From IMG/VR virus record IMGVR_UViG_3300028840_002431, positions 62,001-126,000 of that record: a stretch of 64,000 bases of DNA. The stretch is one strand, 5' to 3'. Shown piece by piece: positions 1 through 64,000 of the stretch. Numbering within the stretch: the stretch's first letter is position 1; each line of letters begins with the position of its first letter. A program made the translations under genes and the position numbers. The notes under the pieces are model-generated. The model was not told the origin of the DNA and did no database searches. It was given only the letters and a program-made list of their open reading frames with translations.

Positions 1-510
1 CTCCATGTTGGACCCAACCAACTCCACGAGATCTTCCGGCTCTGTGGCGGGACCCCTGTTGGCGTTGCCATCCGTGAAGAGAATGACCCTTAGGATGACC
101 TCCGACGACAGGTCCGCCTCTTGGGCAAGTTCAAAACCCTTGAGAAGCGCGTCGGCAATGTTGGTGGACCCTCTCGTCTGAAGATCGCTAACCTTACGTT
201 TCAGATCCTCCTTGGCTTCGGCGGTACAAGGTACGGGCCTTGAGATCACCTGGGCAGATTCGGAGAAGTCGATCAGGCCGCAGTAATCGTTCGGTGAGAG
301 GTGCTCGATCAACTTGGTCAGCGAGCGTTTCGCGTAGACGAGCTTTGACCCCATCATAGAGCCGGACACGTCCACGAGCGGTATGATGCACAACCGGGGT
401 CGCTTGTCTTCGACCGACACCGACGGTGCTGACAGCCCTAGGACAAGGTGGGCTTCGTTTTCCAGGTCAAACTGGACTTTATCAAATGTGAGTTTCGCAC
501 TAATTTCCAT
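1..510 (-). CDS. vWA domain protein (YfbK-like), runs off the window edge
   Basis: Hand translation from ATG at 510 (RBS GGAGG): MEISAKLTFDKV...RPRLCIIPLVDVSGSMMGSKL...GSTNIADAL...RVILFTDGNAN. MIDAS DxSxS, T and D motifs present. Confidence 0.85.
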   Translation of the reverse strand, partial: MEISAKLTFDKVQFDLENEAHLVLGLSAPSVSVEDKRPRLCIIPLVDVSGSMMGSKLVYAKRSLTKLIEHLSPNDYCGLIDFSESAQVISRPVPCTAEAKEDLKRKVSDLQTRGSTNIADALLKGFELAQEADLSSEVILRVILFTDGNANRGPATEPEDLVELVGSNME

Positions 511-694
511 GGCTTTGGTCCTCCCGTAGCCGTCTGGCCTAGCAACTTCCCCTGGTGCGGGCCTGGACTGACCCCAAAACCAAAGGACCGCTAAGCGGTC
601 ACAGAACGTCCACCGCCTTTCCAAACCTCGGATTTTCCTTAGGCGCGATCAGCGGCACGAGAGACCCAACCCGGAGGCGCGGCCTCACGCTTAC

Positions 695-723
695 CATGAT
701 ATACACCGGAAAAGGGAAGTCAA
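695..723 (-). promoter_or_regulatory. sigma70-like promoter for the vWA gene
   Basis: Minus strand TTGACT-N16-TATCAT about 190 nt upstream of the ATG. Confidence 0.45.
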
Positions 724-753
724 GTTCTTATTTGTGCCGGTGTAAGATCCAAG

Positions 754-1065
754 ATGAGCCTCCCGGATAAATTCTTCGCTGGGTTCCCGGATGAAACTCA
801 GGCTTCAAGATCCACGGTCCTCGACTACATCTACGACACCTTGGACGATTGGATGTTGGAAGGGAACGGGACCGCCGTTGACGAGGTGCTCGACCGAGTA
901 GATGTGGACTCTTGCGAACTCGTGTACCTGATCGGGTACCTCACGATCACGGGACAATGGAAACATAAGCTGACCAAACGGGACGAGTTCTACAACCGGG
1001 TAAGGAGCAGAGTCTTGCAGGAGGAACCAGAACGAGTCATTCCCCTCCTGCAAGGACTACGCTAA
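754..1065 (+). CDS. hypothetical protein
   Basis: 103-aa ORF preceded by GGTGTA-N9-ATG motif. Confidence 0.7.
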   Translation: MSLPDKFFAGFPDETQASRSTVLDYIYDTLDDWMLEGNGTAVDEVLDRVDVDSCELVYLIGYLTITGQWKHKLTKRDEFYNRVRSRVLQEEPERVIPLLQGLR

Positions 1066-1220
1066 TCCGACAGTTGAGCCTGAATCTCGGCCTTAGCTCG
1101 ACGACGAACCCGCGTTTCGATAGCCTTTTCAGCGGCGTTCGGAGCACGCTTCGGGGCATGACCATGACGGACAACCCAAGACTTGCGCCCACCCGCCTTA
1201 CGATATGATCCGTTCCTCAT
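1062..1220 (-). CDS. small basic hypothetical protein (MRNGSYRK...)
   Basis: Internal ATG of the 1062..1358 ORF, Arg/Lys-rich. Confidence 0.45.
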   Translation of the reverse strand: MRNGSYRKAGGRKSWVVRHGHAPKRAPNAAEKAIETRVRRRAKAEIQAQLSD

Positions 1221-1294
1221 GTTTGGTCTACCGCTGGGGTCCCAAAAACCTAAATAAAACGCCCACGAACCTAAGCTCGTGGGCGTTTGAGGGT

Positions 1295-1834
1295 TTATCC
1301 AGCCGCCAACATGTGCCGGGGCGTGCCTCCCAGATAGAAGGACCACTCCTCCGGACACATCTCGATCGGAATCGCTGGCATGGGAAGCGGTAGAGACTTG
1401 GGCCTGTACGGTTTCCTAAGCAACCTCATCTTGGCTTGCCTGGGAGTACGACCGGCCTTACGGGCATTACAGGCGTAGCACGCCGTGACAATGTTGATCC
1501 AGTTAGTCTTACCGCCCTGGTTCCTCGGGGTCACGTGATCGTAGTTCAACTCACGACGCGGAAGCCGATTCCCACAGTACTGGCAGGTGAAGTTGTCACG
1601 AGTCAGAACGTTGATCCGCGAGAACTTGACACCCTTCTTGTGGGTCGGGATTTTGGACGTAAGTCTAGCTACGGACGGAATCTGGTAGGTCACACTCGGA
1701 GACGACACGGTCTCGTCGTAAGACTCCAAGACCTCGATCTCTCCCATGTAGAGCCGACAGATAGCGTCCTGCCAAGGAACGATTCGGTGTGGTTGCATCC
1801 ACGGGGTCAGTAATAGTGTATGGAACTCAGACAT
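1295..1834 (-). CDS. HNH endonuclease (McrA/HNH_5-like)
   Basis: FSRINVLTRDNFTCQYCG, DHVTP..QGG..NWINIVTACYACN motifs. Confidence 0.9.
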   Translation of the reverse strand: MSEFHTLLLTPWMQPHRIVPWQDAICRLYMGEIEVLESYDETVSSPSVTYQIPSVARLTSKIPTHKKGVKFSRINVLTRDNFTCQYCGNRLPRRELNYDHVTPRNQGGKTNWINIVTACYACNARKAGRTPRQAKMRLLRKPYRPKSLPLPMPAIPIEMCPEEWSFYLGGTPRHMLAAG

Positions 1835-2058
1835 TGTCCTAACGCCTCATCAGCGCCTCCTTGTTAAGGTTATTCTCTGGGCCTCTCACACCCGCTAATC
1901 TTTATCAGACATCTTTACGACGATCTCATCATGGACCAACTGAGCCAGATGGGAGAAGATCTCTACAACGTCGCAGTGCCTGAAAGCGTCTTCTAACTCG
2001 TCCAACTGTGTCATGAACAGTTTTTCTATTTCCTCTTTGGTCATCATTCACCTAATCG

Positions 2059-2148
2059 TGCTCGGGGTAAGAGTCGAACTTACAAGCCTCCCGGCCAGCA
2101 AAGCCCTATAGCGACTTCGCCTGTGTCTACCTATTCCACCACCCGAGC
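2059..2148 (-). tRNA. tRNA-Leu-like RNA with 9-bp anticodon stem (loop GCTATAG)
   Basis: Acceptor GCTCGGG/CCCGAGC, Leu-type D arm, long variable arm, GTTCGAC T loop, extended anticodon stem. Confidence 0.7.
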
Positions 2149-2643
2149 AGGAAATCGACGGCCAACCCACGAGCCAAAAAGGCCCGCCTTACGAGTCTTC
2201 CGAATGGCCGGGGCAATACGCAGCCATGCGTCATAAGGCATTGACCCCCGAATGGTATTACATCTTATGCAAGCTGGGACCACATTATCAACGGTGTGTC
2301 CTTTACTATTATCGATACGATCCAAGCTCATTCTAATCGACGCCTCTCCGCAATAGCTACAACCTTTGGAAATCGACTCTGCGATAAACTCCTTTGTGAG
2401 ATCGTTGGCTCTCCCTTTCTTACGATCGACGGCTCTAGTGTCACTGTAGATCGCTTGTGCTGGATTGTTCTTACGATACTGACTACGTTGAACATTCAAT
2501 TTGTCCTTGTGCCGCTGCCAGTAAACTTTACCATAACAAGCTGTGCAGATTCGCCGTCGGTAAGGGGAATTGCGCCTTAACGGTCTGAACTTCCCGATAG
2601 GCTTAGTTTTGTGACAATGCTTACACTTCCGCTCTTCTGGCAT
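2131..2643 (-). CDS. HNH-type homing endonuclease
   Basis: N-terminal CxxC pairs, CSYCG, LDRIDNSKGHTVDNVVPACIRCN. Confidence 0.85.
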   Translation of the reverse strand: MPEERKCKHCHKTKPIGKFRPLRRNSPYRRRICTACYGKVYWQRHKDKLNVQRSQYRKNNPAQAIYSDTRAVDRKKGRANDLTKEFIAESISKGCSYCGEASIRMSLDRIDNSKGHTVDNVVPACIRCNTIRGSMPYDAWLRIAPAIRKTRKAGLFGSWVGRRFPARVVE

Positions 2644-2699
2644 GGTGTTATAATGCCATGCTCGTCATAGCGAGCAAGAGCTATTACACCTCGAAGCTC

Positions 2700-2972
2700 T
2701 TAATTCAAAGATGAATCACGGAGAGCTACAACATCAGCTTTTCGTACGGCCCGGACCAAACCTTGAGCGTTGAGTTCCAGAGCCTTTGAGGGCAATCTGA
2801 CAGCCTTCTCCGTGCAACTTCGGCCCCAGCCGGGGGTGAGTGCGTTGTGTCCCAGGCGATCCCATGAACGCCGACCGCAATGAAGACACACGTAAACGTG
2901 GTCAGGCCCATGCGGTCTCCGTATCTCTAACGCGCCTTTTTCACAGTGTTCCAAATGCGCTCTCCAATACAC
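2700..2972 (-). CDS. hypothetical Cys-containing protein
   Basis: 90-aa ORF with CLHCG. Confidence 0.5.
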   Translation of the reverse strand: MYWRAHLEHCEKGALEIRRPHGPDHVYVCLHCGRRSWDRLGHNALTPGWGRSCTEKAVRLPSKALELNAQGLVRAVRKADVVALRDSSLN

Positions 2973-3078
2973 CCCTCCAACAAGGACATTACGTTTTCCT
3001 CAAACCTCGTTTCACGTGAAACTTTGTCTCCGTACCTCCTTATATTACACCGAAAAAATCAACTCAAGAAAAATAATT

Positions 3079-3152
3079 TGGCTCGGGCGCAGGGATTCGA
3101 ACCCCGATACTCGGCACCAAAAACCGATGTCCTGCCATTAGACGACGCCCGA
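3079..3152 (-). tRNA. tRNA-Gln(TTG)
   Basis: Full cloverleaf, loop TTTTGGT, CCA encoded. Confidence 0.92.
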
Positions 3153-3401
3153 TCACACTGCGATCAATACCGCCAACTTCTTAGGAGCACGATAGAATGT
3201 AAGAATATCTCCTCCCGAAACACCCGCCAACGCACCCTCAACCAAAGCCCGAAGACGGTACACCCCGTTGGTCTCCGTCTTTTCTAGGACAGCCGACCAC
3301 TGTCCGTAAGGGTGCCCTTCTTCATCTGTAGGCAACCGAACCGTCCCCTGAACCCGTTCAGGGAGAGGCTCGGCCAACTCTTTCACCACAACGAAAGCCA
3401 C
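3153..3401 (-). CDS. hypothetical protein
   Basis: 82-aa ORF, GGTGTA-N9-GTG motif. Confidence 0.6.
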   Translation of the reverse strand: MAFVVVKELAEPLPERVQGTVRLPTDEEGHPYGQWSAVLEKTETNGVYRLRALVEGALAGVSGGDILTFYRAPKKLAVLIAV

Positions 3402-3417
3402 GCCTTAGATTACACCA

Positions 3418-3493
3418 TGGTGGAGCCAGGGGGAATTGAACCCCCGACCTCGTGACTGCCAGTCACGCGCTCTCCCAACTGAGCTATGGCCCC
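3418..3493 (-). tRNA. tRNA-Ala(GGC)
   Basis: Canonical cloverleaf, G3-U70, CCA. Confidence 0.95.
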
Positions 3494-3499
3494 TTGGAT

Positions 3500-3892
3500 T
3501 CAGGACGCGGTAATATCGACCTGCCACTCGTCCTTGGCTTTGTCGTATTGTGCGTGGCCGTACATGTCTATTGCACTGTCCAACCACTTGGAGACTCGCT
3601 CCGCTCCCTCGCGTTCTCCGAATTCAATCAGCTTTACTGTGTTCTCCGGACGATCCTTGAGGTACAGCATCCCCTCGATTCTAACACCGTCAGACCCGTG
3701 ATAATACTTACTCAAGTAAGATCGTCTCAGGTCGATATCAAGGCCGACCGACTTTAGGTAGGGGACTGTGGATTTCAACAAGTTATCAAGATCTCGCCGC
3801 TCGGCCTCGGCGTGTGCGTCAATAATGTCCCTCCACTTGGCGTAGAGGTCCATCTTGGCAGCGGTCTTCTTGCGGCGATCGTAGTTGTACAT
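3500..3892 (-). CDS. hypothetical protein, MYxYDRR N-terminal tag
   Basis: Starts MYNYDRR, coupled to upstream ORF. Confidence 0.75.
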   Translation of the reverse strand: MYNYDRRKKTAAKMDLYAKWRDIIDAHAEAERRDLDNLLKSTVPYLKSVGLDIDLRRSYLSKYYHGSDGVRIEGMLYLKDRPENTVKLIEFGEREGAERVSKWLDSAIDMYGHAQYDKAKDEWQVDITAS

Positions 3893-4185
3893 TACGTGGC
3901 CCGGCGTTTGATAACTTCGAATAGATTGGAAGCATCGACCATCGCGTTAAGCGTCTCACGTCGGAGTTCCGCGAACGTCCGTGAGAGTTGCTCTCCTTCA
4001 CGTACCTCACGCGGCTCCAGGGCTTCCAGCCGTTCCAGGTTGCCGAACAGATCTTCAAAAGTACCGTAAGCCTTGTAAACGTCTACCCGGTCAAGTTCCC
4101 TGAAAGCCTTCGTGAGCGGCTTGGTGAACGTCCAGGAGGGTAAAGGCTCTAGCTGGAGCGCAAGACGGCGGTCGTAGCTGTACAT
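3892..4185 (-). CDS. hypothetical protein, MYxYDRR N-terminal tag
   Basis: Starts MYSYDRR. Confidence 0.75.
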   Translation of the reverse strand: MYSYDRRLALQLEPLPSWTFTKPLTKAFRELDRVDVYKAYGTFEDLFGNLERLEALEPREVREGEQLSRTFAELRRETLNAMVDASNLFEVIKRRAT

Positions 4186-4221
4186 ACCAACCGCTGCCTA
4201 CAAAATGATGCTGAAAAGTTA

Positions 4222-4347
4222 GAGAGCGTTCGAGACGAGAAGCAGGATGTTTGCGATGGGAATCGAACCCACTACTTTCTGTGTGTAAAACAGACGCTCT
4301 ACCCTAAATGAGCTACGCTTGTATGCTTTCTCCGATTGATCGCTCTC
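4222..4347 (-). ncRNA. tRNA-chimeric RNA copy 1: D, anticodon (TAC) and T arms with the conserved stem domain replacing the acceptor stem
   Basis: Terminal stem GAGAGCG/CGCTCTC, CAATC..GCATACAAGC, TAGCTCA..GGTAGAGC, GGTTCGATTCC, ..CTGC..TCTCG. Confidence 0.85.
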
Positions 4348-4486
4348 GGTGGCAGACGTTGGACTCGAACCAACAATTTTGCTTGTGAGCACAGAAGTAT
4401 TGTTCTCTCGCGAGAACGAGTGTTAGGTGCTGATTGCGTACAAACCTACGTTATGATCGTAAGCGGGCCACCCGGCCCAGTCTGCC
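4348..4486 (-). ncRNA. tRNA-chimeric RNA copy 2: tRNA body (loop ATCATAA) with conserved domain in the variable region
   Basis: Acceptor GGCAGAC/GTCTGCC, insert CAGCAC..ACTCG TTCTC GCGA GAGAA CAAT..GTGCT CACAAGC, T arm GTTGG TTCGAGT CCAAC. Confidence 0.85.
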
Positions 4487-4495
4487 TAAAATCTT

Positions 4496-4635
4496 CCCGC
4501 ACCCGAGTCATGAACCTGTTTGATTGCTCGTTTTCTAGACGAGTGCCTAACCACTAGGCTATTTCCAATAGTTTTGGTTTGGAAAACAGGATTCGAACCT
4601 GTGTATGCATGTAAGATTCACCTGTTGGGTACGGG
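4496..4635 (-). ncRNA. tRNA-chimeric RNA copy 3: circularly permuted tRNA (T, acceptor, D, anticodon AGA) closed by the conserved domain
   Basis: CCCGTACC CAAC..TCT TACATGC, T arm, TTTCCAA-ACCAAAACTA-TTGGAAA, D arm, CTCGT CTAGAAA ACGAG, CAGG..ACTCG GGTGCGGG. Confidence 0.85.
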
Positions 4636-4636
4636 T

Positions 4637-4777
4637 TGGAGGGGCTATCGGGAGTCGAACCCTAAAACGCTTGTGAGGACCAGAAATATGGCTCCTTGCA
4701 GAGCCGAGAATCGATCCTGGGTTTTTGGTTTTTCCTCTTCGATAGAAAGGTGACGGACCGTCCGTCTGTATAGCCCC
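4637..4777 (-). ncRNA. tRNA-chimeric RNA copy 4: tRNA body (anticodon ATC) with conserved domain in the variable region, CCA end
   Basis: Acceptor GGGGCTAT/ATAGCCCC-TCCA, insert CAGGATC..TCTCG GCTCT GCAA GGAGC CATA..GGTCCT CACAAGC. Confidence 0.85.
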
Positions 4778-4785
4778 TTATTAGT

Positions 4786-4886
4786 GGAGTGTACCCGAGT
4801 TCTAAACCTGTTGGTTACTGCGGTGGGCGGCTTCTTTGCCGCCCGGTTTAATCGTCGTGTAAGGTATAGGTATTGGGTACGTCCCC
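4786..4886 (-). ncRNA. conserved-domain RNA copy 5 (no tRNA body, GC hairpin instead)
   Basis: GTACC CAATA..ACCT TACACG..GGGCGGC/GCCGCCC hairpin..CAGGT..ACTCG GGTAC. Confidence 0.75.
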
Positions 4887-4911
4887 TAAGATACTGATCC
4901 AAACGGTGTTG

Positions 4912-5481
4912 TCAAGTAATAATTACACCGCCTGGGCTGATTTCATAACCGATTTTCTTGCCGTCCTTGAGGAACGCCTGAGCCGACCGGGCCAGAAGGG
5001 CAGAGACCACAGCGATGAAGGGCAGATGCTCACCGTCCTCGCAAGTGGCGGCCCCGGCTGCCCCGTCGTCGATGACGAAATTCTCGGTCCAGACCACCCG
5101 GCCGAAAGCTCCGTCGGCGGCCAGCGCTCCGTGGAGACACGGGATCTCGGCCTCCTTGGCGAAACCCTGGACCACGCGCCGAGACTCTGGGTTGTCCAGG
5201 CAGTCGATGACCAGATCGGCACCGCCCAGAAGCTCCTTCTCGTTGTCGGCCGTCAGTTTGTGCGGGACCATGTTGAGCTTGATCCCGAATAGGAACTGCA
5301 TTGCCTGGGCCAGGGACTGCGTCTTGTTCTTGCCGACGCCCGCCTTGCCATGGAACTGGCTCAACGTGTTCTTTTGCTCCACCCGGTCGAAATCGACGAC
5401 CTTCATGGTCGCCTCGTTCCGTAGGAACAGTATCAAATGTGAGCCTAGAGCACCGGCACCTATGATCGTGATGTTCTTCAT
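4912..5481 (-). CDS. ThiF/MoeB/E1-family adenylyltransferase
   Basis: IIGAGALGS, DFDRVEQKN, GKNK, DLVIDCLD. Candidate catalytic Cys in ATCED. Confidence 0.9.
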   Translation of the reverse strand: MKNITIIGAGALGSHLILFLRNEATMKVVDFDRVEQKNTLSQFHGKAGVGKNKTQSLAQAMQFLFGIKLNMVPHKLTADNEKELLGGADLVIDCLDNPESRRVVQGFAKEAEIPCLHGALAADGAFGRVVWTENFVIDDGAAGAATCEDGEHLPFIAVVSALLARSAQAFLKDGKKIGYEISPGGVIIT

Positions 5482-5511
5482 ACCCCTGTGTACGGTTGGC
5501 TGTTGAAAGAC

Positions 5512-5949
5512 CTAAGCATTTTCTTCTTGCCAGAGGGTTTTTAGCCGGTCCCGCTCCTTGGCTATGAAAGCAGCGATCTCTCTGGCATCACCCTGTTCAA
5601 AGCGACTAAGAGGCTCCCGTAGGAACTTGTAAAGGGCCTCTTCGTCTTCTTCTTCGGGCACCTTCTCTCGATCGAAGTCGTAATAGTAATAATGAGGGGC
5701 TTTGGTCAGAACCTGGGCCATCCAGTAGATCACGGCGTAGGCGTACGTCCGTTCACCGAAACTGATCCAGGACTTGTAGTCGAACCCGACGGGCCACTTC
5801 ACCTTCTCGGAATACGCCATGTCCGTGGTCAGCCAAAGCGCCGACGCCTCCGGAAGGGGAGTCATGTACTTGAAGTGTTGTTCCAGAAAGTCGAACATCC
5901 GCTTCTGGTCTTTTTGGCTCCTGGCAGCAACGTAGATTGAGTAGCCCAT
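5512..5949 (-). CDS. hypothetical protein
   Basis: Likely start ATG 5949 coupled to upstream stop. Confidence 0.65.
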   Translation of the reverse strand: MGYSIYVAARSQKDQKRMFDFLEQHFKYMTPLPEASALWLTTDMAYSEKVKWPVGFDYKSWISFGERTYAYAVIYWMAQVLTKAPHYYYYDFDREKVPEEEDEEALYKFLREPLSRFEQGDAREIAAFIAKERDRLKTLWQEENA

Positions 5950-6209
5950 TATGGTCCCGACACACCTGTTCCTTTCTTCTTGTCCCACTTACGAAACTCG
6001 TTCCAGGAGTCGAAGTGGCGTCTCGTCACACCCTTGAAATACTTCCACATATCACTCGCTTTGAACTTGAACGGGCCGCTGACAGCGGCAGCACAATAAC
6101 CACCGGAACAGGTGTATTCCCACTCGCCGGTCTCTTTATTCTCGACACTGCCGAATGTGTCGCCCCCGCAAACGGGACACGAAAACTCTGTCCTGTGTTG
6201 AGTGATCAT
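5949..6209 (-). CDS. small zinc-ribbon-like protein
   Basis: CPVCGG..CSGGYC, overlapping start/stop. Confidence 0.6.
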   Translation of the reverse strand: MITQHRTEFSCPVCGGDTFGSVENKETGEWEYTCSGGYCAAAVSGPFKFKASDMWKYFKGVTRRHFDSWNEFRKWDKKKGTGVSGP

Positions 6210-6409
6210 GGTCTCCGACGATACCCCAGCGACTCCTGGGTGTGTGGTGTTAGCTCCAGGGCGATCTCGAAACTGGTACTAGAATGGGAAGAAGCGACTA
6301 CAGCCACCTCAGGAGGGTTGGCCAGCTTCTTGGCTTGGTCGATGGCCTGAACAAGTTCGCGAACGGTTTGCTCCGTAATCTGAACAGTTGCGCCCTTCAG
6401 GGTAGTCAT
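6206..6409 (-). CDS. hypothetical protein
   Basis: ATGA overlaps at both ends. Confidence 0.5.
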   Translation of the reverse strand: MTTLKGATVQITEQTVRELVQAIDQAKKLANPPEVAVVASSHSSTSFEIALELTPHTQESLGYRRRP

Positions 6410-6792
6410 AGCTTCTGCCACTCCGGGAACGGTCTTTCTTCCGACCGGTCCCACCAACGGTAGCGGTAGCCCTGGAAGCCCCGAATCTTCTGGTCGATCG
6501 TGACAGCTACGGCGTCACCACCTCGAACCAGGGCAAAGCTGTCCTTGAAGTAGACGGGAACGTTCGTGTCGTAGCATACGGGGTCGTCGTCTATCCGTAT
6601 CAACGGCGAGTATCCGATAAGGTGGCCGCTGTAGACCACATAAACACGGTCGCCGGGTTGCAGCTTCTTCGGCGGGCTGCCCCCCATGAACCAACCCCAC
6701 TCCGTGCCGCTCCATTTGGCCCCGGCCGGGTCGCCCTCTGCAATCCAGCGCTTGAGTCCGAAAGACTTGGGCAACGTGACTACAATGTCCAT
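6406..6792 (-). CDS. possible EVE/ASCH (PUA-like) domain protein
   Basis: KLQPGDRVYVVYSGHLIGY resembles the EVE/ASCH core. Confidence 0.45.
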   Translation of the reverse strand: MDIVVTLPKSFGLKRWIAEGDPAGAKWSGTEWGWFMGGSPPKKLQPGDRVYVVYSGHLIGYSPLIRIDDDPVCYDTNVPVYFKDSFALVRGGDAVAVTIDQKIRGFQGYRYRWWDRSEERPFPEWQKL

Positions 6793-7028
6793 CAGGCCGT
6801 TCTTTCGCGTAAAAGCTCCACGACCGCTTCGGCCTGATCCGGCGACAGTCCCTCAGGCCACAGTTCATCAAGCCTGAGCCATTCCCGCAAGACGTTTTTC
6901 TCGTCCTTCGAGATAACTATCTTCGTTTCCTGGGAACCCTCTTCTCTTGTCAGGACGAGGTCGCCACTGGATTTTTCGATACGCGCCAAAAGCCGGTTCC
7001 CCGGCTCACCTATAACAAACGAGGCCAT
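6792..7028 (-). CDS. hypothetical protein
   Basis: ATG 7028 after GGAG RBS. Confidence 0.55.
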   Translation of the reverse strand: MASFVIGEPGNRLLARIEKSSGDLVLTREEGSQETKIVISKDEKNVLREWLRLDELWPEGLSPDQAEAVVELLRERTA

Positions 7029-7030
7029 CT

Positions 7031-7249
7031 TTACTCCTTCAGCCCTTCGAGCAACCAGCGAAGATCCCGTAGATCCGAGTCGTCTACCATTAGCTCGAAC
7101 ACCTCGTCGGGGTCCGGCAAGACCCCCGCGAAGCAAATCCTGTGTTCTATGGAAGGTTCCGGCAGATGCCCGACACACGCATTGTCGCTCAACCGCTTGA
7201 ACCGACAATCCGTGTGCGGACACCAACCAGGACGTTCCTGACCCGCCAT
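7031..7249 (-). CDS. small Cys/His-rich hypothetical protein
   Basis: WCPHTDC..C.GH..H..C, in operon. Confidence 0.55.
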   Translation of the reverse strand: MAGQERPGWCPHTDCRFKRLSDNACVGHLPEPSIEHRICFAGVLPDPDEVFELMVDDSDLRDLRWLLEGLKE

Positions 7250-7253
7250 CGGC

Positions 7254-7520
7254 TCAAACCCCGAAGGGCGTCTTCGGCCGAAGCTGAATCAGGTTGTAGG
7301 GACGTGCGTCGGTTGCGTTGAACCGATCCACGACGTAGTTACCCAGGTCGGGTGCCTGAGCCGGGATACCGGGAATGTCCCCGCCACGGATGGCTTCGGA
7401 GACCCACCCCTTCACGTCGTCGTCAGACGCAGCGAAGAGAACCGGGTCCGGAAGGTCCCCGTTCTGACCCCCGTAGGTGATGTTGACGCGAGCGTCGTTT
7501 TCGTTGATGTTGTCAGCCAT
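7254..7520 (-). CDS. ubiquitin-like (beta-grasp) protein
   Basis: 88 aa, strand-strand-helix pattern, C-terminal strand LIQLRP then KTPFG-V, adjacent to JAB and in operon with E1. Confidence 0.7.
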   Translation of the reverse strand: MADNINENDARVNITYGGQNGDLPDPVLFAASDDDVKGWVSEAIRGGDIPGIPAQAPDLGNYVVDRFNATDARPYNLIQLRPKTPFGV

Positions 7521-7917
7521 GCTGCACCTCTCTTTCTAGCTCGTACCTCGATTCCTTTCGAAGTCTTGGTAGCCATATCGGCTGGTAATATTTGTTGAGA
7601 TTGACGCGGTAGTCGTATTTGTCCGGGCCTTGCCAGACGATGTGAACGAGATGGGTGGAACTCGTGATCCACCAGATTATCCTCCGACCGAGAGCCGTCT
7701 CCACGCCGTTGAAGGTCGTAACGTCCTCGTAAGAGGGACCCGGCACCCCGGAGCCGGGGTGGCTGTGAGCAAATCCTAACACCCTGTCCCGGTTGTCCCA
7801 GATCACGTCCCAGAGCGTTCGGCTGTCTGGAAGGTAGGCCACGGACCGGTCCGTCGGGATATGCCAGAACAGTGGCTTTCCCTCACGATCGACTAGAACT
7901 CCAGCTTCCACAGTCAT
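7513..7917 (-). CDS. JAB/JAMM (MPN+) metallopeptidase
   Basis: N-terminal E (VEAG) and HSHP..PSYED JAMM motif. Confidence 0.85.
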   Translation of the reverse strand: MTVEAGVLVDREGKPLFWHIPTDRSVAYLPDSRTLWDVIWDNRDRVLGFAHSHPGSGVPGPSYEDVTTFNGVETALGRRIIWWITSSTHLVHIVWQGPDKYDYRVNLNKYYQPIWLPRLRKESRYELEREVQHG

Positions 7918-7926
7918 TTCAATACC

Positions 7927-8868
7927 TTAGACGTGCCTGTAAACCACGAGTTGTCCCGTTCGCTCCGCTTCCAGGATAACGGACGGTAGGCTCTCAAGGG
8001 TCAGTAGGTCGTCTCCCTTCTCTCCGGTGTCATGATCTGTTAAACACACCCCAGAATCGATAATCCTAAGAGTTTTCTTGTCGCACGTACATTCGAACCG
8101 CCGCCGCTTGAGCCGGTACTTAACGATCATCTCGTTCTTGCGGTGCCCGGCACGTTGATCCAGAAGCACAGCCCCGCCTACCGCTAAAGCGGCCTTTGCG
8201 GCCTCCTCGAAGTCCAGGAGAGCCATTTCCCGACGGCCAGCGCCGTCTCCCAGCTTCTCGACGATCTCGCGTCTACGGGCCTCCTTTTGACGCTCCTCTT
8301 CTTCCCGCTGGCGCTTTTCGGCAAGCTCCCGCCGACGCTTCTCTGCCTCCTTCCGTTGGAAGATCTCCATCCGGAAAGCGGCATCCAGGGCCGGGGAAAC
8401 ATCCTTGATGTCGGCCACGGAATCCTTGCCGTCCAGGTACGCCGTCAGAACGTCCATCTCCGGACCCAGCGGCATCTCTTGTTGCATGAAAAAGAGCGGG
8501 CCGTCCTCACACATACGCCCGGCAGAGACGTACACGAACCGGTCCAGAAACGGCTCGATCAGGTGGACGCGCTCCGCGTTGGCCACGATATCCGCGATCT
8601 TCGGCTCAACTCGAACGTCACGCGGGACCAGCCTGTCTCCGACCAAATAACCCATGACCTTACCCATGAGCAGATCAGTGTCAGAATCGTCGGCCTGTCG
8701 GAGAACACGCGCCCGCCGACCGTTCAGGGAGAAGACTACCCAACCGTGCTCATCCGGCAAACGGCCGTCGATGGTCCACTGTCGTGAACCCGACCGGAGA
8801 GACCTACCCCCGACCCATGGCGAAACCAGGGTTTCATCCTTAGTCTGTAGTAGGTCTCTCCAAGTCAT
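7927..8868 (-). CDS. coiled-coil protein with putative divergent E2 (UBC-like) C-terminal domain
   Basis: RIIDSGVCL followed by LTLESLPSVI resembles E2 GxICL plus following helix, and sits beside JAB and Ubl. Confidence 0.5.
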   Translation of the reverse strand: MTWRDLLQTKDETLVSPWVGGRSLRSGSRQWTIDGRLPDEHGWVVFSLNGRRARVLRQADDSDTDLLMGKVMGYLVGDRLVPRDVRVEPKIADIVANAERVHLIEPFLDRFVYVSAGRMCEDGPLFFMQQEMPLGPEMDVLTAYLDGKDSVADIKDVSPALDAAFRMEIFQRKEAEKRRRELAEKRQREEEERQKEARRREIVEKLGDGAGRREMALLDFEEAAKAALAVGGAVLLDQRAGHRKNEMIVKYRLKRRRFECTCDKKTLRIIDSGVCLTDHDTGEKGDDLLTLESLPSVILEAERTGQLVVYRHV

Positions 8869-8899
8869 GGTTCAACTATTACACCGGTTAGAGTTAGAA

Positions 8900-10783
8900 T
8901 CAAGCTGCCCAAGCGGGCTTGGTCAGCAACTCAGTGTTGAGGATGAGATCGACCAGCGATACTCTGGGAGCCGCCGCCTTTCTGGACGCCTTGCCCACCG
9001 GAGTAGCCGCGATCAGGTCTCTGATGGTGCGGGGAATCGCGTACGGGTCCGCGAAGATCCCCTCGTCGATCATGAAGCACGGGATACCGAGATTGGCCGC
9101 CGTGTCCTGGACCGCCGTGTAGCCGCGAGTGCCGCCTACCTTGAGGAACCCGAAAGCAACCGGGTTGAGGCCGGAAGACCTCACGGAATCGGAGAAGTCG
9201 TACGCCTCTTCGTCGCCCACGAAGATGAAGATCACGTCTTCATCGTCCTCAGGCTTGAAGGACTGGAGTACCCTGACGCCCGCTCCGTAATCGGTGCCGC
9301 CGCCCGCCCTGAAACCACGGAAAGCTTGCTCGACACCAGCCGACGAGTTCTGCTTGATCTTCACAACACGACCGGAGGTGTTGAACACCGACACGTGAGT
9401 CCGCTCCAGGGGGAACCCCTGTAGGAACTGGGTCAGGTACCGCTTAGCCGTCGGAATGGCCTTGTGCATGGAGGACGAAACGTCCACACAGAAGTAGATT
9501 CTCTGGCTATTGAGCACCTCTGCGACGGCCTTCTTGACAGCGTTGTCGGCCGCCTCCGACAGCTTCTCCTGGGTCTTCTTGGACTTGACACGCTGGGCGA
9601 TGTTGGCCGCCCGCATGTCTTCGGCCTCCTTGACCGCCGTCTCCCACCGAACCCGGATGTCCTGGACATCCAACAGTCCAAGCTCTTCCAGAGTCGGGGT
9701 CGCGATGATCAGGTCCTTGTTGGACAGGGACCCGACCTCGATGGCAGCCGCCATGACAGCCCTGGTCACACCGTCCTTGGGCAGAAGACCCACGACCCGC
9801 TTCCAGTTCGGCCGGTCCTGGGTGATCTTCTCGCAGATCTGCTCTTCGGTCAGACCCTCCCAGGATTCCGCCGCCTTGACCTCCTGGCCGATGGCGATGC
9901 TCCGGTGCCCCTCCTTGGACTGCGCTTGCTTCCAACGAAGGGTCTCGAAGAACTTGCCGGTGTTCGGCTTGTATCCGACCTTACGGGCCAGATCCATCAC
10001 CGTACGCCGGAAGCCCGCGTTGACCAGACCTTCCAGCATCTTGGGGTTCTCTTCCCGGTACCGTAGCCACTTCTCCACGGCCTTGGGCCAACGACCCAGG
10101 AACGGCTTACGAGCGGACTTACCGAAACCGAGATCCCGGTTGATCTTGGCGACGGCCGGTAGGCTCAGAACATCGTGGACCCTCATGAGCAACTTCGGGT
10201 TGAAGCTGACCTTGCCGTCCTTGCCCTTGGTGGTGATCAGGAACATGGCCTCGCCAACGTCACGGTAGTCCTCGTCGAGGAACGCGACCTTGCCCTTGTC
10301 CAGGACCGGATCACCCTTACGGGTTTGAACGAGCATGAAGGCTGCCAGGATGACCTTGAGGTCCCGGTGCTCCTGGCCGTATGCGTAGGAGGCCCACTTG
10401 GCCGCGAACTCGTTATCGAGATTCCAGACTTCCGCGACCTGCTTGTAGACCCACTCAACAACGTCCGGGTACAACCCGGCCGGTTGGTACTTGCCTACAA
10501 CCCGACGACCGTCCCGAACACGCCCGTCATTGCTGAGCTTGCCCAGCTTGACCTTGGTGCTCTTGCGGCCGACCTTACGCAATTCGTAAACGATCTTGTC
10601 GCCGTTCTCCTCTACGTGAGTGACCGGCAACCACTTAGAACCCACGACCGATCCGGTGTCGGTAACTGCGATACCAGCACGGTTGTGGACAGCATGGCCC
10701 GAGTGAGAGAGGACCGTCTGTAGGATTCTCTCAGCCGGTCCGAGATTCTCGTTTTGCATGTTATCCATCCGATCTGCCCGCAC
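8900..10783 (-). CDS. Ro60/TROVE-like protein: long basic helical region plus C-terminal vWA
   Basis: vWA motifs CVDVSSSM, GGGTDY, FIFVGDEE are clear. The TROVE assignment is inferred from architecture and segments KAVEKWL and DLARKVGYKP. Real start may be ATG 10768 or 10759. Confidence 0.65.
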   Translation of the reverse strand: MRADRMDNMQNENLGPAERILQTVLSHSGHAVHNRAGIAVTDTGSVVGSKWLPVTHVEENGDKIVYELRKVGRKSTKVKLGKLSNDGRVRDGRRVVGKYQPAGLYPDVVEWVYKQVAEVWNLDNEFAAKWASYAYGQEHRDLKVILAAFMLVQTRKGDPVLDKGKVAFLDEDYRDVGEAMFLITTKGKDGKVSFNPKLLMRVHDVLSLPAVAKINRDLGFGKSARKPFLGRWPKAVEKWLRYREENPKMLEGLVNAGFRRTVMDLARKVGYKPNTGKFFETLRWKQAQSKEGHRSIAIGQEVKAAESWEGLTEEQICEKITQDRPNWKRVVGLLPKDGVTRAVMAAAIEVGSLSNKDLIIATPTLEELGLLDVQDIRVRWETAVKEAEDMRAANIAQRVKSKKTQEKLSEAADNAVKKAVAEVLNSQRIYFCVDVSSSMHKAIPTAKRYLTQFLQGFPLERTHVSVFNTSGRVVKIKQNSSAGVEQAFRGFRAGGGTDYGAGVRVLQSFKPEDDEDVIFIFVGDEEAYDFSDSVRSSGLNPVAFGFLKVGGTRGYTAVQDTAANLGIPCFMIDEGIFADPYAIPRTIRDLIAATPVGKASRKAAAPRVSLVDLILNTELLTKPAWAA

Positions 10784-10903
10784 ATTTGAGGGCGGGTTTC
10801 CTCTTGGTGTACTATTACACCGCCTCGCGAAATCAGTTTTGCCGTATTCTGACTGTTACACCGGTAAATCTGATTCCTAAAGATTTATTTTAACTCTCTG
10901 GGT

Positions 10904-11209
10904 ATGGACGCTGAAAAAGTCATGACCCGGTACCTGGAGAAGACGGGCCTGGAGTTAGATTCTGACACCCGTGTGGGATTTAAGTACTCGCCAAAAGAGT
11001 CAAAAAAGTCCAAGGTTGAGCGAGTCATGCGGCTCATCAGAGACAAGACAGGTATTGGCCGTAAGGTTGCGGAGGACATTGCCAACGCGATCGTCAGGGG
11101 ACGAGATGTAGTTCGGCTGACCTTCCAGAAGAAATGGCCTATGGTCGAAGGTGTGATAGAAGGTCCCCGTGGAACCTTACCCCTGGAAGAGGCTCAGGCG
11201 ACACTATAA
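10904..11209 (+). CDS. hypothetical protein (VxxRY tag)
   Basis: MDAEKVMTRYL, coupled ORF trio. Confidence 0.7.
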   Translation: MDAEKVMTRYLEKTGLELDSDTRVGFKYSPKESKKSKVERVMRLIRDKTGIGRKVAEDIANAIVRGRDVVRLTFQKKWPMVEGVIEGPRGTLPLEEAQATL

Positions 11210-11520
11210 TGGATCACTTACGCTGGAAGACCGGATACTCTGGGTATGACGAGGAGTTCCTAGATGAACTGGTTGACGACAAAGAGTTAAGAAAGGCGAT
11301 CAGCGACTTTCTCAAAGGGATCACCTCAGAGGGCCAGAAGCTCAACAAGCTCATGGAACGGCGTATAAAACACCTTGCGGACAACATGACCGATTGGGAC
11401 AAAGTCCCCACCAAAGACGTGGTCCGCTACCTCCGACAGTACATGAAGCACGAGTTCGGGGAAGACGACCTTGCGAAAGCCCTGGCAAAGGGCATTATTA
11501 CCGGGGAAGGCTTCTTCTGA
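11209..11520 (+). CDS. hypothetical protein (MDHxRWK tag)
   Basis: TAATG coupling, MDHLRWKTG. Confidence 0.7.
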   Translation: MDHLRWKTGYSGYDEEFLDELVDDKELRKAISDFLKGITSEGQKLNKLMERRIKHLADNMTDWDKVPTKDVVRYLRQYMKHEFGEDDLAKALAKGIITGEGFF

Positions 11521-11825
11521 TGCCCAAGAGCGAACAGGTTGTAGAACGATTCCTAACAGCCGCCCCAAAGAGCGTCAGTATCGAGGACATCAGGGACTTC
11601 ATCAAAAAAGAGAGAACCTGGATGGATCTCGAAGAAGAGGATGACAAGTCCCTGTTGTATACAACGAGAGATCACGGGGACATGGAGAACGACGAGCCGG
11701 GCCGGGAAGACCTGAACCACGCAAAAGCCTTGGGCAGGGCTGTCCTTAGAGAGTTCGGTCGCGCCGTCAAGGTCGAACTCGACTACATAGACGAGTGGAC
11801 CCAACTCACAATCGAACTACGCTAG
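11520..11825 (+). CDS. hypothetical protein (VxxRF tag)
   Basis: TGATG coupling, MPKSEQVVERFLTAA. Confidence 0.7.
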   Translation: MPKSEQVVERFLTAAPKSVSIEDIRDFIKKERTWMDLEEEDDKSLLYTTRDHGDMENDEPGREDLNHAKALGRAVLREFGRAVKVELDYIDEWTQLTIELR

Positions 11826-11836
11826 GTGTTAGAACC

Positions 11837-11912
11837 GGTCGGCCCGGTGGGAGTTGAACCCACGGTCTTTCGATTATCGGTCGAATGCTTTGGCCAACTA
11901 AGCTACGGGCCG
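11837..11912 (-). tRNA. tRNA-Ile(GAT), C33
   Basis: Cloverleaf, loop CCGATAA. Confidence 0.9.
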
Positions 11913-12493
11913 GTAATAAAGTCTAGCCACTCAGACACCTGATCTAACTCGTCGAGGGTTTGCCCTCCCTCATCTAACCAGGATCTATAAACCAAACGTA
12001 ACTGTGAGGCGGCCTCTGCCAGGACATCCGGCTTCGGTCGCGGTATCTTCTTCGGAGGCGGTCCAGGGAGCCGGTCCGTAACGTCCCACTCAATGACCAT
12101 CCGCCCTGTAATCTTACAACTCCGGGTACCCGTCTCGTATATCAGACCACGTGCTCTCAACTCCGATAGCCGGGTACGGGTGTTCCAGTTGATGCCTTGC
12201 TTGCCTTCGGACTTCAGGTCCTCGTCGATCGAGATGAAACACTCCGTGCCTGTCATCGGGCCTTTGTCGTAGAGCTTGGCGTAAATGCGCTGACAGGAGC
12301 GATTAACTGTCCCGTCCTCCATGACCGCCTCGTAGGCCAGGGCGCTCGTGAGCCGCCCATGAGTTGGTTGTTGGACGGGCCGTCGGACAGGTTCCGGAGC
12401 TTTGACGGGCGCTGGTTCGATGGAAGGAGACTCAAGATCCTCTGGCTCCAGGCACCAGGAACAACCCGCCCCGCCACACATCTCGCATTCCAT
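11903..12493 (-). CDS. winged-HTH protein
   Basis: GPMTGTE..RTRLSELRARGLIYETGTR. Confidence 0.65.
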   Translation of the reverse strand: MECEMCGGAGCSWCLEPEDLESPSIEPAPVKAPEPVRRPVQQPTHGRLTSALAYEAVMEDGTVNRSCQRIYAKLYDKGPMTGTECFISIDEDLKSEGKQGINWNTRTRLSELRARGLIYETGTRSCKITGRMVIEWDVTDRLPGPPPKKIPRPKPDVLAEAASQLRLVYRSWLDEGGQTLDELDQVSEWLDFITGP

Positions 12494-12548
12494 AACGATT
12501 TTTACACCATGTCGCCTTGTAATCGTTTGTTAGTTTGGGCTTTGTAAC

Positions 12549-12893
12549 GTGGACCACTCGATCTGGAAGACCGGGGCAATGAACCCCCCAGAGCTTCACC
12601 GCTTTCTGCAAGAAGCCCTGCTTAGCTACTGCCGCCTAGTTGTCAAAGAACTGGCCAAGCTGTCGGGGTGGAAGTTCCACGAGTCAAACTGGAAGGCTGT
12701 TCTCGTCATCGATCCTGACCCCGGCGCGAAGCGGGAGATCATGGTCACGGCGCACCAGGACACCCCACTCAAGTCAAGCCTCTCGGCCTATTTGGAGGCT
12801 CCCGGTGACGCCCAAGACTCGTTTACCCTCAAAGCCGTGTCGCCCCGTAAGGACGCCAAAGTAATCTGGGAATACTTCTCCCAGAACTTCTAG
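12549..12893 (+). CDS. hypothetical protein (MDHxxWK tag)
   Basis: MDHSIWKTG. Confidence 0.7.
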   Translation: MDHSIWKTGAMNPPELHRFLQEALLSYCRLVVKELAKLSGWKFHESNWKAVLVIDPDPGAKREIMVTAHQDTPLKSSLSAYLEAPGDAQDSFTLKAVSPRKDAKVIWEYFSQNF

Positions 12894-12895
12894 CT

Positions 12896-12969
12896 TGGTG
12901 CGCGTAGAGAGATTCGAACTCCCATGACTCGCTGATCGGGCGAGCGCCTTGCCATTAGACGATACGCGC
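12896..12969 (-). tRNA. atypical tRNA (loop CCGATCA, nominal GAT)
   Basis: Acceptor GCGCGTA/TACGCGC-ACCA, normal D and T arms, C33 and C37. Confidence 0.75.
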
Positions 12970-13085
12970 ACTAGGCCCCTGTGAGGCTCATTTGCCGACC
13001 GGAGTCTCCCTGAGAGGGGGAGCTTTTGACCGACCGGTTTTTGCCTCACGGCTTCTCATATCACCACCGGGGCACAGTGGTAGCC

Positions 13086-13172
13086 GGTGTCAGCGAGAGG
13101 AATCGAACCTCCACGGGATTGCTCCCACCAGATCCTTAGTCTGGCGCGTCTGCCTAGTTCCGCCACGCTGAC
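13086..13172 (-). tRNA. tRNA-Leu(AAG)
   Basis: Type II cloverleaf, loop CTAAGGA. Confidence 0.9.
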
Positions 13173-13197
13173 ATTCTTCTGATAAGCTAACAGTTAC

Positions 13198-14394
13198 GTG
13201 GACTCACGCTGGAAAACCTCGTCCGCCCTCCCTACCGAGATAAGGGAGCACCCCTTACTTAAGGCCGCTTCTAACAAGACGGCCACGTGGTGGAGAGGCG
13301 AATCCTTCCCCGACCTTGGTACCCATTTCGACAAGGGGCCAGCCACGTGGGCGGGCCTTGGACTTCTACGAAAGGCCCTCGAAGGAGGGGAACCCGTCCG
13401 GCAAGCCACCTGGGAAGGGAACCTGATTGTCCCCCACAAGGACTTGATCGAAGCCACGAAGAAGATACTGAATGTTCGGCCTCTGTACCTCACGGACTTT
13501 GGCAATAACAACGGTGTCGTACTTCTGGGTTCCGAGGACACCTGGGTCAATATCCGGCAAAGCGAGAGGGGCCAGACAGCGGATGTCCAAATCGTTACAT
13601 CCAGCCTTGAAGACGCCCTCAAGTCCGAAAAGCTCTTCAACGCTTGCATCCAGCCGGACGACCCCCGGAAGGGGTTAGTGTTTGCGCTGACCAAGTGCAT
13701 GACCGGGTACAGCCTTACCCGACTCGGTACTGCGGGCACACCGTTAGAAAGGGGTAACTACACGGACGCGGTCCTTGCTGACTATGACCACGTCGTCGCG
13801 GACCTCAAGACTCCAGGCCCGTGTGGAAGGCTGATTATATTTTCAGGATCTCCCGGCACCGGAAAGACTTTCCTGGTCCGCGCCCTTCTGACAGAGGTTC
13901 CCAACGCCGCCTTCGTCCTCATTCCTCCTCAGATGGTGAGCGACCTTGGTGCTCCGGAACTGTTGCCCGCTCTCCTCAACGCCAAGAACGAGATCAACGG
14001 CCCCATCATTCTCATCCTCGAAGACGGAGACAAGGCTCTCGTCAAGCGTAAGGATGGGGACATGAACACCATCTCGTCCCTTCTGAACCTGGGGGACGGT
14101 ATCCTGGGGTCCATCATGGACATCCGGATTCTCGCCACCACGAACGCCGAGACCCTGGAGATGGACCCGGCCACCCGCCGTAAGGGGAGGCTTTGCCGTC
14201 ACATACAAATCGATGCGTTGCCAGCCGAACAAGGCTCACAGATTGTCCAACGGCTCACCAACAATCCTTACACATTCAAGGGCGATACGGTCCTTGCCGA
14301 CGTGTACAGCGCCGCCCGTGAAAAGGGTTGGAAGCCAGCGGAAGTTGTGCCGCCCCGGCCAGAGGCGCGTCCCGAAATAATCGGTGTGTTATAG
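13198..14394 (+). CDS. AAA+ ATPase
   Basis: Walker A GSPGTGKT, Walker B LILEDGD, LLNLGDG, ATTN, DPA..RKGR. Confidence 0.9.
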   Translation: MDSRWKTSSALPTEIREHPLLKAASNKTATWWRGESFPDLGTHFDKGPATWAGLGLLRKALEGGEPVRQATWEGNLIVPHKDLIEATKKILNVRPLYLTDFGNNNGVVLLGSEDTWVNIRQSERGQTADVQIVTSSLEDALKSEKLFNACIQPDDPRKGLVFALTKCMTGYSLTRLGTAGTPLERGNYTDAVLADYDHVVADLKTPGPCGRLIIFSGSPGTGKTFLVRALLTEVPNAAFVLIPPQMVSDLGAPELLPALLNAKNEINGPIILILEDGDKALVKRKDGDMNTISSLLNLGDGILGSIMDIRILATTNAETLEMDPATRRKGRLCRHIQIDALPAEQGSQIVQRLTNNPYTFKGDTVLADVYSAAREKGWKPAEVVPPRPEARPEIIGVL

Positions 14395-14400
14395 AACGTT

Positions 14401-14451
14401 GTCAGTCTGTTACACGGTGAAGACTGGGTTCGACTCCCAGCGGTCGCCCCA
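14401..14451 (+). pseudogene. tRNA 3'-half relic on the plus strand
   Basis: CTGGG TTCGACT CCCAG CGGTCGC C CCA with no matching 5' half. Confidence 0.55.
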
Positions 14452-14465
14452 TGAGTGACCCCACC

Positions 14466-14887
14466 CTAAATTCCAGTGTATTGCCCCCGCGCATATGTCC
14501 TGATCCTATGACAACAAGCGCACACAACGTCGCACTTTTTCGTTTCCTCTAAAATCTCTTCCATGCTTCTGTTGTAGACCAAGCTGCTTATAGTGCCCGT
14601 TTTTTCGTTTTCCTCTCTGTGATCAAAATCCATTGCGATCGGTGGGAAAGAGTTTCCACAGTCCGCGCACGGTTTGTCTTTTAATTTGTCCACCAACGCT
14701 CTAACCCTATCTCTATGTCTAGCTGCTTTGTCTACATAATACTGCCTATTCTCCTCGTAGTGTTTTTTTAGATACGCCCGGTGGCACTTCTTACACGACT
14801 GATGACGGCCGTCTTTCTTAGCTCGATTTTAGAAAATTGCTCTGTGTCTTTCCGCTCCCCACACACCGTGCATCTCTTGGTCGTCAT
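14466..14887 (-). pseudogene. frameshifted HNH endonuclease
   Basis: MTTKRCTVCG.. frame breaks near 14830, then continues as SCKKCH..CADCG..FDHR..KCDVVCACCHRIRT. Span is 422 nt, one base short of in-frame. Confidence 0.75.
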
Positions 14888-14920
14888 ACTACGAACCATA
14901 ACACAGATCCGTATCAATAG

Positions 14921-14991
14921 CTCGGGCGGATGGAATTGAACCACCGTCTCTAGGGCCAGAACCTAGCGTACTACCATTGTACGACGCCCGA
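14921..14991 (-). tRNA. tRNA-Gln(CTG)
   Basis: Cloverleaf, loop TTCTGGC. Confidence 0.9.
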
Positions 14992-14997
14992 ATATCT

Positions 14998-15071
14998 TGG
15001 CACGGGTGGCTGGAATCGAACCAACGTTAACCGGGTCAAAGCCGGTCGCTCTGCCATTGAGCTACACCCGT
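14998..15071 (-). tRNA. tRNA-Gln(TTG), second copy
   Basis: Cloverleaf, loop CTTTGAC, CCA. Confidence 0.85.
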
Positions 15072-15072
15072 A

Positions 15073-15160
15073 TGGCGGAGAGCAGAGGAGTCGAACCCCA
15101 CACCCGTGAAGGTGCCCATTGGTTAGCAACCAAGTTCCGCGCCACGCGAATTTACTCTCC
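15073..15160 (-). tRNA. tRNA-Ser(GCT), 8/4 fold
   Basis: GGAGAGTA/TGCTCTCC 8-bp acceptor, 4-bp T stem, long variable arm, G73. Confidence 0.9.
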
Positions 15161-15186
15161 AAAAGATTTGATAAGACTACAGAGGC

Positions 15187-15579
15187 ATGGAAAAGATAGC
15201 CTCACCCAAAGAGCTTGCCGCTGAACTCCAACGGATTCTGGCCTACACGGAAACCGCCGAACCCAGCCGTGAGAAAATAGCCGCCGACCTGAAGGCTCTG
15301 GCCAACAGGGTGGCTTTCCCAGCCCGTAGAACCAAAGGCCCTTCGTTCGGCCAAGAGGGGTGGGAACCAAAATATGACAAGAGCCTCCGGAGAAAATACC
15401 AGAGGGCCATGCGAGGAGTTGACGCCTATCTCGAAAAAGCTCGTGAACTAGCCATCGAGATGGGTTTCCCGCCCGACGAAAAAGAGGGGCAGGATATGAA
15501 TCCAGCCGGGGCGCTTTGGGAAGCAATGGGAAAGGCCCACCGTACCTACAAGTGTAACATCTACTGGATGATCGATTAG
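15187..15579 (+). CDS. hypothetical protein
   Basis: 130-aa ORF filling the gap between two tRNAs. Confidence 0.7.
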   Translation: MEKIASPKELAAELQRILAYTETAEPSREKIAADLKALANRVAFPARRTKGPSFGQEGWEPKYDKSLRRKYQRAMRGVDAYLEKARELAIEMGFPPDEKEGQDMNPAGALWEAMGKAHRTYKCNIYWMID

Positions 15580-15664
15580 GCGGAGAGCAGAGGAGTCGAA
15601 CCCCAGGCCCGAAGGCTCGCACAGATTTCAAGTCTGGCCCCACACCGTTGCAGGTTTACTCTCC
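15579..15664 (-). tRNA. tRNA-Ser(TGA), 8/4 fold
   Basis: Loop CTTGAAA, 8-bp acceptor. Confidence 0.9.
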
Positions 15665-16309
15665 ATGTATAGTTACGATCGACGGTTCGCCAAATACATC
15701 GTTGAAACACGTTCACGTAAGCCTGGGATCAACGACGATGGTACCGTCACTGTGCTCCACGGAACCTCAACCATCAACGCCGCCCTGATTCGTGAACAGG
15801 GATTCAAACCCTTTGACGCCATGGACGTGGCGACCGTGGTGGCCGAAGCGTACGGCCTTAAGCCTCGTGATATCTACGACAGTGTTTACTTCGAGTTCCC
15901 TAGAGGGCGTCGGGATGTCAACAAGGTGTTTTTCACATCGTCTCCTGAGACCGCACAAGTACACGGAGTCCCCGAATCAATCCAGGACGCCCTGACCGCT
16001 GTATGGGCCGCGAAACACCCAGAATGGTCGCAGCAAGACGCCGCTACAAGAGACGACGTGAGAAAACGAGAGAAGCACAGGAAAGAGTGGATCAGAAAAG
16101 AAGCACAGAGGTTTGGAAAGCCGGAAACCCTCGCCGTCACGTTGCCGTGGGAAGTAGTGGGAGACAACGCCTTTGGGAAGAAGCTAAGTCTCGAACGGTA
16201 CCTGGAAATCGTTGGCGGCCCGCAAGACTGGGACGACCTCTTACACAACTTCTCACTCCCGATATCGGCGTTGCGGGGCACCACCGTCAAGATAGCCCCT
16301 TACCGTTAG
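15665..16309 (+). CDS. putative ADP-ribosyltransferase-fold protein with MYSYDRR tag
   Basis: VLHGTS..I..QGF and VFFTS motifs. Confidence 0.55.
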   Translation: MYSYDRRFAKYIVETRSRKPGINDDGTVTVLHGTSTINAALIREQGFKPFDAMDVATVVAEAYGLKPRDIYDSVYFEFPRGRRDVNKVFFTSSPETAQVHGVPESIQDALTAVWAAKHPEWSQQDAATRDDVRKREKHRKEWIRKEAQRFGKPETLAVTLPWEVVGDNAFGKKLSLERYLEIVGGPQDWDDLLHNFSLPISALRGTTVKIAPYR

Positions 16310-16393
16310 CGGAAGACAGAGGATTCGAACCCCACACCTTTCGGTGCCCACTGATTTCGAGTCAGGGCCGATACCGATACCGGATTGTCTTCC
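16310..16393 (-). tRNA. tRNA-Ser(CGA), 8/4 fold
   Basis: GGAAGACA/TGTCTTCC, loop CTCGAAA. Confidence 0.9.
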
Positions 16394-16394
16394 C

Positions 16395-16469
16395 TGGTAG
16401 GCACGGGCAGAGTTGAACTGCCAACCCCTACCGTGTCAAGGTAGTGCTCTTCCGTTGAGCTACGTGCCT
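16395..16469 (-). tRNA. tRNA-Val(GAC)
   Basis: Canonical cloverleaf, CCA. Confidence 0.93.
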
Positions 16470-16470
16470 A

Positions 16471-16542
16471 TGGTCGCAACGAGGGGAATTGAACCCCTGC
16501 GAACCGGCGTATGAAACCGTCCTCCCTCCATGGGTCGTTGCG
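16471..16542 (-). tRNA. atypical tRNA(CAT), Met or Ile2
   Basis: CGCAACG/CGTTGCG-ACCA, reduced D arm, loop TTCATAC. Confidence 0.75.
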
Positions 16543-16549
16543 AAGAACC

Positions 16550-16843
16550 CTATGCTTTCCAACGGCCTTGACCGCCAGCGAGCCGTGTGACGGAAGAAGC
16601 ATGTATTTCCGCGATCATTTCCGAGACTTTGTTGGCAACTTTGTCCGGTAAGGAGGGGAACTGATAGTTTCCCTCTGGCTCCTTGCCGAAGGGTACGGAG
16701 ACATTCAACTGATGAGTGAGTACACGCTTCGGAGTTTCTTCGGAAACACTTATGATGTAGTCGTTGGAATCACGTACTCGTTGCGGCGAGCGTGACACTT
16801 TGACTTTGAAGTTGACCCTAACGGAAGCCTTCAAAGAATCCAT
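16550..16843 (-). CDS. hypothetical protein
   Basis: Likely start MDSLK at 16843. Confidence 0.6.
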   Translation of the reverse strand: MDSLKASVRVNFKVKVSRSPQRVRDSNDYIISVSEETPKRVLTHQLNVSVPFGKEPEGNYQFPSLPDKVANKVSEMIAEIHASSVTRLAGGQGRWKA

Positions 16844-16866
16844 ACCAACGGCGGAATAACAAAAAC

Positions 16867-17073
16867 TTAGTAAATGTCCCACCAGATGGTGGGCGGGTGC
16901 CGGTCTTGGATATCGTCGTACCGCCCGTGGGCCATCAATTCTCGAACCTTGGCCCGGTGCTTCTGCCAGTAAGCTTTCCGGTACGGGATAAGAGACGGAG
17001 GTGTCCGCCGCCAGCCTTTGCCTTCTTTTCTAGGGTTATGCTTAGCGAGTTTACGCCTATAATTTCGGTGCAT
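16867..17073 (-). CDS. small basic hypothetical protein
   Basis: GGAGG RBS, 68 aa. Confidence 0.65.
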   Translation of the reverse strand: MHRNYRRKLAKHNPRKEGKGWRRTPPSLIPYRKAYWQKHRAKVRELMAHGRYDDIQDRHPPTIWWDIY

Positions 17074-17144
17074 TCGTCCTCCAACAGGTCATCACTAATG
17101 ACCTGTTGGGGGCTTCTGGCTCCAAATCCTCATAGGGTTCTCCG

Positions 17145-17459
17145 TCAAAATGCAGACAACACAAGGTGAATTAAACTGATAACTGTAAGAATGATGGCTG
17201 TCAAGAACAGCCAACTGTTCCCGTCTCTGCGCCAGCGCATGGCACACGCGCTACCGAACTCGTGATCAACCATCTGTTTGCGGACCACCATGACCACCGA
17301 CCCATCCTTACGGAGATCGGTTCTAGGTTCAGGGGCTATCGGGACGACATCAATCTGCCGCCAACAATACGAACACGTGATCTTGAAAGTCTCCCCCTCA
17401 AGATCCTTACGGTAGCCACCGCCGATCCACCCTGAGCCACGGCACTTCATACCGTACAT
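17145..17459 (-). CDS. hypothetical membrane-anchored protein
   Basis: C-terminal hydrophobic helix, GGTGTA motif at the start. Confidence 0.6.
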   Translation of the reverse strand: MYGMKCRGSGWIGGGYRKDLEGETFKITCSYCWRQIDVVPIAPEPRTDLRKDGSVVMVVRKQMVDHEFGSACAMRWRRDGNSWLFLTAIILTVISLIHLVLSAF

Positions 17460-17470
17460 TACACCAAACT

Positions 17471-17547
17471 TGGACTCGGAGGCCGGACTCTAACCGACTG
17501 GGTTGTCAATCCCTGACAAGGGACCCACTATTCAACTTAGCTCCGAG
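17471..17547 (-). ncRNA. aberrant tRNA-like RNA
   Basis: CTCGGAG/CTCCGAG-TCCA acceptor, T arm with TTAGAGT loop, elongated bulged middle arm with 5-nt loop. Confidence 0.65.
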
Positions 17548-17548
17548 A

Positions 17549-17623
17549 TGGCACCCCTGAAGAGAGTCGAACTCCCATCTTCCGGTCCGTAGCCGGACGC
17601 TCTGTCCGTTGAGCTACAGGGGC
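17549..17623 (-). tRNA. tRNA-Arg(ACG)
   Basis: Cloverleaf, loop CTACGGA. Confidence 0.93.
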
Positions 17624-17629
17624 TTGTAG

Positions 17630-17701
17630 CGTCCCCAGGAGGAATCGAACTTCCATCTTCGGTTCCGGAGACCGACGCTCTGTCCGTTGAGCTATGGGGA
17701 C
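17630..17701 (-). tRNA. tRNA-Arg(CCG)
   Basis: Cloverleaf, loop CTCCGGA. Confidence 0.92.
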
Positions 17702-17706
17702 TTGGT

Positions 17707-17781
17707 TGGCAGGGGCACTGGGAATCGAACCCAGATCAATGGCTTAGAAGGCCACCGCATTGTCCATTATGCTATGCCCCC
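17707..17781 (-). tRNA. tRNA-Arg(TCT)
   Basis: Cloverleaf, loop CTTCTAA. Confidence 0.92.
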
Positions 17782-17782
17782 A

Positions 17783-17856
17783 TGGAGTCGCGGGTGGGAG
17801 TCGAACCCGAACCTCACCGGGGTTGCAACCCGGCACCATCCCAGATGGACCGCGAC
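17783..17856 (-). tRNA. tRNA-Cys(GCA)
   Basis: Loop TTGCAAC, U73, CCA, atypical D arm. Confidence 0.85.
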
Positions 17857-17864
17857 AAAGGGTG

Positions 17865-18299
17865 CTAATCTAAAAAGTTCTCTAGAAGCGACTCAAGGTC
17901 GTCGAGTTCGAGGCGTCTCAAGGCCAGCCGGAAGTAGAAGGCTCCTGGGTCTCGTTCTAACTCCCGTTGAAGACCCTGGATGGCCTTCACGTGCCTGAGC
18001 AGTTCCTGGGCCTTGGGCTTCGTGGCTTGGATGGCCCGGCTCTGGTGTTGTATGTTTTCCCAGTCTCTCAGGTGCCTACGAAGGCTGGCCGCGAGGTGGT
18101 CGGGCTTCTTCATGTAGTAGGCCAACTCGCTCTTACGAGGCTTCTTGACGACCCCCATGTCCTTGAACAACTTCCGGTAGAGGGGAAGCGCCCTGTCCAT
18201 GTCCCTTTGGATGACGATATCGACTAACTCATCGATCCGCCTCTCCAGGTCGGCTTTGGTGGCCTCGAATGCTACGCGCCTGTCGTACCCATAGCCCAT
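17865..18299 (-). CDS. hypothetical protein (YDRR tag)
   Basis: Likely start MGYGYDRRVA. Confidence 0.7.
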   Translation of the reverse strand: MGYGYDRRVAFEATKADLERRIDELVDIVIQRDMDRALPLYRKLFKDMGVVKKPRKSELAYYMKKPDHLAASLRRHLRDWENIQHQSRAIQATKPKAQELLRHVKAIQGLQRELERDPGAFYFRLALRRLELDDLESLLENFLD

Positions 18300-18330
18300 G
18301 CCTACCGTTATTACCAAAAGAACACCGACT

Positions 18331-18681
18331 TTACTGACCCCCGCAGTAGCCCTGTTTTTGCTCTTTACAGGTTCGGGCCTTGGCGATCAGCCAATCGATA
18401 TGACCCTTTATCCTCCCGATCGTCTCGTCCCACTCTTCGTCCTTCCGCTCGTTTTGTCTTTTCTTACAATCATCGAGCATCCGGCTCCAGTTATTAATGG
18501 CCGATCGGGTCTCTGCATGGGCCTCTTCGATCTCTTTTTCGGCCGCTTGCCGCGCTACCTGGGCCTTGTTGTGGAGGTGGTAAATCGTACCGGTTTCCAG
18601 CATCACAAGGAGGGCCAGCGCCACGATAATTACGTTCTTCCAGTGCATCCACGTAATTACACCGTCGGTAGCTGGCATCAT
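18331..18681 (-). CDS. membrane-anchored coiled-coil protein
   Basis: N-terminal TM helix followed by coiled coil. Confidence 0.6.
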   Translation of the reverse strand: MMPATDGVITWMHWKNVIIVALALLVMLETGTIYHLHNKAQVARQAAEKEIEEAHAETRSAINNWSRMLDDCKKRQNERKDEEWDETIGRIKGHIDWLIAKARTCKEQKQGYCGGQ

Positions 18682-18701
18682 ACCCCTAGATCATACCCGC
18701 G

Positions 18702-18776
18702 TGGAGCGAGCGATGGGAGTCGAACCCACTTGGTGCTGCTTGGAAGGCAGCCGCCTGACCGTTAGGCTACGCTCGC
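18702..18776 (-). tRNA. tRNA-Gly(TCC)
   Basis: Cloverleaf, U73, CCA. Confidence 0.93.
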
Positions 18777-18777
18777 A

Positions 18778-18866
18778 TGGCGGAAGCAGGAGGATTCGAA
18801 CCCCATACCCGTGAAGGTACCCACTGATTTCCAGTCAGGGCCGACACCAATGCCGGTTCTACTTCC
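18778..18866 (-). tRNA. tRNA-Ser(GGA), 8/4 fold
   Basis: GGAAGTAG/CTGCTTCC, loop CTGGAAA. Confidence 0.9.
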
Positions 18867-19040
18867 CCGTGTTAGTATTTCCCCCTCAACGAGGGAAACC
18901 AGAAAGCCGCCCGTCGAATCGCTTCTAACATCTTACCTTCTGGTTTGACGACCTTTGCCCCAAGCGCTTTGGCCACCGCTTCCGGATCTATCTTAGGGGC
19001 TTTGGGACCCGTGTCTTTGACTTTCTTCATTCTAACCTCC

Positions 19041-19115
19041 TGGTAGGCCGTATGAGAGTCGAACTCATGTCGCTCGCTTATAGGGCGAGTGCTCTGGCCA
19101 CTGAGCTAACGGCCC
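19041..19115 (-). tRNA. tRNA-Ile(TAT), C33
   Basis: Cloverleaf, loop CCTATAA, CCA. Confidence 0.88.
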
Positions 19116-19130
19116 GGTGTAGGGAACAGC

Positions 19131-19412
19131 ATGTCCAAAAAGAAGCTCAAAGAAGGCACGTTGGAGATTTGCAACCTGCCCGACTTCTCCGAAATCCTTG
19201 GTTGTTTCACGCCGGGCGAAGAGGACGAGCACACCCACTTGGGAAACGTGCTCCAACGGATAACAGCCTGTGGCCGTTCTGTCGGAGACATGATGCCTTT
19301 CAGCCGGGACGTGGTCATCGACTGCCCTGACTGCGTGGCGGAGCTAACCCACCGGGGAAACGACCGAAAAGCCGCTAATCAGCCTTTCGGTGTCGTCACA
19401 CACAAGGAGTAG
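19131..19412 (+). CDS. hypothetical protein
   Basis: GGTGTA-N9-ATG, His/Cys cluster. Confidence 0.65.
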   Translation: MSKKKLKEGTLEICNLPDFSEILGCFTPGEEDEHTHLGNVLQRITACGRSVGDMMPFSRDVVIDCPDCVAELTHRGNDRKAANQPFGVVTHKE

Positions 19413-19484
19413 AGCCTACACCTGGAATCGAACCAGGATCTCTCCCGTACCAGGGGAGTGCATTGGCCATTGTGCTATGTAGGC
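19413..19484 (-). tRNA. tRNA-Thr(GGT)
   Basis: Cloverleaf, loop CTGGTAC. Confidence 0.92.
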
Positions 19485-19488
19485 GAAT

Positions 19489-19740
19489 TCAGGGACGCAG
19501 CCCAAGCAGGGATAGCGCCTCGTCCTCGTTCAACCAACCCCGCTGGCAACAAAAGCGGCCAGTGTCCGCGTCCAGAATAACGTGCTGTGCAGCGTCCACC
19601 ATGGCTACGCCGACCCTCCAAAAACTCCACCGTCCGTAGTTATTGTGAGAGCAATTGAGCTTTTCGTCGCGTACTGCCTGTACCAACTGACAGAACTCTT
19701 CTAGCGTCGGCTCCCAAGCTTCACGTCTTTGACAGGGCAT
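19489..19740 (-). CDS. hypothetical protein
   Basis: GGTGTA-N9-ATG. Confidence 0.6.
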   Translation of the reverse strand: MPCQRREAWEPTLEEFCQLVQAVRDEKLNCSHNNYGRWSFWRVGVAMVDAAQHVILDADTGRFCCQRGWLNEDEALSLLGLRP

Positions 19741-19757
19741 GTTCTAGATTACACCGA

Positions 19758-19845
19758 TGGTGCGAGAGGCGGGAATCGAACCCGCACGACCTCTCGGCCA
19801 GAAGATTTTAAGTCTCCCGCGTCTGCCTAGTTCCGCCACTCTCGC
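19758..19845 (-). tRNA. tRNA-Leu(TAA)
   Basis: Type II cloverleaf, CCA. Confidence 0.94.
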
Positions 19846-19871
19846 AAATGGTTTTGTGTGATTATATAAAC

Positions 19872-20138
19872 ATGGACCACGACCGCTGGAAAGATAAGTC
19901 AGCCGCCCCGAAGCCAAGCGTAGAGCAAGCCGGTAAGGACGCCTTCAAACAACTGGACGAGGCCATCAATCATATAGAAAAGGCCATCCCCCTCTTTACC
20001 GGCGCGAGAGACTACCTATCCGGCTGGTCCCACACCTTCCGGGAAATGCACAGAGACGTGGACCGCCTTGTAGGCGACGCGGAAGAGATAGAGCGCGACG
20101 CGAACAAGATCCGCATGGACCTCTGGAAATACCGTTAG
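19872..20138 (+). CDS. hypothetical protein (MDHxRWK tag)
   Basis: Likely start MDHDRWK. Confidence 0.7.
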   Translation: MDHDRWKDKSAAPKPSVEQAGKDAFKQLDEAINHIEKAIPLFTGARDYLSGWSHTFREMHRDVDRLVGDAEEIERDANKIRMDLWKYR

Positions 20139-20139
20139 G

Positions 20140-20463
20140 ATGGTTGAAGCCACCGTAGTTGCCGACCGGTACGCCGCCGCTAAGGTCAAGAAAATCAAGG
20201 ACCAGGGGTGGGATATTACCGTCCCGGTCATCCAGGGGGCCGCTGCCGTCGATGGTGCTGTGGAAGTGTACGCCGAAAAAGACGGGGTAAAGCTGAAACT
20301 CCGCTACTGGTTCGAGCGGTATACCCGCCGTGTCTTTCTCAAGGCCGAAGGCGTCTTCAATGTGGCCATGCCTCGACAGAACCTCGAACGACAAATCCCG
20401 TCCGCCTTCAAGAAAATGATCCGACGCCACGTCCTGAGGCACATCGACAAGCTACCCAGATAG
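20140..20463 (+). CDS. hypothetical protein (VxxRYAAA tag)
   Basis: MVEATVVADRYAAA. Confidence 0.7.
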   Translation: MVEATVVADRYAAAKVKKIKDQGWDITVPVIQGAAAVDGAVEVYAEKDGVKLKLRYWFERYTRRVFLKAEGVFNVAMPRQNLERQIPSAFKKMIRRHVLRHIDKLPR

Positions 20464-20546
20464 TGCGAGAAGAGGGACTCGAACCCTCACGCCCTCTCGG
20501 ACACCTGATTTTGAGTCAGGCGCGTCTGCCATTCCGCCACTCTCGC
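20464..20546 (-). tRNA. tRNA-Leu(CAA)
   Basis: Type II cloverleaf. Confidence 0.94.
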
Positions 20547-20583
20547 AAAATAATACTGAAAAGACTTATACGGAGATATAGAT

Positions 20584-20835
20584 ATGGACCCAAGAAAAGC
20601 CTTTGAGCAAGCTCTTACAGCCTCCAAACCTCTGGCCGAAGCCTTCGAGGAACTTGACCGGGCCTCAGACCACGCCAATGGCCTACAACTGGCGCTCGTT
20701 AATGCTCGCCGCGTTATGAAAATGGAAGAGATTGACCGGAACGAGATAAGAGAGATCGAAAAGCTCACGCGCACCGCCGAGACCCTTCTGAGTGATGTAA
20801 ACGACTTTAGATACAAGTTGAAGATGAAGTATTAA
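20584..20835 (+). CDS. hypothetical protein (PRKAFE tag)
   Basis: MDPRKAFEQAL, shared with 32367..32672. Confidence 0.7.
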   Translation: MDPRKAFEQALTASKPLAEAFEELDRASDHANGLQLALVNARRVMKMEEIDRNEIREIEKLTRTAETLLSDVNDFRYKLKMKY

Positions 20836-21274
20836 CACACTCACATTCCGCCAACACAGCGACGGCTACAAACCTTCCGTGGTAGGCAAATGACTCTTGA
20901 CCCCCTGGCATCCTAGAGGCCAGCAATCGAGCCTCTGTGTCCCGTTTGCCTATTGCCGTTATGGACCCAGCGGTCCAGGCGTGCGCGAAGTCATCGTTCG
21001 TCTCCACGCATACCTGAACCGTCTGACGCTTCCAATGAACCGCCACTTTATCCGCCCATCCTTGTACCTCGAATAATACGGGGATGAACACCGCCGACGG
21101 GTCGAGCCTTTTACATGCCTTGTAGGCTGCTTCTTTACAGGCCCATAACCCCCACCGAATGTGCCTGGACTCGATCAGTTGTTTCTCGGCTCTTGTAAAG
21201 ATTCGAGAGTCGGAACGAGGATGCACTCGAAACGTTCTGGGGTCTCTCAGGTCTACGATGTCGTTACCGACCAT
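20807..21274 (-). CDS. 4'-phosphopantetheinyl transferase
   Basis: VGNDIVD and WACKEAAYKA motifs. Confidence 0.88.
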   Translation of the reverse strand: MVGNDIVDLRDPRTFRVHPRSDSRIFTRAEKQLIESRHIRWGLWACKEAAYKACKRLDPSAVFIPVLFEVQGWADKVAVHWKRQTVQVCVETNDDFAHAWTAGSITAIGKRDTEARLLASRMPGGQESFAYHGRFVAVAVLAECECVNTSSSTCI

Positions 21275-21518
21275 CGAGCTTGGCCGCAATCATGTCGATA
21301 ACGTGATGCATGTGCTTGAAAGTGACAACCTCTTCGTCCGTCAACTCGATCCCAAACTCATCCTCGAATTCCATAGAGGCGTCTACCATGTGGGAGGAAT
21401 CGACCCCAAGCTCCTTTTTTAAATGTTGTTCGGGCGTCGCTGTTGGCATGGCTTCCGGCTCGTCCGAGTAAGGAGTAAGAATCTCGACCACCTTCTGTAA
21501 AATTTCATCCTTGCTCAT
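21264..21518 (-). CDS. acyl carrier protein
   Basis: ELGVDS, MEFEDEFGIEL, ATGA overlap with KS. Confidence 0.92.
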   Translation of the reverse strand: MSKDEILQKVVEILTPYSDEPEAMPTATPEQHLKKELGVDSSHMVDASMEFEDEFGIELTDEEVVTFKHMHHVIDMIAAKLDGR

Positions 21519-22774
21519 CACTTCTCCCATTTGCGTAACACAATCACGCTGTTCACATCACCGAAGCCGAAGTTTGCTTTGAGTGCAATGTAGAGAGGCT
21601 TCTCCTCCGTTTGGTGGGGGACACGTTGATCCTCAATTTCGGGGATAGGATCTTCACAGTTTATCGAAGGGTGTATGAAATCGCCTCTCAACATGAGACA
21701 ACAAGCGGCGACCTCGATTCCTCCCGCTGCCTGAAGCGTGTGACCCAAGAGAGACTTCGTTGAATGTATGTAAGGGAGGTCGGAGTCCCCGTAAACCTCT
21801 CGCCAACACCGTACTTCCAGGGCGTCTGCCATCGTGCCAGTCAGATGGCCGTTTATGAAGCTGACATCGAGAGGTCTGATTTTCGCGTTGACGAGAGCCT
21901 TTCGTATACAACGCTGGACGGCGTTCAGGTTTGGGGCCGTCATGCTGCCGCCCTCCCGTTGCGCCCCGCAGTTCGTGTGGTGTCCTAACACTTCGGCGTA
22001 GATTCGAGCACCTCTACGTTCCGCGCTTTCGAGTCTTTCGAGCACCACAACACCAGCCCCGCCGCTGGGCACGAGGCCGGTTGCCGACTTGCTCATAGGG
22101 CGGCTCGCTTTATGAGGCTCGTCCTTGTAGCCTTTCGCTGTCACACGTACAGCGTCCAGGGCCGCCCAGGCGTAGGGTCCGCTGCCTTCGGCCCCGCCGC
22201 ACACCATCCTGTCGGCGTAGCCGTGTTGGATATGCCTCACACCATCCAGGATGGCCGCCAGCCCGGTAGCGCTCGTGGAACTGGCAGCGATTACCTTGTT
22301 CCCCAAACCTAGAAACTCAGCGGTACGGGCCACAATGCCTTCTGACAAGGTCCGGTGAACATGCTTTGCACCCAGCCTACGCACGTTGCCTGAGACAACG
22401 GCCGGGGACAAATCTTCCGCCAAAGCGCGATGTCCGGCATGGCTCCCTGAGCCGATTACGGCTCCTGAGTCCCAGTCAGGAGGCCCCTCTCCCAAAGGCG
22501 GGACCTCAAGCCCGGCGTCTTCCCATGCCTTGACCGCAGCGATACAACCATAACGGTTGACATCGTCCATGTAGGCCAACCGGTTTTTTGGGAAGTAGAC
22601 TTCCGCCAACGTGTCCGTGGCCTCCGGGATACCCGCCACTTGGCACCGGAAGTTTTCCAAATCTTCGTGATAGGCGATTCCGGACCGACCCTCCCGCAGA
22701 TTCTTTTCGAACTCGCCTAAAGTGTTACCAAGGGCGGTAACAACACCCAGCCCGGTGATCACGACCCTTTCCAT
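21518..22774 (-). CDS. FabF-like ketosynthase with active-site Cys replaced by Ser
   Basis: RVVITGLG, SSTSATG (normally xxACxxG), INGHLTGT, KSLLGH, NFGFG. Confidence 0.9.
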   Translation of the reverse strand: MERVVITGLGVVTALGNTLGEFEKNLREGRSGIAYHEDLENFRCQVAGIPEATDTLAEVYFPKNRLAYMDDVNRYGCIAAVKAWEDAGLEVPPLGEGPPDWDSGAVIGSGSHAGHRALAEDLSPAVVSGNVRRLGAKHVHRTLSEGIVARTAEFLGLGNKVIAASSTSATGLAAILDGVRHIQHGYADRMVCGGAEGSGPYAWAALDAVRVTAKGYKDEPHKASRPMSKSATGLVPSGGAGVVVLERLESAERRGARIYAEVLGHHTNCGAQREGGSMTAPNLNAVQRCIRKALVNAKIRPLDVSFINGHLTGTMADALEVRCWREVYGDSDLPYIHSTKSLLGHTLQAAGGIEVAACCLMLRGDFIHPSINCEDPIPEIEDQRVPHQTEEKPLYIALKANFGFGDVNSVIVLRKWEK

Positions 22775-22783
22775 GTCGCGGTT

Positions 22784-23368
22784 CTACACCGAATTATATG
22801 GTTCTTTACCTGACCACTGAGCCAATGTGATTTTGGACCGCCAAACGCCACCAATATGGGCGGCGATACTTCGCGGCGGCTGGTCCAGTGTGGCTCTTTC
22901 GTAAGTGACCATCAGCGACTCACCGGCCCACACAGGCGCGAGAGTATGCAGGTTTCTGAGCCACTGGCACGTTCGTACCAACAAGATGGATTGTGTTCTC
23001 AAGGCACCATGGTCGTCTGAGGGCAACGTCTTATAGTTGTCCATGGCGTAAGCTTCTTGTTCGTCGATCACCTTACGAGGCGTTGCCGCTCTCAGAGTAT
23101 GATGCCTGATCATTGCTTCGGATGCTGGCGTAGGAAAGAGGTCTCTAACAGAGTCCAAGAACATGGCTTTGGCTCCGTCCGGGTTACACAGGGAGAACAC
23201 GTGGAGCCAGTATTGAGGAAACCGGCGATTCAGGTTGTACCACTCCGCCATGGTATCGACGCTGGGCTTCTCGACGAGCGTAACCCCATGCTCGCACCAG
23301 TAAGCGTCCGGCCCCTCCGCCCGTAGCGTTTTGAGCCTGTCAAGAAGCTCAGTGACCTGTGGTTCCAC
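22784..23368 (-). CDS. hypothetical protein
   Basis: 194-aa ORF contiguous with neighbours. Confidence 0.6.
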   Translation of the reverse strand: MEPQVTELLDRLKTLRAEGPDAYWCEHGVTLVEKPSVDTMAEWYNLNRRFPQYWLHVFSLCNPDGAKAMFLDSVRDLFPTPASEAMIRHHTLRAATPRKVIDEQEAYAMDNYKTLPSDDHGALRTQSILLVRTCQWLRNLHTLAPVWAGESLMVTYERATLDQPPRSIAAHIGGVWRSKITLAQWSGKEPYNSV

Positions 23369-23370
23369 GT

Positions 23371-24030
23371 TTAGATAGGACCGCTGGGCTGGTACTCTAT
23401 GATGGACATCTCGCAGAAGAGATCCACGGTGGCCGCTCCAGAACTCTGCGATTGGACTTCAATCTCAATGTTACCGCCCTTCCCCTTGTTCTTCGTTATG
23501 GAAATACGATAACCGTCCATCTCTTCGTAGTAGGTGGCTGTAGCGGTCAAAGTGGAAACGCCAACGCTCATACGACCCATCGCACCGCCGCTTTTATAAC
23601 AGGGGTAGTATGAAGGGCCATCGGGGGGAAGCATCGTTATTTGATACTTCATTGCCCAGATGCACGGATCATTGGCAAACACGTACGATAGAACGACGAG
23701 CGGTCCCTTGGAGAAACCTGGAATGACGTTGGTAACTCTGTCGATTTTCAGGATCGACGGGGCAGCGTCAAGGGTGGTCTGATCGGTAATTGAATCGAGG
23801 GAAACCCCAATGTCGATCGGCGCTCCACCACCTGCGATCGAGCCGCCGCTCGTGATTTGGATCTCGTTACCGGCGTCGTCCTGGGTGAATAATTCGGCTA
23901 TCCCGCTTACGTCCTTGGCGTACAACCTGTGGATGTTTGCCAAGACTCCCGGTGTGGCCTGTTCGGAAAGGTCTACCGGAACAGCCTCCTGACCGATAAC
24001 GGTTCCTATTTCAGATTTCTTGACACCCAT
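23371..24030 (-). CDS. putative virion fibre/decoration protein
   Basis: Shares LYAKDVSGIAELF..GNEIQITSGGSIA module with 46485..47951. Confidence 0.6.
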   Translation of the reverse strand: MGVKKSEIGTVIGQEAVPVDLSEQATPGVLANIHRLYAKDVSGIAELFTQDDAGNEIQITSGGSIAGGGAPIDIGVSLDSITDQTTLDAAPSILKIDRVTNVIPGFSKGPLVVLSYVFANDPCIWAMKYQITMLPPDGPSYYPCYKSGGAMGRMSVGVSTLTATATYYEEMDGYRISITKNKGKGGNIEIEVQSQSSGAATVDLFCEMSIIEYQPSGPI

Positions 24031-24089
24031 TGCTGCTCCATTTCTCTACAATGTGAGATATGAACACGCGGATTTACAAAACAATAAAC

Positions 24090-24175
24090 GGTGCTGGGGA
24101 CAGGAGTCGAACCTGCACGGTCTCTCGACCACTGGAGTCTGAGTCCAGCGCGGCTGCCTATTACGCCACCCCAGC
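24090..24175 (-). tRNA. tRNA-Leu(CAG)
   Basis: Type II cloverleaf, loop CTCAGAC. Confidence 0.92.
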
Positions 24176-24178
24176 ATG

Positions 24179-24248
24179 TTTCCTAGTAGGCCACATCCAT
24201 TGGGTACCCTGAGTAGGATTCGAACCTACGTGGAACGCTACTAGGAAA
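24179..24248 (-). ncRNA. small T-arm RNA closed by an 11-bp terminal stem
   Basis: TTTCCTAGTAG/CTACTAGGAAA, CCAC/GTGG, GTAGG TTCGAAT CCTAC. Confidence 0.65.
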
Positions 24249-24325
24249 TGGTACGGGGAGCCGGGGTCGAACCGACGACTTCCTCCTTGTAAGAGAGGCA
24301 CTCTGGCCAACTGAGTTATCCCCGC
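24249..24325 (-). tRNA. tRNA-Val(TAC)
   Basis: Cloverleaf, CCA. Confidence 0.93.
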
Positions 24326-24358
24326 ATAAACTTATCGTCTCGGTGTATCAAAGCCGGT

Positions 24359-24541
24359 ATGGAACACCACGAGATGTTAAACCTGTTTGCCGAAATCTCG
24401 GTTCTGGCCGATGAGAGGGTAGGCACCCTTTCGAAAGAACAGAGACTGCGAAAGATCATGGAGATCTGCGCTCAAGCCGGGATAGGGGTACCAGCTTGTA
24501 TAGGAGCTACGGGACCCGCCTACCCGCCCGAAAGGAGCTAA
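24359..24541 (+). CDS. small hypothetical protein
   Basis: GGTGTA-N11-ATG, abuts psd. Confidence 0.5.
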   Translation: MEHHEMLNLFAEISVLADERVGTLSKEQRLRKIMEICAQAGIGVPACIGATGPAYPPERS

Positions 24542-24542
24542 C

Positions 24543-25619
24543 ATGTCAGATCAACCGACCGTCATCGCCCTGAAAGAGCTTCTCAAGAAACACGAAGGCT
24601 GGAAGGCCCTGTTAGAAGACTCCATCTCAGAGGCCAAGAAAGAGGCCGTGAGGGGTGGGATTCGGGACGCCGACAAGTTCCCAGAAGGCTTGGAAGGCAA
24701 ACACGGTTATTATCACTACCTGAACGAGATGGTCCAGTGGTGCCCCAGAGAAGACTACGACAAGGAGTGCTTCTACATGCTGGCCAAGTTCTACTGGCTG
24801 TTAGACCAGCCGTCTGGCCGGAAGCTCCAAGAGTCGGACGAGTTCAATACCTGGATGCGTAACTTTGCCGACGACTGGGGAAGCTACCTGAACACAACCG
24901 ACTCGGCCAAGTACATCCAGACCTTTATTGACGACCCGGCCTTCAATGCATGGCAGTACATGAAGAACCCGTCGGGCTGGCTCACCTTCAACCAGTTCTT
25001 CGGCCGGGAAATCAGCCAGGGCCTACGTCCCGTGGCCGGTATGAAGAACGACGACATTATCACATCCCCGGCCGACTCCGTCTTCAAGGAGAAGTTCCAC
25101 ATCACCGACGATGACGAGATCATCATAAAGCTCACCCACCGGTACAAGATCATCGACCTGTTGGAGGACAGTCCCTTCAAGGAGGACTTCCGGGGTGGCC
25201 TCTTCATGCATTCGTTCCTGGGTCCGAACGACTACCACCGGTTCCGTGCTCCCGTGGCCGGGACCGTCCTTGAGTGCCGGGCCATCCAACAGAACGTCTA
25301 TCTGGATGTGCAAATCCGGGACGGACATTTCACCGCTCCGGACGGGGGTGGGTACGAGTTCACCCAGACCCGTGGGCTGATCATCTTCGACTCGCCCGTT
25401 GGCCTAGTGGCCGTTCTGCCGATCGGCATGGCTCAGGTCTCGTCCGTGAACATGACCGCCGTGGAAGGGGCCTATCTCCAGAAGGGTGAGGAGTTCGGCT
25501 ACTTCTTGTTTGGCGGCTCCGACATTATCATGCTCTTCCAGGCCGACAGCGGGGTCGAGATCACCTGTGCGCCGGGCATCCACTACAACTGTGGGATGTG
25601 CGTGGGAGAGGTGCTCTAG
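24543..25619 (+). CDS. psd: phosphatidylserine decarboxylase family proenzyme
   Basis: TFNQFFGR, SPAD, FLGPNDYHRFRAP, KGEEFGYFLFGGSD self-cleavage motif. Confidence 0.92.
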   Translation: MSDQPTVIALKELLKKHEGWKALLEDSISEAKKEAVRGGIRDADKFPEGLEGKHGYYHYLNEMVQWCPREDYDKECFYMLAKFYWLLDQPSGRKLQESDEFNTWMRNFADDWGSYLNTTDSAKYIQTFIDDPAFNAWQYMKNPSGWLTFNQFFGREISQGLRPVAGMKNDDIITSPADSVFKEKFHITDDDEIIIKLTHRYKIIDLLEDSPFKEDFRGGLFMHSFLGPNDYHRFRAPVAGTVLECRAIQQNVYLDVQIRDGHFTAPDGGGYEFTQTRGLIIFDSPVGLVAVLPIGMAQVSSVNMTAVEGAYLQKGEEFGYFLFGGSDIIMLFQADSGVEITCAPGIHYNCGMCVGEVL

Positions 25620-25909
25620 CGTTTCCGCCAGCCGCCGTTCGCTCTAGACCGCCAATACTGAATCCAGTTAGTGCTACAGGTCTTGCACCGGTATAGCGAA
25701 GCATCTCGTATAGGTCGTCTGTCCCGCTCCAGGAGTCCCTTACAGTCAGGGCACTCGTACCCCCCGTCTGTCTTGGTGGGCTGTTCTTCGGACCCGTACA
25801 AGCCAGCGTGGAGACGCCGACCCGGAGGGTGTTCGAGAGCCTCGAAAAGCCGGTTTGACGCTTTCGCTACAGCGTCAGGATCGCTGAGTAATTTTGGTTT
25901 GTCGGACAT
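25616..25909 (-). CDS. zinc-ribbon hypothetical protein
   Basis: CPDC..CKTC, start MSDKPK (the longer ORF overlaps tmRNA). Confidence 0.6.
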   Translation of the reverse strand: MSDKPKLLSDPDAVAKASNRLFEALEHPPGRRLHAGLYGSEEQPTKTDGGYECPDCKGLLERDRRPIRDASLYRCKTCSTNWIQYWRSRANGGWRKR

Positions 25910-26025
25910 GGGTATAATTGATTGGCCTTGAAACGCACAATCTGGCCTGATCGGGACCAGCACGGGTGCCCTGTGCATCTTCACCCTACCCGGCACCGAA
26001 TAGGGTACGTGTTCCAGGGCCAATC

Positions 26026-26405
26026 GGTGGAGTCGGCGGGAATCGAACCCGCGTCCGAAAGTGCTACTAATTACCACCTCTACGTGTGTAGCTCCATTTC
26101 GTGTCTTTGACAGGAACACCACCGGAGCGGGCAAAACCTGGGGGCGGCCTCACGGCTGCCACTTCCACCACTGGTCTAAACAACCTTGATTGAGGACGAC
26201 CAGAGACTGCGCCTCAACTGCACCGGCTAATCGTCGCCCCATCCAAAGACGCCGGATTCTCTGGCGGGACGCCCTAGGCCGCGATGGCCAGGGGTGCTGC
26301 GTTATCGTTCGCAGTTATGTTTGAGCGGCTTGATAACCCGGCCAGCCGATCAACCGGGACACGCAGTAGTAAATTCCACACCTCCGTCGAAACCTTTACG
26401 ACCCC
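26026..26405 (-). ncRNA. ssrA: tmRNA, one-piece, tag ANDNAAPLAIAA (26274..26312)
   Basis: 5' GGGGTCGTAAAGGTTTCGAC, 3' GGACGCGGGTTCGATTCCCGCCGACTCCACC, G3-U70, resume context ATAACT GCG. Confidence 0.96.
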
Positions 26406-26436
26406 ATATGGGACAACCTATATTACACCTCCCACA

Positions 26437-26557
26437 AGTTTTGTCATTTCGTCATTCCAACATTTCCACACTCAATGAAATAAGGCTCGAACCTTGGAAA
26501 CAATGGAATGACAAAACTCCGACCAATCTAATTTTCGCGTGACACAATGACAAAACT
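26437..26557 (-). ncRNA. AT-rich inverted-repeat RNA with T-loop hairpin
   Basis: AGTTTTGTCATT versus two AATGACAAAACT copies, GTCATTCCA/TGGAATGAC, AAGGTTCGAGCCTT. Confidence 0.5.
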
Positions 26558-26560
26558 CAG

Positions 26561-26632
26561 TGGAGAGGACGGGAATCGAACCCGCCAAAAGTTCCGTGCG
26601 AGGGAACCCCGACCCCATGTCTGTTCCTCCCC
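26561..26632 (-). tRNA. tRNA-Ala(CGC), atypical D arm
   Basis: G3-U70, loop CTCGCAC. Confidence 0.82.
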
Positions 26633-26639
26633 TAATTTG

Positions 26640-26710
26640 TGGAGAGTAGGGGAATCGAACCCCTCGCATCCGGCTTGCAAGGCCAGACCGACCCCTTGTC
26701 TGTACTCCCC
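26640..26710 (-). tRNA. tRNA-Ala(TGC), atypical D arm
   Basis: G3-U70, loop CTTGCAA. Confidence 0.82.
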
Positions 26711-27279
26711 TAAAACTCCTCTATCGGGGTTTCGTTGTAATGCTTCTTATTCTGAATCTGGATGGCCCCAGAAATTTTTTGCCCTGGCAGTTCAAGAGGC
26801 CCCGGCTTATACGTCAGGCCGATAGTAGGGAGCCAGAGCCTAAGAGCCTCCTCGCAAAGTCCTTCGTACGTTAGTATTTCCAAGTGCGCGTCCGTGGACC
26901 TGATGTCTTGTATGTTTCGAGCGATGGTCGCTGTCCTATGGAAAAGGAACTCTTGTTGGTTCCTCCTCATACTACGAAGATTGGCAACGGGTTCTCTTAC
27001 CATGACGATACACACGACTTGTCCGTACCCTTTGCCTTTCAAGGCGGCCACCCAAGAGTCCAAGTCTTGGTGGAAGATGCATACGTAAGGCCCCTTTGCG
27101 TCAGGGATGTCTTCTACAGTTCCCGGTTGATTGGCACTGCCTTCTCCAGCACAACCGCAACGCACCAAGATGGAAGCGAGGAGGCGGTTCCCACTACATA
27201 TAGGCCCGCATACCACGTAAGCTGTGTTGTTCTCCAAAAGCTCTCTCCTAACCAACCGCTTCCGCGATCCACTCGCCAA
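26710..27279 (-). CDS. sulfotransferase-like protein
   Basis: VCGPICSGNRLLASIL and VMVREP..S motifs, LTYEGL. Confidence 0.55.
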   Translation of the reverse strand: MASGSRKRLVRRELLENNTAYVVCGPICSGNRLLASILVRCGCAGEGSANQPGTVEDIPDAKGPYVCIFHQDLDSWVAALKGKGYGQVVCIVMVREPVANLRSMRRNQQEFLFHRTATIARNIQDIRSTDAHLEILTYEGLCEEALRLWLPTIGLTYKPGPLELPGQKISGAIQIQNKKHYNETPIEEF

Positions 27280-27514
27280 GCTGTGCCCGGCGTTCTAACT
27301 CTCTGGTTGTCTTGCTCAGAATCACACGAGCCGTTCTACGCTGTTTCCAGGTTAGGCCACCGGCCCGTGCCCACCACTCGGGAGTCTCTTTCGTAAAGCC
27401 TCGCTCCCAAGGTGTTAGAGTTAACTCTTCGAACAGACGGTGCCTGGAGATCAGGATCATGGCCCGACACAGGCCGCCGTCATCTAACTTCAATATCTCA
27501 GGGTGGTGCGCCAT
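27248..27514 (-). CDS. hypothetical protein
   Basis: GGTGTA-N11-ATG. Confidence 0.6.
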   Translation of the reverse strand: MAHHPEILKLDDGGLCRAMILISRHRLFEELTLTPWERGFTKETPEWWARAGGLTWKQRRTARVILSKTTRELERRAQLGEWIAEAVG

Positions 27515-27639
27515 CCCCTCAATATTACACCGGAAATCGTCAAAACGCTAGTGCGAAAATTCGCCGTTTTGACACTCAAAACCGGCGCTATTGCGCCACC
27601 CATGTGTAATGAATTCAAGCCGATAGGGCTTGTAAATGG

Positions 27640-27885
27640 TCAACGCATGAACAACCCACTGCGACTGTCCCGAAACTGGTTGACTCTTTTAACCGCCTTT
27701 AGAAGGTTCTTGGCGTCGTGGAGAACATCCTCCGAGAGACCCTGTACCGGGTCCCACTTCCCGTCCGAATCGCCCATCAAAGTCTCGTCCAGTTCCGCCA
27801 AGTTGCTCTTGAGGGACCGCATGGCCTTGAGAATAGCACCCTGTAGGCGTGGGATGGACGCCGTCCGACGGTCGTAGGAGTACAT
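27640..27885 (-). CDS. hypothetical protein (MYSYDRR tag)
   Basis: MYSYDRRTA. Confidence 0.72.
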   Translation of the reverse strand: MYSYDRRTASIPRLQGAILKAMRSLKSNLAELDETLMGDSDGKWDPVQGLSEDVLHDAKNLLKAVKRVNQFRDSRSGLFMR

Positions 27886-27910
27886 GCTTTAGTGTCAACA
27901 TAAGAAGATT

Positions 27911-27985
27911 TGGCGGGGATGACGAGGATCGAACTCGCCTCACCGGATCGACAATCCGGCCGCTTCACCAGATGCGTACATCCCC
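27911..27985 (-). tRNA. tRNA-Asp(GTC)
   Basis: Cloverleaf, G73, CCA. Confidence 0.92.
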
Positions 27986-27990
27986 TTGGT

Positions 27991-28563
27991 TTACTTTCGG
28001 TTCGGCCGCCCACGACCTTTATTCAGAGCCTTATAAGTGGGCGTCAAAGCATGGCAGTTAGGGCATATCAATCTAAGATTCTCTTCAGTGTTGTTTTTAT
28101 GGTCTCCGTCCACATGATCGACCTCAAGAGGTATCTTCTGACCCATCCACGTCTTTCGGCCACAACTCGCACATCTGTACTCTCTAGTCCGTAACAGATA
28201 CCGGCGAATATTGGCTGAATTTTTGATATCTTCTAGTTTCTTCCGCCGACTGGAAAGATGTACCCCCTCGTCGATACAGTCTCTACAATACTTGTTCTTA
28301 CCCGACGGCTTGCCGCACGCAGCGCAATATCTCGGGTCCTTAATTACCCGGTGCCTCGTGAAGTTGACGTATTTACCCGCGCAGGAATGGTTACAAAATT
28401 TGCCATAGCGTTTCTCGTAAGGCAGAGGCTCCCCGCACAATTTACATTTAGGGGCAGCTTGTTCGTGTTTGCGTACGGCTTCGTCGTGCCTTTTTTGACG
28501 GCACTTGTCTAAGACTTTGCTAACCTTCGCGTAACCTTTCTTTCCCGCCGCGCTATGATCCAT
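27991..28563 (-). CDS. HNH endonuclease
   Basis: LEVDHVDGDHKNNTEENLRLICPNCH, several Zn motifs. Confidence 0.9.
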   Translation of the reverse strand: MDHSAAGKKGYAKVSKVLDKCRQKRHDEAVRKHEQAAPKCKLCGEPLPYEKRYGKFCNHSCAGKYVNFTRHRVIKDPRYCAACGKPSGKNKYCRDCIDEGVHLSSRRKKLEDIKNSANIRRYLLRTREYRCASCGRKTWMGQKIPLEVDHVDGDHKNNTEENLRLICPNCHALTPTYKALNKGRGRPNRK

Positions 28564-28636
28564 GGAGCCGGTAGAGGGAATCGAACCCTCGTATCCTGTT
28601 TACAAGACAAGTGTTCTGCCATTGAACTATACCGGC
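28563..28636 (-). tRNA. tRNA-Thr(TGT)
   Basis: Cloverleaf, CCA. Confidence 0.93.
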
Positions 28637-28655
28637 ATTCTCGTCACAATGTTAG

Positions 28656-28739
28656 TACCGGGAACAGGAATCGAACCTGCACGCCCTTTCGAGCACCAGA
28701 TCCTAAATCTGGCGTGTCTACCAGTTCCACCACCCCGGC
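28656..28739 (-). tRNA. tRNA-Leu(TAG)
   Basis: Type II cloverleaf, loop TTTAGGA. Confidence 0.93.
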
Positions 28740-28745
28740 ATAAAT

Positions 28746-29135
28746 TTATCGAGTTCTACGTTCGCGCTCTCGTTCCCACTGCTTGAACAGGCGCTCCCCC
28801 TGTTTGAGACCGTTCTTCAAATCCCGCTCACCGCTTCGAATTCGAATCTCTTTCTCACGCCGTCCGAACGACCCCTCGTAGTCGGCACCCTCGCTATAGT
28901 TGAGAGTAAGCTTTGCCGTCCCGTCTTCTAACAAGGAGTCCACGTTATCCAATGTAGCCGTTATATGGGACTCGTCTCCGTGCGACCCTTGCTTGGAATA
29001 ATACATGATCCAGTAGCCGTCGTAGCTGGCTTCCCAAAACGAGCCACCAATTTTCATCAGTTCTTCGACCTTGTTCAGACGCTCTCGCGTATCTCCGGTC
29101 GCGAACCGTGCGGCTATCCGTGTTGCCTTGGTCAT
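28746..29135 (-). CDS. hypothetical protein (RIAARFA tag)
   Basis: MTKATRIAARFA. Confidence 0.7.
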   Translation of the reverse strand: MTKATRIAARFATGDTRERLNKVEELMKIGGSFWEASYDGYWIMYYSKQGSHGDESHITATLDNVDSLLEDGTAKLTLNYSEGADYEGSFGRREKEIRIRSGERDLKNGLKQGERLFKQWERERERRTR

Positions 29136-29166
29136 ACCAACCTAGGCTAACAAGAGATTCTCTACT

Positions 29167-29241
29167 TGGGTTGACCGACGGGACTCGAACCCGCTCCTCC
29201 TGACCCACAATCAGGTGCTCTGCCAGTTGAGCTTCGGCCAA
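29167..29241 (-). tRNA. tRNA-His(GTG), no encoded G-1
   Basis: Loop TTGTGGG, C73, CCA. Confidence 0.88.
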
Positions 29242-29259
29242 AGGCTTGGTCTTACGACC

Positions 29260-29334
29260 GGGCCTCCTGACGGGAATCGAACCCGCTAATACCTGACCCA
29301 CAATCAGGCCGCTATCCATTTGCGTTCAGAAGGC
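29260..29334 (-). tRNA. tRNA-His(GTG) with G-1
   Basis: G-1:C73, loop TTGTGGG. Confidence 0.88.
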
Positions 29335-29338
29335 ATAG

Positions 29339-29482
29339 CCCCCGCTCCCGGAGTTGAACCGGATTTGCATGTAAGAACCGCTGGATGCCTCCCGTGAAGG
29401 AGGCGAGTGAACAATCCTGAAGAGCATTTTTGCTCCAGCTTTAGCAGTGCTGGCGGGGGAACCACACCCCCAGTAAGCGGGG
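29339..29482 (-). ncRNA. tRNA-chimeric RNA copy 6: Ser(GCT)-like body with conserved domain in the variable region
   Basis: CCCCGCTT/GAGCGGGG, CAGGATTG..ACTCG CCTCC TTCACG GGAGG CATCC..CGGTTCT TACATGC. Confidence 0.82.
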
Positions 29483-29489
29483 AAAGAGA

Positions 29490-29685
29490 AGGCAGACGAC
29501 GAGTCAATGAACCCGTAGGCGGGCATCTTCATCGGGACCCCAGGAACCACACTCCGGTCTAAGACCGGCACAGGCACTCTGTGTTTCCTCTCGGGAACTC
29601 GCCCCGCACAGTGCCGTACGAGGCACGCATCCTGAGGGGATGAGATGAAACAGGACCCGAAAACGGGCATCTTCGTCGTTTGCCC
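29490..29685 (-). ncRNA. multi-branched structured RNA of unknown family
   Basis: Terminal stem GGGCAAACGACGA/TCGTCGTCTGCCT, two GAAGATGCCCG-N4-CGGGT modules, nested stems. Confidence 0.65.
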
Positions 29686-29689
29686 TCTC

Positions 29690-29824
29690 TGGCGGGGCTT
29701 TGGGGAGTCGAACCCCAAAGAACGTGTAGACGTAACAAGGTTGCGTCCCTTTGTGTCAGATGCCTCTGACAGAGATGCGAGTATCGTGCGTCGAACAGTT
29801 TGGCGGCCTCCCGCCAAAAGCCCC
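29690..29824 (-). ncRNA. tRNA-chimeric RNA copy 7: conserved domain replaces the anticodon arm
   Basis: GGGGCTT/AAGCCCC-GCCA, GACG..ACTCG..CAACC..CGTC TACACG, T arm TGGGG TTCGACT CCCCA. Confidence 0.75.
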
Positions 29825-29831
29825 TAAGTCA

Positions 29832-29980
29832 GTCCGCGTTCGAGTCGATCGACCTGTTTAGCGTTTGCTTGTTCCGTAGACAAGTGCCTGTACCAATTCG
29901 GCTATATTCCCGATGTGGAAATAGTGGGACTCGAACCCACATAACGTATGCATGTAAGATCGTTCTGGATGAACGCGGAT
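29832..29980 (-). ncRNA. tRNA-chimeric RNA copy 8: circularly permuted tRNA (T, acceptor, D, anticodon ACG)
   Basis: TCCGCGTT CATCC..GATCT TACATGC, T arm, TATTTCC-ACATC-GGGAATA, D arm, CTTGT CTACGGA ACAAG, CAGGTCG..ACTCG AACGCGGA. Confidence 0.87.
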
Positions 29981-30136
29981 TGGTCGGGACCCTAGGATTC
30001 GAACCTAGATTGCTTGTAAGCGCCGTGGAGGTGTTTCCTACTTTTAGGGAGCTATCCCATATAAGAAACGAGTTACAGTGCTGGTCAGTATTGCTTCTGA
30101 TTTACGTTCAGAATGGATGCCATCTCCATGGTCCCG
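29981..30136 (-). ncRNA. tRNA-chimeric RNA copy 9: tRNA body (loop ACGTAAA) with conserved domain in the variable region, CCA
   Basis: CGGGACC/GGTCCCG-ACCA, CAGCAC..ACTCG TTTC..GAAA CACC..GCGCT TACAAGC. Confidence 0.82.
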
Positions 30137-30232
30137 ATATGCCGATCCTGTTAGGTGCCCGAAGACCCCGACCGTTTCAACGGTATGCACCGTCGAACGT
30201 TGTTGTCCGGGACCGGCGTCGGACGACAACGT

Positions 30233-30306
30233 TGGTGCGGGTAGGGAGAATCGAACTCCCGTATCGTGCTTGGCAAGCACGCATTCTACCTCTGAATTAT
30301 ACCCGC
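30233..30306 (-). tRNA. tRNA-Gly(GCC), A73
   Basis: Cloverleaf, loop TTGCCAA, CCA. Confidence 0.9.
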
Positions 30307-30379
30307 ATGGCCTCGTTTTTCACCCCAGCGGCGAGGCCCCCGCTGAACCAAACCCCGCCTTAAGAAGACGGACATAAGG

Positions 30380-30457
30380 TGGTCGGGATGGCCGGATTTG
30401 AACCGGCGACCCCCTGTCCCCCAGACAGGTGCCCTTGCCAGACTGGGCCACATCCCG
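30380..30457 (-). tRNA. tRNA-Pro(GGG)
   Basis: Cloverleaf, CCA. Confidence 0.94.
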
Positions 30458-30458
30458 A

Positions 30459-30534
30459 TGGTGGCTGGGGTGGGAATCGAACCCACTACGCCCTGATTTT
30501 CAGTCAGGCGCTCTACCTTTTGAGCTACCCAGCC
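30459..30534 (-). tRNA. tRNA-Phe(GAA)
   Basis: Cloverleaf, CCA. Confidence 0.94.
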
Positions 30535-30538
30535 GTAG

Positions 30539-30609
30539 TGACCCTACGGAGAATCGAACTCCGATCTGTGGAATGAAAGCCCACGGTTCTGCCATTAAAC
30601 TATAGGGCC
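30539..30609 (-). tRNA. tRNA-Glu(TTC)
   Basis: Loop CTTTCAT. Confidence 0.88.
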
Positions 30610-30612
30610 GAT

Positions 30613-30688
30613 TGGTACCCCTGACCGGACTTGAACCGGTGTTTGCGGCGTGAGAGGCCGCTGTCCTGGCCAACTAGACGACAGGGGC
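30613..30688 (-). tRNA. tRNA-Glu(CTC)
   Basis: Loop CTCTCAC, CCA. Confidence 0.93.
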
Positions 30689-30693
30689 AAACA

Positions 30694-30768
30694 GGAGCCT
30701 ACGACCGGGATCGAACCGGCCATTTCCTCATTACGAAAGAGGCGTCCCACCATTGAGACTTCGTAGGC
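30694..30768 (-). tRNA. tRNA-Thr(CGT)
   Basis: Loop TTCGTAA. Confidence 0.88.
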
Positions 30769-30770
30769 GC

Positions 30771-30841
30771 GGCGGGCCAGTAGGGAATCGAACCCCATCC
30801 TCCGGATTTGGAATCCGGTTGGCTTCCATAGCCCCTGACCC
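30771..30841 (-). tRNA. tRNA-Trp(CCA)
   Basis: Loop TTCCAAA, G73. Confidence 0.86.
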
Positions 30842-30845
30842 GTAA

Positions 30846-30970
30846 GAACGTTCGAGTTGCTTGAGCAGATTGGTTAGCAAAATGGGATTCGAACCCATGC
30901 CTTTCCGGTTGATAGCCAGATGTCCTTCCACTGGACGATTCGCTTGTATGCTCTGACAGATTGAACGCCC
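30846..30970 (-). ncRNA. tRNA-chimeric RNA copy 10: D, anticodon (ATC) and T arms, conserved domain replaces the acceptor stem
   Basis: GGGCGTT CAATC..GAGCA TACAAGC, tRNA arms, CTGCTC..ACTCG AACGTTC. Confidence 0.87.
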
Positions 30971-30971
30971 T

Positions 30972-31015
30972 TGGCGGTAAGCGAAGGAATCGAACCTTCA
31001 TTGACCATCCTTACC
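30972..31015 (-). ncRNA. tRNA minihelix-like element (acceptor and T arm only)
   Basis: GGTAAG..GAAGG TTCGATT CCTTC G CTTACC G CCA. Confidence 0.55.
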
Positions 31016-31357
31016 TTCGTCGTCTCTCAAGTGGTCCCACAGCGTCGGCCTTTCTCCGACCTCCACAGGCGTCGGCTCTGGGTCTGGCAGTGGCTTCGGG
31101 GTTTGAGCCTCCCACGCTAAATAAGGAGGGGGTATGATCGGCGCTGACGTGTCCGGAGGCACCGTCGAGAGAACCACATAACAAATGGTCCCGTCCGGCC
31201 CCTTCACACAAAGGTGGTGTTGCTCGTCCACGAAGATCTGCAACCCATTGCCCTGGAAGTTGTCTATATCAAACCTACCCACGGCGGTGATCGCAGCCGG
31301 TTGTTCGTCGGGAGGAATGTTACGATCAACCACACGATCGCGATCGTCATTAGGCAT
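30998..31357 (-). CDS. hypothetical protein
   Basis: GGTGTA-N10-ATG, Pro-rich tail, LWDHL end similar to LWDYL in 43775..44359. Confidence 0.7.
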   Translation of the reverse strand: MPNDDRDRVVDRNIPPDEQPAAITAVGRFDIDNFQGNGLQIFVDEQHHLCVKGPDGTICYVVLSTVPPDTSAPIIPPPYLAWEAQTPKPLPDPEPTPVEVGERPTLWDHLRDDEGKDGQ

Positions 31358-31375
31358 GGCCCGATCCTACACCGA

Positions 31376-31450
31376 TGGCTCCAGGGGAGGGAGTCGAACC
31401 CACGATGTACCGGTTAACAGCCGGTTGCCTTACCACTTGGCTACCCTGGA
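31376..31450 (-). tRNA. tRNA-Asn(GTT)
   Basis: Cloverleaf, CCA. Confidence 0.93.
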
Positions 31451-31495
31451 AAAAGAAGGGTGAGGAACCTTTTTGGGCCAAAAGGCCCTCACCCC
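31451..31495 (-). terminator. intrinsic terminator-like hairpin inside the tRNA array
   Basis: GGGGTGAGG..CCTCACCCT followed by TCTTTT. Confidence 0.5.
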
Positions 31496-31562
31496 GTGAA
31501 TCCGATTACTGCCGCTCGACCCGAAGATCGCACGACCGCAACCGTCTCACCGAAATCATCAA

Positions 31563-31575
31563 TTTTCAAAGAACA
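31563..31575 (-). promoter_or_regulatory. boxA-like antitermination site
   Basis: TGTTCTTTGAAAA matches rrn boxA form. Confidence 0.7.
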
Positions 31576-31591
31576 ACGTCAACGCTTCTAC

Positions 31592-31666
31592 GGTGGGTGC
31601 AAAAGGACTCGAACCTTTTCAGACCAGCTTAAGAGGCTGGTGCCCGTCCAGTCGGGCGCTGCACCC
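31592..31666 (-). tRNA. tRNA-Lys(CTT)
   Basis: Loop CTCTTAA. Confidence 0.88.
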
Positions 31667-31673
31667 TATCTAT

Positions 31674-31748
31674 TGGTAGGGTCGGTGGGAATCGAACCCA
31701 CAACCGTCGGGTTAAAAGCCCGCTGCTCTACCGTTGAGCCACGACCCC
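31674..31748 (-). tRNA. tRNA-Lys(TTT)
   Basis: Loop CTTTTAA, CCA. Confidence 0.93.
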
Positions 31749-31807
31749 ATAGTCGGGTTGCGGACTTTCGTTTTATTCGGCTCTTCATCGTTCTATCCTC
31801 TCTTTCT

Positions 31808-31896
31808 TGGTGGAGCGTGGTTGGAGTCGAACCACACACCCCGAAGGGAACGGGTTTACAGCCCGTCAGCTTCTACCGGAAGCCTAATCACGCTCC
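31808..31896 (-). tRNA. tRNA-Tyr(GTA), 8-bp acceptor
   Basis: GGAGCGTG/CACGCTCC-ACCA, loop CTGTAAA, variable arm. Confidence 0.85.
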
Positions 31897-31967
31897 ATGA
31901 GTTCGTGCGCGTGGAGCGTAAATAAGATTCGTGTAATGGTTTTCGTAACATTGTGAAAATTCTCCTT

Positions 31968-32041
31968 AAACGCCAAAGGCCACCTGGGTTTCCCTAGGCG
32001 GCCTTAGATCTCTCTCACGAGTAATAACTAATGGCCGCCTA
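31968..32041 (-). promoter_or_regulatory. attenuator: antiterminator strand (32033-32041) competing with terminator hairpin (31976-32005)
   Basis: TAGGCGGCC is complementary to GGCCGCCTA, the left arm of AAGGCCGCCTAGGGAAACCCAGGTGGCCTTTGGCGTTT. Confidence 0.7.
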
Positions 32042-32191
32042 TGTATCCACCTCCAAATTCTGGCGACTAATAAATTCGGAGGCGGGCATATGGGTCGTGA
32101 CGCAACCGAGATATGCGGCTCCCAGGACGCACCACGACGCCGCAAGTTTCGCTTGCTTGGCGCGTATTGATAATGTGGTCCGGGAAGTCAT
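32039..32191 (-). CDS. leader peptide (50 aa, all 20 amino acids)
   Basis: MTSRTTLSIRAKQAKLAASWCVLGAAYLGCVTTHMPASEFISRQNLEVDT*, stop codon overlaps the antiterminator strand. Confidence 0.6.
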   Translation of the reverse strand: MTSRTTLSIRAKQAKLAASWCVLGAAYLGCVTTHMPASEFISRQNLEVDT

Positions 32192-32366
32192 TGTCTTAAC
32201 TCACTGGTTACTCGTACAAGATATAAGTACACCTTGATGGGGTGTCTGGCAAGAGAAATCGACGGCCTTATGTTCTTTTTTATTCAGACCCGCGAAATAC
32301 CCAATGGTTATCGCTAGATGGCGTCAAGGACGCCTTGAGGCCGGTACATCCTTATATAGTAGGCCG

Positions 32367-32672
32367 TTACCTCGATAGCCGTTTGATGCTTTCCCGAACA
32401 GCTTCTCTAACTGCCTGGAGCAAGTAGATAGGCTTGGGGGTGGGCCGTAGTGGATCGCCGTTCGCATCGACATAGATGTCCAGACTCTCGCCAGTGTTGG
32501 ACTTGATCATCACCAAGTATTGATCCACCTCAAGCGGGCCGTTCCGTCTGTACGCGCCGAAGGAGTAGTCAGGGATGACCGTGACATCCAACTTGACGGA
32601 GAACTTATCTCGCTTGACGGGGGCGGCCTCTTTGGACAACGCCTCTTCAAAAGCCTTACGTGGTTTACCCAT
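32367..32672 (-). CDS. hypothetical protein (PRKAFE tag)
   Basis: GGAGG RBS, MGKPRKAFEEAL. Confidence 0.7.
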   Translation of the reverse strand: MGKPRKAFEEALSKEAAPVKRDKFSVKLDVTVIPDYSFGAYRRNGPLEVDQYLVMIKSNTGESLDIYVDANGDPLRPTPKPIYLLQAVREAVRESIKRLSR

Positions 32673-32681
32673 CTACGCCTC

Positions 32682-33716
32682 CTAAGTCACCGTGGCGTTG
32701 GCGGTCACGCTCGAATCGCCGTCCATAGTTGAGACGCCATCGTAAGCGACTTCAGCGTCCGCGCCCACAGTGGAGTCACCGGCCATGGTCGGAGCATCAC
32801 CGTACTTCACGGTGGCCCCAGCCGCAACGCTGGAAGCACCAGCCATGGTGGAACTCTCTTCATCGTATATGTCGATGTCCATCGCCGTGGACGAGTCGCC
32901 AGCCATGGTCGAAATCGCGTCAAAGACTACGGACCCGTCCGCACCGACGGTGGAGTCACCGGCCATAGTCGTGTCACCACCCAACACCAGACTGATGTCA
33001 GCGCCGACGGTGGACTCGCCCGGCATATTGGCGTTGCCCTGATGGATCTCTTCTTCTTCGACCACGGCTCCGGGGACGACCTCGAATGTTACAAGCCCGC
33101 CTACCTGGACCTTACCCACAGTGCCTGTGAACTCGGTGAGTCCCAGCCCACTCAAAGTGGTCCCAACATATAACACCGTGGGCGTGAACGGGTCCCACGA
33201 GGCCACGTCTGGATACCAGACCGCAACGTTATTGTTAAATTGGAAAGCCGCCTGATCGTCAGCGTAAACAAGATGATCGGCGTCCCACGCGAACTGGATC
33301 TCGATAGGAGTTCCTTCCAGGATGGGAGGCCCCATCACACCGCTCTTGCCTACAGAGAACCCCATATTGTCCACAATGATGCCGTAAGGGACGTTGTTGG
33401 GGTCCAAAGCCACTCCTAACAGCCGGGTTGGAGGGCTGCCGTCCGTGGTGGCCACCCCCAGAAAAGCCACGGCCTGATTACCACCGGGCGGCCCAGCGGT
33501 GCAGTTGATCCGCATGGTCCCCCGTCGGCCGGTAAGCCTGTACCCTCGTGGGCCAGCTAGTGAGTGTTGACCCACACCACGGGCCATGACAGAGCCACCG
33601 GGCAACTGTTGGGCGACAACGACGCCCCCATAAGTTCCCGGTCCCCCTCTCGGGGTGACTACGCTTACATCCATGATGTAGCCAGCGGGCGAAAGGATGG
33701 AAAATCCGTCTTGCAT
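32682..33716 (-). CDS. putative structural protein, beta-rich with C-terminal ~19-aa repeats
   Basis: About six copies of (S/T)TMAGDS(T/S)VGAD. Confidence 0.7.
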   Translation of the reverse strand: MQDGFSILSPAGYIMDVSVVTPRGGPGTYGGVVVAQQLPGGSVMARGVGQHSLAGPRGYRLTGRRGTMRINCTAGPPGGNQAVAFLGVATTDGSPPTRLLGVALDPNNVPYGIIVDNMGFSVGKSGVMGPPILEGTPIEIQFAWDADHLVYADDQAAFQFNNNVAVWYPDVASWDPFTPTVLYVGTTLSGLGLTEFTGTVGKVQVGGLVTFEVVPGAVVEEEEIHQGNANMPGESTVGADISLVLGGDTTMAGDSTVGADGSVVFDAISTMAGDSSTAMDIDIYDEESSTMAGASSVAAGATVKYGDAPTMAGDSTVGADAEVAYDGVSTMDGDSSVTANATVT

Positions 33717-33756
33717 AACTACTCTTTTCCAAAAGAACTTTTGCGGTTACGTAAGC

Positions 33757-34374
33757 ATGGCCCCTGTGTTCACCGAAGATGTCCAGCAATTGCTCCGTCA
33801 GGCGTCTGACGCCCCCGTGAGCCAGACTTTTAGCTGTGACGTATTCGACGACCCTGAATGGAACGATTTTGTAGAGTTATGGGCACCTCGTATCCATAAA
33901 TTCGTGGAACACGCTCTCGGACCGTACGGGACAGAGCCTAAACCCAATATTCTCAAGGTTAGCGACGGATTCCACTCGTCCGGGGCAAACGCCAGTTTCA
34001 ACATCGTGACAGGGCAAATCAGGCTGGCTAACACCCTAGGAGGCAAGCCGGGCGTACTCTTAGAAAAACTAACTCACGAGATGATTCACGGCTCCCTGTC
34101 CAAATTCCCAGAAGGCGATCCGTTCTATGAGGAGGGTTGGGTCGATTACACTGTCTGGGTCATGGCGCACGCCCCGTGCTGGGAACCTTACAACGAGGAC
34201 ATGCTCGCGGCGGCTTCTAACAACATCAAAGTGCGTCGAGAACGAGCCATGAAAACCAACAGCGATTATGACCGTAAGCGCTGGACGGGCGGCTTCTACG
34301 CCTCCGTGGCCTTCGGCTCCCATATCGTGGCCATGCTCCGAATGAAGAAAGAAGAGGACAATTTAGTATGGTAG
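33757..34374 (+). CDS. zincin-like metallopeptidase
   Basis: LTHEMIHG followed by EEG. Confidence 0.75.
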   Translation: MAPVFTEDVQQLLRQASDAPVSQTFSCDVFDDPEWNDFVELWAPRIHKFVEHALGPYGTEPKPNILKVSDGFHSSGANASFNIVTGQIRLANTLGGKPGVLLEKLTHEMIHGSLSKFPEGDPFYEEGWVDYTVWVMAHAPCWEPYNEDMLAAASNNIKVRRERAMKTNSDYDRKRWTGGFYASVAFGSHIVAMLRMKKEEDNLVW

Positions 34375-34799
34375 ATCCTGACAAAGTCGTCACCCGCTAC
34401 GCTGCCGCCAAGACTAACGATCCCGATCGGGTTAGAAAGCAGATCGACCGGGAGGCAGATAAGGCTCTCCGCGAGGTCGCCAAGGAGTTAGACTGGAAAC
34501 TCAAAAAGACCGGTTGGGGCAGAGACGGCGACGAGTGGGAAGCACATCTGAAGGATCTCGACTTCACCTGTAAGATATTCATTTTCATGATCGAAGAGGA
34601 CGACGACGAGTTTCAATACTCGTTTATGACAGAGATGCGCGGCCAGCGAAGAGAAAAGGCCAGGGCCGTGCAATATGTCTTGCAGAAGAAGCTCAAGGAG
34701 GGAGACGTTTGGGAGGACCCCGACAAATTCCTCCGGTTCATAAAATACGAATTGGCGGACGCCTTTATCGAAGCCTCGGAAGCGTCTGAGTACGATTAA
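34368..34799 (+). CDS. hypothetical protein (VxxRYAAA tag)
   Basis: MVDPDKVVTRYAAA. Confidence 0.7.
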   Translation: MVDPDKVVTRYAAAKTNDPDRVRKQIDREADKALREVAKELDWKLKKTGWGRDGDEWEAHLKDLDFTCKIFIFMIEEDDDEFQYSFMTEMRGQRREKARAVQYVLQKKLKEGDVWEDPDKFLRFIKYELADAFIEASEASEYD

Positions 34800-35332
34800 G
34801 CCCCGTCGGCCAACTCGGCCAACTCGAAGGGTGTCATCTGGGCCGAGAAAACTGTTTCGCTTCCGTCGGGCTTGGCGTCACACCCGGCCAGGAAAGCCCT
34901 CCATTGCCGGTCCGGTGGTTCGAATCCTAACACCCCAGCCCTGTAGACCCACACCCTGACCACGGGTATTGTGACTTTTGCGAACAGGTAGGCCAGCTTT
35001 CTTCTGTCAATGAGGGTACCCAGGAGAACCCCCTGGTACTCGACCAGCACCTCCCCGGACGGGATCAAAGCCAGGGGCGGAGTCCCGGCCCATTCCTTGA
35101 TCCTCGTCAAATCTAGCTCGGTTGGGTCGGCGGCCGGTTGCGTCAGCATCTCTTCCAGGTCCTCGTGGTACTCCTTACTCGCCTTGGCCCCCGCCGTTTT
35201 TACAGCCAAGAGTACGTGACCGTCCGTAGCCACAGACCATGTGGTACGACCCAACTTGAGAGAAAACGGGAGCGCGTGCCACCTCTCCGTACCCATCGAA
35301 AAACGCATAAGCTGTGAAAGTAAAGCACTCAT
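34796..35332 (-). CDS. hypothetical protein
   Basis: 178 aa, VATDGH resembles sliding-clamp-like segments. Confidence 0.6.
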   Translation of the reverse strand: MSALLSQLMRFSMGTERWHALPFSLKLGRTTWSVATDGHVLLAVKTAGAKASKEYHEDLEEMLTQPAADPTELDLTRIKEWAGTPPLALIPSGEVLVEYQGVLLGTLIDRRKLAYLFAKVTIPVVRVWVYRAGVLGFEPPDRQWRAFLAGCDAKPDGSETVFSAQMTPFELAELADGA

Positions 35333-35359
35333 TTGAAATTGTTATATGGAGGAGTAATT

Positions 35360-35548
35360 ATGGACCCGACCGAATCTCTTAACATCATACTCAACGGCTT
35401 GGAAGCGCTACAAGATCACCCGGACGACCAGGATCTGAAATCGGACATAGCCGGGCATCTTACGAATCTAGCCGAATGGTTGGCCAGGGGAGGCGCGGGA
35501 CCCGACGCCGAAGAGGCGTTCAGGAAAGCAGGGTATGTCCAGGGTTAG
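35360..35548 (+). CDS. small hypothetical protein
   Basis: GGAG RBS, MDPTESL..LAEWLARGG. Confidence 0.6.
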   Translation: MDPTESLNIILNGLEALQDHPDDQDLKSDIAGHLTNLAEWLARGGAGPDAEEAFRKAGYVQG

Positions 35549-35940
35549 GTGTGGGGTAACGTCTTGATTTCCGATATCTCGTCCGTCAACTGTATCTGGT
35601 AGGGCGTGCTACCGACCAGCCTACTCAATATATCCCTCCGTTCTCGGATCTCCTGTGTGACAATGGCCTCTGTTAGCTTTCCCTTCTTGGAAAGTTCGCG
35701 CAATGTCTCGATCGATAACATATTAGACTCCTCTACGATCATGCGGGCCGCGAGTTTCTGACGCTCGAAAACCTCTCCCAGACGTAACCGGCCGATTTCC
35801 TCAATCTCCCCGGACAATATAGAAGGATATAACCCGCCTACCATTTGCTTCATCAGTTCTATGCGTTCCTGGATTTCGCCGTCAGCAACATCGATTAGCT
35901 CCTGAGTGCCAAGCTCGCGCAACTTCTCAATGGTCCTCAC
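35545..35940 (-). CDS. hypothetical protein with internal duplication
   Basis: IEKLRELG..EIQER repeated as IETLRELS..EIRER. Confidence 0.6.
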   Translation of the reverse strand: MRTIEKLRELGTQELIDVADGEIQERIELMKQMVGGLYPSILSGEIEEIGRLRLGEVFERQKLAARMIVEESNMLSIETLRELSKKGKLTEAIVTQEIRERRDILSRLVGSTPYQIQLTDEISEIKTLPHT

Positions 35941-36656
35941 CGTTCCTCCTGAGGCAATTCTTCCACGAGGCGCATAACTTCTTGTGCAACTTCTAACTCC
36001 CGGAGCCTTTCCCGGAGCTTAGGTGAGTGGGCTTGGATCGCTGGCATGGGGCCTTCTGACTCCAACCCCCACGCATCCCAGCCCCTGTATTGGAACCGGG
36101 CAAACAATTCGATACGAGGGATGTCTCCGAACAACTCCTCGATACGTTCCCTGGCCTCCGGAGGCTTCTCGGAATGCCGGGGCGGCCTAGGGGCGAAGAT
36201 CAGTTGTCCCTGGCTCTCCGTTTCGAGAGGCAACGTCCGCCCCTTTGCCTCAGTGGACCCTATAATAACCAACTCCGACTCTTCGGGAGGCTCCGTCGAA
36301 CCAACGATTACCAGTTCCGTTGTCGGCTTGACGAAGGAGGGTCTGACCCCCTGTCCTTTAATTATACGCCCGTCCTTCGTGGTCTTGATCCAGATGTAAC
36401 CAATACCACGATAGAAGAAGTCCCACATCCGCAGTAGGTCCACGGCTTCGTCCAGCTTGGGGCCGGTCGCCCACATGAAGATAACACCAGGAGGATCGAT
36501 AAGGCTGTGAACCGGGAGCTTCACAAGCTCGTCGAAGGGCATCATATTGAAGTGCTTGCCCGCCGCCTGATCCTTGTCCGGGTCTCCATAGTAATCCCAC
36601 GGAGGGTCCAGGTATATGAGCTTATAACGCCCGGCGAGCGACGCGAGTTCAATCAT
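35937..36656 (-). CDS. MT-A70 family adenine methyltransferase
   Basis: LIYLDPPW, HSEKP, RIELFAR, GWDAWG. Confidence 0.92.
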   Translation of the reverse strand: MIELASLAGRYKLIYLDPPWDYYGDPDKDQAAGKHFNMMPFDELVKLPVHSLIDPPGVIFMWATGPKLDEAVDLLRMWDFFYRGIGYIWIKTTKDGRIIKGQGVRPSFVKPTTELVIVGSTEPPEESELVIIGSTEAKGRTLPLETESQGQLIFAPRPPRHSEKPPEARERIEELFGDIPRIELFARFQYRGWDAWGLESEGPMPAIQAHSPKLRERLRELEVAQEVMRLVEELPQEER

Positions 36657-38142
36657 CTTGTTCCAAGTCGAACATCAATTCAAAAGCCTCTCGCTGAGAG
36701 GCTTCGTCGGCTTTGGTTTCCAGTTCCGGCTTCAAGGCCAACAAGCGTTTCCTCGCCAGCGCATGAGATTCTGGGTCCTTCTCGATACCTATGAAGTTAC
36801 ACCTAGAAGCGATGGCCGCCGCACACGTTGTCCCGGTTCCGCAGTAAGGGTCCAACACAACACCATCTACAGGGGTCACGAGTTTGACAAGCCACTCCAT
36901 GAGCTTCAACGGCTTCATGGTCGGGTGTTTGTTGTCTTCGTCGCCGGGCAACCATCCCCCACGCTCGCGTTTATTCACCTTAGCCGCGTACAGGAACGGC
37001 TCCTCAGGCTGGAACTGGCCGAAGTAATGAGGAGAGTCGGATTTCTGACGCTCCAACGCCTTGGCAGGGCACCCCTCCGCACACCTGTAGATAGGAAGCT
37101 CCTCCATGCCTTCGACGTCGCCGCGATGCTCAGAACTGTACGGATGCCCCGCTCCATCTCCAAACGGCTTCATGCCATCGTCAAAGCGGTTGATAACCGG
37201 AGCCTGTACTTTCTTATACCCTACGATCTTACAGCCGTCCGCATGTGTGACAACAAGGTTGGATGGCCAGCGCCCCTGATCCGTAAACGTAGCCCCAGTG
37301 CCGCGCCTGTAACCGGACCCGCCTTGTCCAACTCCCCACCCCTTTCCGTTTCTTACAGTACGAACTCCAGCCGTCGCTTGTCTTCGTCCGCTTGTTATTC
37401 TAGTGGCATCTATGTTGTATGCTCCGGTGCCGTGCGCCAATACATTGGAAGCCACCGTTGATTCTTCCAAAGGTTTCCGAAAAACGAGTATAGGCTCCCA
37501 CGATGGCTTGAGTGCCGTACCCCAACCCTCCCACGCCCATGCTTCTTTCGTCGCAGGGACTGTGATTGGAGCCTTGGACCAATCCATACGGTCACGCTCG
37601 TCGTGTCGCCCTTCTATCTCCCTCCAATTCTCGCTGATGGCGGCCGACGTACGCTTCTTCCCGTCGTATCTACCCCTAGGATCGTAGGTGCCCACCACCT
37701 GTCGTTTGGCCCCGGCCTCCTCATCGATGGCTTTTGATATATTACGGGACTTGGGGAAGCCTTGTCCGTAGACCCATTGCAGAACCGTACAGGCGAATTG
37801 CGAGGCCACTGTGTCCCGGTTCTCGAACCCAGCGGCTCTGATCCCCAAGGAGATGAGGTCAGAAGTCCGGGTCCCGCCAAAACTCAACAGGTGGCCGCCC
37901 GGTTTCAACACCCGGAAACACTCTTTCCACACGGAAACAGACGGGATGTGCCAGTCCCGGCCCATGAAATCCCCACCCGTATCGAGGTCGGAGTCTCCTG
38001 AGAGATAGGCTATAATCTCGTCGATTCCCGGTTCCCGGTCGCCAAGACCGTAAGGAGGATCGGTGACAATAGAGTCCACGGAAGCGTCCGGCAGCGTCCG
38101 GAGAACCTCTAGACACGTCCCCAGTAGAATCGAGTTCAACAC
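36649..38142 (-). CDS. N4/N6 DNA methyltransferase (beta class)
   Basis: VTDPPYG, HPTMKP, VLDPYCGTGTT. Confidence 0.93.
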   Translation of the reverse strand: MLNSILLGTCLEVLRTLPDASVDSIVTDPPYGLGDREPGIDEIIAYLSGDSDLDTGGDFMGRDWHIPSVSVWKECFRVLKPGGHLLSFGGTRTSDLISLGIRAAGFENRDTVASQFACTVLQWVYGQGFPKSRNISKAIDEEAGAKRQVVGTYDPRGRYDGKKRTSAAISENWREIEGRHDERDRMDWSKAPITVPATKEAWAWEGWGTALKPSWEPILVFRKPLEESTVASNVLAHGTGAYNIDATRITSGRRQATAGVRTVRNGKGWGVGQGGSGYRRGTGATFTDQGRWPSNLVVTHADGCKIVGYKKVQAPVINRFDDGMKPFGDGAGHPYSSEHRGDVEGMEELPIYRCAEGCPAKALERQKSDSPHYFGQFQPEEPFLYAAKVNKRERGGWLPGDEDNKHPTMKPLKLMEWLVKLVTPVDGVVLDPYCGTGTTCAAAIASRCNFIGIEKDPESHALARKRLLALKPELETKADEASQREAFELMFDLEQDD

Positions 38143-38151
38143 TCGACCAGA

Positions 38152-38970
38152 CTACACTGAAATCGGAAAGTCCTTGAAGCTTTTCTGCAACAGGGCGTTG
38201 ATCTTGGGCTTGTAGGTCATACCCCAGGACGCCTCTGTCAAGGGCTTGCCTTGCCGTGTGTAAGGGTCCGTCAGCTTGGACTCTATACCACGAGCAACGT
38301 CACCTATAATCTCACGGTCCGAATAACCCTCGATCAGAGATAGCTTTATGTAGAGAAGAGCGTCCGGATGGATGGCCTTCAATCTGGACTTGAGTCGGGG
38401 TAGTTGCCGCATGAGTTCTCGTTCGGCCGTCTCTTCATCGAACACCGGTATCTCGTGTCGGCGCTCCTGCCCCTGGCTGAAATAAACATCGCTGGTTTCC
38501 TTCTTCTTCCGAATGTAATTCTTGGTGTTCCACTCCAGCTTGTTCATCACGTACCGCTCGGCACTCCTGCGGGAGTATGATTCCTTCAAGGCGTCAGAAC
38601 CGCCGCCTAAGAAGTCCACCAGAAAATCGAGCATGACTTGTTCAGTCACCTGGGGTCCCTGGTGGAACTTGGACATGAGCTTCCGAAAAACCGACTTGCC
38701 ATACTCGCGCCCGTACCCACGTGGCAGGTAATTCGCGATCGGTTTCCGGGTAGCATCGAACTCAGAGGCTGGCTCCCCGTTGATATCAGGCATCCCATCC
38801 GTGATACCGTGGGCCAAGAATTCCCCGTAGATGGTCTTCCCAAACGCCTCTGTGGTGCTGACGGCCATACGAGAGAAGAAGTCTGCCAGCCGTACCGAAA
38901 AGGGCAAGGAGGCCCAGATCTGGCGGCGTAACGACCCCGAAGCCTGGATCAGGTGAGCAACTCGGTTCAT
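38152..38970 (-). CDS. putative divergent sigma-factor-like protein
   Basis: RYVMNKLEWNTKNYIRKK (region 2-like), LSLIEGYSDREI (region 4-like). Confidence 0.45.
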   Translation of the reverse strand: MNRVAHLIQASGSLRRQIWASLPFSVRLADFFSRMAVSTTEAFGKTIYGEFLAHGITDGMPDINGEPASEFDATRKPIANYLPRGYGREYGKSVFRKLMSKFHQGPQVTEQVMLDFLVDFLGGGSDALKESYSRRSAERYVMNKLEWNTKNYIRKKKETSDVYFSQGQERRHEIPVFDEETAERELMRQLPRLKSRLKAIHPDALLYIKLSLIEGYSDREIIGDVARGIESKLTDPYTRQGKPLTEASWGMTYKPKINALLQKSFKDFPISV

Positions 38971-38997
38971 CTCACCCGAAGCATACTAACAAAAGAA

Positions 38998-39957
38998 CTA
39001 ACTAAATTCGCGGGCTAACGGTCGCACCGTATCGATTACCGACTTACAGACCTTGGGCGGAAGCTCGGTATTTCTAAGGGCTTGCATAAGGGAAGCCCCG
39101 TTCTCCAACGACGTGAAGACCTTTGATTCGGTCTCCTTCACAGGCTTACAACCTTCCAGGCCGACCATGTGCTCGTGCAAGGTGTTAGAAAGCATCTGAC
39201 GAGCCTCGTCAAGGGCGATCATGGTGTCAGCGTTTGCCGACTTATCGGGAAGGGTTGACTCCCAAGCCGGTGCCTCCTCGTTACGCTTGTAAGCCGGGGG
39301 CGTGTACGGACGTTCCTTGTGCCGTCGCTCCTGGGTCCGACAGAAATTCGCGTAATGGTTCAAAACAGCCATAACCAGATAATTCTGGAACTGGGCCTTG
39401 GTCGGCTTCACCTCCGGGAACTTGAGATAACCCTCAGGACGACTTTCTCCTACAACAACTCCGTCCTGGACATCACGGCCCATCTTCCGAAAGGTTTTCT
39501 CTTCCAGAGTCAGTCGAATCACATCCTCGAAAGCGACCAGCGCGGTCTTAGCGTTGTAGCCAAACAGGCCCTGGACCTGGAATTCCATCAAGTTGATCGG
39601 AGTGGGCATCCAGTGGCCCCTCTTCCGGGGACCCGGCTTACGGGTCCCGTCCTTTCGCTTCCGTGGTTGGCCTTTGTGGTAGGACCACATAGCCGATTCC
39701 CACTGTTGCCAGGAAACCCCCAGGAAATCACAGGCTTGCGTAGCCGATAAAACCTTCGGGGTCTGGCGTTGTATTTTTGCCTCGAATCGGAGAAGGAGCC
39801 GGGCTTCTATCAGCTTCATCCAGATGTACGAATGCAAGTCCTCGAAGTTTCTCTCGATCTTGTTTGCCTTGAGAAGCACCGAATAGATAAGGCGTCCGTA
39901 CTGCCGTTCCAACTCATCGTAATTCTTGGGTATAACTGACACGTGTGACGATGGCAT
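38998..39957 (-). CDS. putative divergent sigma-factor-like protein with insertion
   Basis: YDELERQYGRLIY..FEDLHSYIWMKL and FQNYLVMAVLNHYANFCR resemble ECF regions 2.1-2.4. Confidence 0.55.
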   Translation of the reverse strand: MPSSHVSVIPKNYDELERQYGRLIYSVLLKANKIERNFEDLHSYIWMKLIEARLLLRFEAKIQRQTPKVLSATQACDFLGVSWQQWESAMWSYHKGQPRKRKDGTRKPGPRKRGHWMPTPINLMEFQVQGLFGYNAKTALVAFEDVIRLTLEEKTFRKMGRDVQDGVVVGESRPEGYLKFPEVKPTKAQFQNYLVMAVLNHYANFCRTQERRHKERPYTPPAYKRNEEAPAWESTLPDKSANADTMIALDEARQMLSNTLHEHMVGLEGCKPVKETESKVFTSLENGASLMQALRNTELPPKVCKSVIDTVRPLAREFS

Positions 39958-40562
39958 CAGTGGGGTCCCCGGTATATGGCTCGCTAGAAACGAGGTAAAG
40001 GTTTAAACAATTGAAATGTAGCGGTGAATCAGTAGGACTACCTCAGGCGTTGGTTAGTCGTCAATAAATAAAATCGGTTGGTACACGATTTTTTGTGGTT
40101 AGATAGGAAAAATAAATTGATACGTTTTAATCTGTCTATGAATTCTTGTGTGACTTTGGTTGGTTAAAGGTTAAACAGCTTTTTGGGTTTAGGTTTTAGT
40201 TTTCGGTTTATTGGAGTCTCTGGTTTCAGTCCGTCATCGACGATGTCGATGGGAAGATCTTTTAGCTCAACTCGATCTTCTCGTTACCTACTTCGCTGGA
40301 TACTGGACTGGAAAGAGTTGATTTCCCTAAGTATCCCTCCGCCGACCACCCTTCCGTCTGCAACCCACTTCTACCGGTGACGAAAAGACGATCGGAGCAT
40401 CCAACCTCTGATAGGTTGGCCAGAGCAGTTGGCCTTGTTCACCCTCCTAGGCTGCCTTAAGAGAGCGCCCTGCAAAGCAGGTATGGGGGCCTGAGGACGC
40501 CAAACCCATGCGGGTCAAACGGTTATACACCACGTTCCTGTCCGGTGGTGTAAAAAGGAAAC

Positions 40563-40877
40563 ATGGGAAACACTTTTTTCGTGCTGACCGACCTCTCCGA
40601 CTTCCGCGTCCAGGTTGGCGACTACGATTTCCTCCGGATAGGAGACAAGATAAGTCTGCGTTTTCGGCTGGAAAGAATGCACGACGGCCGTAGAGAAATG
40701 GCCGACGTAGACGGCGAGTTCCGTGTAGCGGCCGTGCAGATCGCCCACGGTCCAACAGGGTCCCGGCAGATCGCCCAGATCGCCGCTATCAACAAGCCCC
40801 CGTTCTGGAAAGCTATCAAGCTTTTGCCGCCCCGCGTTCTCCCCCCGGCACGCTTTCCCCCAACAGAAGTGAAGTAG
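40563..40877 (+). CDS. hypothetical protein
   Basis: GGTGTA-N10-ATG. Confidence 0.65.
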   Translation: MGNTFFVLTDLSDFRVQVGDYDFLRIGDKISLRFRLERMHDGRREMADVDGEFRVAAVQIAHGPTGSRQIAQIAAINKPPFWKAIKLLPPRVLPPARFPPTEVK

Positions 40878-41177
40878 CTCTATATGTTGGGCGTCCGTCC
40901 ACCGGCTCTCCACGACAGGCTGTGCCTTCCGCGACGAGGGTGTCTACAGCGAAGGCCAGATTTGCTTTGACCGGGTCCTCGTGAAACCACTCAACGTGAA
41001 GTCGGCCGGTGGCGGTGATGACCTTGTTCTCTCGCAGCCGTCGATAAATCGTCCGGCAGAACTCCCGGTTCAGTCCGGTGGCCTTCGCGATCTTGTCGGC
41101 GTTGGTGGTCTGGCAGTAGAACATGGCCAGCATCGCCCGGCCGACCACTCTCCCGTCCCCAACGATCCGTAAATCGT

Positions 41178-41648
41178 TTAGAGTTTGTTCAATCTCTCGT
41201 TCAGACTTGAGATCAATTCGAGGTATTTGCGGACGACGTTTTCGGCCGTCTTTTCGGTTCGCCATCTTCTGAACGGACTCGGCTCGGGCACCTTGGGCAA
41301 TTTCAGAGGCGGGACGGGCGGCACAGGCTTGGGCGGCACAGGCGGTTTCTCTGGTACCGGGGGGCGGATGGGCGCTGGCGGCGGGTCCACTGGAATCCTG
41401 GCCCTCTCTGGCTTCTGAGGGTACCGTGGCGGCTTCGGCTTCCCCCTCCATTGAGGTTCGCCCACCTCGTTCGGGCGGAGCTTCTGGAAGCGTTCTGGCT
41501 GTTCCTTGAGCGTTTCCGGCAGGACGTAGACGGTCCGACCCGTCTCCCGGTTCTTCACGGGGATCTCTTCGGCCCAGCGAGCCAGGACACGGTGAAGAAG
41601 ATCGCTCACCCTTACGTGAATCCATAAGAAGATGCTACACCGGGCCAC
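41178..41648 (-). CDS. proline-rich hypothetical protein
   Basis: PPVP repeats, RVLARWA and VVRKYL tags, start probably later. Confidence 0.6.
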   Translation of the reverse strand: MARCSIFLWIHVRVSDLLHRVLARWAEEIPVKNRETGRTVYVLPETLKEQPERFQKLRPNEVGEPQWRGKPKPPRYPQKPERARIPVDPPPAPIRPPVPEKPPVPPKPVPPVPPLKLPKVPEPSPFRRWRTEKTAENVVRKYLELISSLNERLNKL

Positions 41649-41650
41649 TT

Positions 41651-41686
41651 AAAAGGCAAACGGTCCTCATACTCGGAGGACCGTTT
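41651..41686 (-). terminator. intrinsic terminator
   Basis: AAACGGTCCTC/GAGGACCGTTT then GCCTTTT. Confidence 0.65.
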
Positions 41687-41886
41687 ACGCACACTGTATG
41701 ATTTGGTTGGCCCTTTCTCGGGTGACGCTCCTCACAGAAAGGGCGGTTCGCTCTCGTAGCGGTCGATGACAATGTTCGCAGTGTGCGCGACAGCCGTATC
41801 TCGCTCGACGGTCCCCGGAGGAAAGATACAAACCAATATCAGCGGTGCCGGTACTGGTTCGATCGTCATTGGGGTGAAGAGCATCA

Positions 41887-43296
41887 TTAGTTCAGTTTGG
41901 CCTCGGTCTCGCCAGAAGCAGTCTCGCTGGCGCTTCGAGCGGCCGGGAAAGACCTAGCCTTTCTTGTGCGCCATGTCCGGACCCTGGCCGACCGGAGGTG
42001 GGCCACGATCTTACTCCAGATCTTGGCCATATTACTGGCGTGGTCGTAACTCCGATGGGAAACCTCTTCCACCAGGACTTCGAGCGCCTTGTCGCGGTCA
42101 GCGAGAATTCGTCTGGCGACGAAAACCTGATCCTTGTCGCTCTTGTACATCCCGCACTTTGCCTCAGACCGAAAATCCACTATGCGGATGTCGTCGGGGC
42201 TGAGCCGATCCACCCGGTCGATGAGAAAGACCGCGCTATCCAGATTGGCCTTTTCCTCGGGTTCGAGGTCGGCCCACGAGTAGAAATTCACGGCCTCGTT
42301 CTGGAGCGCCTTCTTGATGTCGTACAGGTCGCCCATCTCGTCGTCGAGAATGGCCTTGAGAGGTTTGTTCGTGACCAGAACGCTCTTCTTGCCCAGCGTC
42401 TCGACCTCCTGGCCGTCCAGAACGGTCTCGACCGCGATCGCGTCTTCCCCGTGGTCGGCCTTGAACTTGGCCACAACCTGCTCTTTGAGCTTGTCGTCCA
42501 GTTGGCTCGCTCCCCAGCTATCCAGGCCAGACAGGTCCCGGTGCTCCCCTTGGAGAGCCTCCATGAACGGAGCGATTAGCTCTTCCCGCTCGGCTGTGGA
42601 GTGTTGCCAGATCATCCGGGTTCGCCAGTGGAGATCGTGCCGCATGACCATCTTCCGGTCCCGATCCACCTGGACATCCTTGTCCAGATCGTAGCCGAAC
42701 CGGATCTCCGGATCGTGCTCCACGAAAATCCCCTTCACGAAGATCTTCCCGGCGTACTCATTGTCCAGCAACAGAGCACCGTAGCTCGTGTTGATCCGAA
42801 GACGATCCTCTTTCTTCTTGAGGAACAAGAAGCACGCCTTCTTCTCTTCCCACCACTCCTTGTCGATGTTGCCGATCTCGACCTGAACACGCTCGACCGG
42901 CTTACGACCCTTGTCGATCCGGAACGTGAGCACGTCGGCCTTGAACTTCTCGGAGTGCTCGATCCGGGGCGTCCACACCTCCGAACCCGATCGGATCTTG
43001 ACGGTGTGCCCGGCACGCAACAGGGCCAAGGTGCCGTCCTTCAACCCCTCTCCGAACTTGCCCCGGAGTTCATCGTTGTCGGCCTTGGTGGTATGGCCGT
43101 ATAACAACGCCTCGTACGGAAGCGTGGTCCCCTTGTTCTCGATCACCAGCGTCTGAGCGTCGGCCCGATAACGCACGGTCAGCGGGGCATCGAATTCGTC
43201 GGCGGCGTCTGCCGCGTTTTGTAACAACTCCCGAACCCCTTCAAAGGTTCTCCAGTCCGGTAGGTGGTTGCTCTTGATGGATAGCTCAATTTTCAT
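41887..43296 (-). CDS. GHKL (HSP90/MORC-like) ATPase domain protein
   Basis: RELLQNAAD, GKFGEGLK, strong RBS, degenerate EEVSH near the C-terminus. Confidence 0.8.
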   Translation of the reverse strand: MKIELSIKSNHLPDWRTFEGVRELLQNAADAADEFDAPLTVRYRADAQTLVIENKGTTLPYEALLYGHTTKADNDELRGKFGEGLKDGTLALLRAGHTVKIRSGSEVWTPRIEHSEKFKADVLTFRIDKGRKPVERVQVEIGNIDKEWWEEKKACFLFLKKKEDRLRINTSYGALLLDNEYAGKIFVKGIFVEHDPEIRFGYDLDKDVQVDRDRKMVMRHDLHWRTRMIWQHSTAEREELIAPFMEALQGEHRDLSGLDSWGASQLDDKLKEQVVAKFKADHGEDAIAVETVLDGQEVETLGKKSVLVTNKPLKAILDDEMGDLYDIKKALQNEAVNFYSWADLEPEEKANLDSAVFLIDRVDRLSPDDIRIVDFRSEAKCGMYKSDKDQVFVARRILADRDKALEVLVEEVSHRSYDHASNMAKIWSKIVAHLRSARVRTWRTRKARSFPAARSASETASGETEAKLN

Positions 43297-43368
43297 CCCT
43301 GACCTCCTCCTACTGTTACACCGGACCCTGGATAATTCAAAAGTTATTTTTAAAAAAGCCTAACTGTC

Positions 43369-43857
43369 ATGACCATAGATGCAGATCAGATACATAACGA
43401 CCTCTGGCAGGGGTCAGCCCCGCCTACCGGAACCCATGTAAAAGACGCTGGTTTTACCGCACTCGTCCTGTGCGCCGACGGGTACCAACCCCCAGCTTCT
43501 GAGTTCCCAGGCGTCCAGGTTATCCACGCTCCTAACACCGACGACCCGACTGTACCGCCCAGGAGAGCCGACCTGAACCGGGCCTTACAAGCCGCTGGCC
43601 AAGCAGCCGAAATCTTAGAACAAGGTGGGAAAGTGCTCGTCACGTGCCGGATGGGGATCAATCGGTCCAGTCTTGTGACGGCCCTCACCCTTCACAAACT
43701 GACAGGTATGTCCGGCTTGGAGGCTTGTGAACGGATAATGTCAAAGCGTTTGGCCCTGACCAACCCTCAGTTCCTCAAGTGTCTTTCTCGGATTCCGGCT
43801 CGTCTGGATCTTGAAGGTAATCCCACAATAAGCCGCGTCGTTTCGACTCGTCCCTAG
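43369..43857 (+). CDS. dual-specificity protein phosphatase
   Basis: VLVTCRMGINRS (CX5R). Confidence 0.9.
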   Translation: MTIDADQIHNDLWQGSAPPTGTHVKDAGFTALVLCADGYQPPASEFPGVQVIHAPNTDDPTVPPRRADLNRALQAAGQAAEILEQGGKVLVTCRMGINRSSLVTALTLHKLTGMSGLEACERIMSKRLALTNPQFLKCLSRIPARLDLEGNPTISRVVSTRP

Positions 43858-44359
43858 GTTCCATCACTTCCCGAAGAACCGTCAGCGCCTTACCGGCCGC
43901 CTTCTCTGTCATACCTTGGGATACGATGGTGATGCCCGTCTCGGAGGGAGCTAACACCACGCCCTTGGGAACACCCTTTTCTTCCAACCTTTTGATGGCA
44001 CACTCGGCGGTACGTATGACCTGCCTTGCCCGTGCCTCTTCTTGCCGGGCTTTGGCCTCGATGTCCAAACACTTGACAATGTGGTTGATGATCTTGTCTA
44101 CCGGTAGGAGGCCCGCCTTGTTCTGCCGAAACCGTTTGATTTCCGTATGCTCGGTTTTCACCCGGAAAACGTGGATCATGCTCCCCATGACCTGGAGATC
44201 AAGGCGGACCTTGTCCCTACCGATATTAACAACAATCGAGTCGCGGCGAGAAGTGTCAAAAGGACCTAACTGCTCCTGCGTTCTATACATACGTCTGGTT
44301 CGACGCTGAACACCGTCCAGAATCTCCTGTTGCAGTTTAACAGGGTCCACCATCACCAT
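43775..44359 (-). CDS. hypothetical protein
   Basis: 194 aa, coupled to the phosphoesterase. Confidence 0.65.
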   Translation of the reverse strand: MVMVDPVKLQQEILDGVQRRTRRMYRTQEQLGPFDTSRRDSIVVNIGRDKVRLDLQVMGSMIHVFRVKTEHTEIKRFRQNKAGLLPVDKIINHIVKCLDIEAKARQEEARARQVIRTAECAIKRLEEKGVPKGVVLAPSETGITIVSQGMTEKAAGKALTVLREVMEPRDESKRRGLLWDYLQDPDEPESEKDT

Positions 44360-45204
44360 CAGTCGTCACCGATGCACACCTTGTTAAAATACACCTTCTT
44401 CGGGTACACCTGGACGAACTCTGGGTCAGTTGGAAGCGACTGAGGCAAGACCATCGCGGTGAGCGGACCACCGTACGCGCACCCGGTGTCGATGCCGTAG
44501 CAACAGCCACCAGGAAACCGGTCGATACGAGGATTTTTAAAGTCGGCTACGGCGTGCCCGTAGATGACACTCTCCGGACCCTTCCATAGCTCGGTCCAGT
44601 AGACCATCCCGATGGCAGCGTCATCCAGAGTGGCCTCCCGTGTGAAAGCCGGGAGAAGCCGGGACGGACAACTGTCGAAGAATTTCTTAGGTAGTGACGT
44701 GAACGCCCGACGAGGAGTTCTTGACCCCTTCTTCCAACCGACGAACTTCCCCGTCTCGTCCACAAACCGAACCCGTAGAACGCCCTTCTTCTGATCCTCG
44801 AAGGAGAACATCGGCTCCAGGCCGCCATGGACCACGACCATACCGTTCTCAAGGTTCAGGGTCATCGGGAGATTGGCCATCCACTCCATCTCCTCGTCGG
44901 TGAAGGCCGCATTCTCGGCGGCCCGCTCCGGAGGAAACGGACGCATGGGATTCTTTTTACCGGTGATTTTACGGACCGCCTCGTGCTTCCGCCACCGGAT
45001 GTGCTTCTCCTCATGGTTCCCCATGACGACGGTAGCGCCGCACTCTCTGGCGAAGCGTACACATCCGACGGAGTCAGGTCCCCGATCCACGAGGTCCCCA
45101 ACCGAGACGAGCCTGTCCCTCCCTTTGGAAAAGGACAGTAATTTCAGTAGCTCACGGAACTCATCGAGGCAACCGTGAACGTCGCCTATGACAATCGTAC
45201 GCAT
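44359..45204 (-). CDS. metallophosphoesterase (ApaH/PrpA/Pnkp-like)
   Basis: GDVHG, GDLVDRG, GNHE, VHGG, YGH, IDTGC. Confidence 0.93.
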   Translation of the reverse strand: MRTIVIGDVHGCLDEFRELLKLLSFSKGRDRLVSVGDLVDRGPDSVGCVRFARECGATVVMGNHEEKHIRWRKHEAVRKITGKKNPMRPFPPERAAENAAFTDEEMEWMANLPMTLNLENGMVVVHGGLEPMFSFEDQKKGVLRVRFVDETGKFVGWKKGSRTPRRAFTSLPKKFFDSCPSRLLPAFTREATLDDAAIGMVYWTELWKGPESVIYGHAVADFKNPRIDRFPGGCCYGIDTGCAYGGPLTAMVLPQSLPTDPEFVQVYPKKVYFNKVCIGDD

Positions 45205-45250
45205 ATCTGTACTACGCCGGGCGGGTGTAAAACCAAAAGATTAAAGCACC

Positions 45251-45907
45251 TTATGGGATCGGTGCAACTTTGGGCGGCCTCAGGGAATAAAGAACCTCTT
45301 CGGCTTCGTGGTTGGCGACCGCCTTCCGCACCTTCTCAGGGACATCCTTACCATTCGAGATAGCCCAACGCACTAAGTTCGTATGAGCCTTGAGGAACGT
45401 CCCCACCGCCATAATATTAATGTGCTGGGTGGAGATGTCCAAAACTCTAGGAGTCTCCCGGAACCACTGCTCTACGAGCCTCGTAGCCAAACCTTGTCTT
45501 CGGTACCCGTCACGAACAATGATCTCATGCCAATGGCGAGTCATGTTGCCGGGAATTACATAAGAGCCAATGATCAAGGCCCCATCAAACACAATGACCC
45601 CGGCTCTATTATCCCCCGTCAACGGGATCTCTGGGCATCGATCGTGAATCGGGAAGATGCTCACCGCTTTCGAGGTGTCCGAAACCCCAAGCTGATAAGT
45701 GTAGGGGGTCCCCTCAAGAGGGCGTTTAGGCCCCTTAAAAGGAACCGTCGGTAACGAGACCACATTAGGAACAGCACGCCTCAGTACAAAACAAGCGTAA
45801 AGTTCTCTTGGGGTTAACGTCCAACGATAGGCTATCTCAGACGCCAACGGAGCCTCGCCGCTGTAGCAGACGGCGGCGACTCCGGGCTGGCGCTCCCTCA
45901 CGGGCAT
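45251..45907 (-). CDS. GNAT acetyltransferase (paralog 1, true start uncertain)
   Basis: VRDGYRRQGLAT. Confidence 0.7.
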   Translation of the reverse strand: MPVRERQPGVAAVCYSGEAPLASEIAYRWTLTPRELYACFVLRRAVPNVVSLPTVPFKGPKRPLEGTPYTYQLGVSDTSKAVSIFPIHDRCPEIPLTGDNRAGVIVFDGALIIGSYVIPGNMTRHWHEIIVRDGYRRQGLATRLVEQWFRETPRVLDISTQHINIMAVGTFLKAHTNLVRWAISNGKDVPEKVRKAVANHEAEEVLYSLRPPKVAPIP

Positions 45908-46472
45908 TCAGTTTCGCCATAATCTCCTGGGCTTCCGTTCCGGCAGCCACCGCATCCCTGACGTTTTGCGGGACAGGCTTTCCGGCAGCAACAGCCCAGG
46001 TTACAACATTGGAATGCGCCCTGATGAAAGTCTTACACGCCATGAAATTGATAGGTTGTTGGGTCGTATCGACAACGCCGGGGACCTCTTTTTGCCACTG
46101 CTCGATCAGCTTCGTACCCAACCCTTGTTGGCGGAACTCTTCCCGAACAATGATTTGCCTTACACCAGGGCCAACGTTACCTGAGATTATATAGGACGCG
46201 ATAACGAAGTGTCCCTTGTAGATAATGACACCCGCTCTTCTATCACCCGAGAGCGGGATGTTTGGGTACTCCGCATGAATCGGCGCTATGTCCGATGCCA
46301 CAGAAGTATCAGAAACAGCGCACTGATACATGTAAGGTGTTCCCTCAAGAGGTCGCTTGGGACACGCGAAGGGAATCGTCGCCAATGCTGCGCGAGCCGT
46401 TGTGCTATGCACTGGCCTGAAACAGGCGTAAAGTTCTTTTGGGGTTAACGTCCAACGGTATGCTAGGGGCAT
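45837..46472 (-). CDS. GNAT acetyltransferase (paralog 2)
   Basis: VREEFRQQGLGT, similar along its length to paralog 1. Confidence 0.75.
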   Translation of the reverse strand: MPLAYRWTLTPKELYACFRPVHSTTARAALATIPFACPKRPLEGTPYMYQCAVSDTSVASDIAPIHAEYPNIPLSGDRRAGVIIYKGHFVIASYIISGNVGPGVRQIIVREEFRQQGLGTKLIEQWQKEVPGVVDTTQQPINFMACKTFIRAHSNVVTWAVAAGKPVPQNVRDAVAAGTEAQEIMAKLNAREGAPARSRRRLLQRRGSVGV

Positions 46473-46484
46473 CGATACGTCTCC

Positions 46485-47951
46485 TTAGGACGGGCCGGGC
46501 GGCTCAGGGAGGAACCCGGCGTCAATGGCAAGCGGTATCGGCAACGCAAAACCAAGGGAGGAGTCTAGCAGCCAAGTGCCCACACCATCGGAAATCAACC
46601 TAAGAGGCTCATAAGTTGACCACACAACGGCAGTCTCACCCGCCCCCAAATCTGGTGAGACAGCGTCTCCCGGCGCTGGCTGCACAACGACTACAGCACC
46701 GGAAGTACCCGTCTTCTTCTTGGCTTTCTTGGACAGGTAGTTAAGAAACGTTATGGCTTTCGTAGCGCTTTCGGGTGTGATCGGGGGTAGAGTCAGAATA
46801 ACATAACCAGAAGTCGGACTATCGAGTCTGGGCGACCGCCCCGCCACCATGTCATAGAAGTCAACATCAACACGAACCGGCCCCCAACTCGCGTAGTCTT
46901 GCGTGTTATACAGAAGCCAAGACTGAGGGTCAGTGCCCATCACGACGCTCTCGGACTTCGGGTGATTCAAGATCCACGTCGTTCCAAAATATGTGACACC
47001 ACTACTCACAGCCACCGCTATGCCACCCGGTTGGACCGCCCCCTCTTCAAAGGGCGATGGGCGTGTCCAAGCCCCCGTCGCCACGGTCCAGACCCCATTT
47101 TCTATGGGGTCCGTCTGAGCCGAGAGAAGAACAACATCGTCCGCAGCAAGCACCTGACCGTCTATAGTGCTCCCCTCCCCGGAAAGAGATGCAACGTTGG
47201 CCACGGCAACAACGTCGGCGGAGTCAACCGCTGGCGGTGCCGACTCGATAACAATAACCCAATTCTGTGGATCATCGCCAACAGTTATAGGGACACCAGA
47301 CGGGTTCCAGAAAGCCCAGCGTTGAGTTACCTCCGGTGGCCCCGGATCTGTCTCCATCTCGACTATGGCATCCTGAATCGCAGCGCCGGTATCAGCATCG
47401 GGAGCGCGGGTCCAGGCCCCCGACGCAACGATATAGATACCATTTGCTATTTGATCCTCCGTTTGGCTTAACGCACAAGCGCGAAGAACGCGATCACCAG
47501 CCGAAACCACGACGCCTTCTTTGTCCCCCTCACCGGAAAGGTCCGTTGTAGAATCGATAAGAACCTGGACAACGTCAACGAGCGTTGGAACGGTGCTCGT
47601 GGCATCATACAACTCGCCCGGCGTATCGTCCTTCCACTTCATAGTCGCTGTGACGGCCGCTAAACTGCCACCGCTCGTGATTTGGACCTCTTGCCCGAAG
47701 TCGTTTATCGCGAAAAGCTCGGACACACCTCCAACGTTCTTCGAGTAGACCTTCGCAGAACCAGCGGTAGGGTCAGGAGCGTCCGGGAGAACGTTGTATT
47801 GACTGGGACCTCCCGCTGACGTGGCGGGAGTTATCACACCATCGGAGTCTTTGAGGGAAGGATTACCGTTCTCATCCACGAAGAATGTAAGGTGTGAGGG
47901 AGGTGGGGTTGGAACTCCATCACCGGGTCTCTTTTTCAATGCTATCGACAT
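46485..47951 (-). CDS. tail fibre/decoration protein
   Basis: Two copies of the GDRVL..QT..NG(I/V)(Y/W)..GAWTR phage fibre module. Confidence 0.75.
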   Translation of the reverse strand: MSIALKKRPGDGVPTPPPSHLTFFVDENGNPSLKDSDGVITPATSAGGPSQYNVLPDAPDPTAGSAKVYSKNVGGVSELFAINDFGQEVQITSGGSLAAVTATMKWKDDTPGELYDATSTVPTLVDVVQVLIDSTTDLSGEGDKEGVVVSAGDRVLRACALSQTEDQIANGIYIVASGAWTRAPDADTGAAIQDAIVEMETDPGPPEVTQRWAFWNPSGVPITVGDDPQNWVIVIESAPPAVDSADVVAVANVASLSGEGSTIDGQVLAADDVVLLSAQTDPIENGVWTVATGAWTRPSPFEEGAVQPGGIAVAVSSGVTYFGTTWILNHPKSESVVMGTDPQSWLLYNTQDYASWGPVRVDVDFYDMVAGRSPRLDSPTSGYVILTLPPITPESATKAITFLNYLSKKAKKKTGTSGAVVVVQPAPGDAVSPDLGAGETAVVWSTYEPLRLISDGVGTWLLDSSLGFALPIPLAIDAGFLPEPPGPS

Positions 47952-47963
47952 ACAAGACTCCCT

Positions 47964-48647
47964 CTAGATCTGTTCCGGCTCAATGTAGTGGTAATGTAGA
48001 ACGGCCACCCAGGTGTCAGGAGTCTCCCCAAACGGAGTGCATACGACCCTGAATTTGACGCCGAAAAACCGGCCACCCAACGGGCCAGCGTTAACTGTTG
48101 GCATGATCCATGACGGTGCTTGGTCTATCGAGCCTTGGCCAGCCGGTGCCACCACTATAGGAAACACTGTGCCACCAGATCCTACATTCTTGACCTCGAC
48201 GAACCGGCCGTCGTCAGGCGGTAAGGCTGTCGGTAGTTGCACGATCAGCCCCGGCCCTGCGGTGCTATCACATATAACAGTCTCGCCCAGCGTGGCCGGG
48301 TATCCAGCGGGGTGTGTGGCCACCGTAACGGGAACCGGAGTAAGAACAAGACTCTGTTCACTCCCTGGTACACCGCCACCTGCGGGACCTGTCGGCCCAG
48401 TCGCTCCCGGACTACCGGGAGATCCCGCTGGCCCTTGCGCCCCCGTCGGACCCGTAGGTCCCGGAGGGCCGCCCGTCGCGCCTGTTGGTCCTTGAGGTCC
48501 TGTCGGCCCAGTCGCCCCCACCGGCACAACACCGCCACCAGGGGTCTTGAACGCGGGGTTCCCACTTGGGTCAACAAAAAAAGCCACGTGTGCCGGATCA
48601 GGCGTCGGCACTCCAGCGGCAGGTCTCTTTCTTAGTAGTATGGCCAT
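47964..48647 (-). CDS. collagen-like fibre protein
   Basis: G-X-Y triplets GATGPTGPQGPT. Confidence 0.8.
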   Translation of the reverse strand: MAILLRKRPAAGVPTPDPAHVAFFVDPSGNPAFKTPGGGVVPVGATGPTGPQGPTGATGGPPGPTGPTGAQGPAGSPGSPGATGPTGPAGGGVPGSEQSLVLTPVPVTVATHPAGYPATLGETVICDSTAGPGLIVQLPTALPPDDGRFVEVKNVGSGGTVFPIVVAPAGQGSIDQAPSWIMPTVNAGPLGGRFFGVKFRVVCTPFGETPDTWVAVLHYHYIEPEQI

Positions 48648-48650
48648 ACT

Positions 48651-49223
48651 TTACCCGAGTTGCATCCAGTTTGCGCCGTCCGAACGAAGGATGATCCATT
48701 CGTAGTCCGTGTTGAGAACCGCACTCGCGGCACCGTCTATGGTCTCAATACCGGCCGTATTCACCGTACACGCGAAAGTAGCCGCCGAAACCAGCTTGAC
48801 CCATATCTCCCGGTCGGTGTTCCCGACCGCCGTGGGCAAGTTGACGGCGATAGCCGCTCCCGCCACATTCACCCTGACGAGTTCGCCTATCGACGCCGCG
48901 TAGGTAGGGCCGACTTGAACGGCTGTTTGGGCGACTGGAGAGCCGACGAGCAGCACAGCGCCCGGTGCCTTCCAAGTGGCCGCCGCTGGGGAGTCGGCTG
49001 TTAGAATACTTCCAAGCACGGGAGGCGCTGAAGCCGAAACATCAACGGGCGCTCCCGTTGTGGCCAACTCATCTGCCGTCCCGACACCGGACGGACGGAC
49101 CGTGCCAGCGTCGTCCTTTGTCTTTAAAATATCGTCAGCACTGTCAACAAACAGGCGTAGTTGATCTGTTTGCGGAAGCGGAACGCTGGCAGCGCTCTGT
49201 TTCTTGATAGTGATCATACCCAT
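48651..49223 (-). CDS. fibre/decoration protein
   Basis: VNLPTA..ETIDG..LRSDGANW domain shared with neighbours. Confidence 0.75.
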   Translation of the reverse strand: MGMITIKKQSAASVPLPQTDQLRLFVDSADDILKTKDDAGTVRPSGVGTADELATTGAPVDVSASAPPVLGSILTADSPAAATWKAPGAVLLVGSPVAQTAVQVGPTYAASIGELVRVNVAGAAIAVNLPTAVGNTDREIWVKLVSAATFACTVNTAGIETIDGAASAVLNTDYEWIILRSDGANWMQLG

Positions 49224-49267
49224 AATTCAATAGCCTCCAAAGACTCCGCTCGATGAATAACTTATCG

Positions 49268-50503
49268 CTATCCGTGTTCCACGACCTTCCCGGTCACACG
49301 CCAGTCGATGCTTTCGCCAGCGTCTCCGGTAACTTGAATAAGAATAGTGGGGCCACCGCCAGGAGCGGTAAGCGTTACATCCCAAGCAGCGGCTCCCGCG
49401 TCTTGGAAAGGCCCGTTGAAGAAATTAATGTCCTTGATTGTTACGGTTGCCGCCCCGGCTGCCCTGTGGGCAACAGCCGCGATCATGAAGAGAGCCGTGT
49501 CAGTGTTGGCGTTAGATTGGGCCTCTACCAGTATATCGAGGGCGATGATCCGGTTGTCAGACGCCGTTGTGTAAGAATAGATCGTGGTCGGAGCCGCAGT
49601 CGTCGTTATAACGGTATCGTCCACGAACGTTTGACCAGGGAGCGAGCTTTCCAGAGCCGCTATGATGTCAAAACCGTCATAAGGAGTGATGTCGATGATA
49701 TCGCCATCAACCACCAAAGTTCCGTCAACAACCATCGATGACGTGTAGCCCATCTGGTCGTTCTCTTGGACAACACGCCGAGAACGAGTAGGAACGTACA
49801 GGATCGAGAAATTGTCCTCCGTGCGGCCCGGTGTGGCGTTCCCCTCCGATACCAAGTCGCCGCCGTCCCCAATGATTACGTCATCGACGTAAACCATGTC
49901 CTGCTTCTCAGGAATAAGCTGTTCGTCGGTTACTTCGGCCAGCGTATAACCACCGCCTCCGCCCTCTCCTGAAATAACCGTAAAGAGCAAAGGCGTAGTG
50001 TTAAGAGTGATCGGCGCGGCGGACGCCAGAATGTACAGTTTCGAGTTTGTGGTGGCACCTTCCGGACCAGTCCCAACGACCATTCCAGGGCTTATCTGCG
50101 CGGAGTTCGCCATGTCCCCACGACGCTCCAGAATGAAGGGTAAGGACCCGCTGCCGAGTTGGGTGATAGTCCAAACCCCGTTATCCGCGTCAGCCGCCCC
50201 GTTGAGGAACAGAAACGAATCATTGAGATCCGGCGTCACACCATCTATGGCCGGGATAAGCCCAAAGGCATCAGCCGTGATGATATTACCTACACGAGTG
50301 TAAGCCGGAAGCGCCGCAGCCGACCCCATTCTAACAGCGTCTTTCCAGTCCTGGACGCCAGCCACCGGATAGACCGCGCCGAGATGATCCTTGAGCTTGA
50401 GAAGCCCGTCAGCTTGGTCTTTGAATAAACGGGCTTTTCCAGCGGCGGACGCTACCGGAATCGAGGTGGCAACTTCTTCTGTGAATTGGATGTTGGAAGC
50501 CAT
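49268..50503 (-). CDS. tail fibre-like structural protein
   Basis: DWKDAVR..IDGVT..NGVW module. Confidence 0.72.
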   Translation of the reverse strand: MASNIQFTEEVATSIPVASAAGKARLFKDQADGLLKLKDHLGAVYPVAGVQDWKDAVRMGSAAALPAYTRVGNIITADAFGLIPAIDGVTPDLNDSFLFLNGAADADNGVWTITQLGSGSLPFILERRGDMANSAQISPGMVVGTGPEGATTNSKLYILASAAPITLNTTPLLFTVISGEGGGGGYTLAEVTDEQLIPEKQDMVYVDDVIIGDGGDLVSEGNATPGRTEDNFSILYVPTRSRRVVQENDQMGYTSSMVVDGTLVVDGDIIDITPYDGFDIIAALESSLPGQTFVDDTVITTTAAPTTIYSYTTASDNRIIALDILVEAQSNANTDTALFMIAAVAHRAAGAATVTIKDINFFNGPFQDAGAAAWDVTLTAPGGGPTILIQVTGDAGESIDWRVTGKVVEHG

Positions 50504-50507
50504 CTAT

Positions 50508-51095
50508 TCAAATCTCCAAAAGTATTAGTTCACCGACTGCGTCCAATTCCCCTTCGAGGTTGACACCACCAACAACGATCATCTGTTGGTACTGGGGGAT
50601 GGTTACAATGTCCCCAGCGGGAACCGTTTCGTAACTGAAGTTATCGACCCCGCCCCCTCCGCCTCCCGCACGGATAAGAGGGTTCAACTTCGTGGACCAA
50701 CCGTAATCTGTGTCCCCCTCGCGAGTCTCCGTAACAAATCCGACACGGGTGCTAAAAGCCGTGAGGGAGAAAAGGCCGAACGTGATCTCTATGGGTCCGC
50801 CCGTGCCCGTGACCCAACTCTTGAAACCTAACGCCCGCCCAGTTGCTGCGGGAAACACACACGTGACGACGGTCGTCGGAGTCGTAACTAAGTGTGTGCC
50901 AGGGTTGACATCGGTGAGAGGCGGAGCGGTGGATAGCTCATCGGTTCCGAAGATTTGAAGATACCATTCAACAACGCTTGTTGCGTCCTGTAGCTTGATA
51001 CTAATCGTATTGCCCGGAGTTACATCCACTCCGTCCGTGGTCGGAACGAAAGGACCAACTCCATCTTGAACTAGGCATACAGGGGAAAGAGGCAT
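50508..51095 (-). CDS. putative structural protein
   Basis: C-terminal DNFSY..TIPQYQQMIV..LEGEL module also repeated in 49268..50503. Confidence 0.65.
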   Translation of the reverse strand: MPLSPVCLVQDGVGPFVPTTDGVDVTPGNTISIKLQDATSVVEWYLQIFGTDELSTAPPLTDVNPGTHLVTTPTTVVTCVFPAATGRALGFKSWVTGTGGPIEITFGLFSLTAFSTRVGFVTETREGDTDYGWSTKLNPLIRAGGGGGGVDNFSYETVPAGDIVTIPQYQQMIVVGGVNLEGELDAVGELILLEI

Positions 51096-51202
51096 TTCAC
51101 TCCAAGCGGACCGATAGATAAAAAACGGGTTATGCGAGCCTTTCCACAAGTTGCCGTTACATAAGGAAAAATTTACGGGCCTCTCATGGTGTAAGAAGGA
51201 AA

Positions 51203-51778
51203 ATGGTCTACCCCGACTCCGAATTCATCAAACACGGTGAGTCCCTCATCACACCGTTTGACCCGAAACGAGTTCAGCCAGCCAGCTATGATCTGAGCCT
51301 GTATGAAGAACTGCTCGTCCCGAAGCCCGTAGGCCCGACCGGGACCCGACCCGTCAACCGCGTGGTAGATCTACGCGAGGACAACCCTAAGAAACTCATA
51401 GAGTCTGTTAAAATAAAGGATCGGTACGAACTTATCCCAGGAGCCTGTGTCCTGGGTTCGACCGTGGAGACAGTCCATTGTCCTACAAACGCCGCCGCGA
51501 GAGTCGAAGGCAAGTCCAGTTTGGGACGGCTTTTCTTAGCGGTACACGTTACGGCCGGATTCATCGATCCCGGCTTCAACGGCCAAGTGACCTTAGAGAT
51601 CGTCAATCACGGACCCTGGACAGTGGTCCTTTGGACTGGGATGCCGATCGCCCAAATCAACTTTTCAACGCTTCTTTACACTTGCGACAGACCTTACGGG
51701 TCCCCGGTGTTGGACAGCCACTACCAGGGACAACGAGGGCCAACTGCCGCTGCGGGAGAACGGAGTAAGAAACGGTGA
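51203..51778 (+). CDS. dcd: dCTP deaminase
   Basis: QPASYDL, EGKSSLGR, AGFIDPGF.G.VTLE, YQGQ. Confidence 0.95.
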   Translation: MVYPDSEFIKHGESLITPFDPKRVQPASYDLSLYEELLVPKPVGPTGTRPVNRVVDLREDNPKKLIESVKIKDRYELIPGACVLGSTVETVHCPTNAAARVEGKSSLGRLFLAVHVTAGFIDPGFNGQVTLEIVNHGPWTVVLWTGMPIAQINFSTLLYTCDRPYGSPVLDSHYQGQRGPTAAAGERSKKR

Positions 51779-52053
51779 GCGCAGTCTTAGAATTACCTTG
51801 CAAGAAATGTGGAAAGTCAACATCACACCAATATCAGGAATCTCCGGGTAGAGACCCCTCCTGGAATTGTGTGACCTGCGACCACAATGTGGAACCAAGG
51901 TTCGTACAACAGTTGATCGACTCCTCCGAAGATTGGAAGACGAGAGCTTTGCGAGCCGAAGGGCACCTCGAAACGAATCAAAAGGCGAAAGCCCGTGGCC
52001 GGGCGTGGGGCGGCAAAGCGCCAGACCGCTTCATGCGTTACAGATTTCGTTAA
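51775..52053 (+). CDS. zinc-ribbon hypothetical protein
   Basis: CKKC..CVTC, GTGA overlap. Confidence 0.6.
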   Translation: MSAVLELPCKKCGKSTSHQYQESPGRDPSWNCVTCDHNVEPRFVQQLIDSSEDWKTRALRAEGHLETNQKAKARGRAWGGKAPDRFMRYRFR

Positions 52054-52460
52054 CGCCGGTCGTAAGTGGGGGCCGTCGTGTGGGCCGACATCGTACGTCG
52101 CGCCCTCAGGTAGGTGCCAAGCTGATTCAAGGACGGTAACGGCATCTCTGGGGTCAGTTCCCCCGGCTCGATGAACACGAGCTTCTCAAAATCGCTTTTC
52201 AGCTTGGAAACAGGTACCTTGGCCACAGCCGCCTCCAAAACCGGTACCACGTTTTCGTCCAAGACAATCGGGTTGTTCCTGACCCACTCCAACGGGTACC
52301 AATCAAGGTTGTCTTTATCGAAGCGTCCGACCCAGTACCCGTCTGTCACGAGCCAATCACCACGACGGACCCTGGCCCGTTGACCCCCTTTTGGGCCAGT
52401 CAGGTTTTTGTCCCTCACCACAATATAAAAGCCTGAACGCATGTTTTTGGTTTTTGACAA
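52050..52460 (-). CDS. hypothetical protein
   Basis: 136-aa ORF ending TYDRR. Confidence 0.6.
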   Translation of the reverse strand: MSKTKNMRSGFYIVVRDKNLTGPKGGQRARVRRGDWLVTDGYWVGRFDKDNLDWYPLEWVRNNPIVLDENVVPVLEAAVAKVPVSKLKSDFEKLVFIEPGELTPEMPLPSLNQLGTYLRARRTMSAHTTAPTYDRR

Positions 52461-52487
52461 AAGGAATGTTTAGGTAGCTGGGGGTGT

Positions 52488-52874
52488 ATGTGTAAGCCCT
52501 ATATGGAAGACTTTTTCGAACTGGAAAGACGCGCCCGAGAGGCGGCCGACCAAAAAGTACAACCGCGACAAGCCGCCCTGAAAGTAGGCGACTTCTTCGT
52601 CCGTCAAGCCCACGGGTTGACGGTTTACAGCGAAGTTCTGGACGCAGCCGCCCTTATTCTTGACGGGCGTGCGGTCGAGGACCTCACCGAAGAAGAACGA
52701 GAAGAGTACGAGGGTGTGCGTGACTCGTACAAGGAGATGGAAAATTATCGCTTCACTCGCTCGTACAGCCGCGTCTGTCCCAAAGGTGAGCTAGGTGACG
52801 TTCACGTGTCCACGGTATCTCGTGTGATCTCGCGTGAAGAATTCCGTGCCGCTCAGAAAAACGAGTGGGCATAG
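52488..52874 (+). CDS. hypothetical protein
   Basis: 128-aa ORF. Confidence 0.65.
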   Translation: MCKPYMEDFFELERRAREAADQKVQPRQAALKVGDFFVRQAHGLTVYSEVLDAAALILDGRAVEDLTEEEREEYEGVRDSYKEMENYRFTRSYSRVCPKGELGDVHVSTVSRVISREEFRAAQKNEWA

Positions 52875-52905
52875 ATCAAATAAGTTCTTTTGCGAACACT
52901 AAGGC

Positions 52906-53241
52906 ATGTTAGTGGATCTCTCTAATTATCCATCGACGAAAAAAGGGGTTGAGGCTCTTGTACAAGACCTAACCCCTACCATCGCTGATCTATGGAAAAT
53001 AGAACGGGAAGATCACACGGATGATCTGGTAGCGATCATCGACGCCCACACCAATCGAGTTTCTCTGAAAGCGCGGACCGAAGTCCATAAGCAACTTAAG
53101 AAGTTTAATCCGAATGTAGACATCCTTAAGCGCATCGAGAAGCCCGCGTCGAAGCCGAACGGCACCGTGCGAATCTGGACCATCATTGGGTTCTCCAATG
53201 GTAAGGTTTGCGCCCTTCCGATGGTGTTAGCTCGAAGCTAG
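52906..53241 (+). CDS. hypothetical protein
   Basis: 111-aa ORF. Confidence 0.6.
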   Translation: MLVDLSNYPSTKKGVEALVQDLTPTIADLWKIEREDHTDDLVAIIDAHTNRVSLKARTEVHKQLKKFNPNVDILKRIEKPASKPNGTVRIWTIIGFSNGKVCALPMVLARS

Positions 53242-53832
53242 GACCGGTGGGCGTAGGCCCCATTCAGCACTAGGATGGTTTCGAATCACGTCCAAGTAAA
53301 ACTCGCGCCCCTCCTCGCACGGGATGATCCACGGACTGACATCAACCAACAGTGCGTGGTTGACGAGTAGCACCCGTCCGACCTTCCCGTTGTACAACTC
53401 GTAAGGATGTATGTTCTCGAACTCGCTGTGTAACGACCAGAGTTCGTTCACTTTCCAATTCAGGGTGACAGACTTCTTGGTTCGCAGAGCGTTGATCGTC
53501 CTTTGGACGGAACGATTCCAGGCCCACATACAATACGGAACATGCTGGGCCTCCAATATAGGGTTGAGTCCAATTTTGACATTACGCTTACGGAGCTTCT
53601 CAGCTAAAGGGTGGTCCCGCAATAACAGCCTGTGCGTGGCGTGCGGTAATGCGAACCGGCTCTCGGCCGCCATCCGGATAGCATAGATAACAGCCTCCCG
53701 GTGCCCGTCGTAAACGAGAGTCCCAGGCTCGCTTGGACCCGGTTGCGGATCAATCATATTCGACTCCACAATGAAGTCGTGGACCCAATCCTTGGTCAAC
53801 TCGGCCTGATAGAGTAGTTCTGACTCTTCCAC
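53227..53832 (-). CDS. Fic-domain protein (degenerate motif)
   Basis: IHPYELYNGKVGR versus HPFxxGNGRxxR, ESNMID. Confidence 0.82.
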   Translation of the reverse strand: MEESELLYQAELTKDWVHDFIVESNMIDPQPGPSEPGTLVYDGHREAVIYAIRMAAESRFALPHATHRLLLRDHPLAEKLRKRNVKIGLNPILEAQHVPYCMWAWNRSVQRTINALRTKKSVTLNWKVNELWSLHSEFENIHPYELYNGKVGRVLLVNHALLVDVSPWIIPCEEGREFYLDVIRNHPSAEWGLRPPVLASS

Positions 53833-53833
53833 A

Positions 53834-54127
53834 CTACCTCGGTTTTATAATCTTCCGTGGCGTTGTATCCCGTTTAGCCACTTGCATGAGGTGGCGAATC
53901 TCTCGTTCCTGGGTTTTTGTAGGCCCCCGGACAGTCAGTTGCGTAAGAGGTGTAGACCAGCCGTAATAACGTGCCTCTGACTTCAAACCCTCTTCCAGTA
54001 TCCATTGTAGATAGGTCTGGTACCCTATCTCGTGGTAGGCCGCGCCTTGTCGTAACGCTTTGAGCACGTCAGGCTTGAGCCTTATTTTAACGTGTACCCT
54101 GGAAGCCGGTTTACGTTTTGACGCCAT
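53834..54127 (-). CDS. BrnA/CopG-like ribbon-helix-helix protein
   Basis: VKIRLKPDVL..GYQTYLQWIL, GGTGTA-N9-ATG at 54127. Confidence 0.7.
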   Translation of the reverse strand: MASKRKPASRVHVKIRLKPDVLKALRQGAAYHEIGYQTYLQWILEEGLKSEARYYGWSTPLTQLTVRGPTKTQEREIRHLMQVAKRDTTPRKIIKPR

Positions 54128-54752
54128 GGACGACTCTACACCGCTGTTAGAAACAATGGAATACGGACAGCTTACTGTTGAAACCTTGGACGACGTGACC
54201 CCTCGATTGAGAGAGTTCACCGTCGATCTTATCAAGCGGCTCCGCGCCTGTGAAATCGATGTGGAGACAACGACAGTTTACCTATTAAACTCCACGGACC
54301 ATCCAATCGAAGTACCGTCCTCAGGGGACGGCGTTCCTATTGAGATGAATTTTGACGCGACGCTGCCGGTCTGGGCACCAGAACCCAGAGCGAGACTTCA
54401 AGCCAGTTTTAATCACGGGAGACGTTACTACTTCGTAGAACGGGGCAAGAAGGCCAGTAACGCCAAGTTCGCCATGGCCAGGGTGTTAAAACGCTTTCTC
54501 ACAGAGATCAAGATAGAGGAACGTAAGCGGCGACTGGCAGTAGAAAAAGAAGAGAAAGCCGTCCAAGCAGCGCAGCGTTTCAAGGTCATGGCGGAAGAGC
54601 TTGGAATCCCCATGGCCGGGGACCCACCCCAGATTAAGAAGGGGAACGTCCAGGTATCGTGCCAGCCTCAAAAATCGACCGAAGTGCGCCTCTCCATAAG
54701 TATTCCCCACGCCCAAGCCGTTGAAATCATTACTAAATACATGAAAGAATAG
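54126..54752 (+). CDS. hypothetical protein (start uncertain)
   Basis: Long ORF divergent from the RHH gene. Confidence 0.6.
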   Translation: MDDSTPLLETMEYGQLTVETLDDVTPRLREFTVDLIKRLRACEIDVETTTVYLLNSTDHPIEVPSSGDGVPIEMNFDATLPVWAPEPRARLQASFNHGRRYYFVERGKKASNAKFAMARVLKRFLTEIKIEERKRRLAVEKEEKAVQAAQRFKVMAEELGIPMAGDPPQIKKGNVQVSCQPQKSTEVRLSISIPHAQAVEIITKYMKE

Positions 54753-54821
54753 ATTCCGCCTTAGGTTAATTACCGCCGCTGTGTAATTCCGGGTAGGAGA
54801 GAAGTTTTATGTTGGAGGCTT

Positions 54822-55370
54822 ATGGCGGAAAAGAAAGCTGAACAGGTGGCCTTGTTGGACCTGGATGGTTCGCTGGCCGACTTCGACGCCCGCATGAAGG
54901 AGAAGCTGTTGGAGTTGCAATCGCCGGGTGAACCCACGGGTTCATCTGACTGGATAAGCGCCCGCAGAGATCTCATCAAACGACAACCTGGGTTCTGGAT
55001 GTCCCTGGCTCCCATTCCCTTCGGTATCAGCCTCTACCATCTGTTGGGAGAACTGGGCTACACCCGGATGATCCTGACAAAAGGTCCGAGAACCAACACG
55101 GGTGCGTGGGCCGAAAAAGTGGCGTGGTGTCTTGAGCATGTCCCCGAAGCCGACATCACGATCACTCAAGACAAGGGCCTTGTCTACGGCAAGGTGCTCT
55201 ACGATGACTGGGTGCCGTACATTACCCGGTGGTTAGAATGGCGTCCGAGAGGCAAGGTGCTCATGCTCGACGCGGCCCACAACAGCGAATTTGAACACCC
55301 AAACGTGCTGCGTTGCTATCGAGACCCCCTCGAAACACAACGAAGCGAGATCCTGGAGTTTCTGAGGTGA
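54822..55370 (+). CDS. HAD-family 5'(3')-deoxyribonucleotidase-like
   Basis: LDLDGSLADF, K..W, DK..LYDD. Confidence 0.85.
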   Translation: MAEKKAEQVALLDLDGSLADFDARMKEKLLELQSPGEPTGSSDWISARRDLIKRQPGFWMSLAPIPFGISLYHLLGELGYTRMILTKGPRTNTGAWAEKVAWCLEHVPEADITITQDKGLVYGKVLYDDWVPYITRWLEWRPRGKVLMLDAAHNSEFEHPNVLRCYRDPLETQRSEILEFLR

Positions 55371-55373
55371 GTT

Positions 55374-55736
55374 ATGAACGCAAACAAGGACCCCGCCGAA
55401 AGGCGCGAACACCAATTCCCGTTGGGATCGTTGGTCAAAGTCAAGGTGGATTTGACGCAACGGAATACGGACGACAACATCAAAATCAATCTCGTCGGGG
55501 ACTGCCAGCTATACATCGTCGGCCACCTCTTCGACAGTTCTGGTGAACCCTTCTACATGGTCTCCGACCTGCCTGTGGCCTACCCGGTGGACGAAGACTC
55601 TCAAAGCTGGTCCCGGCTAACATTCAGTTCCATGGCCACAGTCCTGGAGTATTTCTTCGAGGACGAGGTGGAACTTCTCGACAAGAAACCTCGTACCCTC
55701 TGTCCGACCTTGCACAACTGGCTCGAAAAGGAGTAA
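55374..55736 (+). CDS. hypothetical protein
   Basis: GAGGTG RBS. Confidence 0.65.
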   Translation: MNANKDPAERREHQFPLGSLVKVKVDLTQRNTDDNIKINLVGDCQLYIVGHLFDSSGEPFYMVSDLPVAYPVDEDSQSWSRLTFSSMATVLEYFFEDEVELLDKKPRTLCPTLHNWLEKE

Positions 55737-55739
55737 CAC

Positions 55740-56279
55740 ATGGGACTATCCGTTTACGTAAGAACCTATATCGCCGTGGAAGCGTCTCTGTCATCGTTTT
55801 TCACGGACACAGGGGAACGAACCGCCATCTGCACCCGGTACGAGTGTCACGAGGTCAGCGAGACCGCGAAGTTCTGCGAGCATTGCGGAGCAGCGGTAGG
55901 GCAAAAGGCCACAATGAAACCCACAGAAGCTTTCGCGGCTTTCTGTGAAAAGGCCGGGGCCACCCCAGAGAGCGCCTTCGAGCAACTGAAAGATGGTGAT
56001 TGGGAGTGGTCTAACGACGAGGGAGAGAGCCACCCGGTCGGCTGGTACGCCGTCAATCCGGTGGAAGATTCCGAGAGCCGGGGAGAACGGCTCATGGCTC
56101 TGGGTGTCCGACTGGTGAACCACAACTTGGACGGGTGGGTCCGCGAAGCCAGGGTAGACGAACTATCCTACACAGCCAGCGACCTCACGAAGCTCTCCAG
56201 GATCGTCCTCGAACTGATGTCCGAGTTAAGGATCGACGGCACACCCAAGCTATATGTCCAGGGCTATATGTCCTACTAA
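55740..56279 (+). CDS. hypothetical protein with zinc ribbon
   Basis: AGGAG RBS, KFCEHCG. Confidence 0.65.
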   Translation: MGLSVYVRTYIAVEASLSSFFTDTGERTAICTRYECHEVSETAKFCEHCGAAVGQKATMKPTEAFAAFCEKAGATPESAFEQLKDGDWEWSNDEGESHPVGWYAVNPVEDSESRGERLMALGVRLVNHNLDGWVREARVDELSYTASDLTKLSRIVLELMSELRIDGTPKLYVQGYMSY

Positions 56280-58423
56280 CCTTCTGGCACTACCTCTAGG
56301 TCGTCGGGCTGGACTCTACTGACCCGCCTCCGGTCGCCCTCCTCCTCTTGTATCGTCAGACCCTTACTGGAGTGGTGGACGACCTTCCACAAAGTACCGG
56401 CAGCGTACCCTTCTTCTCCGGTGGTGGCGATTGCTCGAACGAGTCTCACCCGCTTGCCGAGAAATTTCTCATGCTGCTTCCGGCGTTCATAAGCTAAACG
56501 ACCCGCCCATGTGCTGGTCTTTGGGGCTGGTTCCGGTGGCTCCGGTACCTTGCGGTTCCCAGCATGATACTCTTCGGCTTCCAGCAACCACGGTGCCCAT
56601 TGTAGATACTCAGCGCGGGTACGTGGGTCTTCAAAGAACCGCCGAAAATCTCCCGGTGTGTAGGCGTCTACGTTGAACACTTGATCCTGGTCGATGGTCG
56701 CCGTTGTCCGGAACTTCTTGCCGTAGTTGTCGTAGGTCGTACCATCCCGGTGCCACGCATACACACACCGTTTTTTACGAGGCTCGTACTTCGCGACTCG
56801 TTCAAGCATGGCGGGGCCTGGATTGCCGTACTGGTTCCGACGCTTCTCGCCATGCTCTTCGTCAGCGAGCCAAGCCCTATGCTGGCCCACAGTCACAGAC
56901 CCCGTTTTGAGGCTCGCGTTCACCCGCTTGTGATACGCCGCGAAGTCTGGCTTCTCGCCTCCAACCAGGGCGCGGCTCGCGTCATAGACAAACTCCAAGG
57001 CTTGGCTGGAACCACCACGGGACCAGATCTTCCACGGAGGGTGGGGGTGCAAGACGGGCGACCGATCCAACAAGCCCTGAATGATGATACCGATCCGGTT
57101 ATATTGCCGCATCTCGTCAGCGATTTTCTTTTGGATGTCGTCGTAGTAGATGTTGTCCGTCTCAAACGGCTCGTAGTTACGGCTGGGGTCGTCGGACCAG
57201 AAATGCGGAAGCCAAGGCTCCCTTTCGTCGAAGTCCTCGCCCGCTGCTTTGGCGGCTTTCTTGCGGTCCCTCCAAGCCTTGTGCTTAGCCTTATGTTCTC
57301 TCTTGGCTGTCTTGTGCTCGGCTTCTTTACGTTTGTGTTCCTCGATAAGCCCCTGATACTGGTCATCGGTAATAATCTGATCGACTCTGCCCGCAAAGGT
57401 CTTCGCCCAAAGTTTGGTTCCCGCAGTCAACCAGTGGTGGTTGGTGTCTGGGAACAGTTGCTCACCAAACTCCAACTGAGTGTTCATGCGGTAAATCTTC
57501 TCGCCGTTCCGAATGTAGAGAAAGGTTAGCCTGTCAGCTTCCATTTCCGCGACGGCTCTAAAGAAATCGATGTACGAGTGGATTTCCCGGTACTTATCGT
57601 GCCGTCGGACTCGGAACGCCACGATGCAACGAGGGAAGGGTAGGATACGGTCGCGGTGTTCGGGTTGGGCGAGCCAGGAATCGAAAGCACGAAGATCTTT
57701 AAACTCCATACCCCCGGCTTGGTACTCAACAAGACACTCCTCGTCCATGTAGCACCGACGCTGCATGAGCCTGATCTTCTCAGTCATCTTGGCAGGTTCG
57801 CCGTCAACGATCAGTTCTACCTCCTCGGTCAAACCCGCGTATAGTTCCACATTGAAGATGCGATTCTCGATGAGGTCGAGCGCCCCTTTCATTTGCTTGA
57901 CCTGGGCACGCATCGGAAGGGTCTCGGCTTTCATCCATTTTGCGAGACTCCTGTTGGCGTCTTCGATCTCCTTGAACAGTTCCGGGAGTTCCTGGTCCTT
58001 AGCCTTAATAAGAGCGGTCTTATAGGCACCCACGTCCACGTTGGTGTCGAGCTTGGCCAGGGCGTGTCCCTCAGACTCGCCCGAAGGCAAAGCGGCGGAG
58101 GAGCCAACCCCAAGGCGAGCAGTCAACGCTTCGACCTCTGCCATGAGACGGCGGACTTCTTCTTTCTGTCCGTGGATGTTTTGTTGAATCACCCGCGAAG
58201 CATCTGGTTCCAGGCGGCACTCGGAATGGAATTGATCCACATGGACACGCACGGTCGAGCCGTCGATGCTGGTGATCTCTGTGTAGTTAGATCCCAGATG
58301 TGTGACGCACCCTAACCACTCTTCATCGTCGTCTGTAACCCAATACCACTGGGCCAGTTTTGCGTCGTCGTCAACAACGGTCTCAGCCGTCGAAGAGTTA
58401 TCTATCTTCTTGAGTTTGGTCAC
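56276..58423 (-). CDS. large hypothetical coiled-coil protein
   Basis: 715-aa ORF, no motif recognised. Confidence 0.8.
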   Translation of the reverse strand: MTKLKKIDNSSTAETVVDDDAKLAQWYWVTDDDEEWLGCVTHLGSNYTEITSIDGSTVRVHVDQFHSECRLEPDASRVIQQNIHGQKEEVRRLMAEVEALTARLGVGSSAALPSGESEGHALAKLDTNVDVGAYKTALIKAKDQELPELFKEIEDANRSLAKWMKAETLPMRAQVKQMKGALDLIENRIFNVELYAGLTEEVELIVDGEPAKMTEKIRLMQRRCYMDEECLVEYQAGGMEFKDLRAFDSWLAQPEHRDRILPFPRCIVAFRVRRHDKYREIHSYIDFFRAVAEMEADRLTFLYIRNGEKIYRMNTQLEFGEQLFPDTNHHWLTAGTKLWAKTFAGRVDQIITDDQYQGLIEEHKRKEAEHKTAKREHKAKHKAWRDRKKAAKAAGEDFDEREPWLPHFWSDDPSRNYEPFETDNIYYDDIQKKIADEMRQYNRIGIIIQGLLDRSPVLHPHPPWKIWSRGGSSQALEFVYDASRALVGGEKPDFAAYHKRVNASLKTGSVTVGQHRAWLADEEHGEKRRNQYGNPGPAMLERVAKYEPRKKRCVYAWHRDGTTYDNYGKKFRTTATIDQDQVFNVDAYTPGDFRRFFEDPRTRAEYLQWAPWLLEAEEYHAGNRKVPEPPEPAPKTSTWAGRLAYERRKQHEKFLGKRVRLVRAIATTGEEGYAAGTLWKVVHHSSKGLTIQEEEGDRRRVSRVQPDDLEVVPEG

Positions 58424-58655
58424 GGGGGCTTACCTATACTACGCCAGAAGCCCCAGGAATCTAAGAAAAATATTTTCCCTTTAGATTACCAGGACTTCCG
58501 GTGTACTACCTGGGATTAACACACCTGACGACCGCAAACAATCCTGGAATCAGGTTGACTTCGCAGGAACAGACCGGGACTAATAGAACTCTCAAACCAC
58601 GGCTACTAGAACGCTCAAATTTATATAATCTATTCCCTGCGCCATTTTCGTCAAT

Positions 58656-58684
58656 TTGACTTTTTATATTATCTATGCTACACT
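58656..58684 (+). promoter_or_regulatory. strong sigma70 promoter
   Basis: TTGACT-N17-TACACT with extended TG, in an AT-rich intergenic region. Confidence 0.75.
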
Positions 58685-58729
58685 TAAAAATAATGGAAGA
58701 TCAGATCACACTCAAATCGGAGGAGAAAG

Positions 58730-60217
58730 ATGACGAGACCTACGTTTGATGTTTCTAAGAAGGGGCTGGCGAAGACACTGACCAGACGCCCTATCGAGTT
58801 CGTCGTTCTGGAGTTAATTCAGAACGCCCTCGATGAAGACTCGACCCGTGTAGAGGTCGGAGTACACCCGGTCCCCGACAAGCGTGGCCTTTATACATTA
58901 CACGTCGAGGACGACAACCCGGAAGGGTTCAAAGACTTGAGCCACGCATACACACTCTTCGCGGAGTCGCTCAAAGGTTCCAATCCGGACCAGCGCGGGC
59001 GCTACAATCTCGGAGAGAAACTGGTCATCGCCGTGTGCCAGTATTCTTACATCCGGACCACGACCGGGACCGTAGAGTTCAAGGACGACCAACGGTTCCA
59101 TCGCCGCGAGCGTACCGAGAAAGGTTCCATCTTCCACGGCGAGATTCGGTTAAAGAAGGATGACTTGGCTCGCATCGAAGAAGCCGTGCGCCAGACCATC
59201 ATGCCGCCCGGTATCGAAATCTGGTTCAACGGTCGGATGAACGACGAGTGGCGACCCGAGAAAACGTTCGAAGCCACGCTGGCCACCGAGAAGACCGACG
59301 AAGAAGGCTACCTACGCCGGACCCGTCGGAAGACCAAGATCGAGGTCTACGAAGCCGACGGCGAAGCCCAACTTTACGAGATGGGTATCCCGGTCGTGGC
59401 CATTGACTGTGCGTGGCACATCAACGTCTGCCAAAAGGTCCCCCTCAACGTGGACCGGGACAACGTGACGCCCGCCTACATGAGGGAACTCCTCGCTCTC
59501 GTGCTCAACGAGATGCACGAGGAACTGGACGAGGACAACGCCAGGAGCGCCTGGGTTGACGAAGCCCTGGAGACCGGAGACATCAACAACGACGCCGTGG
59601 ACGCCGTCCTCACCGCCCGCTACGGAGAGAAACGAGTCGTTGCCGACCCCAGCGACCCGGAAGGCACGAAGCTCGCGGTGTCCAAAGGCTACAGTGTCAT
59701 CCAAGCCGGGTCCTTCAACAAAGCCCAGTGGGAAAACATCCGACAGAGCGGGGCCGTGCTCCCGGCCGGGAAAGTGACCCCCAGCCCCAAAGCTTGGTCC
59801 GACGACCCGGACGCGAAGATGGCCGACTACATCCCCGAAGACAAATGGTCGCCGGGCATGAAGCGGGTGGCCGTCTACGCCCGGAGACTCGCCTACCTCC
59901 TCATGGACGAGTCGAGCCTGACGGTTTCCTACGTCAGGGTGCCCAACAACTGGTCCGCCTGTTACGGACCGGGCGAGCTTACCTTCAACCTCCGGTGGCG
60001 GAGTAAGCAGTGGTTCGAGGACGCCCACTTCCATATCGAGGATCTGGACAGCCTACTCATCCACGAGTTCGGACACCACTACAGTTCGGACCATCTGAGC
60101 AAGGCGTACCACCGGGCGCTGTGCGACCTGGGAGCCAAGCTCAAGTCGCTGGCCATGTCCGGCAAGCTCCGAGAGCCGGTAAAGAAGCTGAAGCCCAAGA
60201 AAGAGAAGGCTGCCTAA
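58730..60217 (+). CDS. GHKL ATPase with C-terminal HExxH domain
   Basis: ELIQNALD, VEDDNPEG, GRYNLGEK, LIHEFGHH. Confidence 0.82.
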   Translation: MTRPTFDVSKKGLAKTLTRRPIEFVVLELIQNALDEDSTRVEVGVHPVPDKRGLYTLHVEDDNPEGFKDLSHAYTLFAESLKGSNPDQRGRYNLGEKLVIAVCQYSYIRTTTGTVEFKDDQRFHRRERTEKGSIFHGEIRLKKDDLARIEEAVRQTIMPPGIEIWFNGRMNDEWRPEKTFEATLATEKTDEEGYLRRTRRKTKIEVYEADGEAQLYEMGIPVVAIDCAWHINVCQKVPLNVDRDNVTPAYMRELLALVLNEMHEELDEDNARSAWVDEALETGDINNDAVDAVLTARYGEKRVVADPSDPEGTKLAVSKGYSVIQAGSFNKAQWENIRQSGAVLPAGKVTPSPKAWSDDPDAKMADYIPEDKWSPGMKRVAVYARRLAYLLMDESSLTVSYVRVPNNWSACYGPGELTFNLRWRSKQWFEDAHFHIEDLDSLLIHEFGHHYSSDHLSKAYHRALCDLGAKLKSLAMSGKLREPVKKLKPKKEKAA

Positions 60218-60392
60218 GTACGATTGTAGATGCTCTCCAGCTTCTTGAGTTGCTTGGCGGTGAGGTTCTGCCCTCTTTGAAGACGCTCCTCGATATTAAT
60301 CACGAAGTCCTCTTCCCACTCATCCAATTCGAAGTCCTCGTCTAACCGGAGGCAATCGTTGATGGCTCCTATCATATCCAGCGGCGTAGCCA

Positions 60393-60614
60393 TCAGTTGC
60401 TCTCCCGGTCTGGGAGGTCGAACAACTTGGAGAGGTCCTTCGTTATGTCCGCTTCCGTGCGCCCGTAGGTGATGACAGCCTGACCGTCCATCCTGAACGG
60501 CTGTAGGTCGATAACGATCTGCTTGCCCTGCCTCAGGAGTTCGAGGTTGGTTTCGGACAGACCCAGGATAACGACCGGCTTGCCTTCGTTGTTAGTGACG
60601 CCCAGTTTGATCAT
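60393..60614 (-). CDS. small hypothetical protein
   Basis: GGAGG RBS before MIKLG. Confidence 0.6.
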   Translation of the reverse strand: MIKLGVTNNEGKPVVILGLSETNLELLRQGKQIVIDLQPFRMDGQAVITYGRTEADITKDLSKLFDLPDRESN

Positions 60615-60993
60615 GCGAGCCAACCCTCCTGAAACAATCCAGTGGGCCGAGCACAAGACTTTGCCCACACACCGGACACGGGTCCCCGACCACAAGCCCG
60701 TCGTGCTTGCCGTGCTCCGGGCAGAAGACCTGGAACACAGCTTCGACTCTACCCCAACCGGGGACGCCGTTGTGTTCCTGGGTACCAGCCAACCCGTTGA
60801 GGACGCCTAACAAGCCGACGCCGAACTTACCCCCATCGGCTGCTACCTGGATTGTCGGGTGCTCAGCCAAGGCTTTGTTGCACGGGACTCTTGCCTCCGT
60901 CAGAGCGTAGACGGCTGCCGGGTCTGACTCCAACGCGCTGTTCATCACCTCGACGATGCGATCCGCTATCAGTTCATCAAGTTCTTTTTCCAT
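60592..60993 (-). CDS. hypothetical protein
   Basis: GGTGTA-N9-ATG. Confidence 0.7.
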   Translation of the reverse strand: MEKELDELIADRIVEVMNSALESDPAAVYALTEARVPCNKALAEHPTIQVAADGGKFGVGLLGVLNGLAGTQEHNGVPGWGRVEAVFQVFCPEHGKHDGLVVGDPCPVCGQSLVLGPLDCFRRVGSHDQTGRH

Positions 60994-61012
60994 GGCCTAC
61001 CTTACACCACCG

Positions 61013-61690
61013 TCACCGCTTCTCGAACCGATACCCGAAATACGCAATATCTTTAGCGTATCTCTTTTCCACAATCTCTCTCCGCTTCTCATTGTAGTAT
61101 TTACTGTAGTGTTCGTGGTCGGTCTTTAGTGTATGAGGAAGCGCTGTCTGAGGCAGTCCCAGATCCCGGCACACGCAATCAAAGTCTTCTTGGAGCCGCT
61201 CAAATTGAATAAACCGAAAGGGTGCCTCCACGCCCGGCTGTGTCACGAAGTCCAACACAGGGTCCAGCAATAACCCTTTCCCGGTACCTTGCTTCGGGAA
61301 CTGAGCTTCCGGTCTTCCATCTCTAGTTTCTATAATCCGGAACCAGTGGTCCAAGGACACACGCTCGTACACCTGACTATAATAAAAGTATCCGGAAACG
61401 ACACGATCCCACGGGTTACGAGCGGTAGCAAAAAAATAGAACCGTTTTAACGCTTTCGGGTCAAAAAGACGGGCAAAGTAATCCAGCCTCGCGTGTTTAA
61501 TATCGTCGCCAGAGATACGGACACACACATTATCGTTGTCGAAGTGTGGGTACGACGTTATAACCCCATCGGCGTAGGGAGTCAGAGCAACCTCTATGGA
61601 GTTCCCACCGGTTTTGGCCGGGTGTATAAATATAAAGTTGTGCTTGTAGGAAATCACCCCGCGTGCCTGAATATCTGGAACAGTCCACAC
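61013..61690 (-). CDS. sulfotransferase family 2 protein
   Basis: FIFIHPAKTGGNSI, RNPWDRVVSGYFY, FERLQEDF, DIAYFGY. Confidence 0.9.
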   Translation of the reverse strand: MWTVPDIQARGVISYKHNFIFIHPAKTGGNSIEVALTPYADGVITSYPHFDNDNVCVRISGDDIKHARLDYFARLFDPKALKRFYFFATARNPWDRVVSGYFYYSQVYERVSLDHWFRIIETRDGRPEAQFPKQGTGKGLLLDPVLDFVTQPGVEAPFRFIQFERLQEDFDCVCRDLGLPQTALPHTLKTDHEHYSKYYNEKRREIVEKRYAKDIAYFGYRFEKR

Positions 61691-61947
61691 CCTACTTGCG
61701 TGTAATACACCTTAAGCTTCTCGCCCTTCCAGTCATAATACTTGTCGAACGGTTCGTAGCGGACTGTGTCAGCATATAACTCTCTTCCGATAACCTTGCC
61801 TTCTTCGTCTCTTTTGTCTTTCCATCTCGTGCGAACAAAGACCAGTTTGCCCGTAGTGTTGGTATAACCCTTCTTTCCAAAAGACCTGAACACATAGGTC
61901 TTTCCAGCCCGGAGATCCTTGTACTGTTTGACTGGTACCTTCTTCAC
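61654..61947 (-). CDS. hypothetical protein
   Basis: 97-aa ORF. Confidence 0.55.
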   Translation of the reverse strand: MKKVPVKQYKDLRAGKTYVFRSFGKKGYTNTTGKLVFVRTRWKDKRDEEGKVIGRELYADTVRYEPFDKYYDWKGEKLKVYYTQVGCGLFQIFRHAG

Positions 61948-61983
61948 ACGGCGTAATACACCTTTTTTGGCGATCCTAGAACA

Positions 61984-62643
61984 ATGAACATCCTCACCTT
62001 ACGAGTTGCCGCGAGGTTCGCAGCCCGGAGCAGTTACCGGGTAGACCGGATGAGAGTCCGCAGGGCACTGAGAATCAATCACCCGGATGCTATAGAAGAC
62101 TCCAAGAAATACCACGGCGGCTACTCCGTAGCCCGTTTCGAGCACGTCCCCATATCCAAAATCAAACTGCCGCCAATCTGGAAACCCTCAAGAGCCGTCA
62201 GAATCAGAAAGGCGATTAAAGAGGGAAAGGCGTTACCGCCTATACACCTGGGACCCAATTACGAGATCTCCGACGGCATCCATAGAACCAATGTGTCTAA
62301 AGAGTTTGGCTTTACCCACGTCCCCGCCATTATCACAGAGTGGGTAGAGACCCCCGATGAAATCGAATTACCCGAGCCTGAGAAACCTCGATTGGATGTT
62401 GGAGACTGGGTCAAAACCCGCGAGAAGTGGGACGGACGGGAATACGGTTGGATCGAAGAACAACTCCTCTATGCTTTCGACAGAAGGGTAAAAAGATGGA
62501 AGTACGCTGTGGCCTTGGTCAAGCGTGGGGACGACTGGCCCGACATTCTGGACCTGAGAGACTCAGAATTTGATCCGGCGCGAGTACCCTCCTGGGTCAA
62601 GAAACATAGGCAGGACTGGATCAAGAAATACAAAGAGAGTTAG
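61984..62643 (+). CDS. ParB/Srx-like domain protein (RVAARFAA tag)
   Basis: LPPIHL..ISDGIHR..VPA. Confidence 0.7.
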   Translation: MNILTLRVAARFAARSSYRVDRMRVRRALRINHPDAIEDSKKYHGGYSVARFEHVPISKIKLPPIWKPSRAVRIRKAIKEGKALPPIHLGPNYEISDGIHRTNVSKEFGFTHVPAIITEWVETPDEIELPEPEKPRLDVGDWVKTREKWDGREYGWIEEQLLYAFDRRVKRWKYAVALVKRGDDWPDILDLRDSEFDPARVPSWVKKHRQDWIKKYKES

Positions 62644-62867
62644 TCCGGGTACTTACAGCCGTTCTTCTCCTGCCACTCCTCCATATCGTGAGCGAGCTTC
62701 AAAGCCTCGTCAATTTTCCGACCGTCGATTCCAAGGTTGGACGCACGGTCGGCCCAGTACCTGATGACTCTGGGGGCCAGCCTGTCTTTGCCCCTGAGGA
62801 CGAATACAGGTTCATCGTCGGCTACCCTGGAGAAACACCCGCGTTCGATTTCTTCTCGTTTGATCAT
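62640..62867 (-). CDS. small phage protein
   Basis: DEPVFVLRGKDRLAP..YW. Confidence 0.7.
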   Translation of the reverse strand: MIKREEIERGCFSRVADDEPVFVLRGKDRLAPRVIRYWADRASNLGIDGRKIDEALKLAHDMEEWQEKNGCKYPD

Positions 62868-62876
62868 AACGCCTTG

Positions 62877-63710
62877 CTACACCATCCTGTCTTCGTGTTT
62901 GGCAGACAATAGATTATACCCTCTGGGCACGCTGTGGTTAAGTTTTATGAGCACCTTGGCCCGCTGTTCCCAGGACTCGTCGCCCCTAGGGTCGTAGCCA
63001 CGTACCCTGGACATCCAGAGTCTTACGGTCGTCCCGTCGATTATCCTGAAAACCCAACCCCAATATGTCCGGCCGTCCGGAGCATCGAGGTTGTGTTTCA
63101 CAGGCTGGCTCCCCTCGTAGTACAGCCAGTCAGACCCTATGTGCGGCAACTTGGCCGAGCCAATAGCGGCGTTCACATTCGTCTTAATGTTTGTCTTGTT
63201 TGAGACCCCCACGCTAGTGACTACGAACAGGGTTGATTTGTTGACTGTGCTTCGCTTGAAAAAGAAGGGCTTGTGGTAATCCCAAACGCCCTGGACTCTC
63301 TCCACGTAATCGATCAGTTCCTTTTCCAGATCCGTCAGGGTGTCCGGAGCCTCGTCAAACAAGCCTCCCATACTGACATCGTCGTCCATCCACGAAAGGT
63401 CTTCGTCCGATTCCTCTGGCTCTGGTTTGGCGGAACCAGGGTTAACAAAATTCTTGGCCAGCATCCGGTACTCCGTGATCTGGTGTGCGGACGACATGTG
63501 TTGAAGATGGTCCAGAAGACCCTCTACCGTCTCTAGGTAGAAGGTGTCGGCCTTCTTCTCCGTGTCAAAACCCCCGGCTCGAATGTCTTCGTGCAGTGCC
63601 CTTAGCTGCCTCGACACACTGTCGGAACTGAGGTCCTTCCAACTGCACGCGAGCGCCTTTATTAATGTCTTGCCGTACCTCGACCTGGGTCCAGTGTTCT
63701 CCTTCGCCAT
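62877..63710 (-). CDS. hypothetical protein
   Basis: 277-aa ORF with GGAGG RBS. Confidence 0.7.
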   Translation of the reverse strand: MAKENTGPRSRYGKTLIKALACSWKDLSSDSVSRQLRALHEDIRAGGFDTEKKADTFYLETVEGLLDHLQHMSSAHQITEYRMLAKNFVNPGSAKPEPEESDEDLSWMDDDVSMGGLFDEAPDTLTDLEKELIDYVERVQGVWDYHKPFFFKRSTVNKSTLFVVTSVGVSNKTNIKTNVNAAIGSAKLPHIGSDWLYYEGSQPVKHNLDAPDGRTYWGWVFRIIDGTTVRLWMSRVRGYDPRGDESWEQRAKVLIKLNHSVPRGYNLLSAKHEDRMV

Positions 63711-64000
63711 TGCTTCCCTCCATTCACAGATTTCATCTTCGCTTTCATTTCGTTCTTCGCTTCTTCCACAACGTCCAAGCTACACCGCATAAGACGGCAA
63801 ACAGAAGCGCCCCTTGGACAGCTAGGAGCACCATGGCGGACATAACAAGTAATTCCATCTATTCTTTTGCCGCGTCTTCCGCTTTCAGGATGTCTAGCCA
63901 CCTCCGGATCTTGGCAAAATGCTCTTCGTCGCCTCCGTGCAACATTAGCTGAAACCTAAAACACAACTCAGCGAACCCGGCCCTTATGACGAACAGATAG

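What the first reader, a model, noticed from the sequence alone, without database searches (positions are those of the whole stretch)
735..61965. Recurring GGTGTA-N9-11-start motif: likely phage promoter making leaderless mRNAs
Seen: (C)GGTGTA lies 9-11 nt before the start codon of ORFs starting at 754, 3401, 8868, 12493, 19131, 19740, 22774, 24359, 27514, 31357, 40563, 51203, 54127 and 60993, mostly without a Shine-Dalgarno. It also occurs upstream of tmRNA. Inference: GGTG+TAnnn(T) is a -10-like element with transcription starting at or near the ATG. Genes carrying the N-terminal tags instead have T-rich upstream tracts such as TTTTG, suggesting a second promoter class.
Basis: partly seen in the sequence, partly recalled or inferred. 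Interest (0 to 1): 0.6.

Follow-up and report, generated by a model that had tools for sequence, protein, structure and literature searches.

The report
Huge-phage promoter abutting start codons
A seven-letter DNA signal (C/T-GGTGTA-A/G) sits 9-10 bases before the start codons of about 50 genes of this 416-kb uncultured marine phage. It is conserved in all its relatives and is most likely a compact promoter whose messenger RNAs begin at, or within a few bases of, the start codon.

Summary
GGTGTA occurs 52 times in the window against 21 expected. In the whole 416.5-kb phage genome, 56 of 265 copies lie exactly 9 or 10 nt before the start of an ORF of at least 50 aa, against about 4 per other distance (Poisson p ~6e-27).

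The core does not vary. It points at a co-oriented gene in 85 of 90 intergenic cases and marks heads of transcription units. It replaces the Shine-Dalgarno site (16% against 44% SD-like). It is enriched in seven relatives of 44-59% GC, but not in unrelated phages or in 41 Acidobacteriota genomes.

Three results argue for a promoter and against a ribosome signal:
- A second class has the SD starting 8-10 nt after the core.
- The motif lies upstream of tmRNAs and of a conserved structured RNA.
- One relative has a TTGAAT box placed exactly 17 bp before the TA.

The geometry leaves at most about 5 nt of leader. No RNA data exist, so the transcription start is inferred. Which sigma factor reads the motif is unresolved. 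TAnnnT is not conserved across the clade, and the proposed "TTTTG" second promoter class is not supported.

The parts
739..744 (+). Motif, 9 nt before ATG 754 (ORF 754-1065, 103 aa). Forms a divergent pair with site 702-707(-).
702..707 (-). Motif pointing the other way from 739-744. It has a TTGACT box 16 nt before the hexamer that follows it. The downstream gene starts further on, so this site is leadered or unassigned.
3411..3416 (-). Motif directly after tRNA-Ala, 9 nt before GTG 3401 (82 aa).
8880..8885 (-). Motif in a 31-nt gap, 11 nt before ATG 8868 (313 aa).
10806..10821 (.). Back-to-back pair of motifs, one on each strand, 4 nt apart. The minus copy lies 32 nt before GTG 10783 (VWA protein, 627 aa) with an SD-like stretch between. 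The plus copy faces ORF 10904.
12503..12508 (-). Motif 9 nt before ATG 12493 (196 aa).
17460..17465 (-). Motif 9 nt before ATG 17450 (101 aa). The motif is kept before the G001 ortholog.
18658..18663 (-). Motif 9 nt before ATG 18648 (105 aa).
19116..19121 (+). Motif 9 nt before ATG 19131 (93 aa).
19750..19755 (-). Motif directly after tRNA-Leu, 9 nt before ATG 19740 (83 aa).
22785..22790 (-). Motif 10 nt before ATG 22774 (beta-ketoacyl synthase, 418 aa).
24342..24347 (+). Motif 11 nt before ATG 24359 (60 aa).
26424..26429 (-). Motif 18 nt before the 5' end of the tmRNA gene (26025-26405). The target is non-coding.
   Evidence: the G004 tmRNA has the motif 16 nt upstream
27526..27531 (-). Motif 11 nt before ATG 27514 (88 aa). 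The motif is kept before the G001 ortholog.
31368..31373 (-). Motif directly after tRNA-Asn, 10 nt before ATG 31357 (119 aa). The motif is kept in G001.
40526..40531 (-). Motif at the head of a conserved, structured non-coding stretch of about 400 nt that runs into the sigma-like ORF. The motif is kept at this place in 7 of 9 relatives.
40130..40500 (-). Conserved structured RNA candidate, either a 5' leader or a separate RNA. No Rfam family matches.
   Evidence: 41 predicted pairs, 24 with compensatory changes
38998..39957 (-). Sigma-like ORF (319 aa). It has a region-2-like domain carrying an insertion. The C-terminal domain is unassigned.
40547..40552 (+). Motif 10 nt before ATG 40563 (104 aa), divergent from 40526-40531. 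The motif is kept in four relatives.
41636..41641 (-). Motif 10 nt before ATG 41625 (269 aa).
43317..43322 (-). Leadered class: motif, 5 nt, a strong SD, then ATG 43296 (469 aa, phrog_6077). It has a TTGAAT box 12 nt upstream. The relative L066 has the same layout.
51188..51193 (+). Motif 9 nt before ATG 51203 (dCTP deaminase, 191 aa).
54137..54142 (-). Motif 9 nt before ATG 54127 (97 aa).
61003..61008 (-). Motif 9 nt before ATG 60993 (133 aa).
61957..61962 (-). Motif 9 nt before GTG 61947 (97 aa). Not kept in G001.
62878..62883 (-). Motif 10 nt before ATG 62867 (75 aa).

Best explanation
C/T-GGTGTA-A/G is the -10-region element of a compact promoter of the bacterial sigma-70 type, and this clade of ~400-kb phages uses it about 90-100 times per genome. 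The phage has no RNA polymerase of its own, so the host core enzyme must read it.

Inferred geometry. The TA of the motif corresponds to positions -12/-11, and GGTG acts like an extended -10 contact. This makes a -35 box dispensable: a -35 box is frequent in G002 and rare in this genome. Melting and initiation then fall 8-10 nt after the motif.

Two gene layouts use this fixed start point:
- In about 50 genes the ATG or GTG sits there. The mRNA then has no leader, or at most a few nucleotides, has no Shine-Dalgarno site, and must be translated by the leaderless route.
- In others the Shine-Dalgarno sequence sits there and the start codon follows 6-9 nt later.

The same element also drives non-coding RNAs: the tmRNA and a structured RNA ahead of the sigma-like gene. 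It serves the non-structural part of the genome (the tRNA region, nucleotide and lipid metabolism genes, methylases, small ORFs) and not the virion gene blocks.

Shown: the motif, its spacing, its orientation, its context and its conservation. Inferred: that it is a promoter, and where transcription starts.

Unresolved: which sigma reads it. My split is about 0.4-0.45 for the host primary sigma, alone or with a phage co-factor, about 0.3-0.35 for the phage's own sigma-like protein, and the remainder for other factors.
For: Position.
- 56 of 265 copies lie 9-10 nt before ORF starts, p ~6e-27.
- GGTGTA is the most enriched upstream hexamer, 41 against 3.3 expected. SD is the second class.
- One-mismatch variants are not enriched.

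Direction and context.
- 85 of 90 intergenic sites point at a co-oriented gene, against a 52% baseline, p ~9e-19.
- Motif genes have a divergent upstream neighbour in 37% of cases against 12%.
- Their upstream gaps are 15 nt or less in 9% of cases against 49%.
- They are SD-like in 16% of cases against 44%.

Evidence against a ribosome signal.
- In leadered sites the SD starts 8-9 nt after the core, in 5 of 5 short-leader cases in G001. G000 and G002 show the same.
- The motif lies 18 and 16 nt before the tmRNAs of G000 and G004.
- It heads a conserved structured non-coding RNA.
- Back-to-back divergent pairs leave only 43-60 nt between start codons.

Promoter architecture.
- In G002, 42 of 221 sites have TTGA exactly 13 nt before the core, which is 17 bp before the TA, against a background of about 2. 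An A-tract lies upstream of it.
- About 10% of G000 and G001 sites have the same box.
- No other sigma-70-type promoters are enriched: 11 against 8.4 expected.

Start-point context. Position -1 is a pyrimidine in 67% of motif genes against 49% of others (p = 0.02), and in 80% of the 9-nt class.

Conservation.
- Counts of GGTGTA-N9/10-ATG in G001-G007 are 47, 39, 13, 28, 22, 8 and 10. The reversed-pattern controls give 3, 7, 2, 8, 0, 0 and 0.
- 19 of 33 orthologs in G001 keep the motif against 6 of 229 other genes, p ~3e-15, while the flanking sequence has diverged.

No phage polymerase. No PF00562 or PF00940 match and no NADFDGD-type motif was found in G000 or in the complete relatives.

Known signature. 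The T of the TA lies 11-12 nt before the start codon, as in known leaderless genes (PMC3160421, PMC12340547).
Against: - There is no transcript evidence at all. Only three DNA metagenomes hold the sequence, so neither promoter activity nor the start point has been observed.
- The -7 T that sigma-70-type -10 elements need is not conserved: 57% in this genome, 2 of 22 sites in G005, and A in the G002 cassette.
- TG sits one position closer to the TA than in the canonical extended -10 element.
- With the 9-nt spacing, the A of ATG is only the 6th base after the hexamer. That is the short end of known start-site ranges.
- Intrinsic terminators are not enriched upstream of the sites.
- The host is unknown, so its ability to translate leaderless mRNAs is also unknown.
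- About 10 of the 51 called motif genes may be chance in-gene copies.
Confidence: 0.72

Rival explanations
1. The motif acts on the mRNA as a non-Shine-Dalgarno translation signal, that is, a ribosome-binding or enhancer element at a fixed distance from the start codon. The transcripts would start further upstream.
For: The spacing to the start codon is fixed and the motif genes lack an SD.
Against: - The same motif precedes SD-led genes, with the SD starting 8-10 nt after it.
- It also precedes non-coding RNAs.
- In G002 it is phased 17 bp from a -35-like box.
- Divergent pairs leave no room for upstream promoters.
- By my own inspection from memory of the rRNA sequence, not a tool result, the conserved 16S 3' region has no contiguous complement to the motif.
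Confidence: 0.06
2. The motif is an RNA processing site. A phage or host endoribonuclease would cut a few nucleotides downstream and so create mRNAs that begin at the AUG or at the SD.
For: Several sites directly follow tRNA 3' ends. The product would have the same fixed geometry as a promoter would give.
Against: - The phased -35-like box and the A-tract in G002 are DNA-level promoter features.
- Back-to-back divergent pairs would need promoters inside the neighbouring genes.
- The sites are enriched at strand switches.
Confidence: 0.07
3. GGTGTA is the operator of a phage DNA-binding regulator, either an activator or a repressor. One of the tandem Sigma70_r4 HTH proteins is a candidate. The operator would overlap otherwise ordinary promoters rather than being the -10 element itself.
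For: - The six bases are fully invariant, which is unusual for a -10 element.
- The phage encodes two proteins with tandem region-4-type HTH domains.
- Palindromic back-to-back copies exist.
Against: - Most sites are single and oriented (85 of 90).
- No other promoter-like signal is enriched nearby.
- The motif occupies exactly the -10 position relative to the -35 box in G002.
Confidence: 0.1
4. The pattern is chance or a compositional artefact, for example a codon-driven hexamer or a repeat family.
For: About 115 of the 265 copies lie inside genes and look random.
Against: Shuffles, permutation controls, reversed-pattern controls, unrelated phages and 41 bacterial genomes all lack the peak. 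The flanks are not conserved, so the sites are not a repeat family.
Confidence: 0.01

Closest known systems
'-10 motif adjacent to the ORF' promoters of leaderless genes (TA-led genes of Deinococcus-Thermus and Actinobacteria; PMC3160421, PMC12340547, PMC4007540)
   Same: - Two upstream signal classes are present in one genome: a -10-like one and GGAG-type SD.
- The T of the TA lies 11-12 nt before the start codon.
- A -35 box is optional.
- The inference from geometry to leaderless mRNA is the same.
   Different: - Here the conserved unit is GGTGTA-A/G with four invariant bases upstream of the TA. The -7 T is not conserved.
- The element belongs to a phage clade and was not found enriched in the bacterial genomes tested.
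Middle/late promoters of Thermus phage phiYS40 (Sevostyanova et al. 2007, cited in PMC12340547; content recalled from memory, the paper is not held)
   Same: A phage without its own polymerase has many promoters with a single -10-like element and no -35 box, and most of their transcripts are leaderless.
   Different: - phiYS40 encodes no sigma, and its element resembles the host -10 consensus.
- Here the motif is non-canonical and marks non-structural rather than late genes.
phiEco32 gp36 sigma-dependent promoters (AATGTA centred at -11.5; tAATGTAtA; PMC12276001, PMC4331800)
   Same: - A short invariant element containing TGTA lies in the -10 region, and -35 information is weak or absent.
- The phage encodes a very divergent sigma and uses the host core enzyme.
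- If the registers were equal, transcription would start 1-2 nt before the ATG.
   Different: - Homology of the window's sigma-like ORF to gp36 is not shown (Foldseek E = 0.67).
- gp36 promoters serve middle and late genes, including structural ones, and are not described as leaderless in the texts read.
Extended -10 (TGn-TATAAT) promoters
   Same: A TG-containing extension upstream of the TA makes the -35 box dispensable.
   Different: - The TG directly abuts the TA, with no spacer base.
- Two further G bases are invariant.
- The downstream hexamer is degenerate.

Membership tests
Leaderless-gene promoters (-10 element abutting the ORF) | A TA-initiated -10-like signal about 10-12 nt before the start codon, positionally enriched | tested here: met
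   The T of the TA lies 11 nt (38 sites) or 12 nt (18 sites) before the start. The same peak is seen in G001 and G002.
Leaderless-gene promoters (-10 element abutting the ORF) | TANNNT hexamer (conserved -11 A and -7 T) | tested here: not met
   T at the sixth position: 20 of 35 sites in G000, 2 of 22 in G005, and A in the dominant G002 cassette.
Leaderless-gene promoters (-10 element abutting the ORF) | No Shine-Dalgarno site between the promoter and the start codon | tested here: met
   16% SD-like against 44% in other genes. Only 9-10 nt are available.
Leaderless-gene promoters (-10 element abutting the ORF) | Transcription start coincides with the start codon | not testable with these tools
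   No RNA run holds the sequence. The only indirect support is the pyrimidine at -1 and A at +1 and the SD onset 8-10 nt after the core in leadered sites.
Sigma-70-type bipartite promoter | A -35 TTGACA-like box 16-18 bp upstream of the -10 hexamer | tested here: inconclusive
   Met in G002 (42 sites with TTGA exactly 17 bp before the TA). Present in only about 10% of sites in G000 and G001, with no information at -35 overall.
Shine-Dalgarno / ribosome-binding site | Complementarity to the 16S 3' end, 5-10 nt before the start, in coding genes only | tested here: not met
   The motif co-occurs with true SDs placed downstream of it and precedes tmRNA and another non-coding RNA.
Sigma-70 family protein (ORF 38998-39957) | Region 2 (core binding and -10 recognition) | tested here: inconclusive
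   - Pfam Sigma70_r2 scores below its cut-off (E = 0.04). 7 of 17 homologs match weakly, best E = 0.0056.
- One homolog carries a precomputed PF04542 hit.
- 14 of the top 20 VIA-align matches of the AF2 model are sigma region-2 domains, at Z 6-7.7, which is below the level the tool calls secure.
- There is no sequence match to PDB chains.
Sigma-70 family protein (ORF 38998-39957) | Region 4 (-35 recognition HTH) | tested here: not met
   The C-terminal 84 residues were folded alone (pLDDT 78). No sigma region-4 or HTH match appears among the top 50; the hits are generic helical ones at Z <= 7.4. A G-x-S-L...V-R-K-S-V pattern recalls region 4.2, but only by eye.
phiEco32 gp36-type sigma/promoter system | Homology of the sigma to gp36, and recognition of the TGTA element by it | tested here: inconclusive
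   The gp36 complex 9m7y_F is the top Foldseek row, but at E = 0.67. The motifs share only TGTA (PMC12276001).

The most novel reading that the evidence does not exclude
A clade of ~400-kb marine phages carries its own transcription code. A very divergent phage sigma, made of a region-2 domain split by an insertion of ~110 residues, reads the invariant GGTGTA-A/G element on host core polymerase. Its regulon would be ~100 units per genome whose RNAs start directly at the AUG or directly at the SD. The regulon would include the tmRNA and a new structured RNA that sits ahead of the sigma gene and may feed back on it. Together with the phage's 50-odd tRNAs, this would let the phage re-route both transcription and translation initiation.
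Probability: 0.3. Interest if true: 0.65.

Novelty: new variant of a known kind. Interest (0 to 1): 0.5.

Why it matters
- Gene maps. The motif gives a simple, testable rule for start codons and transcription units in a whole clade of uncultured huge phages, where gene callers that rely on SD sites mis-set starts. My own caller moved 14 of 51 such starts.
- Phage translation. It would show that huge phages can use leaderless and "SD-first" mRNAs on a large scale. That bears on how they redirect host translation, a question raised but left open in the huge-phage literature (PMC7162821).
- Practical uses. A 7-bp, -35-independent promoter with a fixed start point would be a compact part for expression design. 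It is also a handle for finding the host and the responsible sigma.

Tried and rejected
- RNA evidence. The one run search found only three DNA metagenomes (marine sediment and seawater) and no RNA. I therefore did not use read laying, because contigs cannot show starts.
- Close cultured relatives. There is no DNA match in the phage collection. Protein matches are only about 30% identical.
- Exact extended consensus across IMG/VR. The scan gave 53 single chance hits and no multi-hit contig. One of these, G009 (6 pattern hits), turned out to be coding-sequence noise with no distance peak and no sigma homolog.
- Terminators upstream of the sites. Not enriched: 3 of 51 against 14 of 477; 18 against 19.5 expected.
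- Stop-codon coupling. TAA or TAG is formed by the motif in 45 of 51 sites, but the upstream frames are mostly under 50 codons, so it is not a re-initiation signal.
- Second promoter class. TTTG gives a weak hump only, and the tagged genes share no motif.
- A shared late-promoter motif in the structural blocks. None was seen by eye, and I did not pursue it.
- Host. One pattern scan with the ketoacyl synthase gave weak Acidobacteriota hits of 30-37% identity. The atlas look-up gave mixed phyla. 41 Acidobacteriota genomes show no enrichment of the motif. The host remains unknown.
- Sigma-like ORF. The profile finds no PDB sequence. The C-terminal domain has no region-4 match.
- Operator notes.

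Full report
**What the sequence is.** The window is bases 62001-126000 of a 416,539-bp IMG/VR virus record. The record is linear, CheckV completeness is 87%, and GC is 55%. It carries 44 tRNA genes and a tmRNA in the window and 54 RNA genes genome-wide. It also has phage packaging and baseplate genes. The same phage occurs in marine sediment and seawater metagenomes and on a second, identical 173-kb contig. No close cultured relative exists.

**Checking the observation.**
- GGTGTA occurs 52 times in the window against 21.3 +/- 4.2 in shuffles.
- Of the 265 genome-wide copies, 38 end 9 nt and 18 end 10 nt before the start codon of an ORF of at least 50 aa. The background is 4.3 per distance with a maximum of 8, giving p = 5.6e-27.
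- No other permutation of the six letters gives such a peak.
- With a home-made gene caller (528 genes), GGTGTA is the most enriched hexamer upstream of starts, 41 against 3.3 expected. The second class is a canonical AGGAGG Shine-Dalgarno site.
- One-mismatch variants are not enriched. The flanks add C/T before the core and A/G after it, followed in this genome by a T-A-T preference.

**Context.**
- The 51 motif genes have a divergent upstream neighbour in 37% of cases, against 12% for other genes.
- They sit within 15 nt of the preceding gene in 9% of cases against 49%.
- They have an SD-like tetramer in 16% of cases against 44%, and start with ATG in 78%.
- Of 90 intergenic C/T-GGTGTA-A/G sites, 85 point at a co-oriented gene, against a baseline of 52% (p ~9e-19).
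- Copies inside genes lack the flank preferences.
- The motif is dense between 46 and 312 kb: tRNA region, dCTP deaminase, ketoacyl synthase, methylases, small ORFs. It is nearly absent from 0-45 kb and 312-416 kb, which hold the portal, terminase, protease and baseplate genes.

**Promoter or ribosome signal?** Several results argue against an mRNA-level signal.
- A second, phase-locked class exists. Here the motif is followed after 8-10 nt by a strong SD and then by the start codon. Examples are window 43317, five of five short-leader cases in G001, and many in G002. The same point 8-10 nt after the core therefore carries either the AUG or the SD, as expected if RNAs begin there.
- The motif precedes non-coding genes. 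It lies 18 nt before the full-length tmRNA here and 16 nt before the tmRNA of relative G004. The tmRNAs of G002 and G003 lack it.
- It also precedes a conserved non-coding stretch of about 400 nt ahead of the sigma-like gene, which has 24 of 41 predicted pairs supported by compensatory changes.
- Divergent pairs leave 43-60 nt between start codons, and some motifs lie back to back 4 nt apart.
- In the 412-kb relative G002 (GC 44%), 42 of 221 copies have TTGA exactly 13 nt before the core, against about 2 at other offsets. This is part of an A-tract-CTTGAAT box and puts a -35-like hexamer 17 bp before the TA of the motif. About a tenth of the sites in this genome and in G001 have the same box.
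- Ordinary -35/-10 promoters and intrinsic terminators are not enriched.

**Conservation.** The sigma-like ORF at 38998-39957 has 56 homologs of 37-72% identity on contigs of up to 453 kb, and local gene order is conserved.
- In seven IMG/VR relatives, with sigma identity 70-38% and GC 44-59%, GGTGTA-N9/10-ATG occurs 47, 39, 13, 28, 22, 8 and 10 times. The reversed pattern occurs 3, 7, 2, 8, 0, 0 and 0 times.
- Whole-genome analysis of G001 and G002 shows the same distance peak.
- Of 33 motif genes with a G001 ortholog, 19 keep the motif at 8-12 nt, against 6 of 229 other genes (p ~3e-15). The spacer and upstream flank have diverged.
- Orthologous examples are the Metallophos gene, the 103-aa gene divergent from the sigma gene, and the N6/N4 methylase.
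- Unrelated viral contigs and 41 Acidobacteriota genomes show no enrichment.

**Where transcription would start.**
- The T of the TA is 11-12 nt before the start codon. This is the signature used to call leaderless genes in bacteria (PMC3160421) and validated experimentally in Deinococcus (PMC12340547).
- If TA is at -12/-11, as the G002 -35 spacing implies, initiation cannot fall more than a few nucleotides from the A of ATG. The leader is then at most about 5 nt and has no room for an SD.
- The base before the start codon is a pyrimidine in 67% of motif genes, and in 80% of the 9-nt class, against 49% elsewhere. With A at +1 this is the usual start-site context.
- This is inference. No RNA data exist.

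- TAnnnT is not the conserved unit. The sixth base is T in 57% of sites here, in 2 of 22 sites in GC-rich G005, and is A in the G002 cassette.
- The TG abuts the TA without the spacer base of a canonical extended -10 element.
- The 18 genes with recurrent N-terminal peptides (MYSYDRR, MDHxRWKT, xPRKAFE) indeed lack GGTGTA. They share no TTTTG motif, and TTTG gives only a weak hump.

**Which polymerase and sigma.**
- No multisubunit or T7-type polymerase is detectable in this genome or in the complete relatives, so host core enzyme is implied.
- The 319-aa ORF is plausibly a sigma. Its Sigma70_r2 matches are sub-threshold, in 7 of 17 family members. Its region 2.1/2.2-like sequence is recognisable by eye. 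Sigma region-2 domains take 14 of the top 20 structural matches at Z 6-7.7, around an insertion of about 110 residues. Its C-terminal domain shows no region-4 match.
- For the host primary sigma: the TTGA-type -35 box at 17 bp, the A-tract, the non-structural gene set, and the conserved motif upstream of the sigma gene itself.
- For a phage factor: the invariance of GGTG, the missing -7 T, conservation across relatives of very different GC, and the resemblance to the TGTA-containing promoters of the phiEco32 sigma gp36 (PMC12276001, PMC4331800).
- I leave this open, at about 0.4-0.45 for the host sigma and 0.3-0.35 for the phage sigma.

**Verdict.** The finding is real, statistically overwhelming and conserved across the clade. 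It is best explained as a compact promoter that yields leaderless or SD-first RNAs (confidence 0.72). The kind is known, from leaderless-gene promoters and from phage-specific -10 elements. The motif, its invariance and its use across a clade of huge phages appear undescribed in the papers searched.

Noticed in passing
window 40130-40500 (-); also L066:9439-9840, L067:9387-9800, L068:9347-9790, L069:9255-9710, L073:9246-9700, L074:9248-9700: A conserved structured non-coding RNA candidate of about 350-400 nt lies between a GGTGTA site and the sigma-like gene. RNAalifold predicts 41 pairs, 24 of them with compensatory changes, including a long-range helix. No Rfam family matches at E <= 1. It could be a regulatory leader of the sigma gene or a separate RNA.
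   Followed up: partly
G002 (L117-L130 and L135-L154), e.g. L119, L122, L126: Relative G002 uses a near-identical cassette of about 45 nt: A-tract, CTTGAAT, 13 nt rich in C and T, GGTGTA, GTAATAGAT, ATG. It stands in front of dozens of unrelated genes. 49 sites carry the -35-like box, clustered at 111-155, 178-184, 222-253 and 275-278 kb.
   Followed up: partly
window 3500-4185, 15665, 27640, 11209, 12549, 13198, 20584, 32367 and elsewhere in the genome: Otherwise different ORFs share recurrent N-terminal peptides: M-Y-S-Y-D-R-R (7 genes), M-D-H-x-R-W-K-T (6 genes) and x-P-R-K-A-F-E (5 genes). None of them has the GGTGTA motif. Their meaning is unknown.
   Followed up: partly
genome 33.2-33.8 kb (L056:1174-1815, -) and 139.8-140.4 kb (L057:1423-1956, +): Two small proteins (213 and 177 aa) each carry two Sigma70_r4-type HTH domains and no region 2. 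They are possible transcription regulators or sigma-appropriation factors.
   Followed up: no
window 21518-22774 (-), 24543-25619 (+): The phage encodes lipid-metabolism genes: a beta-ketoacyl synthase (FabF-like) and a phosphatidylserine decarboxylase. The first is driven by a GGTGTA site.
   Followed up: no
window 25655-26119 (-): ARAGORN's second, permuted 'tmRNA*' call overlaps the real tmRNA and has no Rfam support. It is probably a false call.
   Followed up: yes
window 15063-15068 and 19417-19422 (-): Two GGTGTA copies lie inside tRNA genes: the 5' end of tRNA-Gln and the 3' part of tRNA-Thr. They are not promoter sites. Small ORFs fill the gaps between tRNAs exactly (3153-3401, 19489-19740, 30998-31357), and each has the motif directly after the preceding tRNA.
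   Followed up: partly
window 35937-38142 (-) and relatives L066-L069: A conserved gene block lies next to the sigma-like gene: a 270-aa protein, an N6/N4 DNA methylase and an MT-A70 methylase. The block is syntenic in all relatives examined.
   Followed up: no
window 39958-40010 (-), just upstream of the sigma-like ORF: A short conserved hairpin (CTCGTTT ... AAACGAG in L066; a weaker one in the window) sits directly before the start of the sigma-like gene, which has no SD. It may have a regulatory role.
   Followed up: no

What the first reader, a model, noticed from the sequence alone, without database searches (positions are those of the whole stretch)
3500..62643. Unrelated proteins share short N-terminal tags, possibly capsid-targeting or processing signals
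Seen: MY(S/N)YDRR in ORFs 3500, 3892, 15665 and 27640, and GYDRR in 17865. MD(H)xxWK in 11209, 12549, 13198 and 19872. (V/I)xxR(Y/F) in 10904, 11520, 20140, 28746, 34368 and 61984. PRKAFExAL in 20584 and 32367. The bodies are dissimilar and the tags often end in Ala. Established: T4 internal proteins share a roughly 10-aa capsid targeting sequence removed by the prohead protease. Inference: these mark packaged and injected cargo, including an ART-like enzyme, an AAA ATPase and a ParB-like protein. Alternatively they are mobile expression cassettes reused by recombination.
Basis: partly seen in the sequence, partly recalled or inferred. Interest (0 to 1): 0.68.

Follow-up and report, generated by a model that had tools for sequence, protein, structure and literature searches.

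The report
Swappable address tags on jumbo-phage proteins
A 416-kb uncultivated phage puts a few short, interchangeable peptide tags on the ends of about 80 otherwise unrelated proteins; they most likely direct cargo into the virus particle, as phage T4's capsid-targeting sequence does.

Summary

Conservation is at protein level. Codon sharing at identical residues matches plain codon usage, upstream DNA is unrelated, and the tags persist in a relative with 48% rather than 55% GC.

The tags are modules. They sit on unrelated folds (AAA ATPase, topoisomerase IB, SprT-like, ParB-like) and swap between orthologues. The window's AAA ATPase family carries tag B in most relatives but tag A or C in others.

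The capsid-targeting reading is supported only by context:
- Tagged small genes lie directly after the capsid gene.
- A core protein beside the terminase keeps the V..RF tag in all 11 relatives.
- The prohead protease starts with a C-like peptide.
- Tagged proteins are basic.
- The capsid protein is hyperconserved.

No binding or proteomic evidence exists. A conserved phage ClpX makes a degron or hub-docking reading a live rival.

A fifth tag, C-terminal LWDHL on about 40 small proteins, was also found.

The parts
3500..3892 (-). Tag A protein (MYNYDRR...), 130 aa
   Evidence: G001 orthologue lacks the tag
3892..4185 (-). Tag A protein (MYSYDRR...), 97 aa; stop 5 codons upstream of the tag
15665..16309 (+). 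Tag A protein, 214 aa, weak PARP/ART-like lead; homologue P0272 has YSYDFR, P0273 has no tag
17865..18299 (-). Tag A protein (MGYGYDRR...), 144 aa from the ATG at 18299
27640..27885 (-). Tag A protein (MYSYDRR...), 81 aa; stop 2 codons upstream
11209..11520 (+). Tag B protein (MDHLRWKT...), 103 aa
12549..12893 (+). Tag B protein (GTG start, DHSIWKT...), 114 aa
13198..14394 (+). Tag B AAA+ ATPase (GTG start, DSRWKT...), 398 aa; orthologues elsewhere carry tag B (36 of 120), tag A-like (6), tag C (1) or none
19872..20138 (+). Tag B protein (MDHDRWKD...), 88 aa
10904..11209 (+). Tag C protein (..KVMTRYLE..), 101 aa; G001 orthologue keeps the tag as KVVARFLE
11520..11825 (+). Tag C protein (..QVVERFL..), 101 aa; its body in G001 sits behind tag A
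20140..20463 (+). Tag C protein (..VVADRYAAAK), 107 aa
28746..29135 (-). Tag C protein (..RIAARFA..), 129 aa
34368..34799 (+). Tag C protein (..KVVTRYAAAK), 143 aa
61984..62643 (+). Tag C ParB-like nuclease, 219 aa; LTLRVAARF is identical to the tag of the core 134-aa protein beside the terminase
20584..20835 (+). Tag D protein (MDPRKAFE..), 83 aa
32367..32672 (-). Tag D protein (MGKPRKAFE..), 101 aa
30998..31357 (-). The only window member of the C-terminal LWDHL tag family (119 aa)
15187..15579 (+). Protein whose first ~43 residues (MEKIA.P.ELA..) form a further shared N-terminal module, found on six otherwise different G001 proteins

Best explanation
The motifs are protein-level, modular terminal address tags (short linear motifs). 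Four N-terminal families are A M(x0-3)YxYDRR, B MD(x1-3)[RK]WK[TV], C [RK][VI][VA]xR[YF][LA], and D M(x1-2)PRKAFE. They are grafted onto unrelated, fast-turning-over and mostly basic proteins.

Shown: the tags exist, are selected as peptides, sit at the termini, are exchangeable between orthologues, and are conserved across a large clade of uncultivated jumbo phages.

Inferred: they dock their carriers onto a highly conserved prohead or virion component (scaffold N-domain, the hyperconserved HK97-type capsid protein, or the portal). The carriers are then built into the particle and delivered with the DNA, as with the T4 capsid-targeting sequence. Tag removal by the prohead protease is possible but not shown.

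I put about 0.95 on the tags being modular and selected as peptides. The 0.42 confidence given here is for the virion-targeting function.
For: Protein-level selection:
- Same-codon rate at identical residues equals the codon-usage expectation: A 0.418 vs 0.402, B 0.382 vs 0.348, D 0.333 vs 0.412.
- Ser uses both AGY and TCN codons, and upstream DNA is dissimilar.
- The tags persist in G001, which has 48% GC against 55%.

Modularity:
- Carriers include AAA, TopoIB, SprT-like and ParB-like proteins.
- Orthologue h2 has tag C in G000 and tag A in G001, at 56% identity over 202 aa.
- h4 paralogues carry B or C, and the A9 family carries A or C.
- The AAA family carries B, A or C.
- Tags occur in tandem (A9, D6) and rarely at a C-terminus (YSYDRR*, HTYDHR*).

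Virion context:
- Four consecutive tag-C genes follow the capsid gene.
- In G001 the same place holds A, B and C tags.
- The core 134-aa protein beside TerL keeps V9, R12 and F13 invariant in 11 relatives.
- The protease starts MAFLKYAKAT, and the portal neighbour has ERFATK, extended to EVARRFATK in G005.
- The slot before the protease holds A-like or C tags.
- B and D tags cluster next to a tail-hub-like gene.

Other support:
- Tagged proteins have median pI near 9 against 6.0 (p = 9e-5).
- The capsid protein is 92-99% identical among relatives whose portal is 64-84% identical, so it is a plausible invariant receptor.
- T-even internal proteins are likewise diverse with only the CTS conserved (PMC3012670).
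Against: - There are no proteomic, cleavage or binding data.
- The complex prediction (capsid + scaffold + first 60 residues of the ParB-like protein) gave no answer.
- By an automatic regex only 6 of 32 head-module genes are tagged against 38 of 525 elsewhere (p = 0.03), so most tagged genes, including all those in the window, lie outside structural modules.
- No shared late-promoter motif links them to structural genes.
- Four different tags for one destination is unlike T4.
- Only tag D contains a phi-x-Glu motif of the kind T4 and phiKZ proteases cut.
Confidence: 0.42

Rival explanations
1. The tags are terminal degrons or adaptor-like docking peptides for the phage-encoded ClpX unfoldase (working with host ClpP) or another AAA+ machine, and they time the removal or remodelling of phage proteins.
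For: - A full ClpX (zinc finger + AAA + D2-small) is encoded at genome 296503-297768 and conserved in all five relatives tested.
- ClpX is known to read several distinct N- and C-terminal motif classes (own knowledge, Flynn et al. 2003). This matches the strict terminal position and the several tag families.
- The phage carries its own tmRNA.
- ClpX and the LWDHL gene block share the CCGGTGTAATAT promoter-like motif, which is absent from structural regions.
- Tag C, R-V-[VA]-x-R, loosely recalls the SspB LRVVK ClpX-binding peptide. This is from memory and only a lead.
Against: - The phage has no ClpP.
- It is hard to see why the prohead protease, a conserved terminase-adjacent core protein and the genes following the capsid gene would carry degrons.
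- Tandem tag copies suggest avidity rather than pore engagement.
Confidence: 0.2
2. The tags dock carriers onto some other conserved intracellular hub, such as the replisome clamp, RNA polymerase, phage DNA or RNA, or GroEL, and so concentrate nucleic-acid enzymes and small effectors at one site in the infected cell.
For: - Carriers include DNA enzymes (TopoIB, ParB-like nuclease, SprT-like protease) and are basic.
- Arg plus aromatic cores resemble clamp-binding or RNA-binding peptides (own knowledge, a lead only).
- Most tagged genes lie outside virion modules.
Against: - No candidate hub was identified.
- The head-module enrichment and the tag-like N-termini of head proteins are left unexplained.
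Confidence: 0.15
3. The tagged proteins are remnants of a few old paralogous families in which only the N-terminus stayed recognisable. The tag would then be part of a conserved fold, not a module.
For: Many small B, C and D carriers are about 100 aa and look helical. Weak similarities exist, for example B4 with B5 at E = 0.027.
Against: - The same tags sit on unrelated Pfam domains.
- Orthologous bodies carry different tags.
- Tags lie outside the mapped domains.
Confidence: 0.08
4. The conservation is at nucleotide level: reused promoter/RBS/start cassettes, recombination sites or translation-initiation signals.
For: In the LWDHL tag the first Leu uses CTC in 30 of 43 copies, and the same-codon rate is slightly raised (0.495 vs 0.393).
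Against: - For A, B and D the codon identity is at expectation.
- Upstream 90 nt are unrelated.
- The peptides survive a 7-point GC shift in G001.
- Variation is confined to synonymous or conservative changes, and the frame is always the coding one.
Confidence: 0.03

Closest known systems
T4 capsid-targeting sequence (CTS) of the internal proteins IPI-III and Alt
   Same: A short (10-20 aa) N-terminal peptide is shared by otherwise diverse, basic, fast-evolving proteins. Only the tag is conserved across relatives (PMC3012670, PMC5694885).
   Different: - There are at least four distinct N-terminal families instead of one, with no sequence likeness to the T4 CTS.
- Only tag D has a Glu cleavage motif.
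- The capsid protein is a 292-aa HK97 type with a separate acidic scaffold.
- About 45 carriers include enzymes encoded far from the head genes.
- Packaging is unproven.
Encapsulin cargo-loading peptides and the HK97 protease C-terminal targeting tail
   Same: Short terminal peptides load unrelated cargo into an HK97-fold shell by binding its inner face or its delta domain (own knowledge).
   Different: Those are mostly C-terminal with one motif per system. Here the tags are N-terminal and of several kinds, and the receptor is unknown.
ClpX recognition motifs and the SspB XB peptide
   Same: Several unrelated terminal motif classes are read by one machine, and a phage ClpX is present.
   Different: There is no match to the E. 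coli motifs beyond a loose resemblance. Carriers include head-assembly proteins.
Effector delivery motifs (RxLR, PEXEL, MIX)
   Same: A conserved short motif sits on a large, rapidly turning-over repertoire of unrelated small proteins.
   Different: Those belong to eukaryotic or secretion-system contexts. This is an analogy of logic only.

Membership tests
T4-type capsid targeting sequence | Short N-terminal peptide shared by otherwise unrelated proteins of one phage | tested here: met
T4-type capsid targeting sequence | Carriers are incorporated into the prohead and found in virions | not testable with these tools
   Only context is available: head-module clustering. No isolate or proteome exists; only DNA runs were found.
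T4-type capsid targeting sequence | Tag ends at a prohead-protease site (phi-x-Glu in T4) and is removed | tested here: inconclusive
   Tag D always contains A-F-E. Tags A, B and C have no fixed Glu, and downstream phi-x-E occurs about as often as chance allows (inspection). A head maturation protease is present.
T4-type capsid targeting sequence | Binds the scaffolding core | tested here: inconclusive
   Complex prediction of capsid + scaffold + tag-C N-terminus gave no answer, score 0.16 against a mark of 0.32.
ClpX degron / XB peptide | Cognate ClpX present | tested here: met
ClpX degron / XB peptide | Partner ClpP encoded by the phage | tested here: not met
   PF00574 is absent from G000. 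Host ClpP could still serve.
ClpX degron / XB peptide | Tag confers ClpX binding or degradation | not testable with these tools
   Needs biochemistry.
Tat (twin-arginine) signal peptide | RR motif followed by a hydrophobic h-region and an AxA site | tested here: not met
   Tag A has RR, but the following 20 residues are polar or charged.
DNA-level mobile cassettes (PeSL-like) | Nucleotide conservation extending into non-coding flanks | tested here: not met

The most novel reading that the evidence does not exclude
This clade of huge phages runs a multi-tag protein-sorting code. At least five terminal peptide families mark about 15% of the proteome. The N-terminal tags A-D address cargo to the particle. 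The C-terminal LWDHL tag addresses a rapidly changing arsenal of about 40 small early proteins to a second destination, such as ClpX or a host hub. Tags are shuffled between genes as portable modules.
Probability: 0.25. Interest if true: 0.9.

Novelty: new variant of a known kind. Interest (0 to 1): 0.8.

Why it matters
If the tags are virion-targeting signals, they give a sequence-only way to predict which proteins of uncultivated huge phages are packaged and injected. Here that would include a topoisomerase, nucleases, an AAA ATPase and a possible ADP-ribosyltransferase.

The tags would also be portable handles for loading foreign proteins into large capsids.

Whatever the function, tag swapping on orthologues shows that short linear motifs evolve as exchangeable modules in phages. 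The pairing of invariant tags with a 92-99% conserved capsid protein suggests why that protein is frozen.

Tried and rejected
- **Complex prediction** (capsid alignment + scaffold alignment + residues 1-60 of ORF 61984) gave no answer, score 0.16. It is evidence neither way.
- **Promoter classes.** The only repeated motif, CCGGTGTAATAT, lies in non-structural regions and is not upstream of the tagged genes. TATAAA-type and the scaffold-upstream CTATAAA motif are not repeated genome-wide. Temporal class remains unknown.
- **AlphaFold2 of the core 134-aa tag-C protein** gave pLDDT 47, mostly disordered.
- **PDB sequence searches** of the 636-aa protein, the A9 protein and ORF 15665 found nothing. 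The Atlas search found nothing for the 636-aa protein.
- **Literature** search for the motifs found nothing relevant. The Tunturi phage paper has no proteomics.
- **Tunturi_5 and LR745208** lack tag A, and LR745208 lacks tag D. Tunturi_5 N-termini in the two regions read show no tags.
- **Sequencing runs.** Only DNA runs hold the locus.
- **An all-pairs scoring script** timed out and was replaced by blastp-short.
- **Tat signal and DNA cassette readings** were rejected (see membership tests).
Full report
**What the window is.** The window is bases 62001-126000 of a single 416,539-bp contig at 55% GC. It is a phage. The contig encodes a portal, GroEL and helicases, an HK97-type major capsid protein and a head maturation protease, and a large terminase. 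The window itself holds 42 tRNA genes and a tmRNA.

The nearest isolate is Tunturiibacter phage Tunturi_5, with 38% portal identity. IMG/VR holds closer uncultivated relatives:
- G001: 398 kb, terminal repeats, portal 84% identical, GC 48%.
- G002-G005: portals 63-71% identical.

Only DNA runs from sediment and seawater metagenomes hold the locus. All reading used genetic code 11.

**Observation.** The motifs recur across the whole genome:

| Tag | Count in G000 | Chance expectation |
|---|---|---|
| A (Y.YDRR) | 12 six-frame hits; 9 directly follow a start codon, 1 ends an ORF | 0.10 (Markov-shuffled genomes) |
| D (PRKAFE) | 7 hits, all 1-2 residues after Met | 0.03 |
| B (MD(x1-3)[RK]WK[TV]) | 8 N-termini | 0.75 (core pattern, residue shuffle) |
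| C ([VI]xxR[YF]) | about 20 N-termini | 1.5 (strict core pattern: 12 hits in called proteins) |

Hits fall in the first 30 residues far more often than the 13.8% expected: A 10 of 12, C 20 of 37, D 8 of 8, B 11 of 31 (p = 1e-7, 9e-9, 1e-7 and 2e-3).

An unbiased comparison of 40-residue segments gave two large N-terminal clusters (24 and 22 proteins) and one C-terminal cluster (29). Internal segments gave clusters of at most 4.

**Protein or DNA.** At positions with the same amino acid, the share of identical codons equals what genome codon usage predicts: A 0.418 vs 0.402, B 0.382 vs 0.348, D 0.333 vs 0.412. Serine in tag A uses AGC, AGT, TCC and TCA, and arginine uses five codons. The 90 nt upstream of the tagged genes are unrelated. 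G001 has a GC content 7 points lower yet carries 3 A tags, 4-5 B, about 9 C and 10 D, all N-terminal. The conservation is in the peptide, so the cassette alternative falls.

**Modularity.** Beyond residue 20 the tagged proteins have no significant similarity to each other. Carriers include an AAA ATPase with tag B, a SprT-like protein with tag A, a type IB topoisomerase with two copies of tag C and a ParB-like nuclease with tag C.

Tags swap on homologous bodies:
- The gene after the capsid gene (h2) has tag C in G000. Its G001 orthologue, 56% identical over 202 aa, begins MYSYDHRK.
- The lysine-rich h4 family has tag C or tag B.
- The 487-aa A9 family has tag A (twice in tandem) or tag C.
- The body of window ORF 11520 sits behind tag A in G001.

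The clearest case is the window's AAA ATPase. It has 120 listed homologues at 40-65% identity, from contigs up to 620 kb. Of these, 36 start with tag B, six with [SD]YDRR-type tag A, one with tag C, and others with variants (LWKTA, DPWN) or none.

Tags also occur in tandem (A9; PRKAFE..PRVAFE) and rarely at a C-terminus. Only 39% of N-tagged proteins have a G001 homologue over half their length, against 51% for untagged ones.

**Context pointing to the particle.** The gene order on the minus strand is as follows:
1. Protease (15688-17163).
2. An acidic, Gln-rich 401-aa scaffold-like protein.
3. A 212-aa protein.
4. The capsid protein (12804-13682).
5. Four consecutive genes whose products start with tag C, one of them extremely lysine-rich.

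In G001 the same place holds genes with tags A, B and C and a 43-residue MEKIA module.

Other head-module proteins carry tag-like N-termini:
- A 134-aa protein two genes upstream of TerL keeps [LK][RK]V[AV][AT]RF in all 11 relatives, with V9, R12 and F13 invariant. The window's ParB-like protein copies its LTLRVAARF exactly.
- The protease begins MAFLKYAKAT.
- The 944-aa portal neighbour begins MERFATK, extended to EVARRFATK in G005.
- The small gene before the protease carries TYDRR in G000 and G001, tag C in G005 and G008, and a C-terminal HTYDHR in G004.

Tags B and D cluster beside a 1429-aa gene with weak tail-hub (DUF2460) similarity.

N-tagged proteins are basic, with median pI near 9 against 6.0 (p = 9e-5). 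The capsid protein is 92-99% identical among relatives whose portals are 64-84% identical. More than 100 database clusters are at least 86% identical to it. An invariant peptide needs an invariant receptor, and this protein is the obvious candidate. That step is inference.

**What weakens the capsid reading.** By a strict regex the head module is only three-fold enriched (6 of 32 against 38 of 525, p = 0.03). All window carriers lie among tRNA genes. No late-promoter motif could be defined. The single complex prediction gave no answer. The core tag-C protein is predicted disordered.

The phage encodes a complete ClpX, conserved in all relatives, without ClpP. ClpX is known to read several terminal motif classes, so a degron or adaptor reading remains open. 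That holds especially for the fifth tag.

**The fifth tag.** [KR][NTD]LW[DE]H[LIV], followed by 1-10 residues and a stop, occurs 47 times in six-frame translation. The stricter LWDH[LIV] occurs 43 times against 0.33 expected. Variants are LYDHL and L[FY]DC[LV]KD. Most copies lie at the ends of small, often CxxC-rich ORFs at 133-180 kb; one lies in the window at 30998-31357.

G001 has 55, and more distant relatives 0-2. Only 19% of these proteins have a G001 homologue. None lies in a head module. Their block shares the CCGGTGTAATAT promoter-like motif with ClpX.

**Comparison with the known.** T-even internal proteins are described as highly diverse, with only the capsid targeting sequence conserved. 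That sequence is a 10-20-residue N-terminal propeptide removed by the prohead protease (PMC3012670 and PMC5694885). The present tags follow the same logic. They differ in number, in sequence and in capsid type, and nothing is known about their cleavage. A full-text search found neither motif in a relevant paper. M-x-N-PRKAFE occurs only in G000-like and G001 contigs in IMG/VR, whereas tags A, B and C extend across the wider clade.

**Verdict.** The DNA-level alternative is rejected. Capsid or virion targeting is the best-supported mechanism at about 0.4. ClpX or hub docking stands at about 0.35 combined.

Noticed in passing
window 30998-31357 (-); genome 126-181 kb and 231-238 kb (L005-L007, L010): A C-terminal tag [KR][NTD]LWDHL plus 1-10 residues sits on about 40 small, often CxxC-rich proteins. 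Six-frame hits: 47 for the looser pattern; 43 for LWDH[LIV] against 0.33 expected. G001 has 55, and more distant relatives almost none. Variants are LYDHL and L[FY]DC[LV]KD.
   Followed up: partly
window 4912-8868 (-): A possible phage ubiquitin-like conjugation cluster: a ThiF/E1-like protein (4912-5481, E = 2.5e-22), a Prok-JAB protein (7513-7917), and small neighbours that could be the Ubl and E2. A VWA protein (8900-10783) follows.
   Followed up: partly
window 2058-31894 (-): 42 tRNA genes and a tmRNA (26026-26405, tag peptide ANDNAAPLAIAA), all on the minus strand, are interleaved with the small tagged ORFs. Many of those ORFs run the opposite way.
   Followed up: no
L001:12804-13682 (genome): The 292-aa HK97-type capsid protein is 92-99% identical among relatives whose portal is 64-84% identical and whose median protein identity is 65%. 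More than 100 database clusters are at least 86% identical, from contigs up to 620 kb.
   Followed up: partly
L014:503-1768 (genome 296503-297768, -): The phage encodes a ClpX with zinc finger, conserved in five relatives. PF00574 found no ClpP in the genome. A GroEL lies at genome 58775-60430.
   Followed up: partly
window 739, 2690, 3051, 8885, 10821, 26429, 27531, 51188 (motif starts): The promoter-like motif CCGGTGTAA[TG]A occurs 37 times genome-wide, often only 15-17 nt before the ATG, which suggests leaderless or very short leaders. It is absent from the structural regions.
   Followed up: partly
window 46485-50503 (-): Four adjacent fibre-like ORFs (488, 227, 190 and 411 aa) share a ~40-residue N-terminal module (..P.P..G.L.LFVD..G..K.KD..G). 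A 78-aa ORF at genome 126383-126619 combines this module with a C-terminal LWDHV tag.
   Followed up: no
window 21264-25619: Lipid-metabolism genes: a beta-ketoacyl synthase (21518-22774), an adjacent small ACP-like ORF (21264-21530, not tested) and a phosphatidylserine decarboxylase (24543-25619).
   Followed up: no
window 41887-43296 (-) and 58730-60217 (+): Two large proteins have GHKL/HATPase_c-like N-termini. Pfam gave a weak match for the second only.
   Followed up: no
L001:14437-15642 (genome): The scaffold-like protein has an invariant extreme N-terminus (M-R-E-R-[ST]-T-W-N) in all 11 relatives, reminiscent of tag B. The capsid N-arm (QVISEYIKTAAG) resembles tag C.
   Followed up: no

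What the first reader, a model, noticed from the sequence alone, without database searches (positions are those of the whole stretch)
4222..10783. Phage operon linking a Ro60/TROVE-like protein, a ubiquitin-like conjugation set (E2-like, JAB, Ubl, E1) and the RNA array
Seen: a co-oriented, tightly packed run of vWA protein (627 aa), 313-aa protein with IDSGVCL, JAMM peptidase, 88-aa protein ending PFG-V, six small ORFs and a ThiF/E1. The first RNA copy starts about 25 nt after the E1 stop. Established: E1+E2+JAB+Ubl gene sets form bacterial ubiquitination-like systems (for example the Bil defence operons), JAB trims Ubl to expose a C-terminal Gly, and Ro60 genes usually lie beside their Y RNAs. 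Inference: an RNA-guided or RNA-baited Ubl-tagging machine, in which a Ro60-like RNP captures tRNA-binding host proteins and marks them with the Ubl. I do not know of a described phage system with this combination.
Basis: partly seen in the sequence, partly recalled or inferred. Interest (0 to 1): 0.92.

Follow-up and report, generated by a model that had tools for sequence, protein, structure and literature searches.

The report
Huge-phage Ro60-like, Ubl and RNA cassette
A 416-kb phage carries a widely conserved, never-annotated cassette that joins a Ro60-like RNA-binding ring protein and an array of tRNA-mimicking RNAs to a stripped-down ubiquitin-like activation kit, a combination I could not find described anywhere and that hints at protein tagging coupled to an RNA-protein particle.

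Summary
On the minus strand lie a 627-aa protein, a 313-aa protein, a JAMM peptidase, an 88-aa protein ending PFG-V, lineage-specific small ORFs, a 189-aa ThiF-type E1, and then five structured RNAs that start 22 nt after the E1 stop.

- **627-aa protein:** its predicted structure matches only Ro60/TROVE structures over about 550 columns, and it has an intact MIDAS motif.
- **JAMM peptidase:** the active-site motif is invariant.
- **88-aa protein:** it behaves like a ubiquitin-like precursor, with an invariant RPKTPFG end followed by 0-61 variable residues. The three cassettes that lack the peptidase all end exactly at the Gly.
- **313-aa "E2":** this call is not supported. A confident model finds no UBC fold or any other known fold. 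Only one invariant Cys (GxCL) speaks for a carrier role.
- **Conservation:** the five genes keep their order in 50 of 56 loci.
- **RNAs:** three classes of tRNA-like RNA follow the E1 almost everywhere. One class has YrlA-like permuted architecture with very strong covariation. They also follow the E1 in a MAG contig with cellular flanking genes and no tRNA genes.

The best reading is a Ro/Y-like RNP coupled to a minimal Ubl activation and conjugation pathway, target unknown. The bait-and-tag model is untested. I found no published description.

The parts
8900..10783 (-). Ro60-like protein (627 aa). It has an N-terminal beta domain (about residues 37-100), a helical TROVE-like region (about 106-423) and a C-terminal vWA domain with a MIDAS motif (D434xS436xS438, T497, D524).
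   Evidence: Pfam VWA_2 at 1.3e-7. The MIDAS residues are invariant in 24 homologues. The AF2 model has pLDDT 76. The top Foldseek PDB hits are all Ro60/TROVE: 9kop at 7.7e-9, 1yvp at 3.7e-7 and Thermus phage phiLo Ro60 9l5y at 5.4e-7, each aligned over about 550 columns. There is no sequence-level TROVE hit.
7927..8868 (-). p313, a conserved protein of unknown fold. It has an N-terminal beta-rich domain (1-145), a long charged helix (159-207) and a C-terminal alpha + 4-strand + alpha domain (220-313) with a single invariant Cys275 in GxCL. It is a candidate Ubl carrier, but it is not a demonstrable E2.
   Evidence: Alignments are. The AF2 model has pLDDT 86.5. It has no structural or profile relatives. 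There are 435 clusters at 50% identity, and all 150 listed share the same ~300-aa architecture. The gene lies directly after the Ro-like gene in most loci.
7513..7917 (-). JAMM/MPN+ metallopeptidase (134 aa), with E4, H51xH53, S62 and D65.
   Evidence: Pfam Prok-JAB at 2.6e-4, below the cut-off. The motif is invariant in 51 orthologues. The gene overlaps the Ubl gene by 8 nt.
7254..7520 (-). Ubl-like precursor (88 aa) with an invariant C-terminal RPKTPFG, followed in the window by one extra residue (Val).
   Evidence: C-termini across loci are. Tail lengths after the Gly are 0 aa in 9 loci, 1 aa in 22, 2-14 aa in 18 and 32-61 aa in 5. The three JAB-less cassettes end exactly at the Gly. The fold was not tested, and there is no profile hit.
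5512..7226 (-). Five lineage-specific small ORFs (144, 128, 83, 86 and 158 aa) inserted between the Ubl and E1 genes. They are not part of the conserved system.
   Evidence: They are absent from all loci except the window's own phage and, in part, L006. They have no family hits apart from a weak Zn-ribbon hit for the 86-aa ORF.
4912..5481 (-). Mini E1: a ThiF/MoeB-type adenylation domain of only 189 aa. It has G8xGxxG13, the D30-N38 motif, D93-C-L-D-N97 and a conserved Cys147 (TCE).
   Evidence: Pfam ThiF at 2.5e-22. MoeB 1jw9 at 6e-7. PADLOC CBASS E1-E2 models at 1.7e-12, matching the E1 part only.
4888..4915 (-). Sigma-70-like promoter match (TTGACA-16-TATCTT) overlapping the ThiF stop. It may be a promoter dedicated to the RNA array.
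   Evidence: This is the best of 4 matches, but the total number of matches is not above the shuffled expectation, so the evidence is weak.
4781..4889 (-). RNA unit U1. It has a long stalk that shares sequence with U3, but a simple hairpin in place of the tRNA-like head.
   Evidence: Fold. Repeats D2 and D4 are shared with U3.
4640..4778 (-). RNA unit U2, a tRNA-like RNA of normal topology. It has a covarying acceptor stem, an atypical D arm, an anticodon-like arm with a non-conserved loop, an extra arm of about 45 nt, a canonical T arm and a 3' tail U-CCA.
   Evidence: Model R3 finds 87 copies at E<1e-6 in 58 sources. The 3' tail consensus is N-C-Y-R.
4496..4635 (-). RNA unit U3, a permuted tRNA-like RNA with YrlA-like architecture. 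A two-helix stalk encloses a T arm, a 7-bp hairpin, a D arm and an anticodon-like arm.
   Evidence: There are 45 full-length homologues. 92.8% of cells are paired, against 33-45% in the slid controls, and 37 of 39 pairs show compensatory changes.
4351..4486 (-). RNA unit U4, a divergent tRNA-like RNA. It has a 7-bp acceptor stem, an anticodon-like loop UCAUAAC, an insert of about 65 nt, a T arm and a 3' A-CC.
   Evidence: Fold. A weak Rfam YrlA match (21.8 bits, E 0.11) spans its T arm and the D arm of U5. It is not conserved in relatives by blastn.
4222..4347 (-). RNA unit U5, a complete cloverleaf core set on a long two-helix stalk.
   Evidence: Rfam tRNA positions 5-66 at 47.5 bits. Model R1 gives full-length hits of at least 59 bits in 38 of 51 sources, mostly 240-620 nt after ThiF.

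Best explanation
The cassette encodes a Ro60/Y-RNA-type ribonucleoprotein that is functionally coupled to a minimal ubiquitin-like (Ubl) activation and conjugation pathway.

**Shown**
- A TROVE+vWA (MIDAS) fold protein.
- An intact JAMM peptidase.
- A small protein with an invariant C-terminal Gly behind a variable tail.
- A ThiF adenylation domain.
- A fifth conserved protein (p313) with one invariant Cys.
- An adjacent array of structured tRNA-like RNAs, one class of which has the architecture of bacterial Y RNA (YrlA).
- All of these are inherited together.

**Inferred**
1. The RNAs are cut from the array like tRNAs and load onto the Ro-like ring, as Y RNAs do.
2. The JAMM peptidase removes the tail of the Ubl precursor to expose Gly87.
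3. The mini-E1 adenylates that Gly.
4. The activated Ubl passes to a thiol. Candidates are E1 Cys147 and/or Cys275 of p313, whose gene is glued to the Ro-like gene and which probably binds that protein, perhaps through the vWA MIDAS site.
5. The Ubl ends on a lysine of a protein selected by, or belonging to, the RNP.

The cassette lies inside the phage's block of about 44 tRNA genes, and bacterial Ro60/Y RNPs act in RNA quality control and repair. The likely field of action is therefore tRNA/RNA surveillance during infection. The target is unknown.
For: - **Gene order:** the five genes keep their order in 50 of 56 loci at 37-100% identity. The families are large.
- **Ro-like protein:** Ro60/TROVE structures are the only full-length structural matches, at E 1e-7 to 1e-9. 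vWA-only hits are at 1e-4 or worse. The MIDAS residues are invariant.
- **Enzymes:** the JAMM and ThiF motifs are invariant. ThiF is above the Pfam cut-off.
- **Ubl tails:** they vary from 0 to 61 aa after an invariant FG. The three JAB-less cassettes encode the mature end, 3 of 3 against a base rate of 9 in 54.
- **p313:** Cys275 is the only invariant Cys across 27 diverse orthologues.
- **RNAs:** they are conserved with covariation and follow ThiF in most loci.
- **RNAs track the Ro-like gene:** in rearranged loci (L044, L046, L053, L054, L056) the stalked tRNA-like RNAs sit next to the Ro-like gene instead of next to ThiF.
- **Cellular context:** in L061 a compact cassette is flanked by acyl-CoA dehydrogenase and TonB-receptor genes, with no tRNA genes in the locus. 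Two U3-type RNAs and a YrlA-core match (E 0.0088) still directly follow ThiF.
Against: - No E2 (UBC) fold or any known fold was found for p313, despite a confident model.
- The beta-grasp fold of the 88-aa protein was not tested, and no profile links it to known Ubls.
- The TROVE assignment rests on a predicted structure (pLDDT 76, pTM 0.48) with TM-scores of only 0.36-0.46. There is no sequence-level signal.
- No RNA unit reaches the Rfam YrlA gathering score.
- The E1 is truncated to 189 aa and lacks the usual C-terminal region.
- Nothing shows that the two modules act on each other rather than merely in the same process.
- There are no experimental data, and no cultured phage carries the cassette.
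Confidence: 0.45

Rival explanations
1. Sulfur-relay reading. The Ubl is a sulfur carrier of the Urm1 / SAMP / TtuB kind. The mini-E1 adenylates it, it becomes a thiocarboxylate, and it donates sulfur for thiolation of the phage's tRNAs or tRNA-like RNAs. p313 (invariant Cys) would act in sulfur transfer, and the Ro-like RNP would serve as platform or substrate. The JAMM peptidase matures the carrier.
For: Ubl + E1 + JAMM with no recognisable E2 is the composition of the archaeal SAMP/UbaA/HvJAMM1, Thermus TtuB/TtuC and Urm1/Uba4 systems, which serve tRNA thiolation (established knowledge; papers listed). No E2 fold was found. The cassette sits among tRNA genes and next to RNAs with canonical T arms. 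YrlA RNAs are known to carry tRNA-type modifications (PMC4201824).
Against: The conserved end is Phe-Gly, not the Gly-Gly of known sulfur carriers. No PP-loop thiolase, rhodanese or cysteine desulfurase is in the cassette, and p313 matches none of them. The E1 has no rhodanese domain. This reading does not explain the tight linkage to a vWA/MIDAS protein.
Confidence: 0.15
2. Bait-and-tag reading. The tRNA-like RNAs on the Ro-like ring act as decoys that capture host tRNA-binding proteins such as anticodon nucleases. p313, working as an E2, tags these with the Ubl to neutralise them.
For: The anticodon-like loops of U2-type RNAs are not conserved between phages, while the stems covary, as expected of mimics rather than decoders. 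The arrays hold many diversified copies, up to six or more U2-type units per locus. The system is carried mainly by huge phages that invest heavily in tRNAs. Cys275 of p313 is invariant.
Against: There is no evidence for any captured protein. p313 is not demonstrably an E2. The same cassette with its RNAs also occurs in what looks like a bacterial chromosome. That fits a housekeeping or defence role at least as well as a phage counter-defence.
Confidence: 0.1
3. Self-regulation, or a non-protein acceptor. The Ubl modifies the RNP's own proteins (the Ro-like protein or p313) as a switch, or it is transferred from the adenylate to a non-protein acceptor. One candidate is the 3' end of the acceptor-stem-bearing tRNA-like RNAs. 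Another is a lipid, as with Atg8, whose mature end is also aromatic-Gly.
For: U2-type RNAs have tRNA-like 7-bp acceptor stems and encoded N-C-Y-R (often CCA) tails. An acyl-adenylate is the same chemistry that aminoacyl-tRNA synthetases use (established knowledge). The FG end plus a short removable tail resembles Atg8-type Ubls (own knowledge; analogy only). No E2 or E3 is recognisable.
Against: This is entirely inferential. The encoded tail is CCA in only about half of the copies. No precedent exists for Ubl-RNA esters in bacteria or phages in the literature searched.
Confidence: 0.1
4. No functional link. The Ro-like/p313 pair, the JAB/Ubl/E1 trio and the RNAs are independent modules that happen to travel together in the variable tRNA region of these phages.
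For: Insertions of unrelated ORFs and HNH genes occur between p313 and JAB and between Ubl and ThiF, so the cassette is divisible into three blocks. tRNA regions of large phages accumulate accessory genes.
Against: The order is kept in 50 of 56 loci down to 37% identity. In compact versions the five genes abut or overlap (L061, L007, L021, L023). The whole set with its RNAs recurs outside a tRNA region in L061.
Confidence: 0.1

Closest known systems
Bacterial Ro60 (Rsr) with YrlA/YrlB Y RNAs, for example the Salmonella rsr-yrlBA-rtcBA operon and Deinococcus Rsr/Yrn1/PNPase. Phage Ro60 is also known, such as Thermus phage phiLo (PDB 9L5Y).
   Same: It shares the TROVE-like helical region plus a vWA domain with a MIDAS motif. 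Non-coding RNAs encoded close by combine a long stalk with a tRNA-like head in the order T arm, hairpin, D arm. Phage-encoded Ro60 and nearby YrlA-like RNAs are already on record (PMC4201824, PMC7824862, PMC12135203).
   Different: There is no sequence-level TROVE match, and the protein has an extra N-terminal beta domain. The RNAs do not reach the YrlA gathering score. They form arrays of three structural classes, with up to six or more copies of one class in a locus. The partner genes here are a Ubl, JAMM, E1 and p313, not RtcB/RtcA or PNPase.
Bacterial ubiquitination-like operons: Bil (BilA-D), Bub, and CBASS Cap2/Cap3.
   Same: A JAMM peptidase, a small protein with a C-terminal Gly and a ThiF-type E1 are encoded together. 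The peptidase is expected to expose or recycle the Gly. The E1 matches the E1 half of the PADLOC Cap2 models.
   Different: The E1 is a bare 189-aa adenylation domain. There is no detectable E2. PADLOC recognises none of the other four proteins. The cassette is mostly phage-encoded rather than an anti-phage island. It is coupled to a Ro-like protein and structured RNAs.
E2-independent Ubl systems tied to tRNA thiolation: archaeal SAMP/UbaA/HvJAMM1, Thermus TtuB/TtuC, and eukaryotic Urm1/Uba4.
   Same: The composition is Ubl + E1 + JAMM with no E2, and there is a connection to tRNA biology.
   Different: The end is Phe-Gly rather than Gly-Gly. No thiolase or rhodanese is linked. Two extra conserved proteins are present, the Ro-like protein and p313.

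Membership tests
Ro60 / TROVE family | Sequence match to the TROVE domain profile (Pfam PF05731) or to solved Ro60 sequences | tested here: not met
   No TROVE hit in Pfam for the window protein or for any of 24 homologues, even at E up to 10. phmmer and profile searches of PDB sequences find only vWA proteins.
Ro60 / TROVE family | TROVE helical-repeat region followed by a vWA domain (overall Ro60 fold) | tested here: met
   AF2 model with pLDDT 76. Foldseek ranks 1-7 are all Ro60/TROVE entries at E 7.7e-9 to 2.5e-6 over about 550 columns. TM-scores are only 0.29-0.46, so ring closure itself is not verified.
Ro60 / TROVE family | MIDAS motif in the vWA domain | tested here: met
   D434, S436, S438, T497 and D524 are invariant in 24 homologues.
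Ro60 / TROVE family | Binds Y RNA and misfolded RNA | not testable with these tools
   The evidence is genomic linkage only. Stalked tRNA-like RNAs accompany the gene in 38 of 51 sources.
YrlA (Rfam RF02553) | Covariance-model score at or above the gathering score (69 bits) | tested here: not met
   The best scores are 21.8 bits (E 0.11) in the window and 27.4 bits (E 0.0088, core only) in L061. No hits at gathering in the window or in 8 further loci.
YrlA (Rfam RF02553) | Architecture: a long stalk formed by the 5' and 3' ends, enclosing a T arm, an acceptor-like hairpin and a D arm | tested here: met
   U3-type RNA in 45 sequences, with 92.8% of cells paired against at most 45% in slid controls, and 37 of 39 pairs with compensatory changes. 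It carries one extra anticodon-like arm.
YrlA (Rfam RF02553) | Encoded next to a Ro60 gene | tested here: met
   The RNAs lie within the same cassette, after ThiF. In rearranged loci they lie directly upstream of the Ro-like gene.
E2 / UBC-fold Ubl-conjugating enzymes (claimed for p313) | UBC fold | tested here: not met
   The model has pLDDT 86.5. No E2 is among the listed Foldseek matches in PDB or BFVD, and the best E-values are 0.35 and 0.18. The weak top hits include RNase III dsRBDs. The C-terminal domain has helix + 4 strands + Cys loop + helix, which is compatible with a minimal E2-like topology but is not diagnostic.
E2 / UBC-fold Ubl-conjugating enzymes (claimed for p313) | Profile match to UQ_con or Prok-E2 families, or to Cap2/Bil E2 models | tested here: not met
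   No hits in Pfam (full length and 27 C-terminal domains at E up to 10), NCBIfam, PHROGs, PADLOC or PDB profiles.
E2 / UBC-fold Ubl-conjugating enzymes (claimed for p313) | Invariant catalytic cysteine | tested here: met
   Cys275 (GxCL) is the only Cys invariant in 27 diverse orthologues. C260 is about 90% conserved, and C262 and H279 vary, so this is not a zinc site. There is no HPN motif upstream.
JAMM / MPN+ peptidases | E...HxH...S..D metal-binding motif | tested here: met
   E4, H51, H53, S62 and D65 are conserved in at least 90% of 51 orthologues.
JAMM / MPN+ peptidases | Pfam Prok-JAB at or above the gathering score | tested here: inconclusive
   21.3 bits against a cut-off of 25, E 2.6e-4.
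Ubiquitin-like (beta-grasp) modifiers | Beta-grasp fold | not tested
There are no profile hits to known Ubls in Pfam or PDB. hhalign against a Multi_ubiq protein from L001 gave probability 0.1.
Ubiquitin-like (beta-grasp) modifiers | C-terminal Gly that is encoded terminally or exposed by processing, with E1 and peptidase genes alongside | tested here: met
   G87 is invariant. The tails are 0-61 aa. JAB-less cassettes end at the Gly.
E1 / ThiF-MoeB adenylyltransferases | ThiF domain above the Pfam cut-off, with the nucleotide-binding GxGxxG and DxxDN motifs | tested here: met
   79.6 bits against a cut-off of 28.1. G8-G13 and D93-N97 are conserved.
E1 / ThiF-MoeB adenylyltransferases | Full-length enzyme with a C-terminal Ubl-binding/zinc region and a catalytic Cys | tested here: inconclusive
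   The protein is only 189 aa, against about 250 aa for MoeB/ThiF. The alignment to MoeB ends near residue 208 of 249. One conserved Cys147 could be catalytic. All NCBIfam equivalog scores are far below their cut-offs.
Bil / Bub / CBASS Cap2-Cap3 systems | Recognition of the component proteins by PADLOC defence-system models | tested here: not met
   Only the ThiF protein matches, and only the E1 half of the E1-E2 models. The other four proteins have no match at E up to 1.

The most novel reading that the evidence does not exclude
The Ro-like ring loaded with diversified tRNA-mimic RNAs is the substrate-selecting part of a ubiquitin-like tagging machine. p313, a carrier of novel fold docked on the Ro-like protein, would transfer the E1-activated Ubl onto whatever the RNA bait holds, for example host tRNA-targeting nucleases. 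Alternatively the Ubl would go onto the 3' end of the acceptor-stem-bearing RNAs themselves. Either way this would be an RNA-directed protein (or RNA) tagging system with no described counterpart.
Probability: 0.12. Interest if true: 0.95.

Novelty: new variant of a known kind. Interest (0 to 1): 0.78.

Why it matters
Ro60/Y-RNA particles and ubiquitin-like conjugation are both eukaryote-like systems whose prokaryotic roles are only now being worked out. They have not been connected in prokaryotes. In animals the only link I know of is the long-debated association of Ro60 with the E3 ligase Ro52/TRIM21 (own knowledge).

Here the two are inherited as one unit in more than a thousand metagenomic contigs of huge phages, and in at least one apparently cellular genome. 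With them come a conserved protein of unknown fold and arrays of three kinds of tRNA mimic.

If the modules really act together, three things follow:
- A new way of choosing Ubl targets, through an RNA-protein particle.
- A function for the many tRNA-like RNAs of huge phages.
- A tractable five-gene system for studying what bacterial-type Ro60 does.

Even on the conservative reading, it adds a large unannotated family of Ro60-like proteins, a minimal 189-aa E1, and well-supported new structured RNA families.

Tried and rejected
- **Sequence searches for TROVE:** Pfam on 24 members, PDB phmmer and PDB profile searches found only the vWA domain.
- **E2 test of p313:** Foldseek against PDB and BFVD, PDB profile searches with the full protein and with the C-terminal domain, Pfam on 27 C-terminal domains, and PADLOC were all negative.
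- **Exhaustive profile search with the p313 C-terminal domain:** it returned only same-architecture relatives among the 150 listed, so it built no bridge to E2 families. The 126 weaker hits could not be seen.
- **Chance hits dismissed:** weak PDB profile hits of p313 to a toxin B-subunit (E at least 0.12) and of its C-terminal domain to proteinaceous RNase P (E 0.26).
- **Zinc-site idea for p313 (ECxC...C..H):** rejected, because only one Cys is invariant once diverse orthologues are included.
- **Ubl fold:** no profile support, and a comparison with a neighbouring Multi_ubiq protein was negative.
- **Rfam YrlA at the gathering threshold:** no hit in the window or in 8 further loci.
- **Exact stalk motif of U1/U3:** found only in the closest relatives.
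- **Near-identical DNA in GenBank phages:** none.
- **Neighbouring window ORFs:** no informative domains beyond an HNH and an AAA ATPase.
- **Promoter/terminator scan:** not enriched over shuffles.
- **Literature:** four searches found no paper linking TROVE/Ro60 with Ubl, JAB or ThiF genes.

Full report
**What is there**

The window is a piece of IMG/VR contig IMGVR_UViG_3300028840_002431, 416.5 kb long. It is a huge phage with 42 tRNA genes called by ARAGORN and a tmRNA in these 64 kb, all on the minus strand.

The finding's genes are on the same strand:
- 627 aa at 8900-10783.
- 313 aa at 7927-8868.
- 134 aa at 7513-7917.
- 88 aa at 7254-7520.
- Five small ORFs at 5512-7226.
- 189 aa at 4912-5481.

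The gaps are 31 nt and 9 nt, and the 134-aa and 88-aa genes overlap by 8 nt. A 690-nt non-coding stretch follows. Its first structured unit starts 22 nt after the ThiF stop.

**The proteins**

*The 627-aa protein.* It has a C-terminal vWA domain (Pfam VWA_2, 1.3e-7) with invariant MIDAS residues D434, S436, S438, T497 and D524. No sequence method sees a TROVE domain. An AlphaFold model (pLDDT 76) shows an N-terminal beta domain, a long helical region and the vWA domain. Its seven best PDB matches are all Ro60/TROVE structures, including the Ro60 of Thermus phage phiLo. They have E-values of 7.7e-9 to 2.5e-6 over about 550 columns. vWA-only proteins start at 8e-5. TM-scores are modest (0.29-0.46) and pTM is 0.48. 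I therefore accept "Ro60-like fold" but cannot certify a closed ring.

*The 134-aa protein.* It is a JAMM peptidase. The Pfam hit is below cut-off, but E4, H51xH53, S62 and D65 are conserved in 51 orthologues.

*The 189-aa protein.* It is a ThiF/MoeB adenylation domain (79.6 bits). It also matches the E1 half of the CBASS Cap2 models. It is about 60 residues shorter than MoeB and keeps one conserved Cys (C147).

Its C-terminus is nevertheless telling:
- RPKTPFG is conserved throughout, and the Gly is invariant.
- The ORF ends at that Gly in 9 loci, one residue later in 22, 2-14 residues later in 18, and 32-61 residues later in 5.
- The three cassettes that lack the JAMM gene (L057, L059, L060) all end exactly at the Gly.

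This is the behaviour of a Ubl precursor trimmed by its neighbouring peptidase.

- The model is confident (pLDDT 86.5).
- Foldseek finds nothing with E below 0.35 in the PDB or below 0.18 in BFVD. No E2 appears among the listed matches, and the faint top hits include RNase III dsRBDs.
- Profiles of the whole protein and of its C-terminal domain hit nothing in PDB, Pfam or PADLOC.
- An exhaustive profile search of 1.84 billion representatives found 435 clusters, and all 150 listed have the same ~300-aa architecture.

What remains in favour of a carrier role:
- The only Cys invariant in 27 diverse orthologues is C275, in GxCL.
- That Cys sits in a loop after a helix and four strands and before a helix.
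- The gene is directly downstream of the Ro-like gene in most loci.

I therefore describe p313 as a conserved Cys-bearing protein of unknown fold and a candidate Ubl carrier. It is not an E2.

**Conservation**

A degenerate-pattern scan of IMG/VR with the p313 alignment returned 54 loci. Together with two loci from exact-protein look-ups, 50 of 56 loci carry all five genes in the same order at 37-100% identity.

Insertions occur between the Ro-like gene and p313, between p313 and JAB, and between Ubl and ThiF. The cassette is therefore built of three blocks: Ro-like + p313, JAB + Ubl, and ThiF + RNAs. The window's small ORFs are such insertions.

Both large proteins have more than 1,200 homologues, on contigs of up to 660 kb.

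In GenBank phages the only relative is the metagenomic "Virus Rctr197k". There every gene of the cassette is annotated "hypothetical", except a "ThiF-like protein".

In one genome per GTDB species there are just six hits, all in MAGs (Polyangia/Myxococcota, Gemmatimonadota). Most look like phage fragments with tRNA genes. L061 is different:
- It comes from a 155-kb contig with 69% GC.
- It holds a compact cassette.
- Its flanks are acyl-CoA dehydrogenase, TonB-dependent receptor, Kelch and CBM9 genes.
- ARAGORN finds no tRNA gene in the locus.

**The RNAs**

The 690-nt stretch folds into five units, each closed by its own stem (z = -5.0).

- **U2 (4640-4778)** is a tRNA-like RNA of normal topology. 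It has a long extra arm and an encoded CCA.
- **U3 (4496-4635)** is permuted. A two-helix stalk encloses a T arm, a 7-bp hairpin, a D arm and an anticodon-like arm. This is the YrlA architecture with one additional arm.
- **U5 (4222-4347)** is a full cloverleaf on a stalk. Rfam's tRNA model matches only positions 5-66.
- **U1** shares U3's stalk but has a plain hairpin head.
- **U4** is a divergent U2-like unit.

U2, U3 and U5 are conserved with compensatory changes in L001, L006, L013 and L016. Covariance models built from them gave the following:
- U5-type: full-length matches of at least 59 bits in 38 of 51 sources. Ordinary tRNAs match only the central part of the model and score lower.
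- U3-type: 45 copies. 92.8% of cells are paired against 33-45% for slid controls, 37 of 39 pairs show compensatory changes, and 0 of 500 shuffles reach the observed values.
- U2-type: 87 copies with freely covarying acceptor stems, non-conserved "anticodon" loops and N-C-Y-R tails.

These units lie head-to-tail, mostly within 1.3 kb after ThiF. In rearranged loci (L044, L046, L053, L054, L056) the stalked RNAs lie next to the Ro-like gene instead. In L061 two U3-type RNAs and a YrlA-core match (E 0.0088) follow ThiF, even though the locus has no tRNA gene.

No unit reaches Rfam's YrlA gathering score. These RNAs are therefore Y-RNA-like in design and genomic position, but they are not members of RF02553.

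**How it most likely works**

*Shown:* the parts listed above and their co-inheritance.

*Inferred:*
1. The RNAs load onto the Ro-like protein, as Y RNAs do.
2. The JAMM peptidase exposes Gly87.
3. The mini-E1 adenylates it.
4. The Ubl moves to a thiol, either E1 C147 or p313 C275.
5. The Ubl then moves to a target chosen by, or part of, the RNP.

I put this general "RNP-coupled Ubl pathway" at about 0.45. The rivals are as follows:
- A Urm1/SAMP/TtuB-like sulfur relay for RNA thiolation (about 0.15). It fits the absence of an E2 and the tRNA setting. It does not fit the Phe-Gly end or the absence of a thiolase.
- Self-modification, or transfer to RNA or lipid (about 0.1).
- Mere co-location (about 0.1). 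Synteny down to 37% identity and the L061 context argue against this.

**Comparison with what is known**

Three things are already known:
- Phage-encoded Ro60, and YrlA-like RNAs near it (PMC4201824, PMC12135203).
- A TROVE protein in some jumbo phages (PMC7824862).
- E1/JAB/Ubl operons in bacteria (Bil, Bub, CBASS; own knowledge and PMC10097602).

None of the four literature searches found a paper that links a TROVE/Ro60 protein with Ubl, JAB or ThiF genes. The two papers that looked closest do not describe this link.

I therefore rate it a new variant of known kinds. The new elements are the novel-fold component (p313), the new RNA families, and an untested possibility of RNA-directed tagging.

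**Caveats**
- Every functional statement beyond domain identity is inference.
- Two of the five protein assignments rest on context rather than on fold or profile evidence: the Ubl fold and the carrier role of p313.
- The TROVE call depends on a predicted structure.
- The "cellular" context of L061 comes from a MAG and could be a binning or assembly artefact.

Noticed in passing
window 29336-30141 and 30840-30976 (minus strand): There is a second set of the same RNA classes inside the main tRNA block, 19-26 kb from the cassette. It comprises U2-type at 29981-30141 (51.7 bits) and 29336-29484 (37.3 bits), U3-type at 29829-29983 (90.5 bits), and U5-type at 30840-30976 (76.4 bits). ARAGORN calls the last one tRNA-Asp(atc).
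   Followed up: partly
L061 6072-10560 (MAG contig JAVJQW010000021.1): A compact five-gene cassette plus two U3-type RNAs lies in a 69% GC contig. Its flanks are acyl-CoA dehydrogenase, TonB-dependent receptor, Kelch-repeat and CBM9 genes, and the locus has no tRNA genes. The system may also exist in bacterial chromosomes (Myxococcota-like).
   Followed up: partly
L057, L059, L060 (Polyangia/Polyangiaceae MAG contigs): These cassette variants lack the JAMM gene, and their Ubl ORF stops exactly after the conserved Gly. L059 carries at least eight tRNA-like RNA units, four U3-type and four U5-type, after ThiF.
   Followed up: yes
L036, L043, L045, L048 (Ubl genes): These Ubl homologues have 30-60-residue C-terminal extensions containing CxxC motifs. 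They may be Ubl-zinc-ribbon fusion precursors that would need the peptidase for release.
   Followed up: no
window 4222-4890 and homologous arrays: A short motif, YACAAGC, recurs just 5' of the T arm in U2-type units and just 5' of the D arm in U5-type units. CUCGAAYG is invariant in the 3' strand of the U5 stalk. This partly resembles the GNCGAA(N)G element reported for YrlA. These may be protein-recognition elements.
   Followed up: no
window 4888-4915 (minus strand): The best sigma-70-like promoter match of the region (TTGACA-16-TATCTT, 10 of 12) overlaps the ThiF stop codon. It would start transcription at the first RNA unit. The number of matches in the region is not above the shuffled expectation.
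   Followed up: no
L002 7140-9314: In this more distant relative, an RNA ligase gene (PF09414) and an Rv2179c-like 3'-5' exoribonuclease gene lie directly upstream of the Ro-like gene. This fits an RNA repair or quality-control setting.
   Followed up: no
L001 7870-8082; L016 916-1119: A 70-aa protein with the Pfam Multi_ubiq domain (PF14452) is encoded about 2 kb upstream of the cassette in L001, with a weak homologue in L016. It is absent from the window and is not detectably related to the cassette's Ubl.
   Followed up: yes
window 26025-26405 (minus strand) and the whole window: The phage encodes its own tmRNA (tag ANDNAAPLAIAA). ARAGORN tRNA genes on the minus strand, including duplicates and odd anticodons such as Asp(atc).
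   Followed up: no
window 13198-14394 (plus strand); 1295-1834 (minus strand): The 398-aa plus-strand ORF carries an AAA ATPase domain. It is the lone plus-strand ORF with a domain hit upstream of the cassette. The 179-aa minus-strand ORF is an HNH endonuclease downstream of it. HNH genes also interrupt the cassette in other loci such as L002.
   Followed up: no
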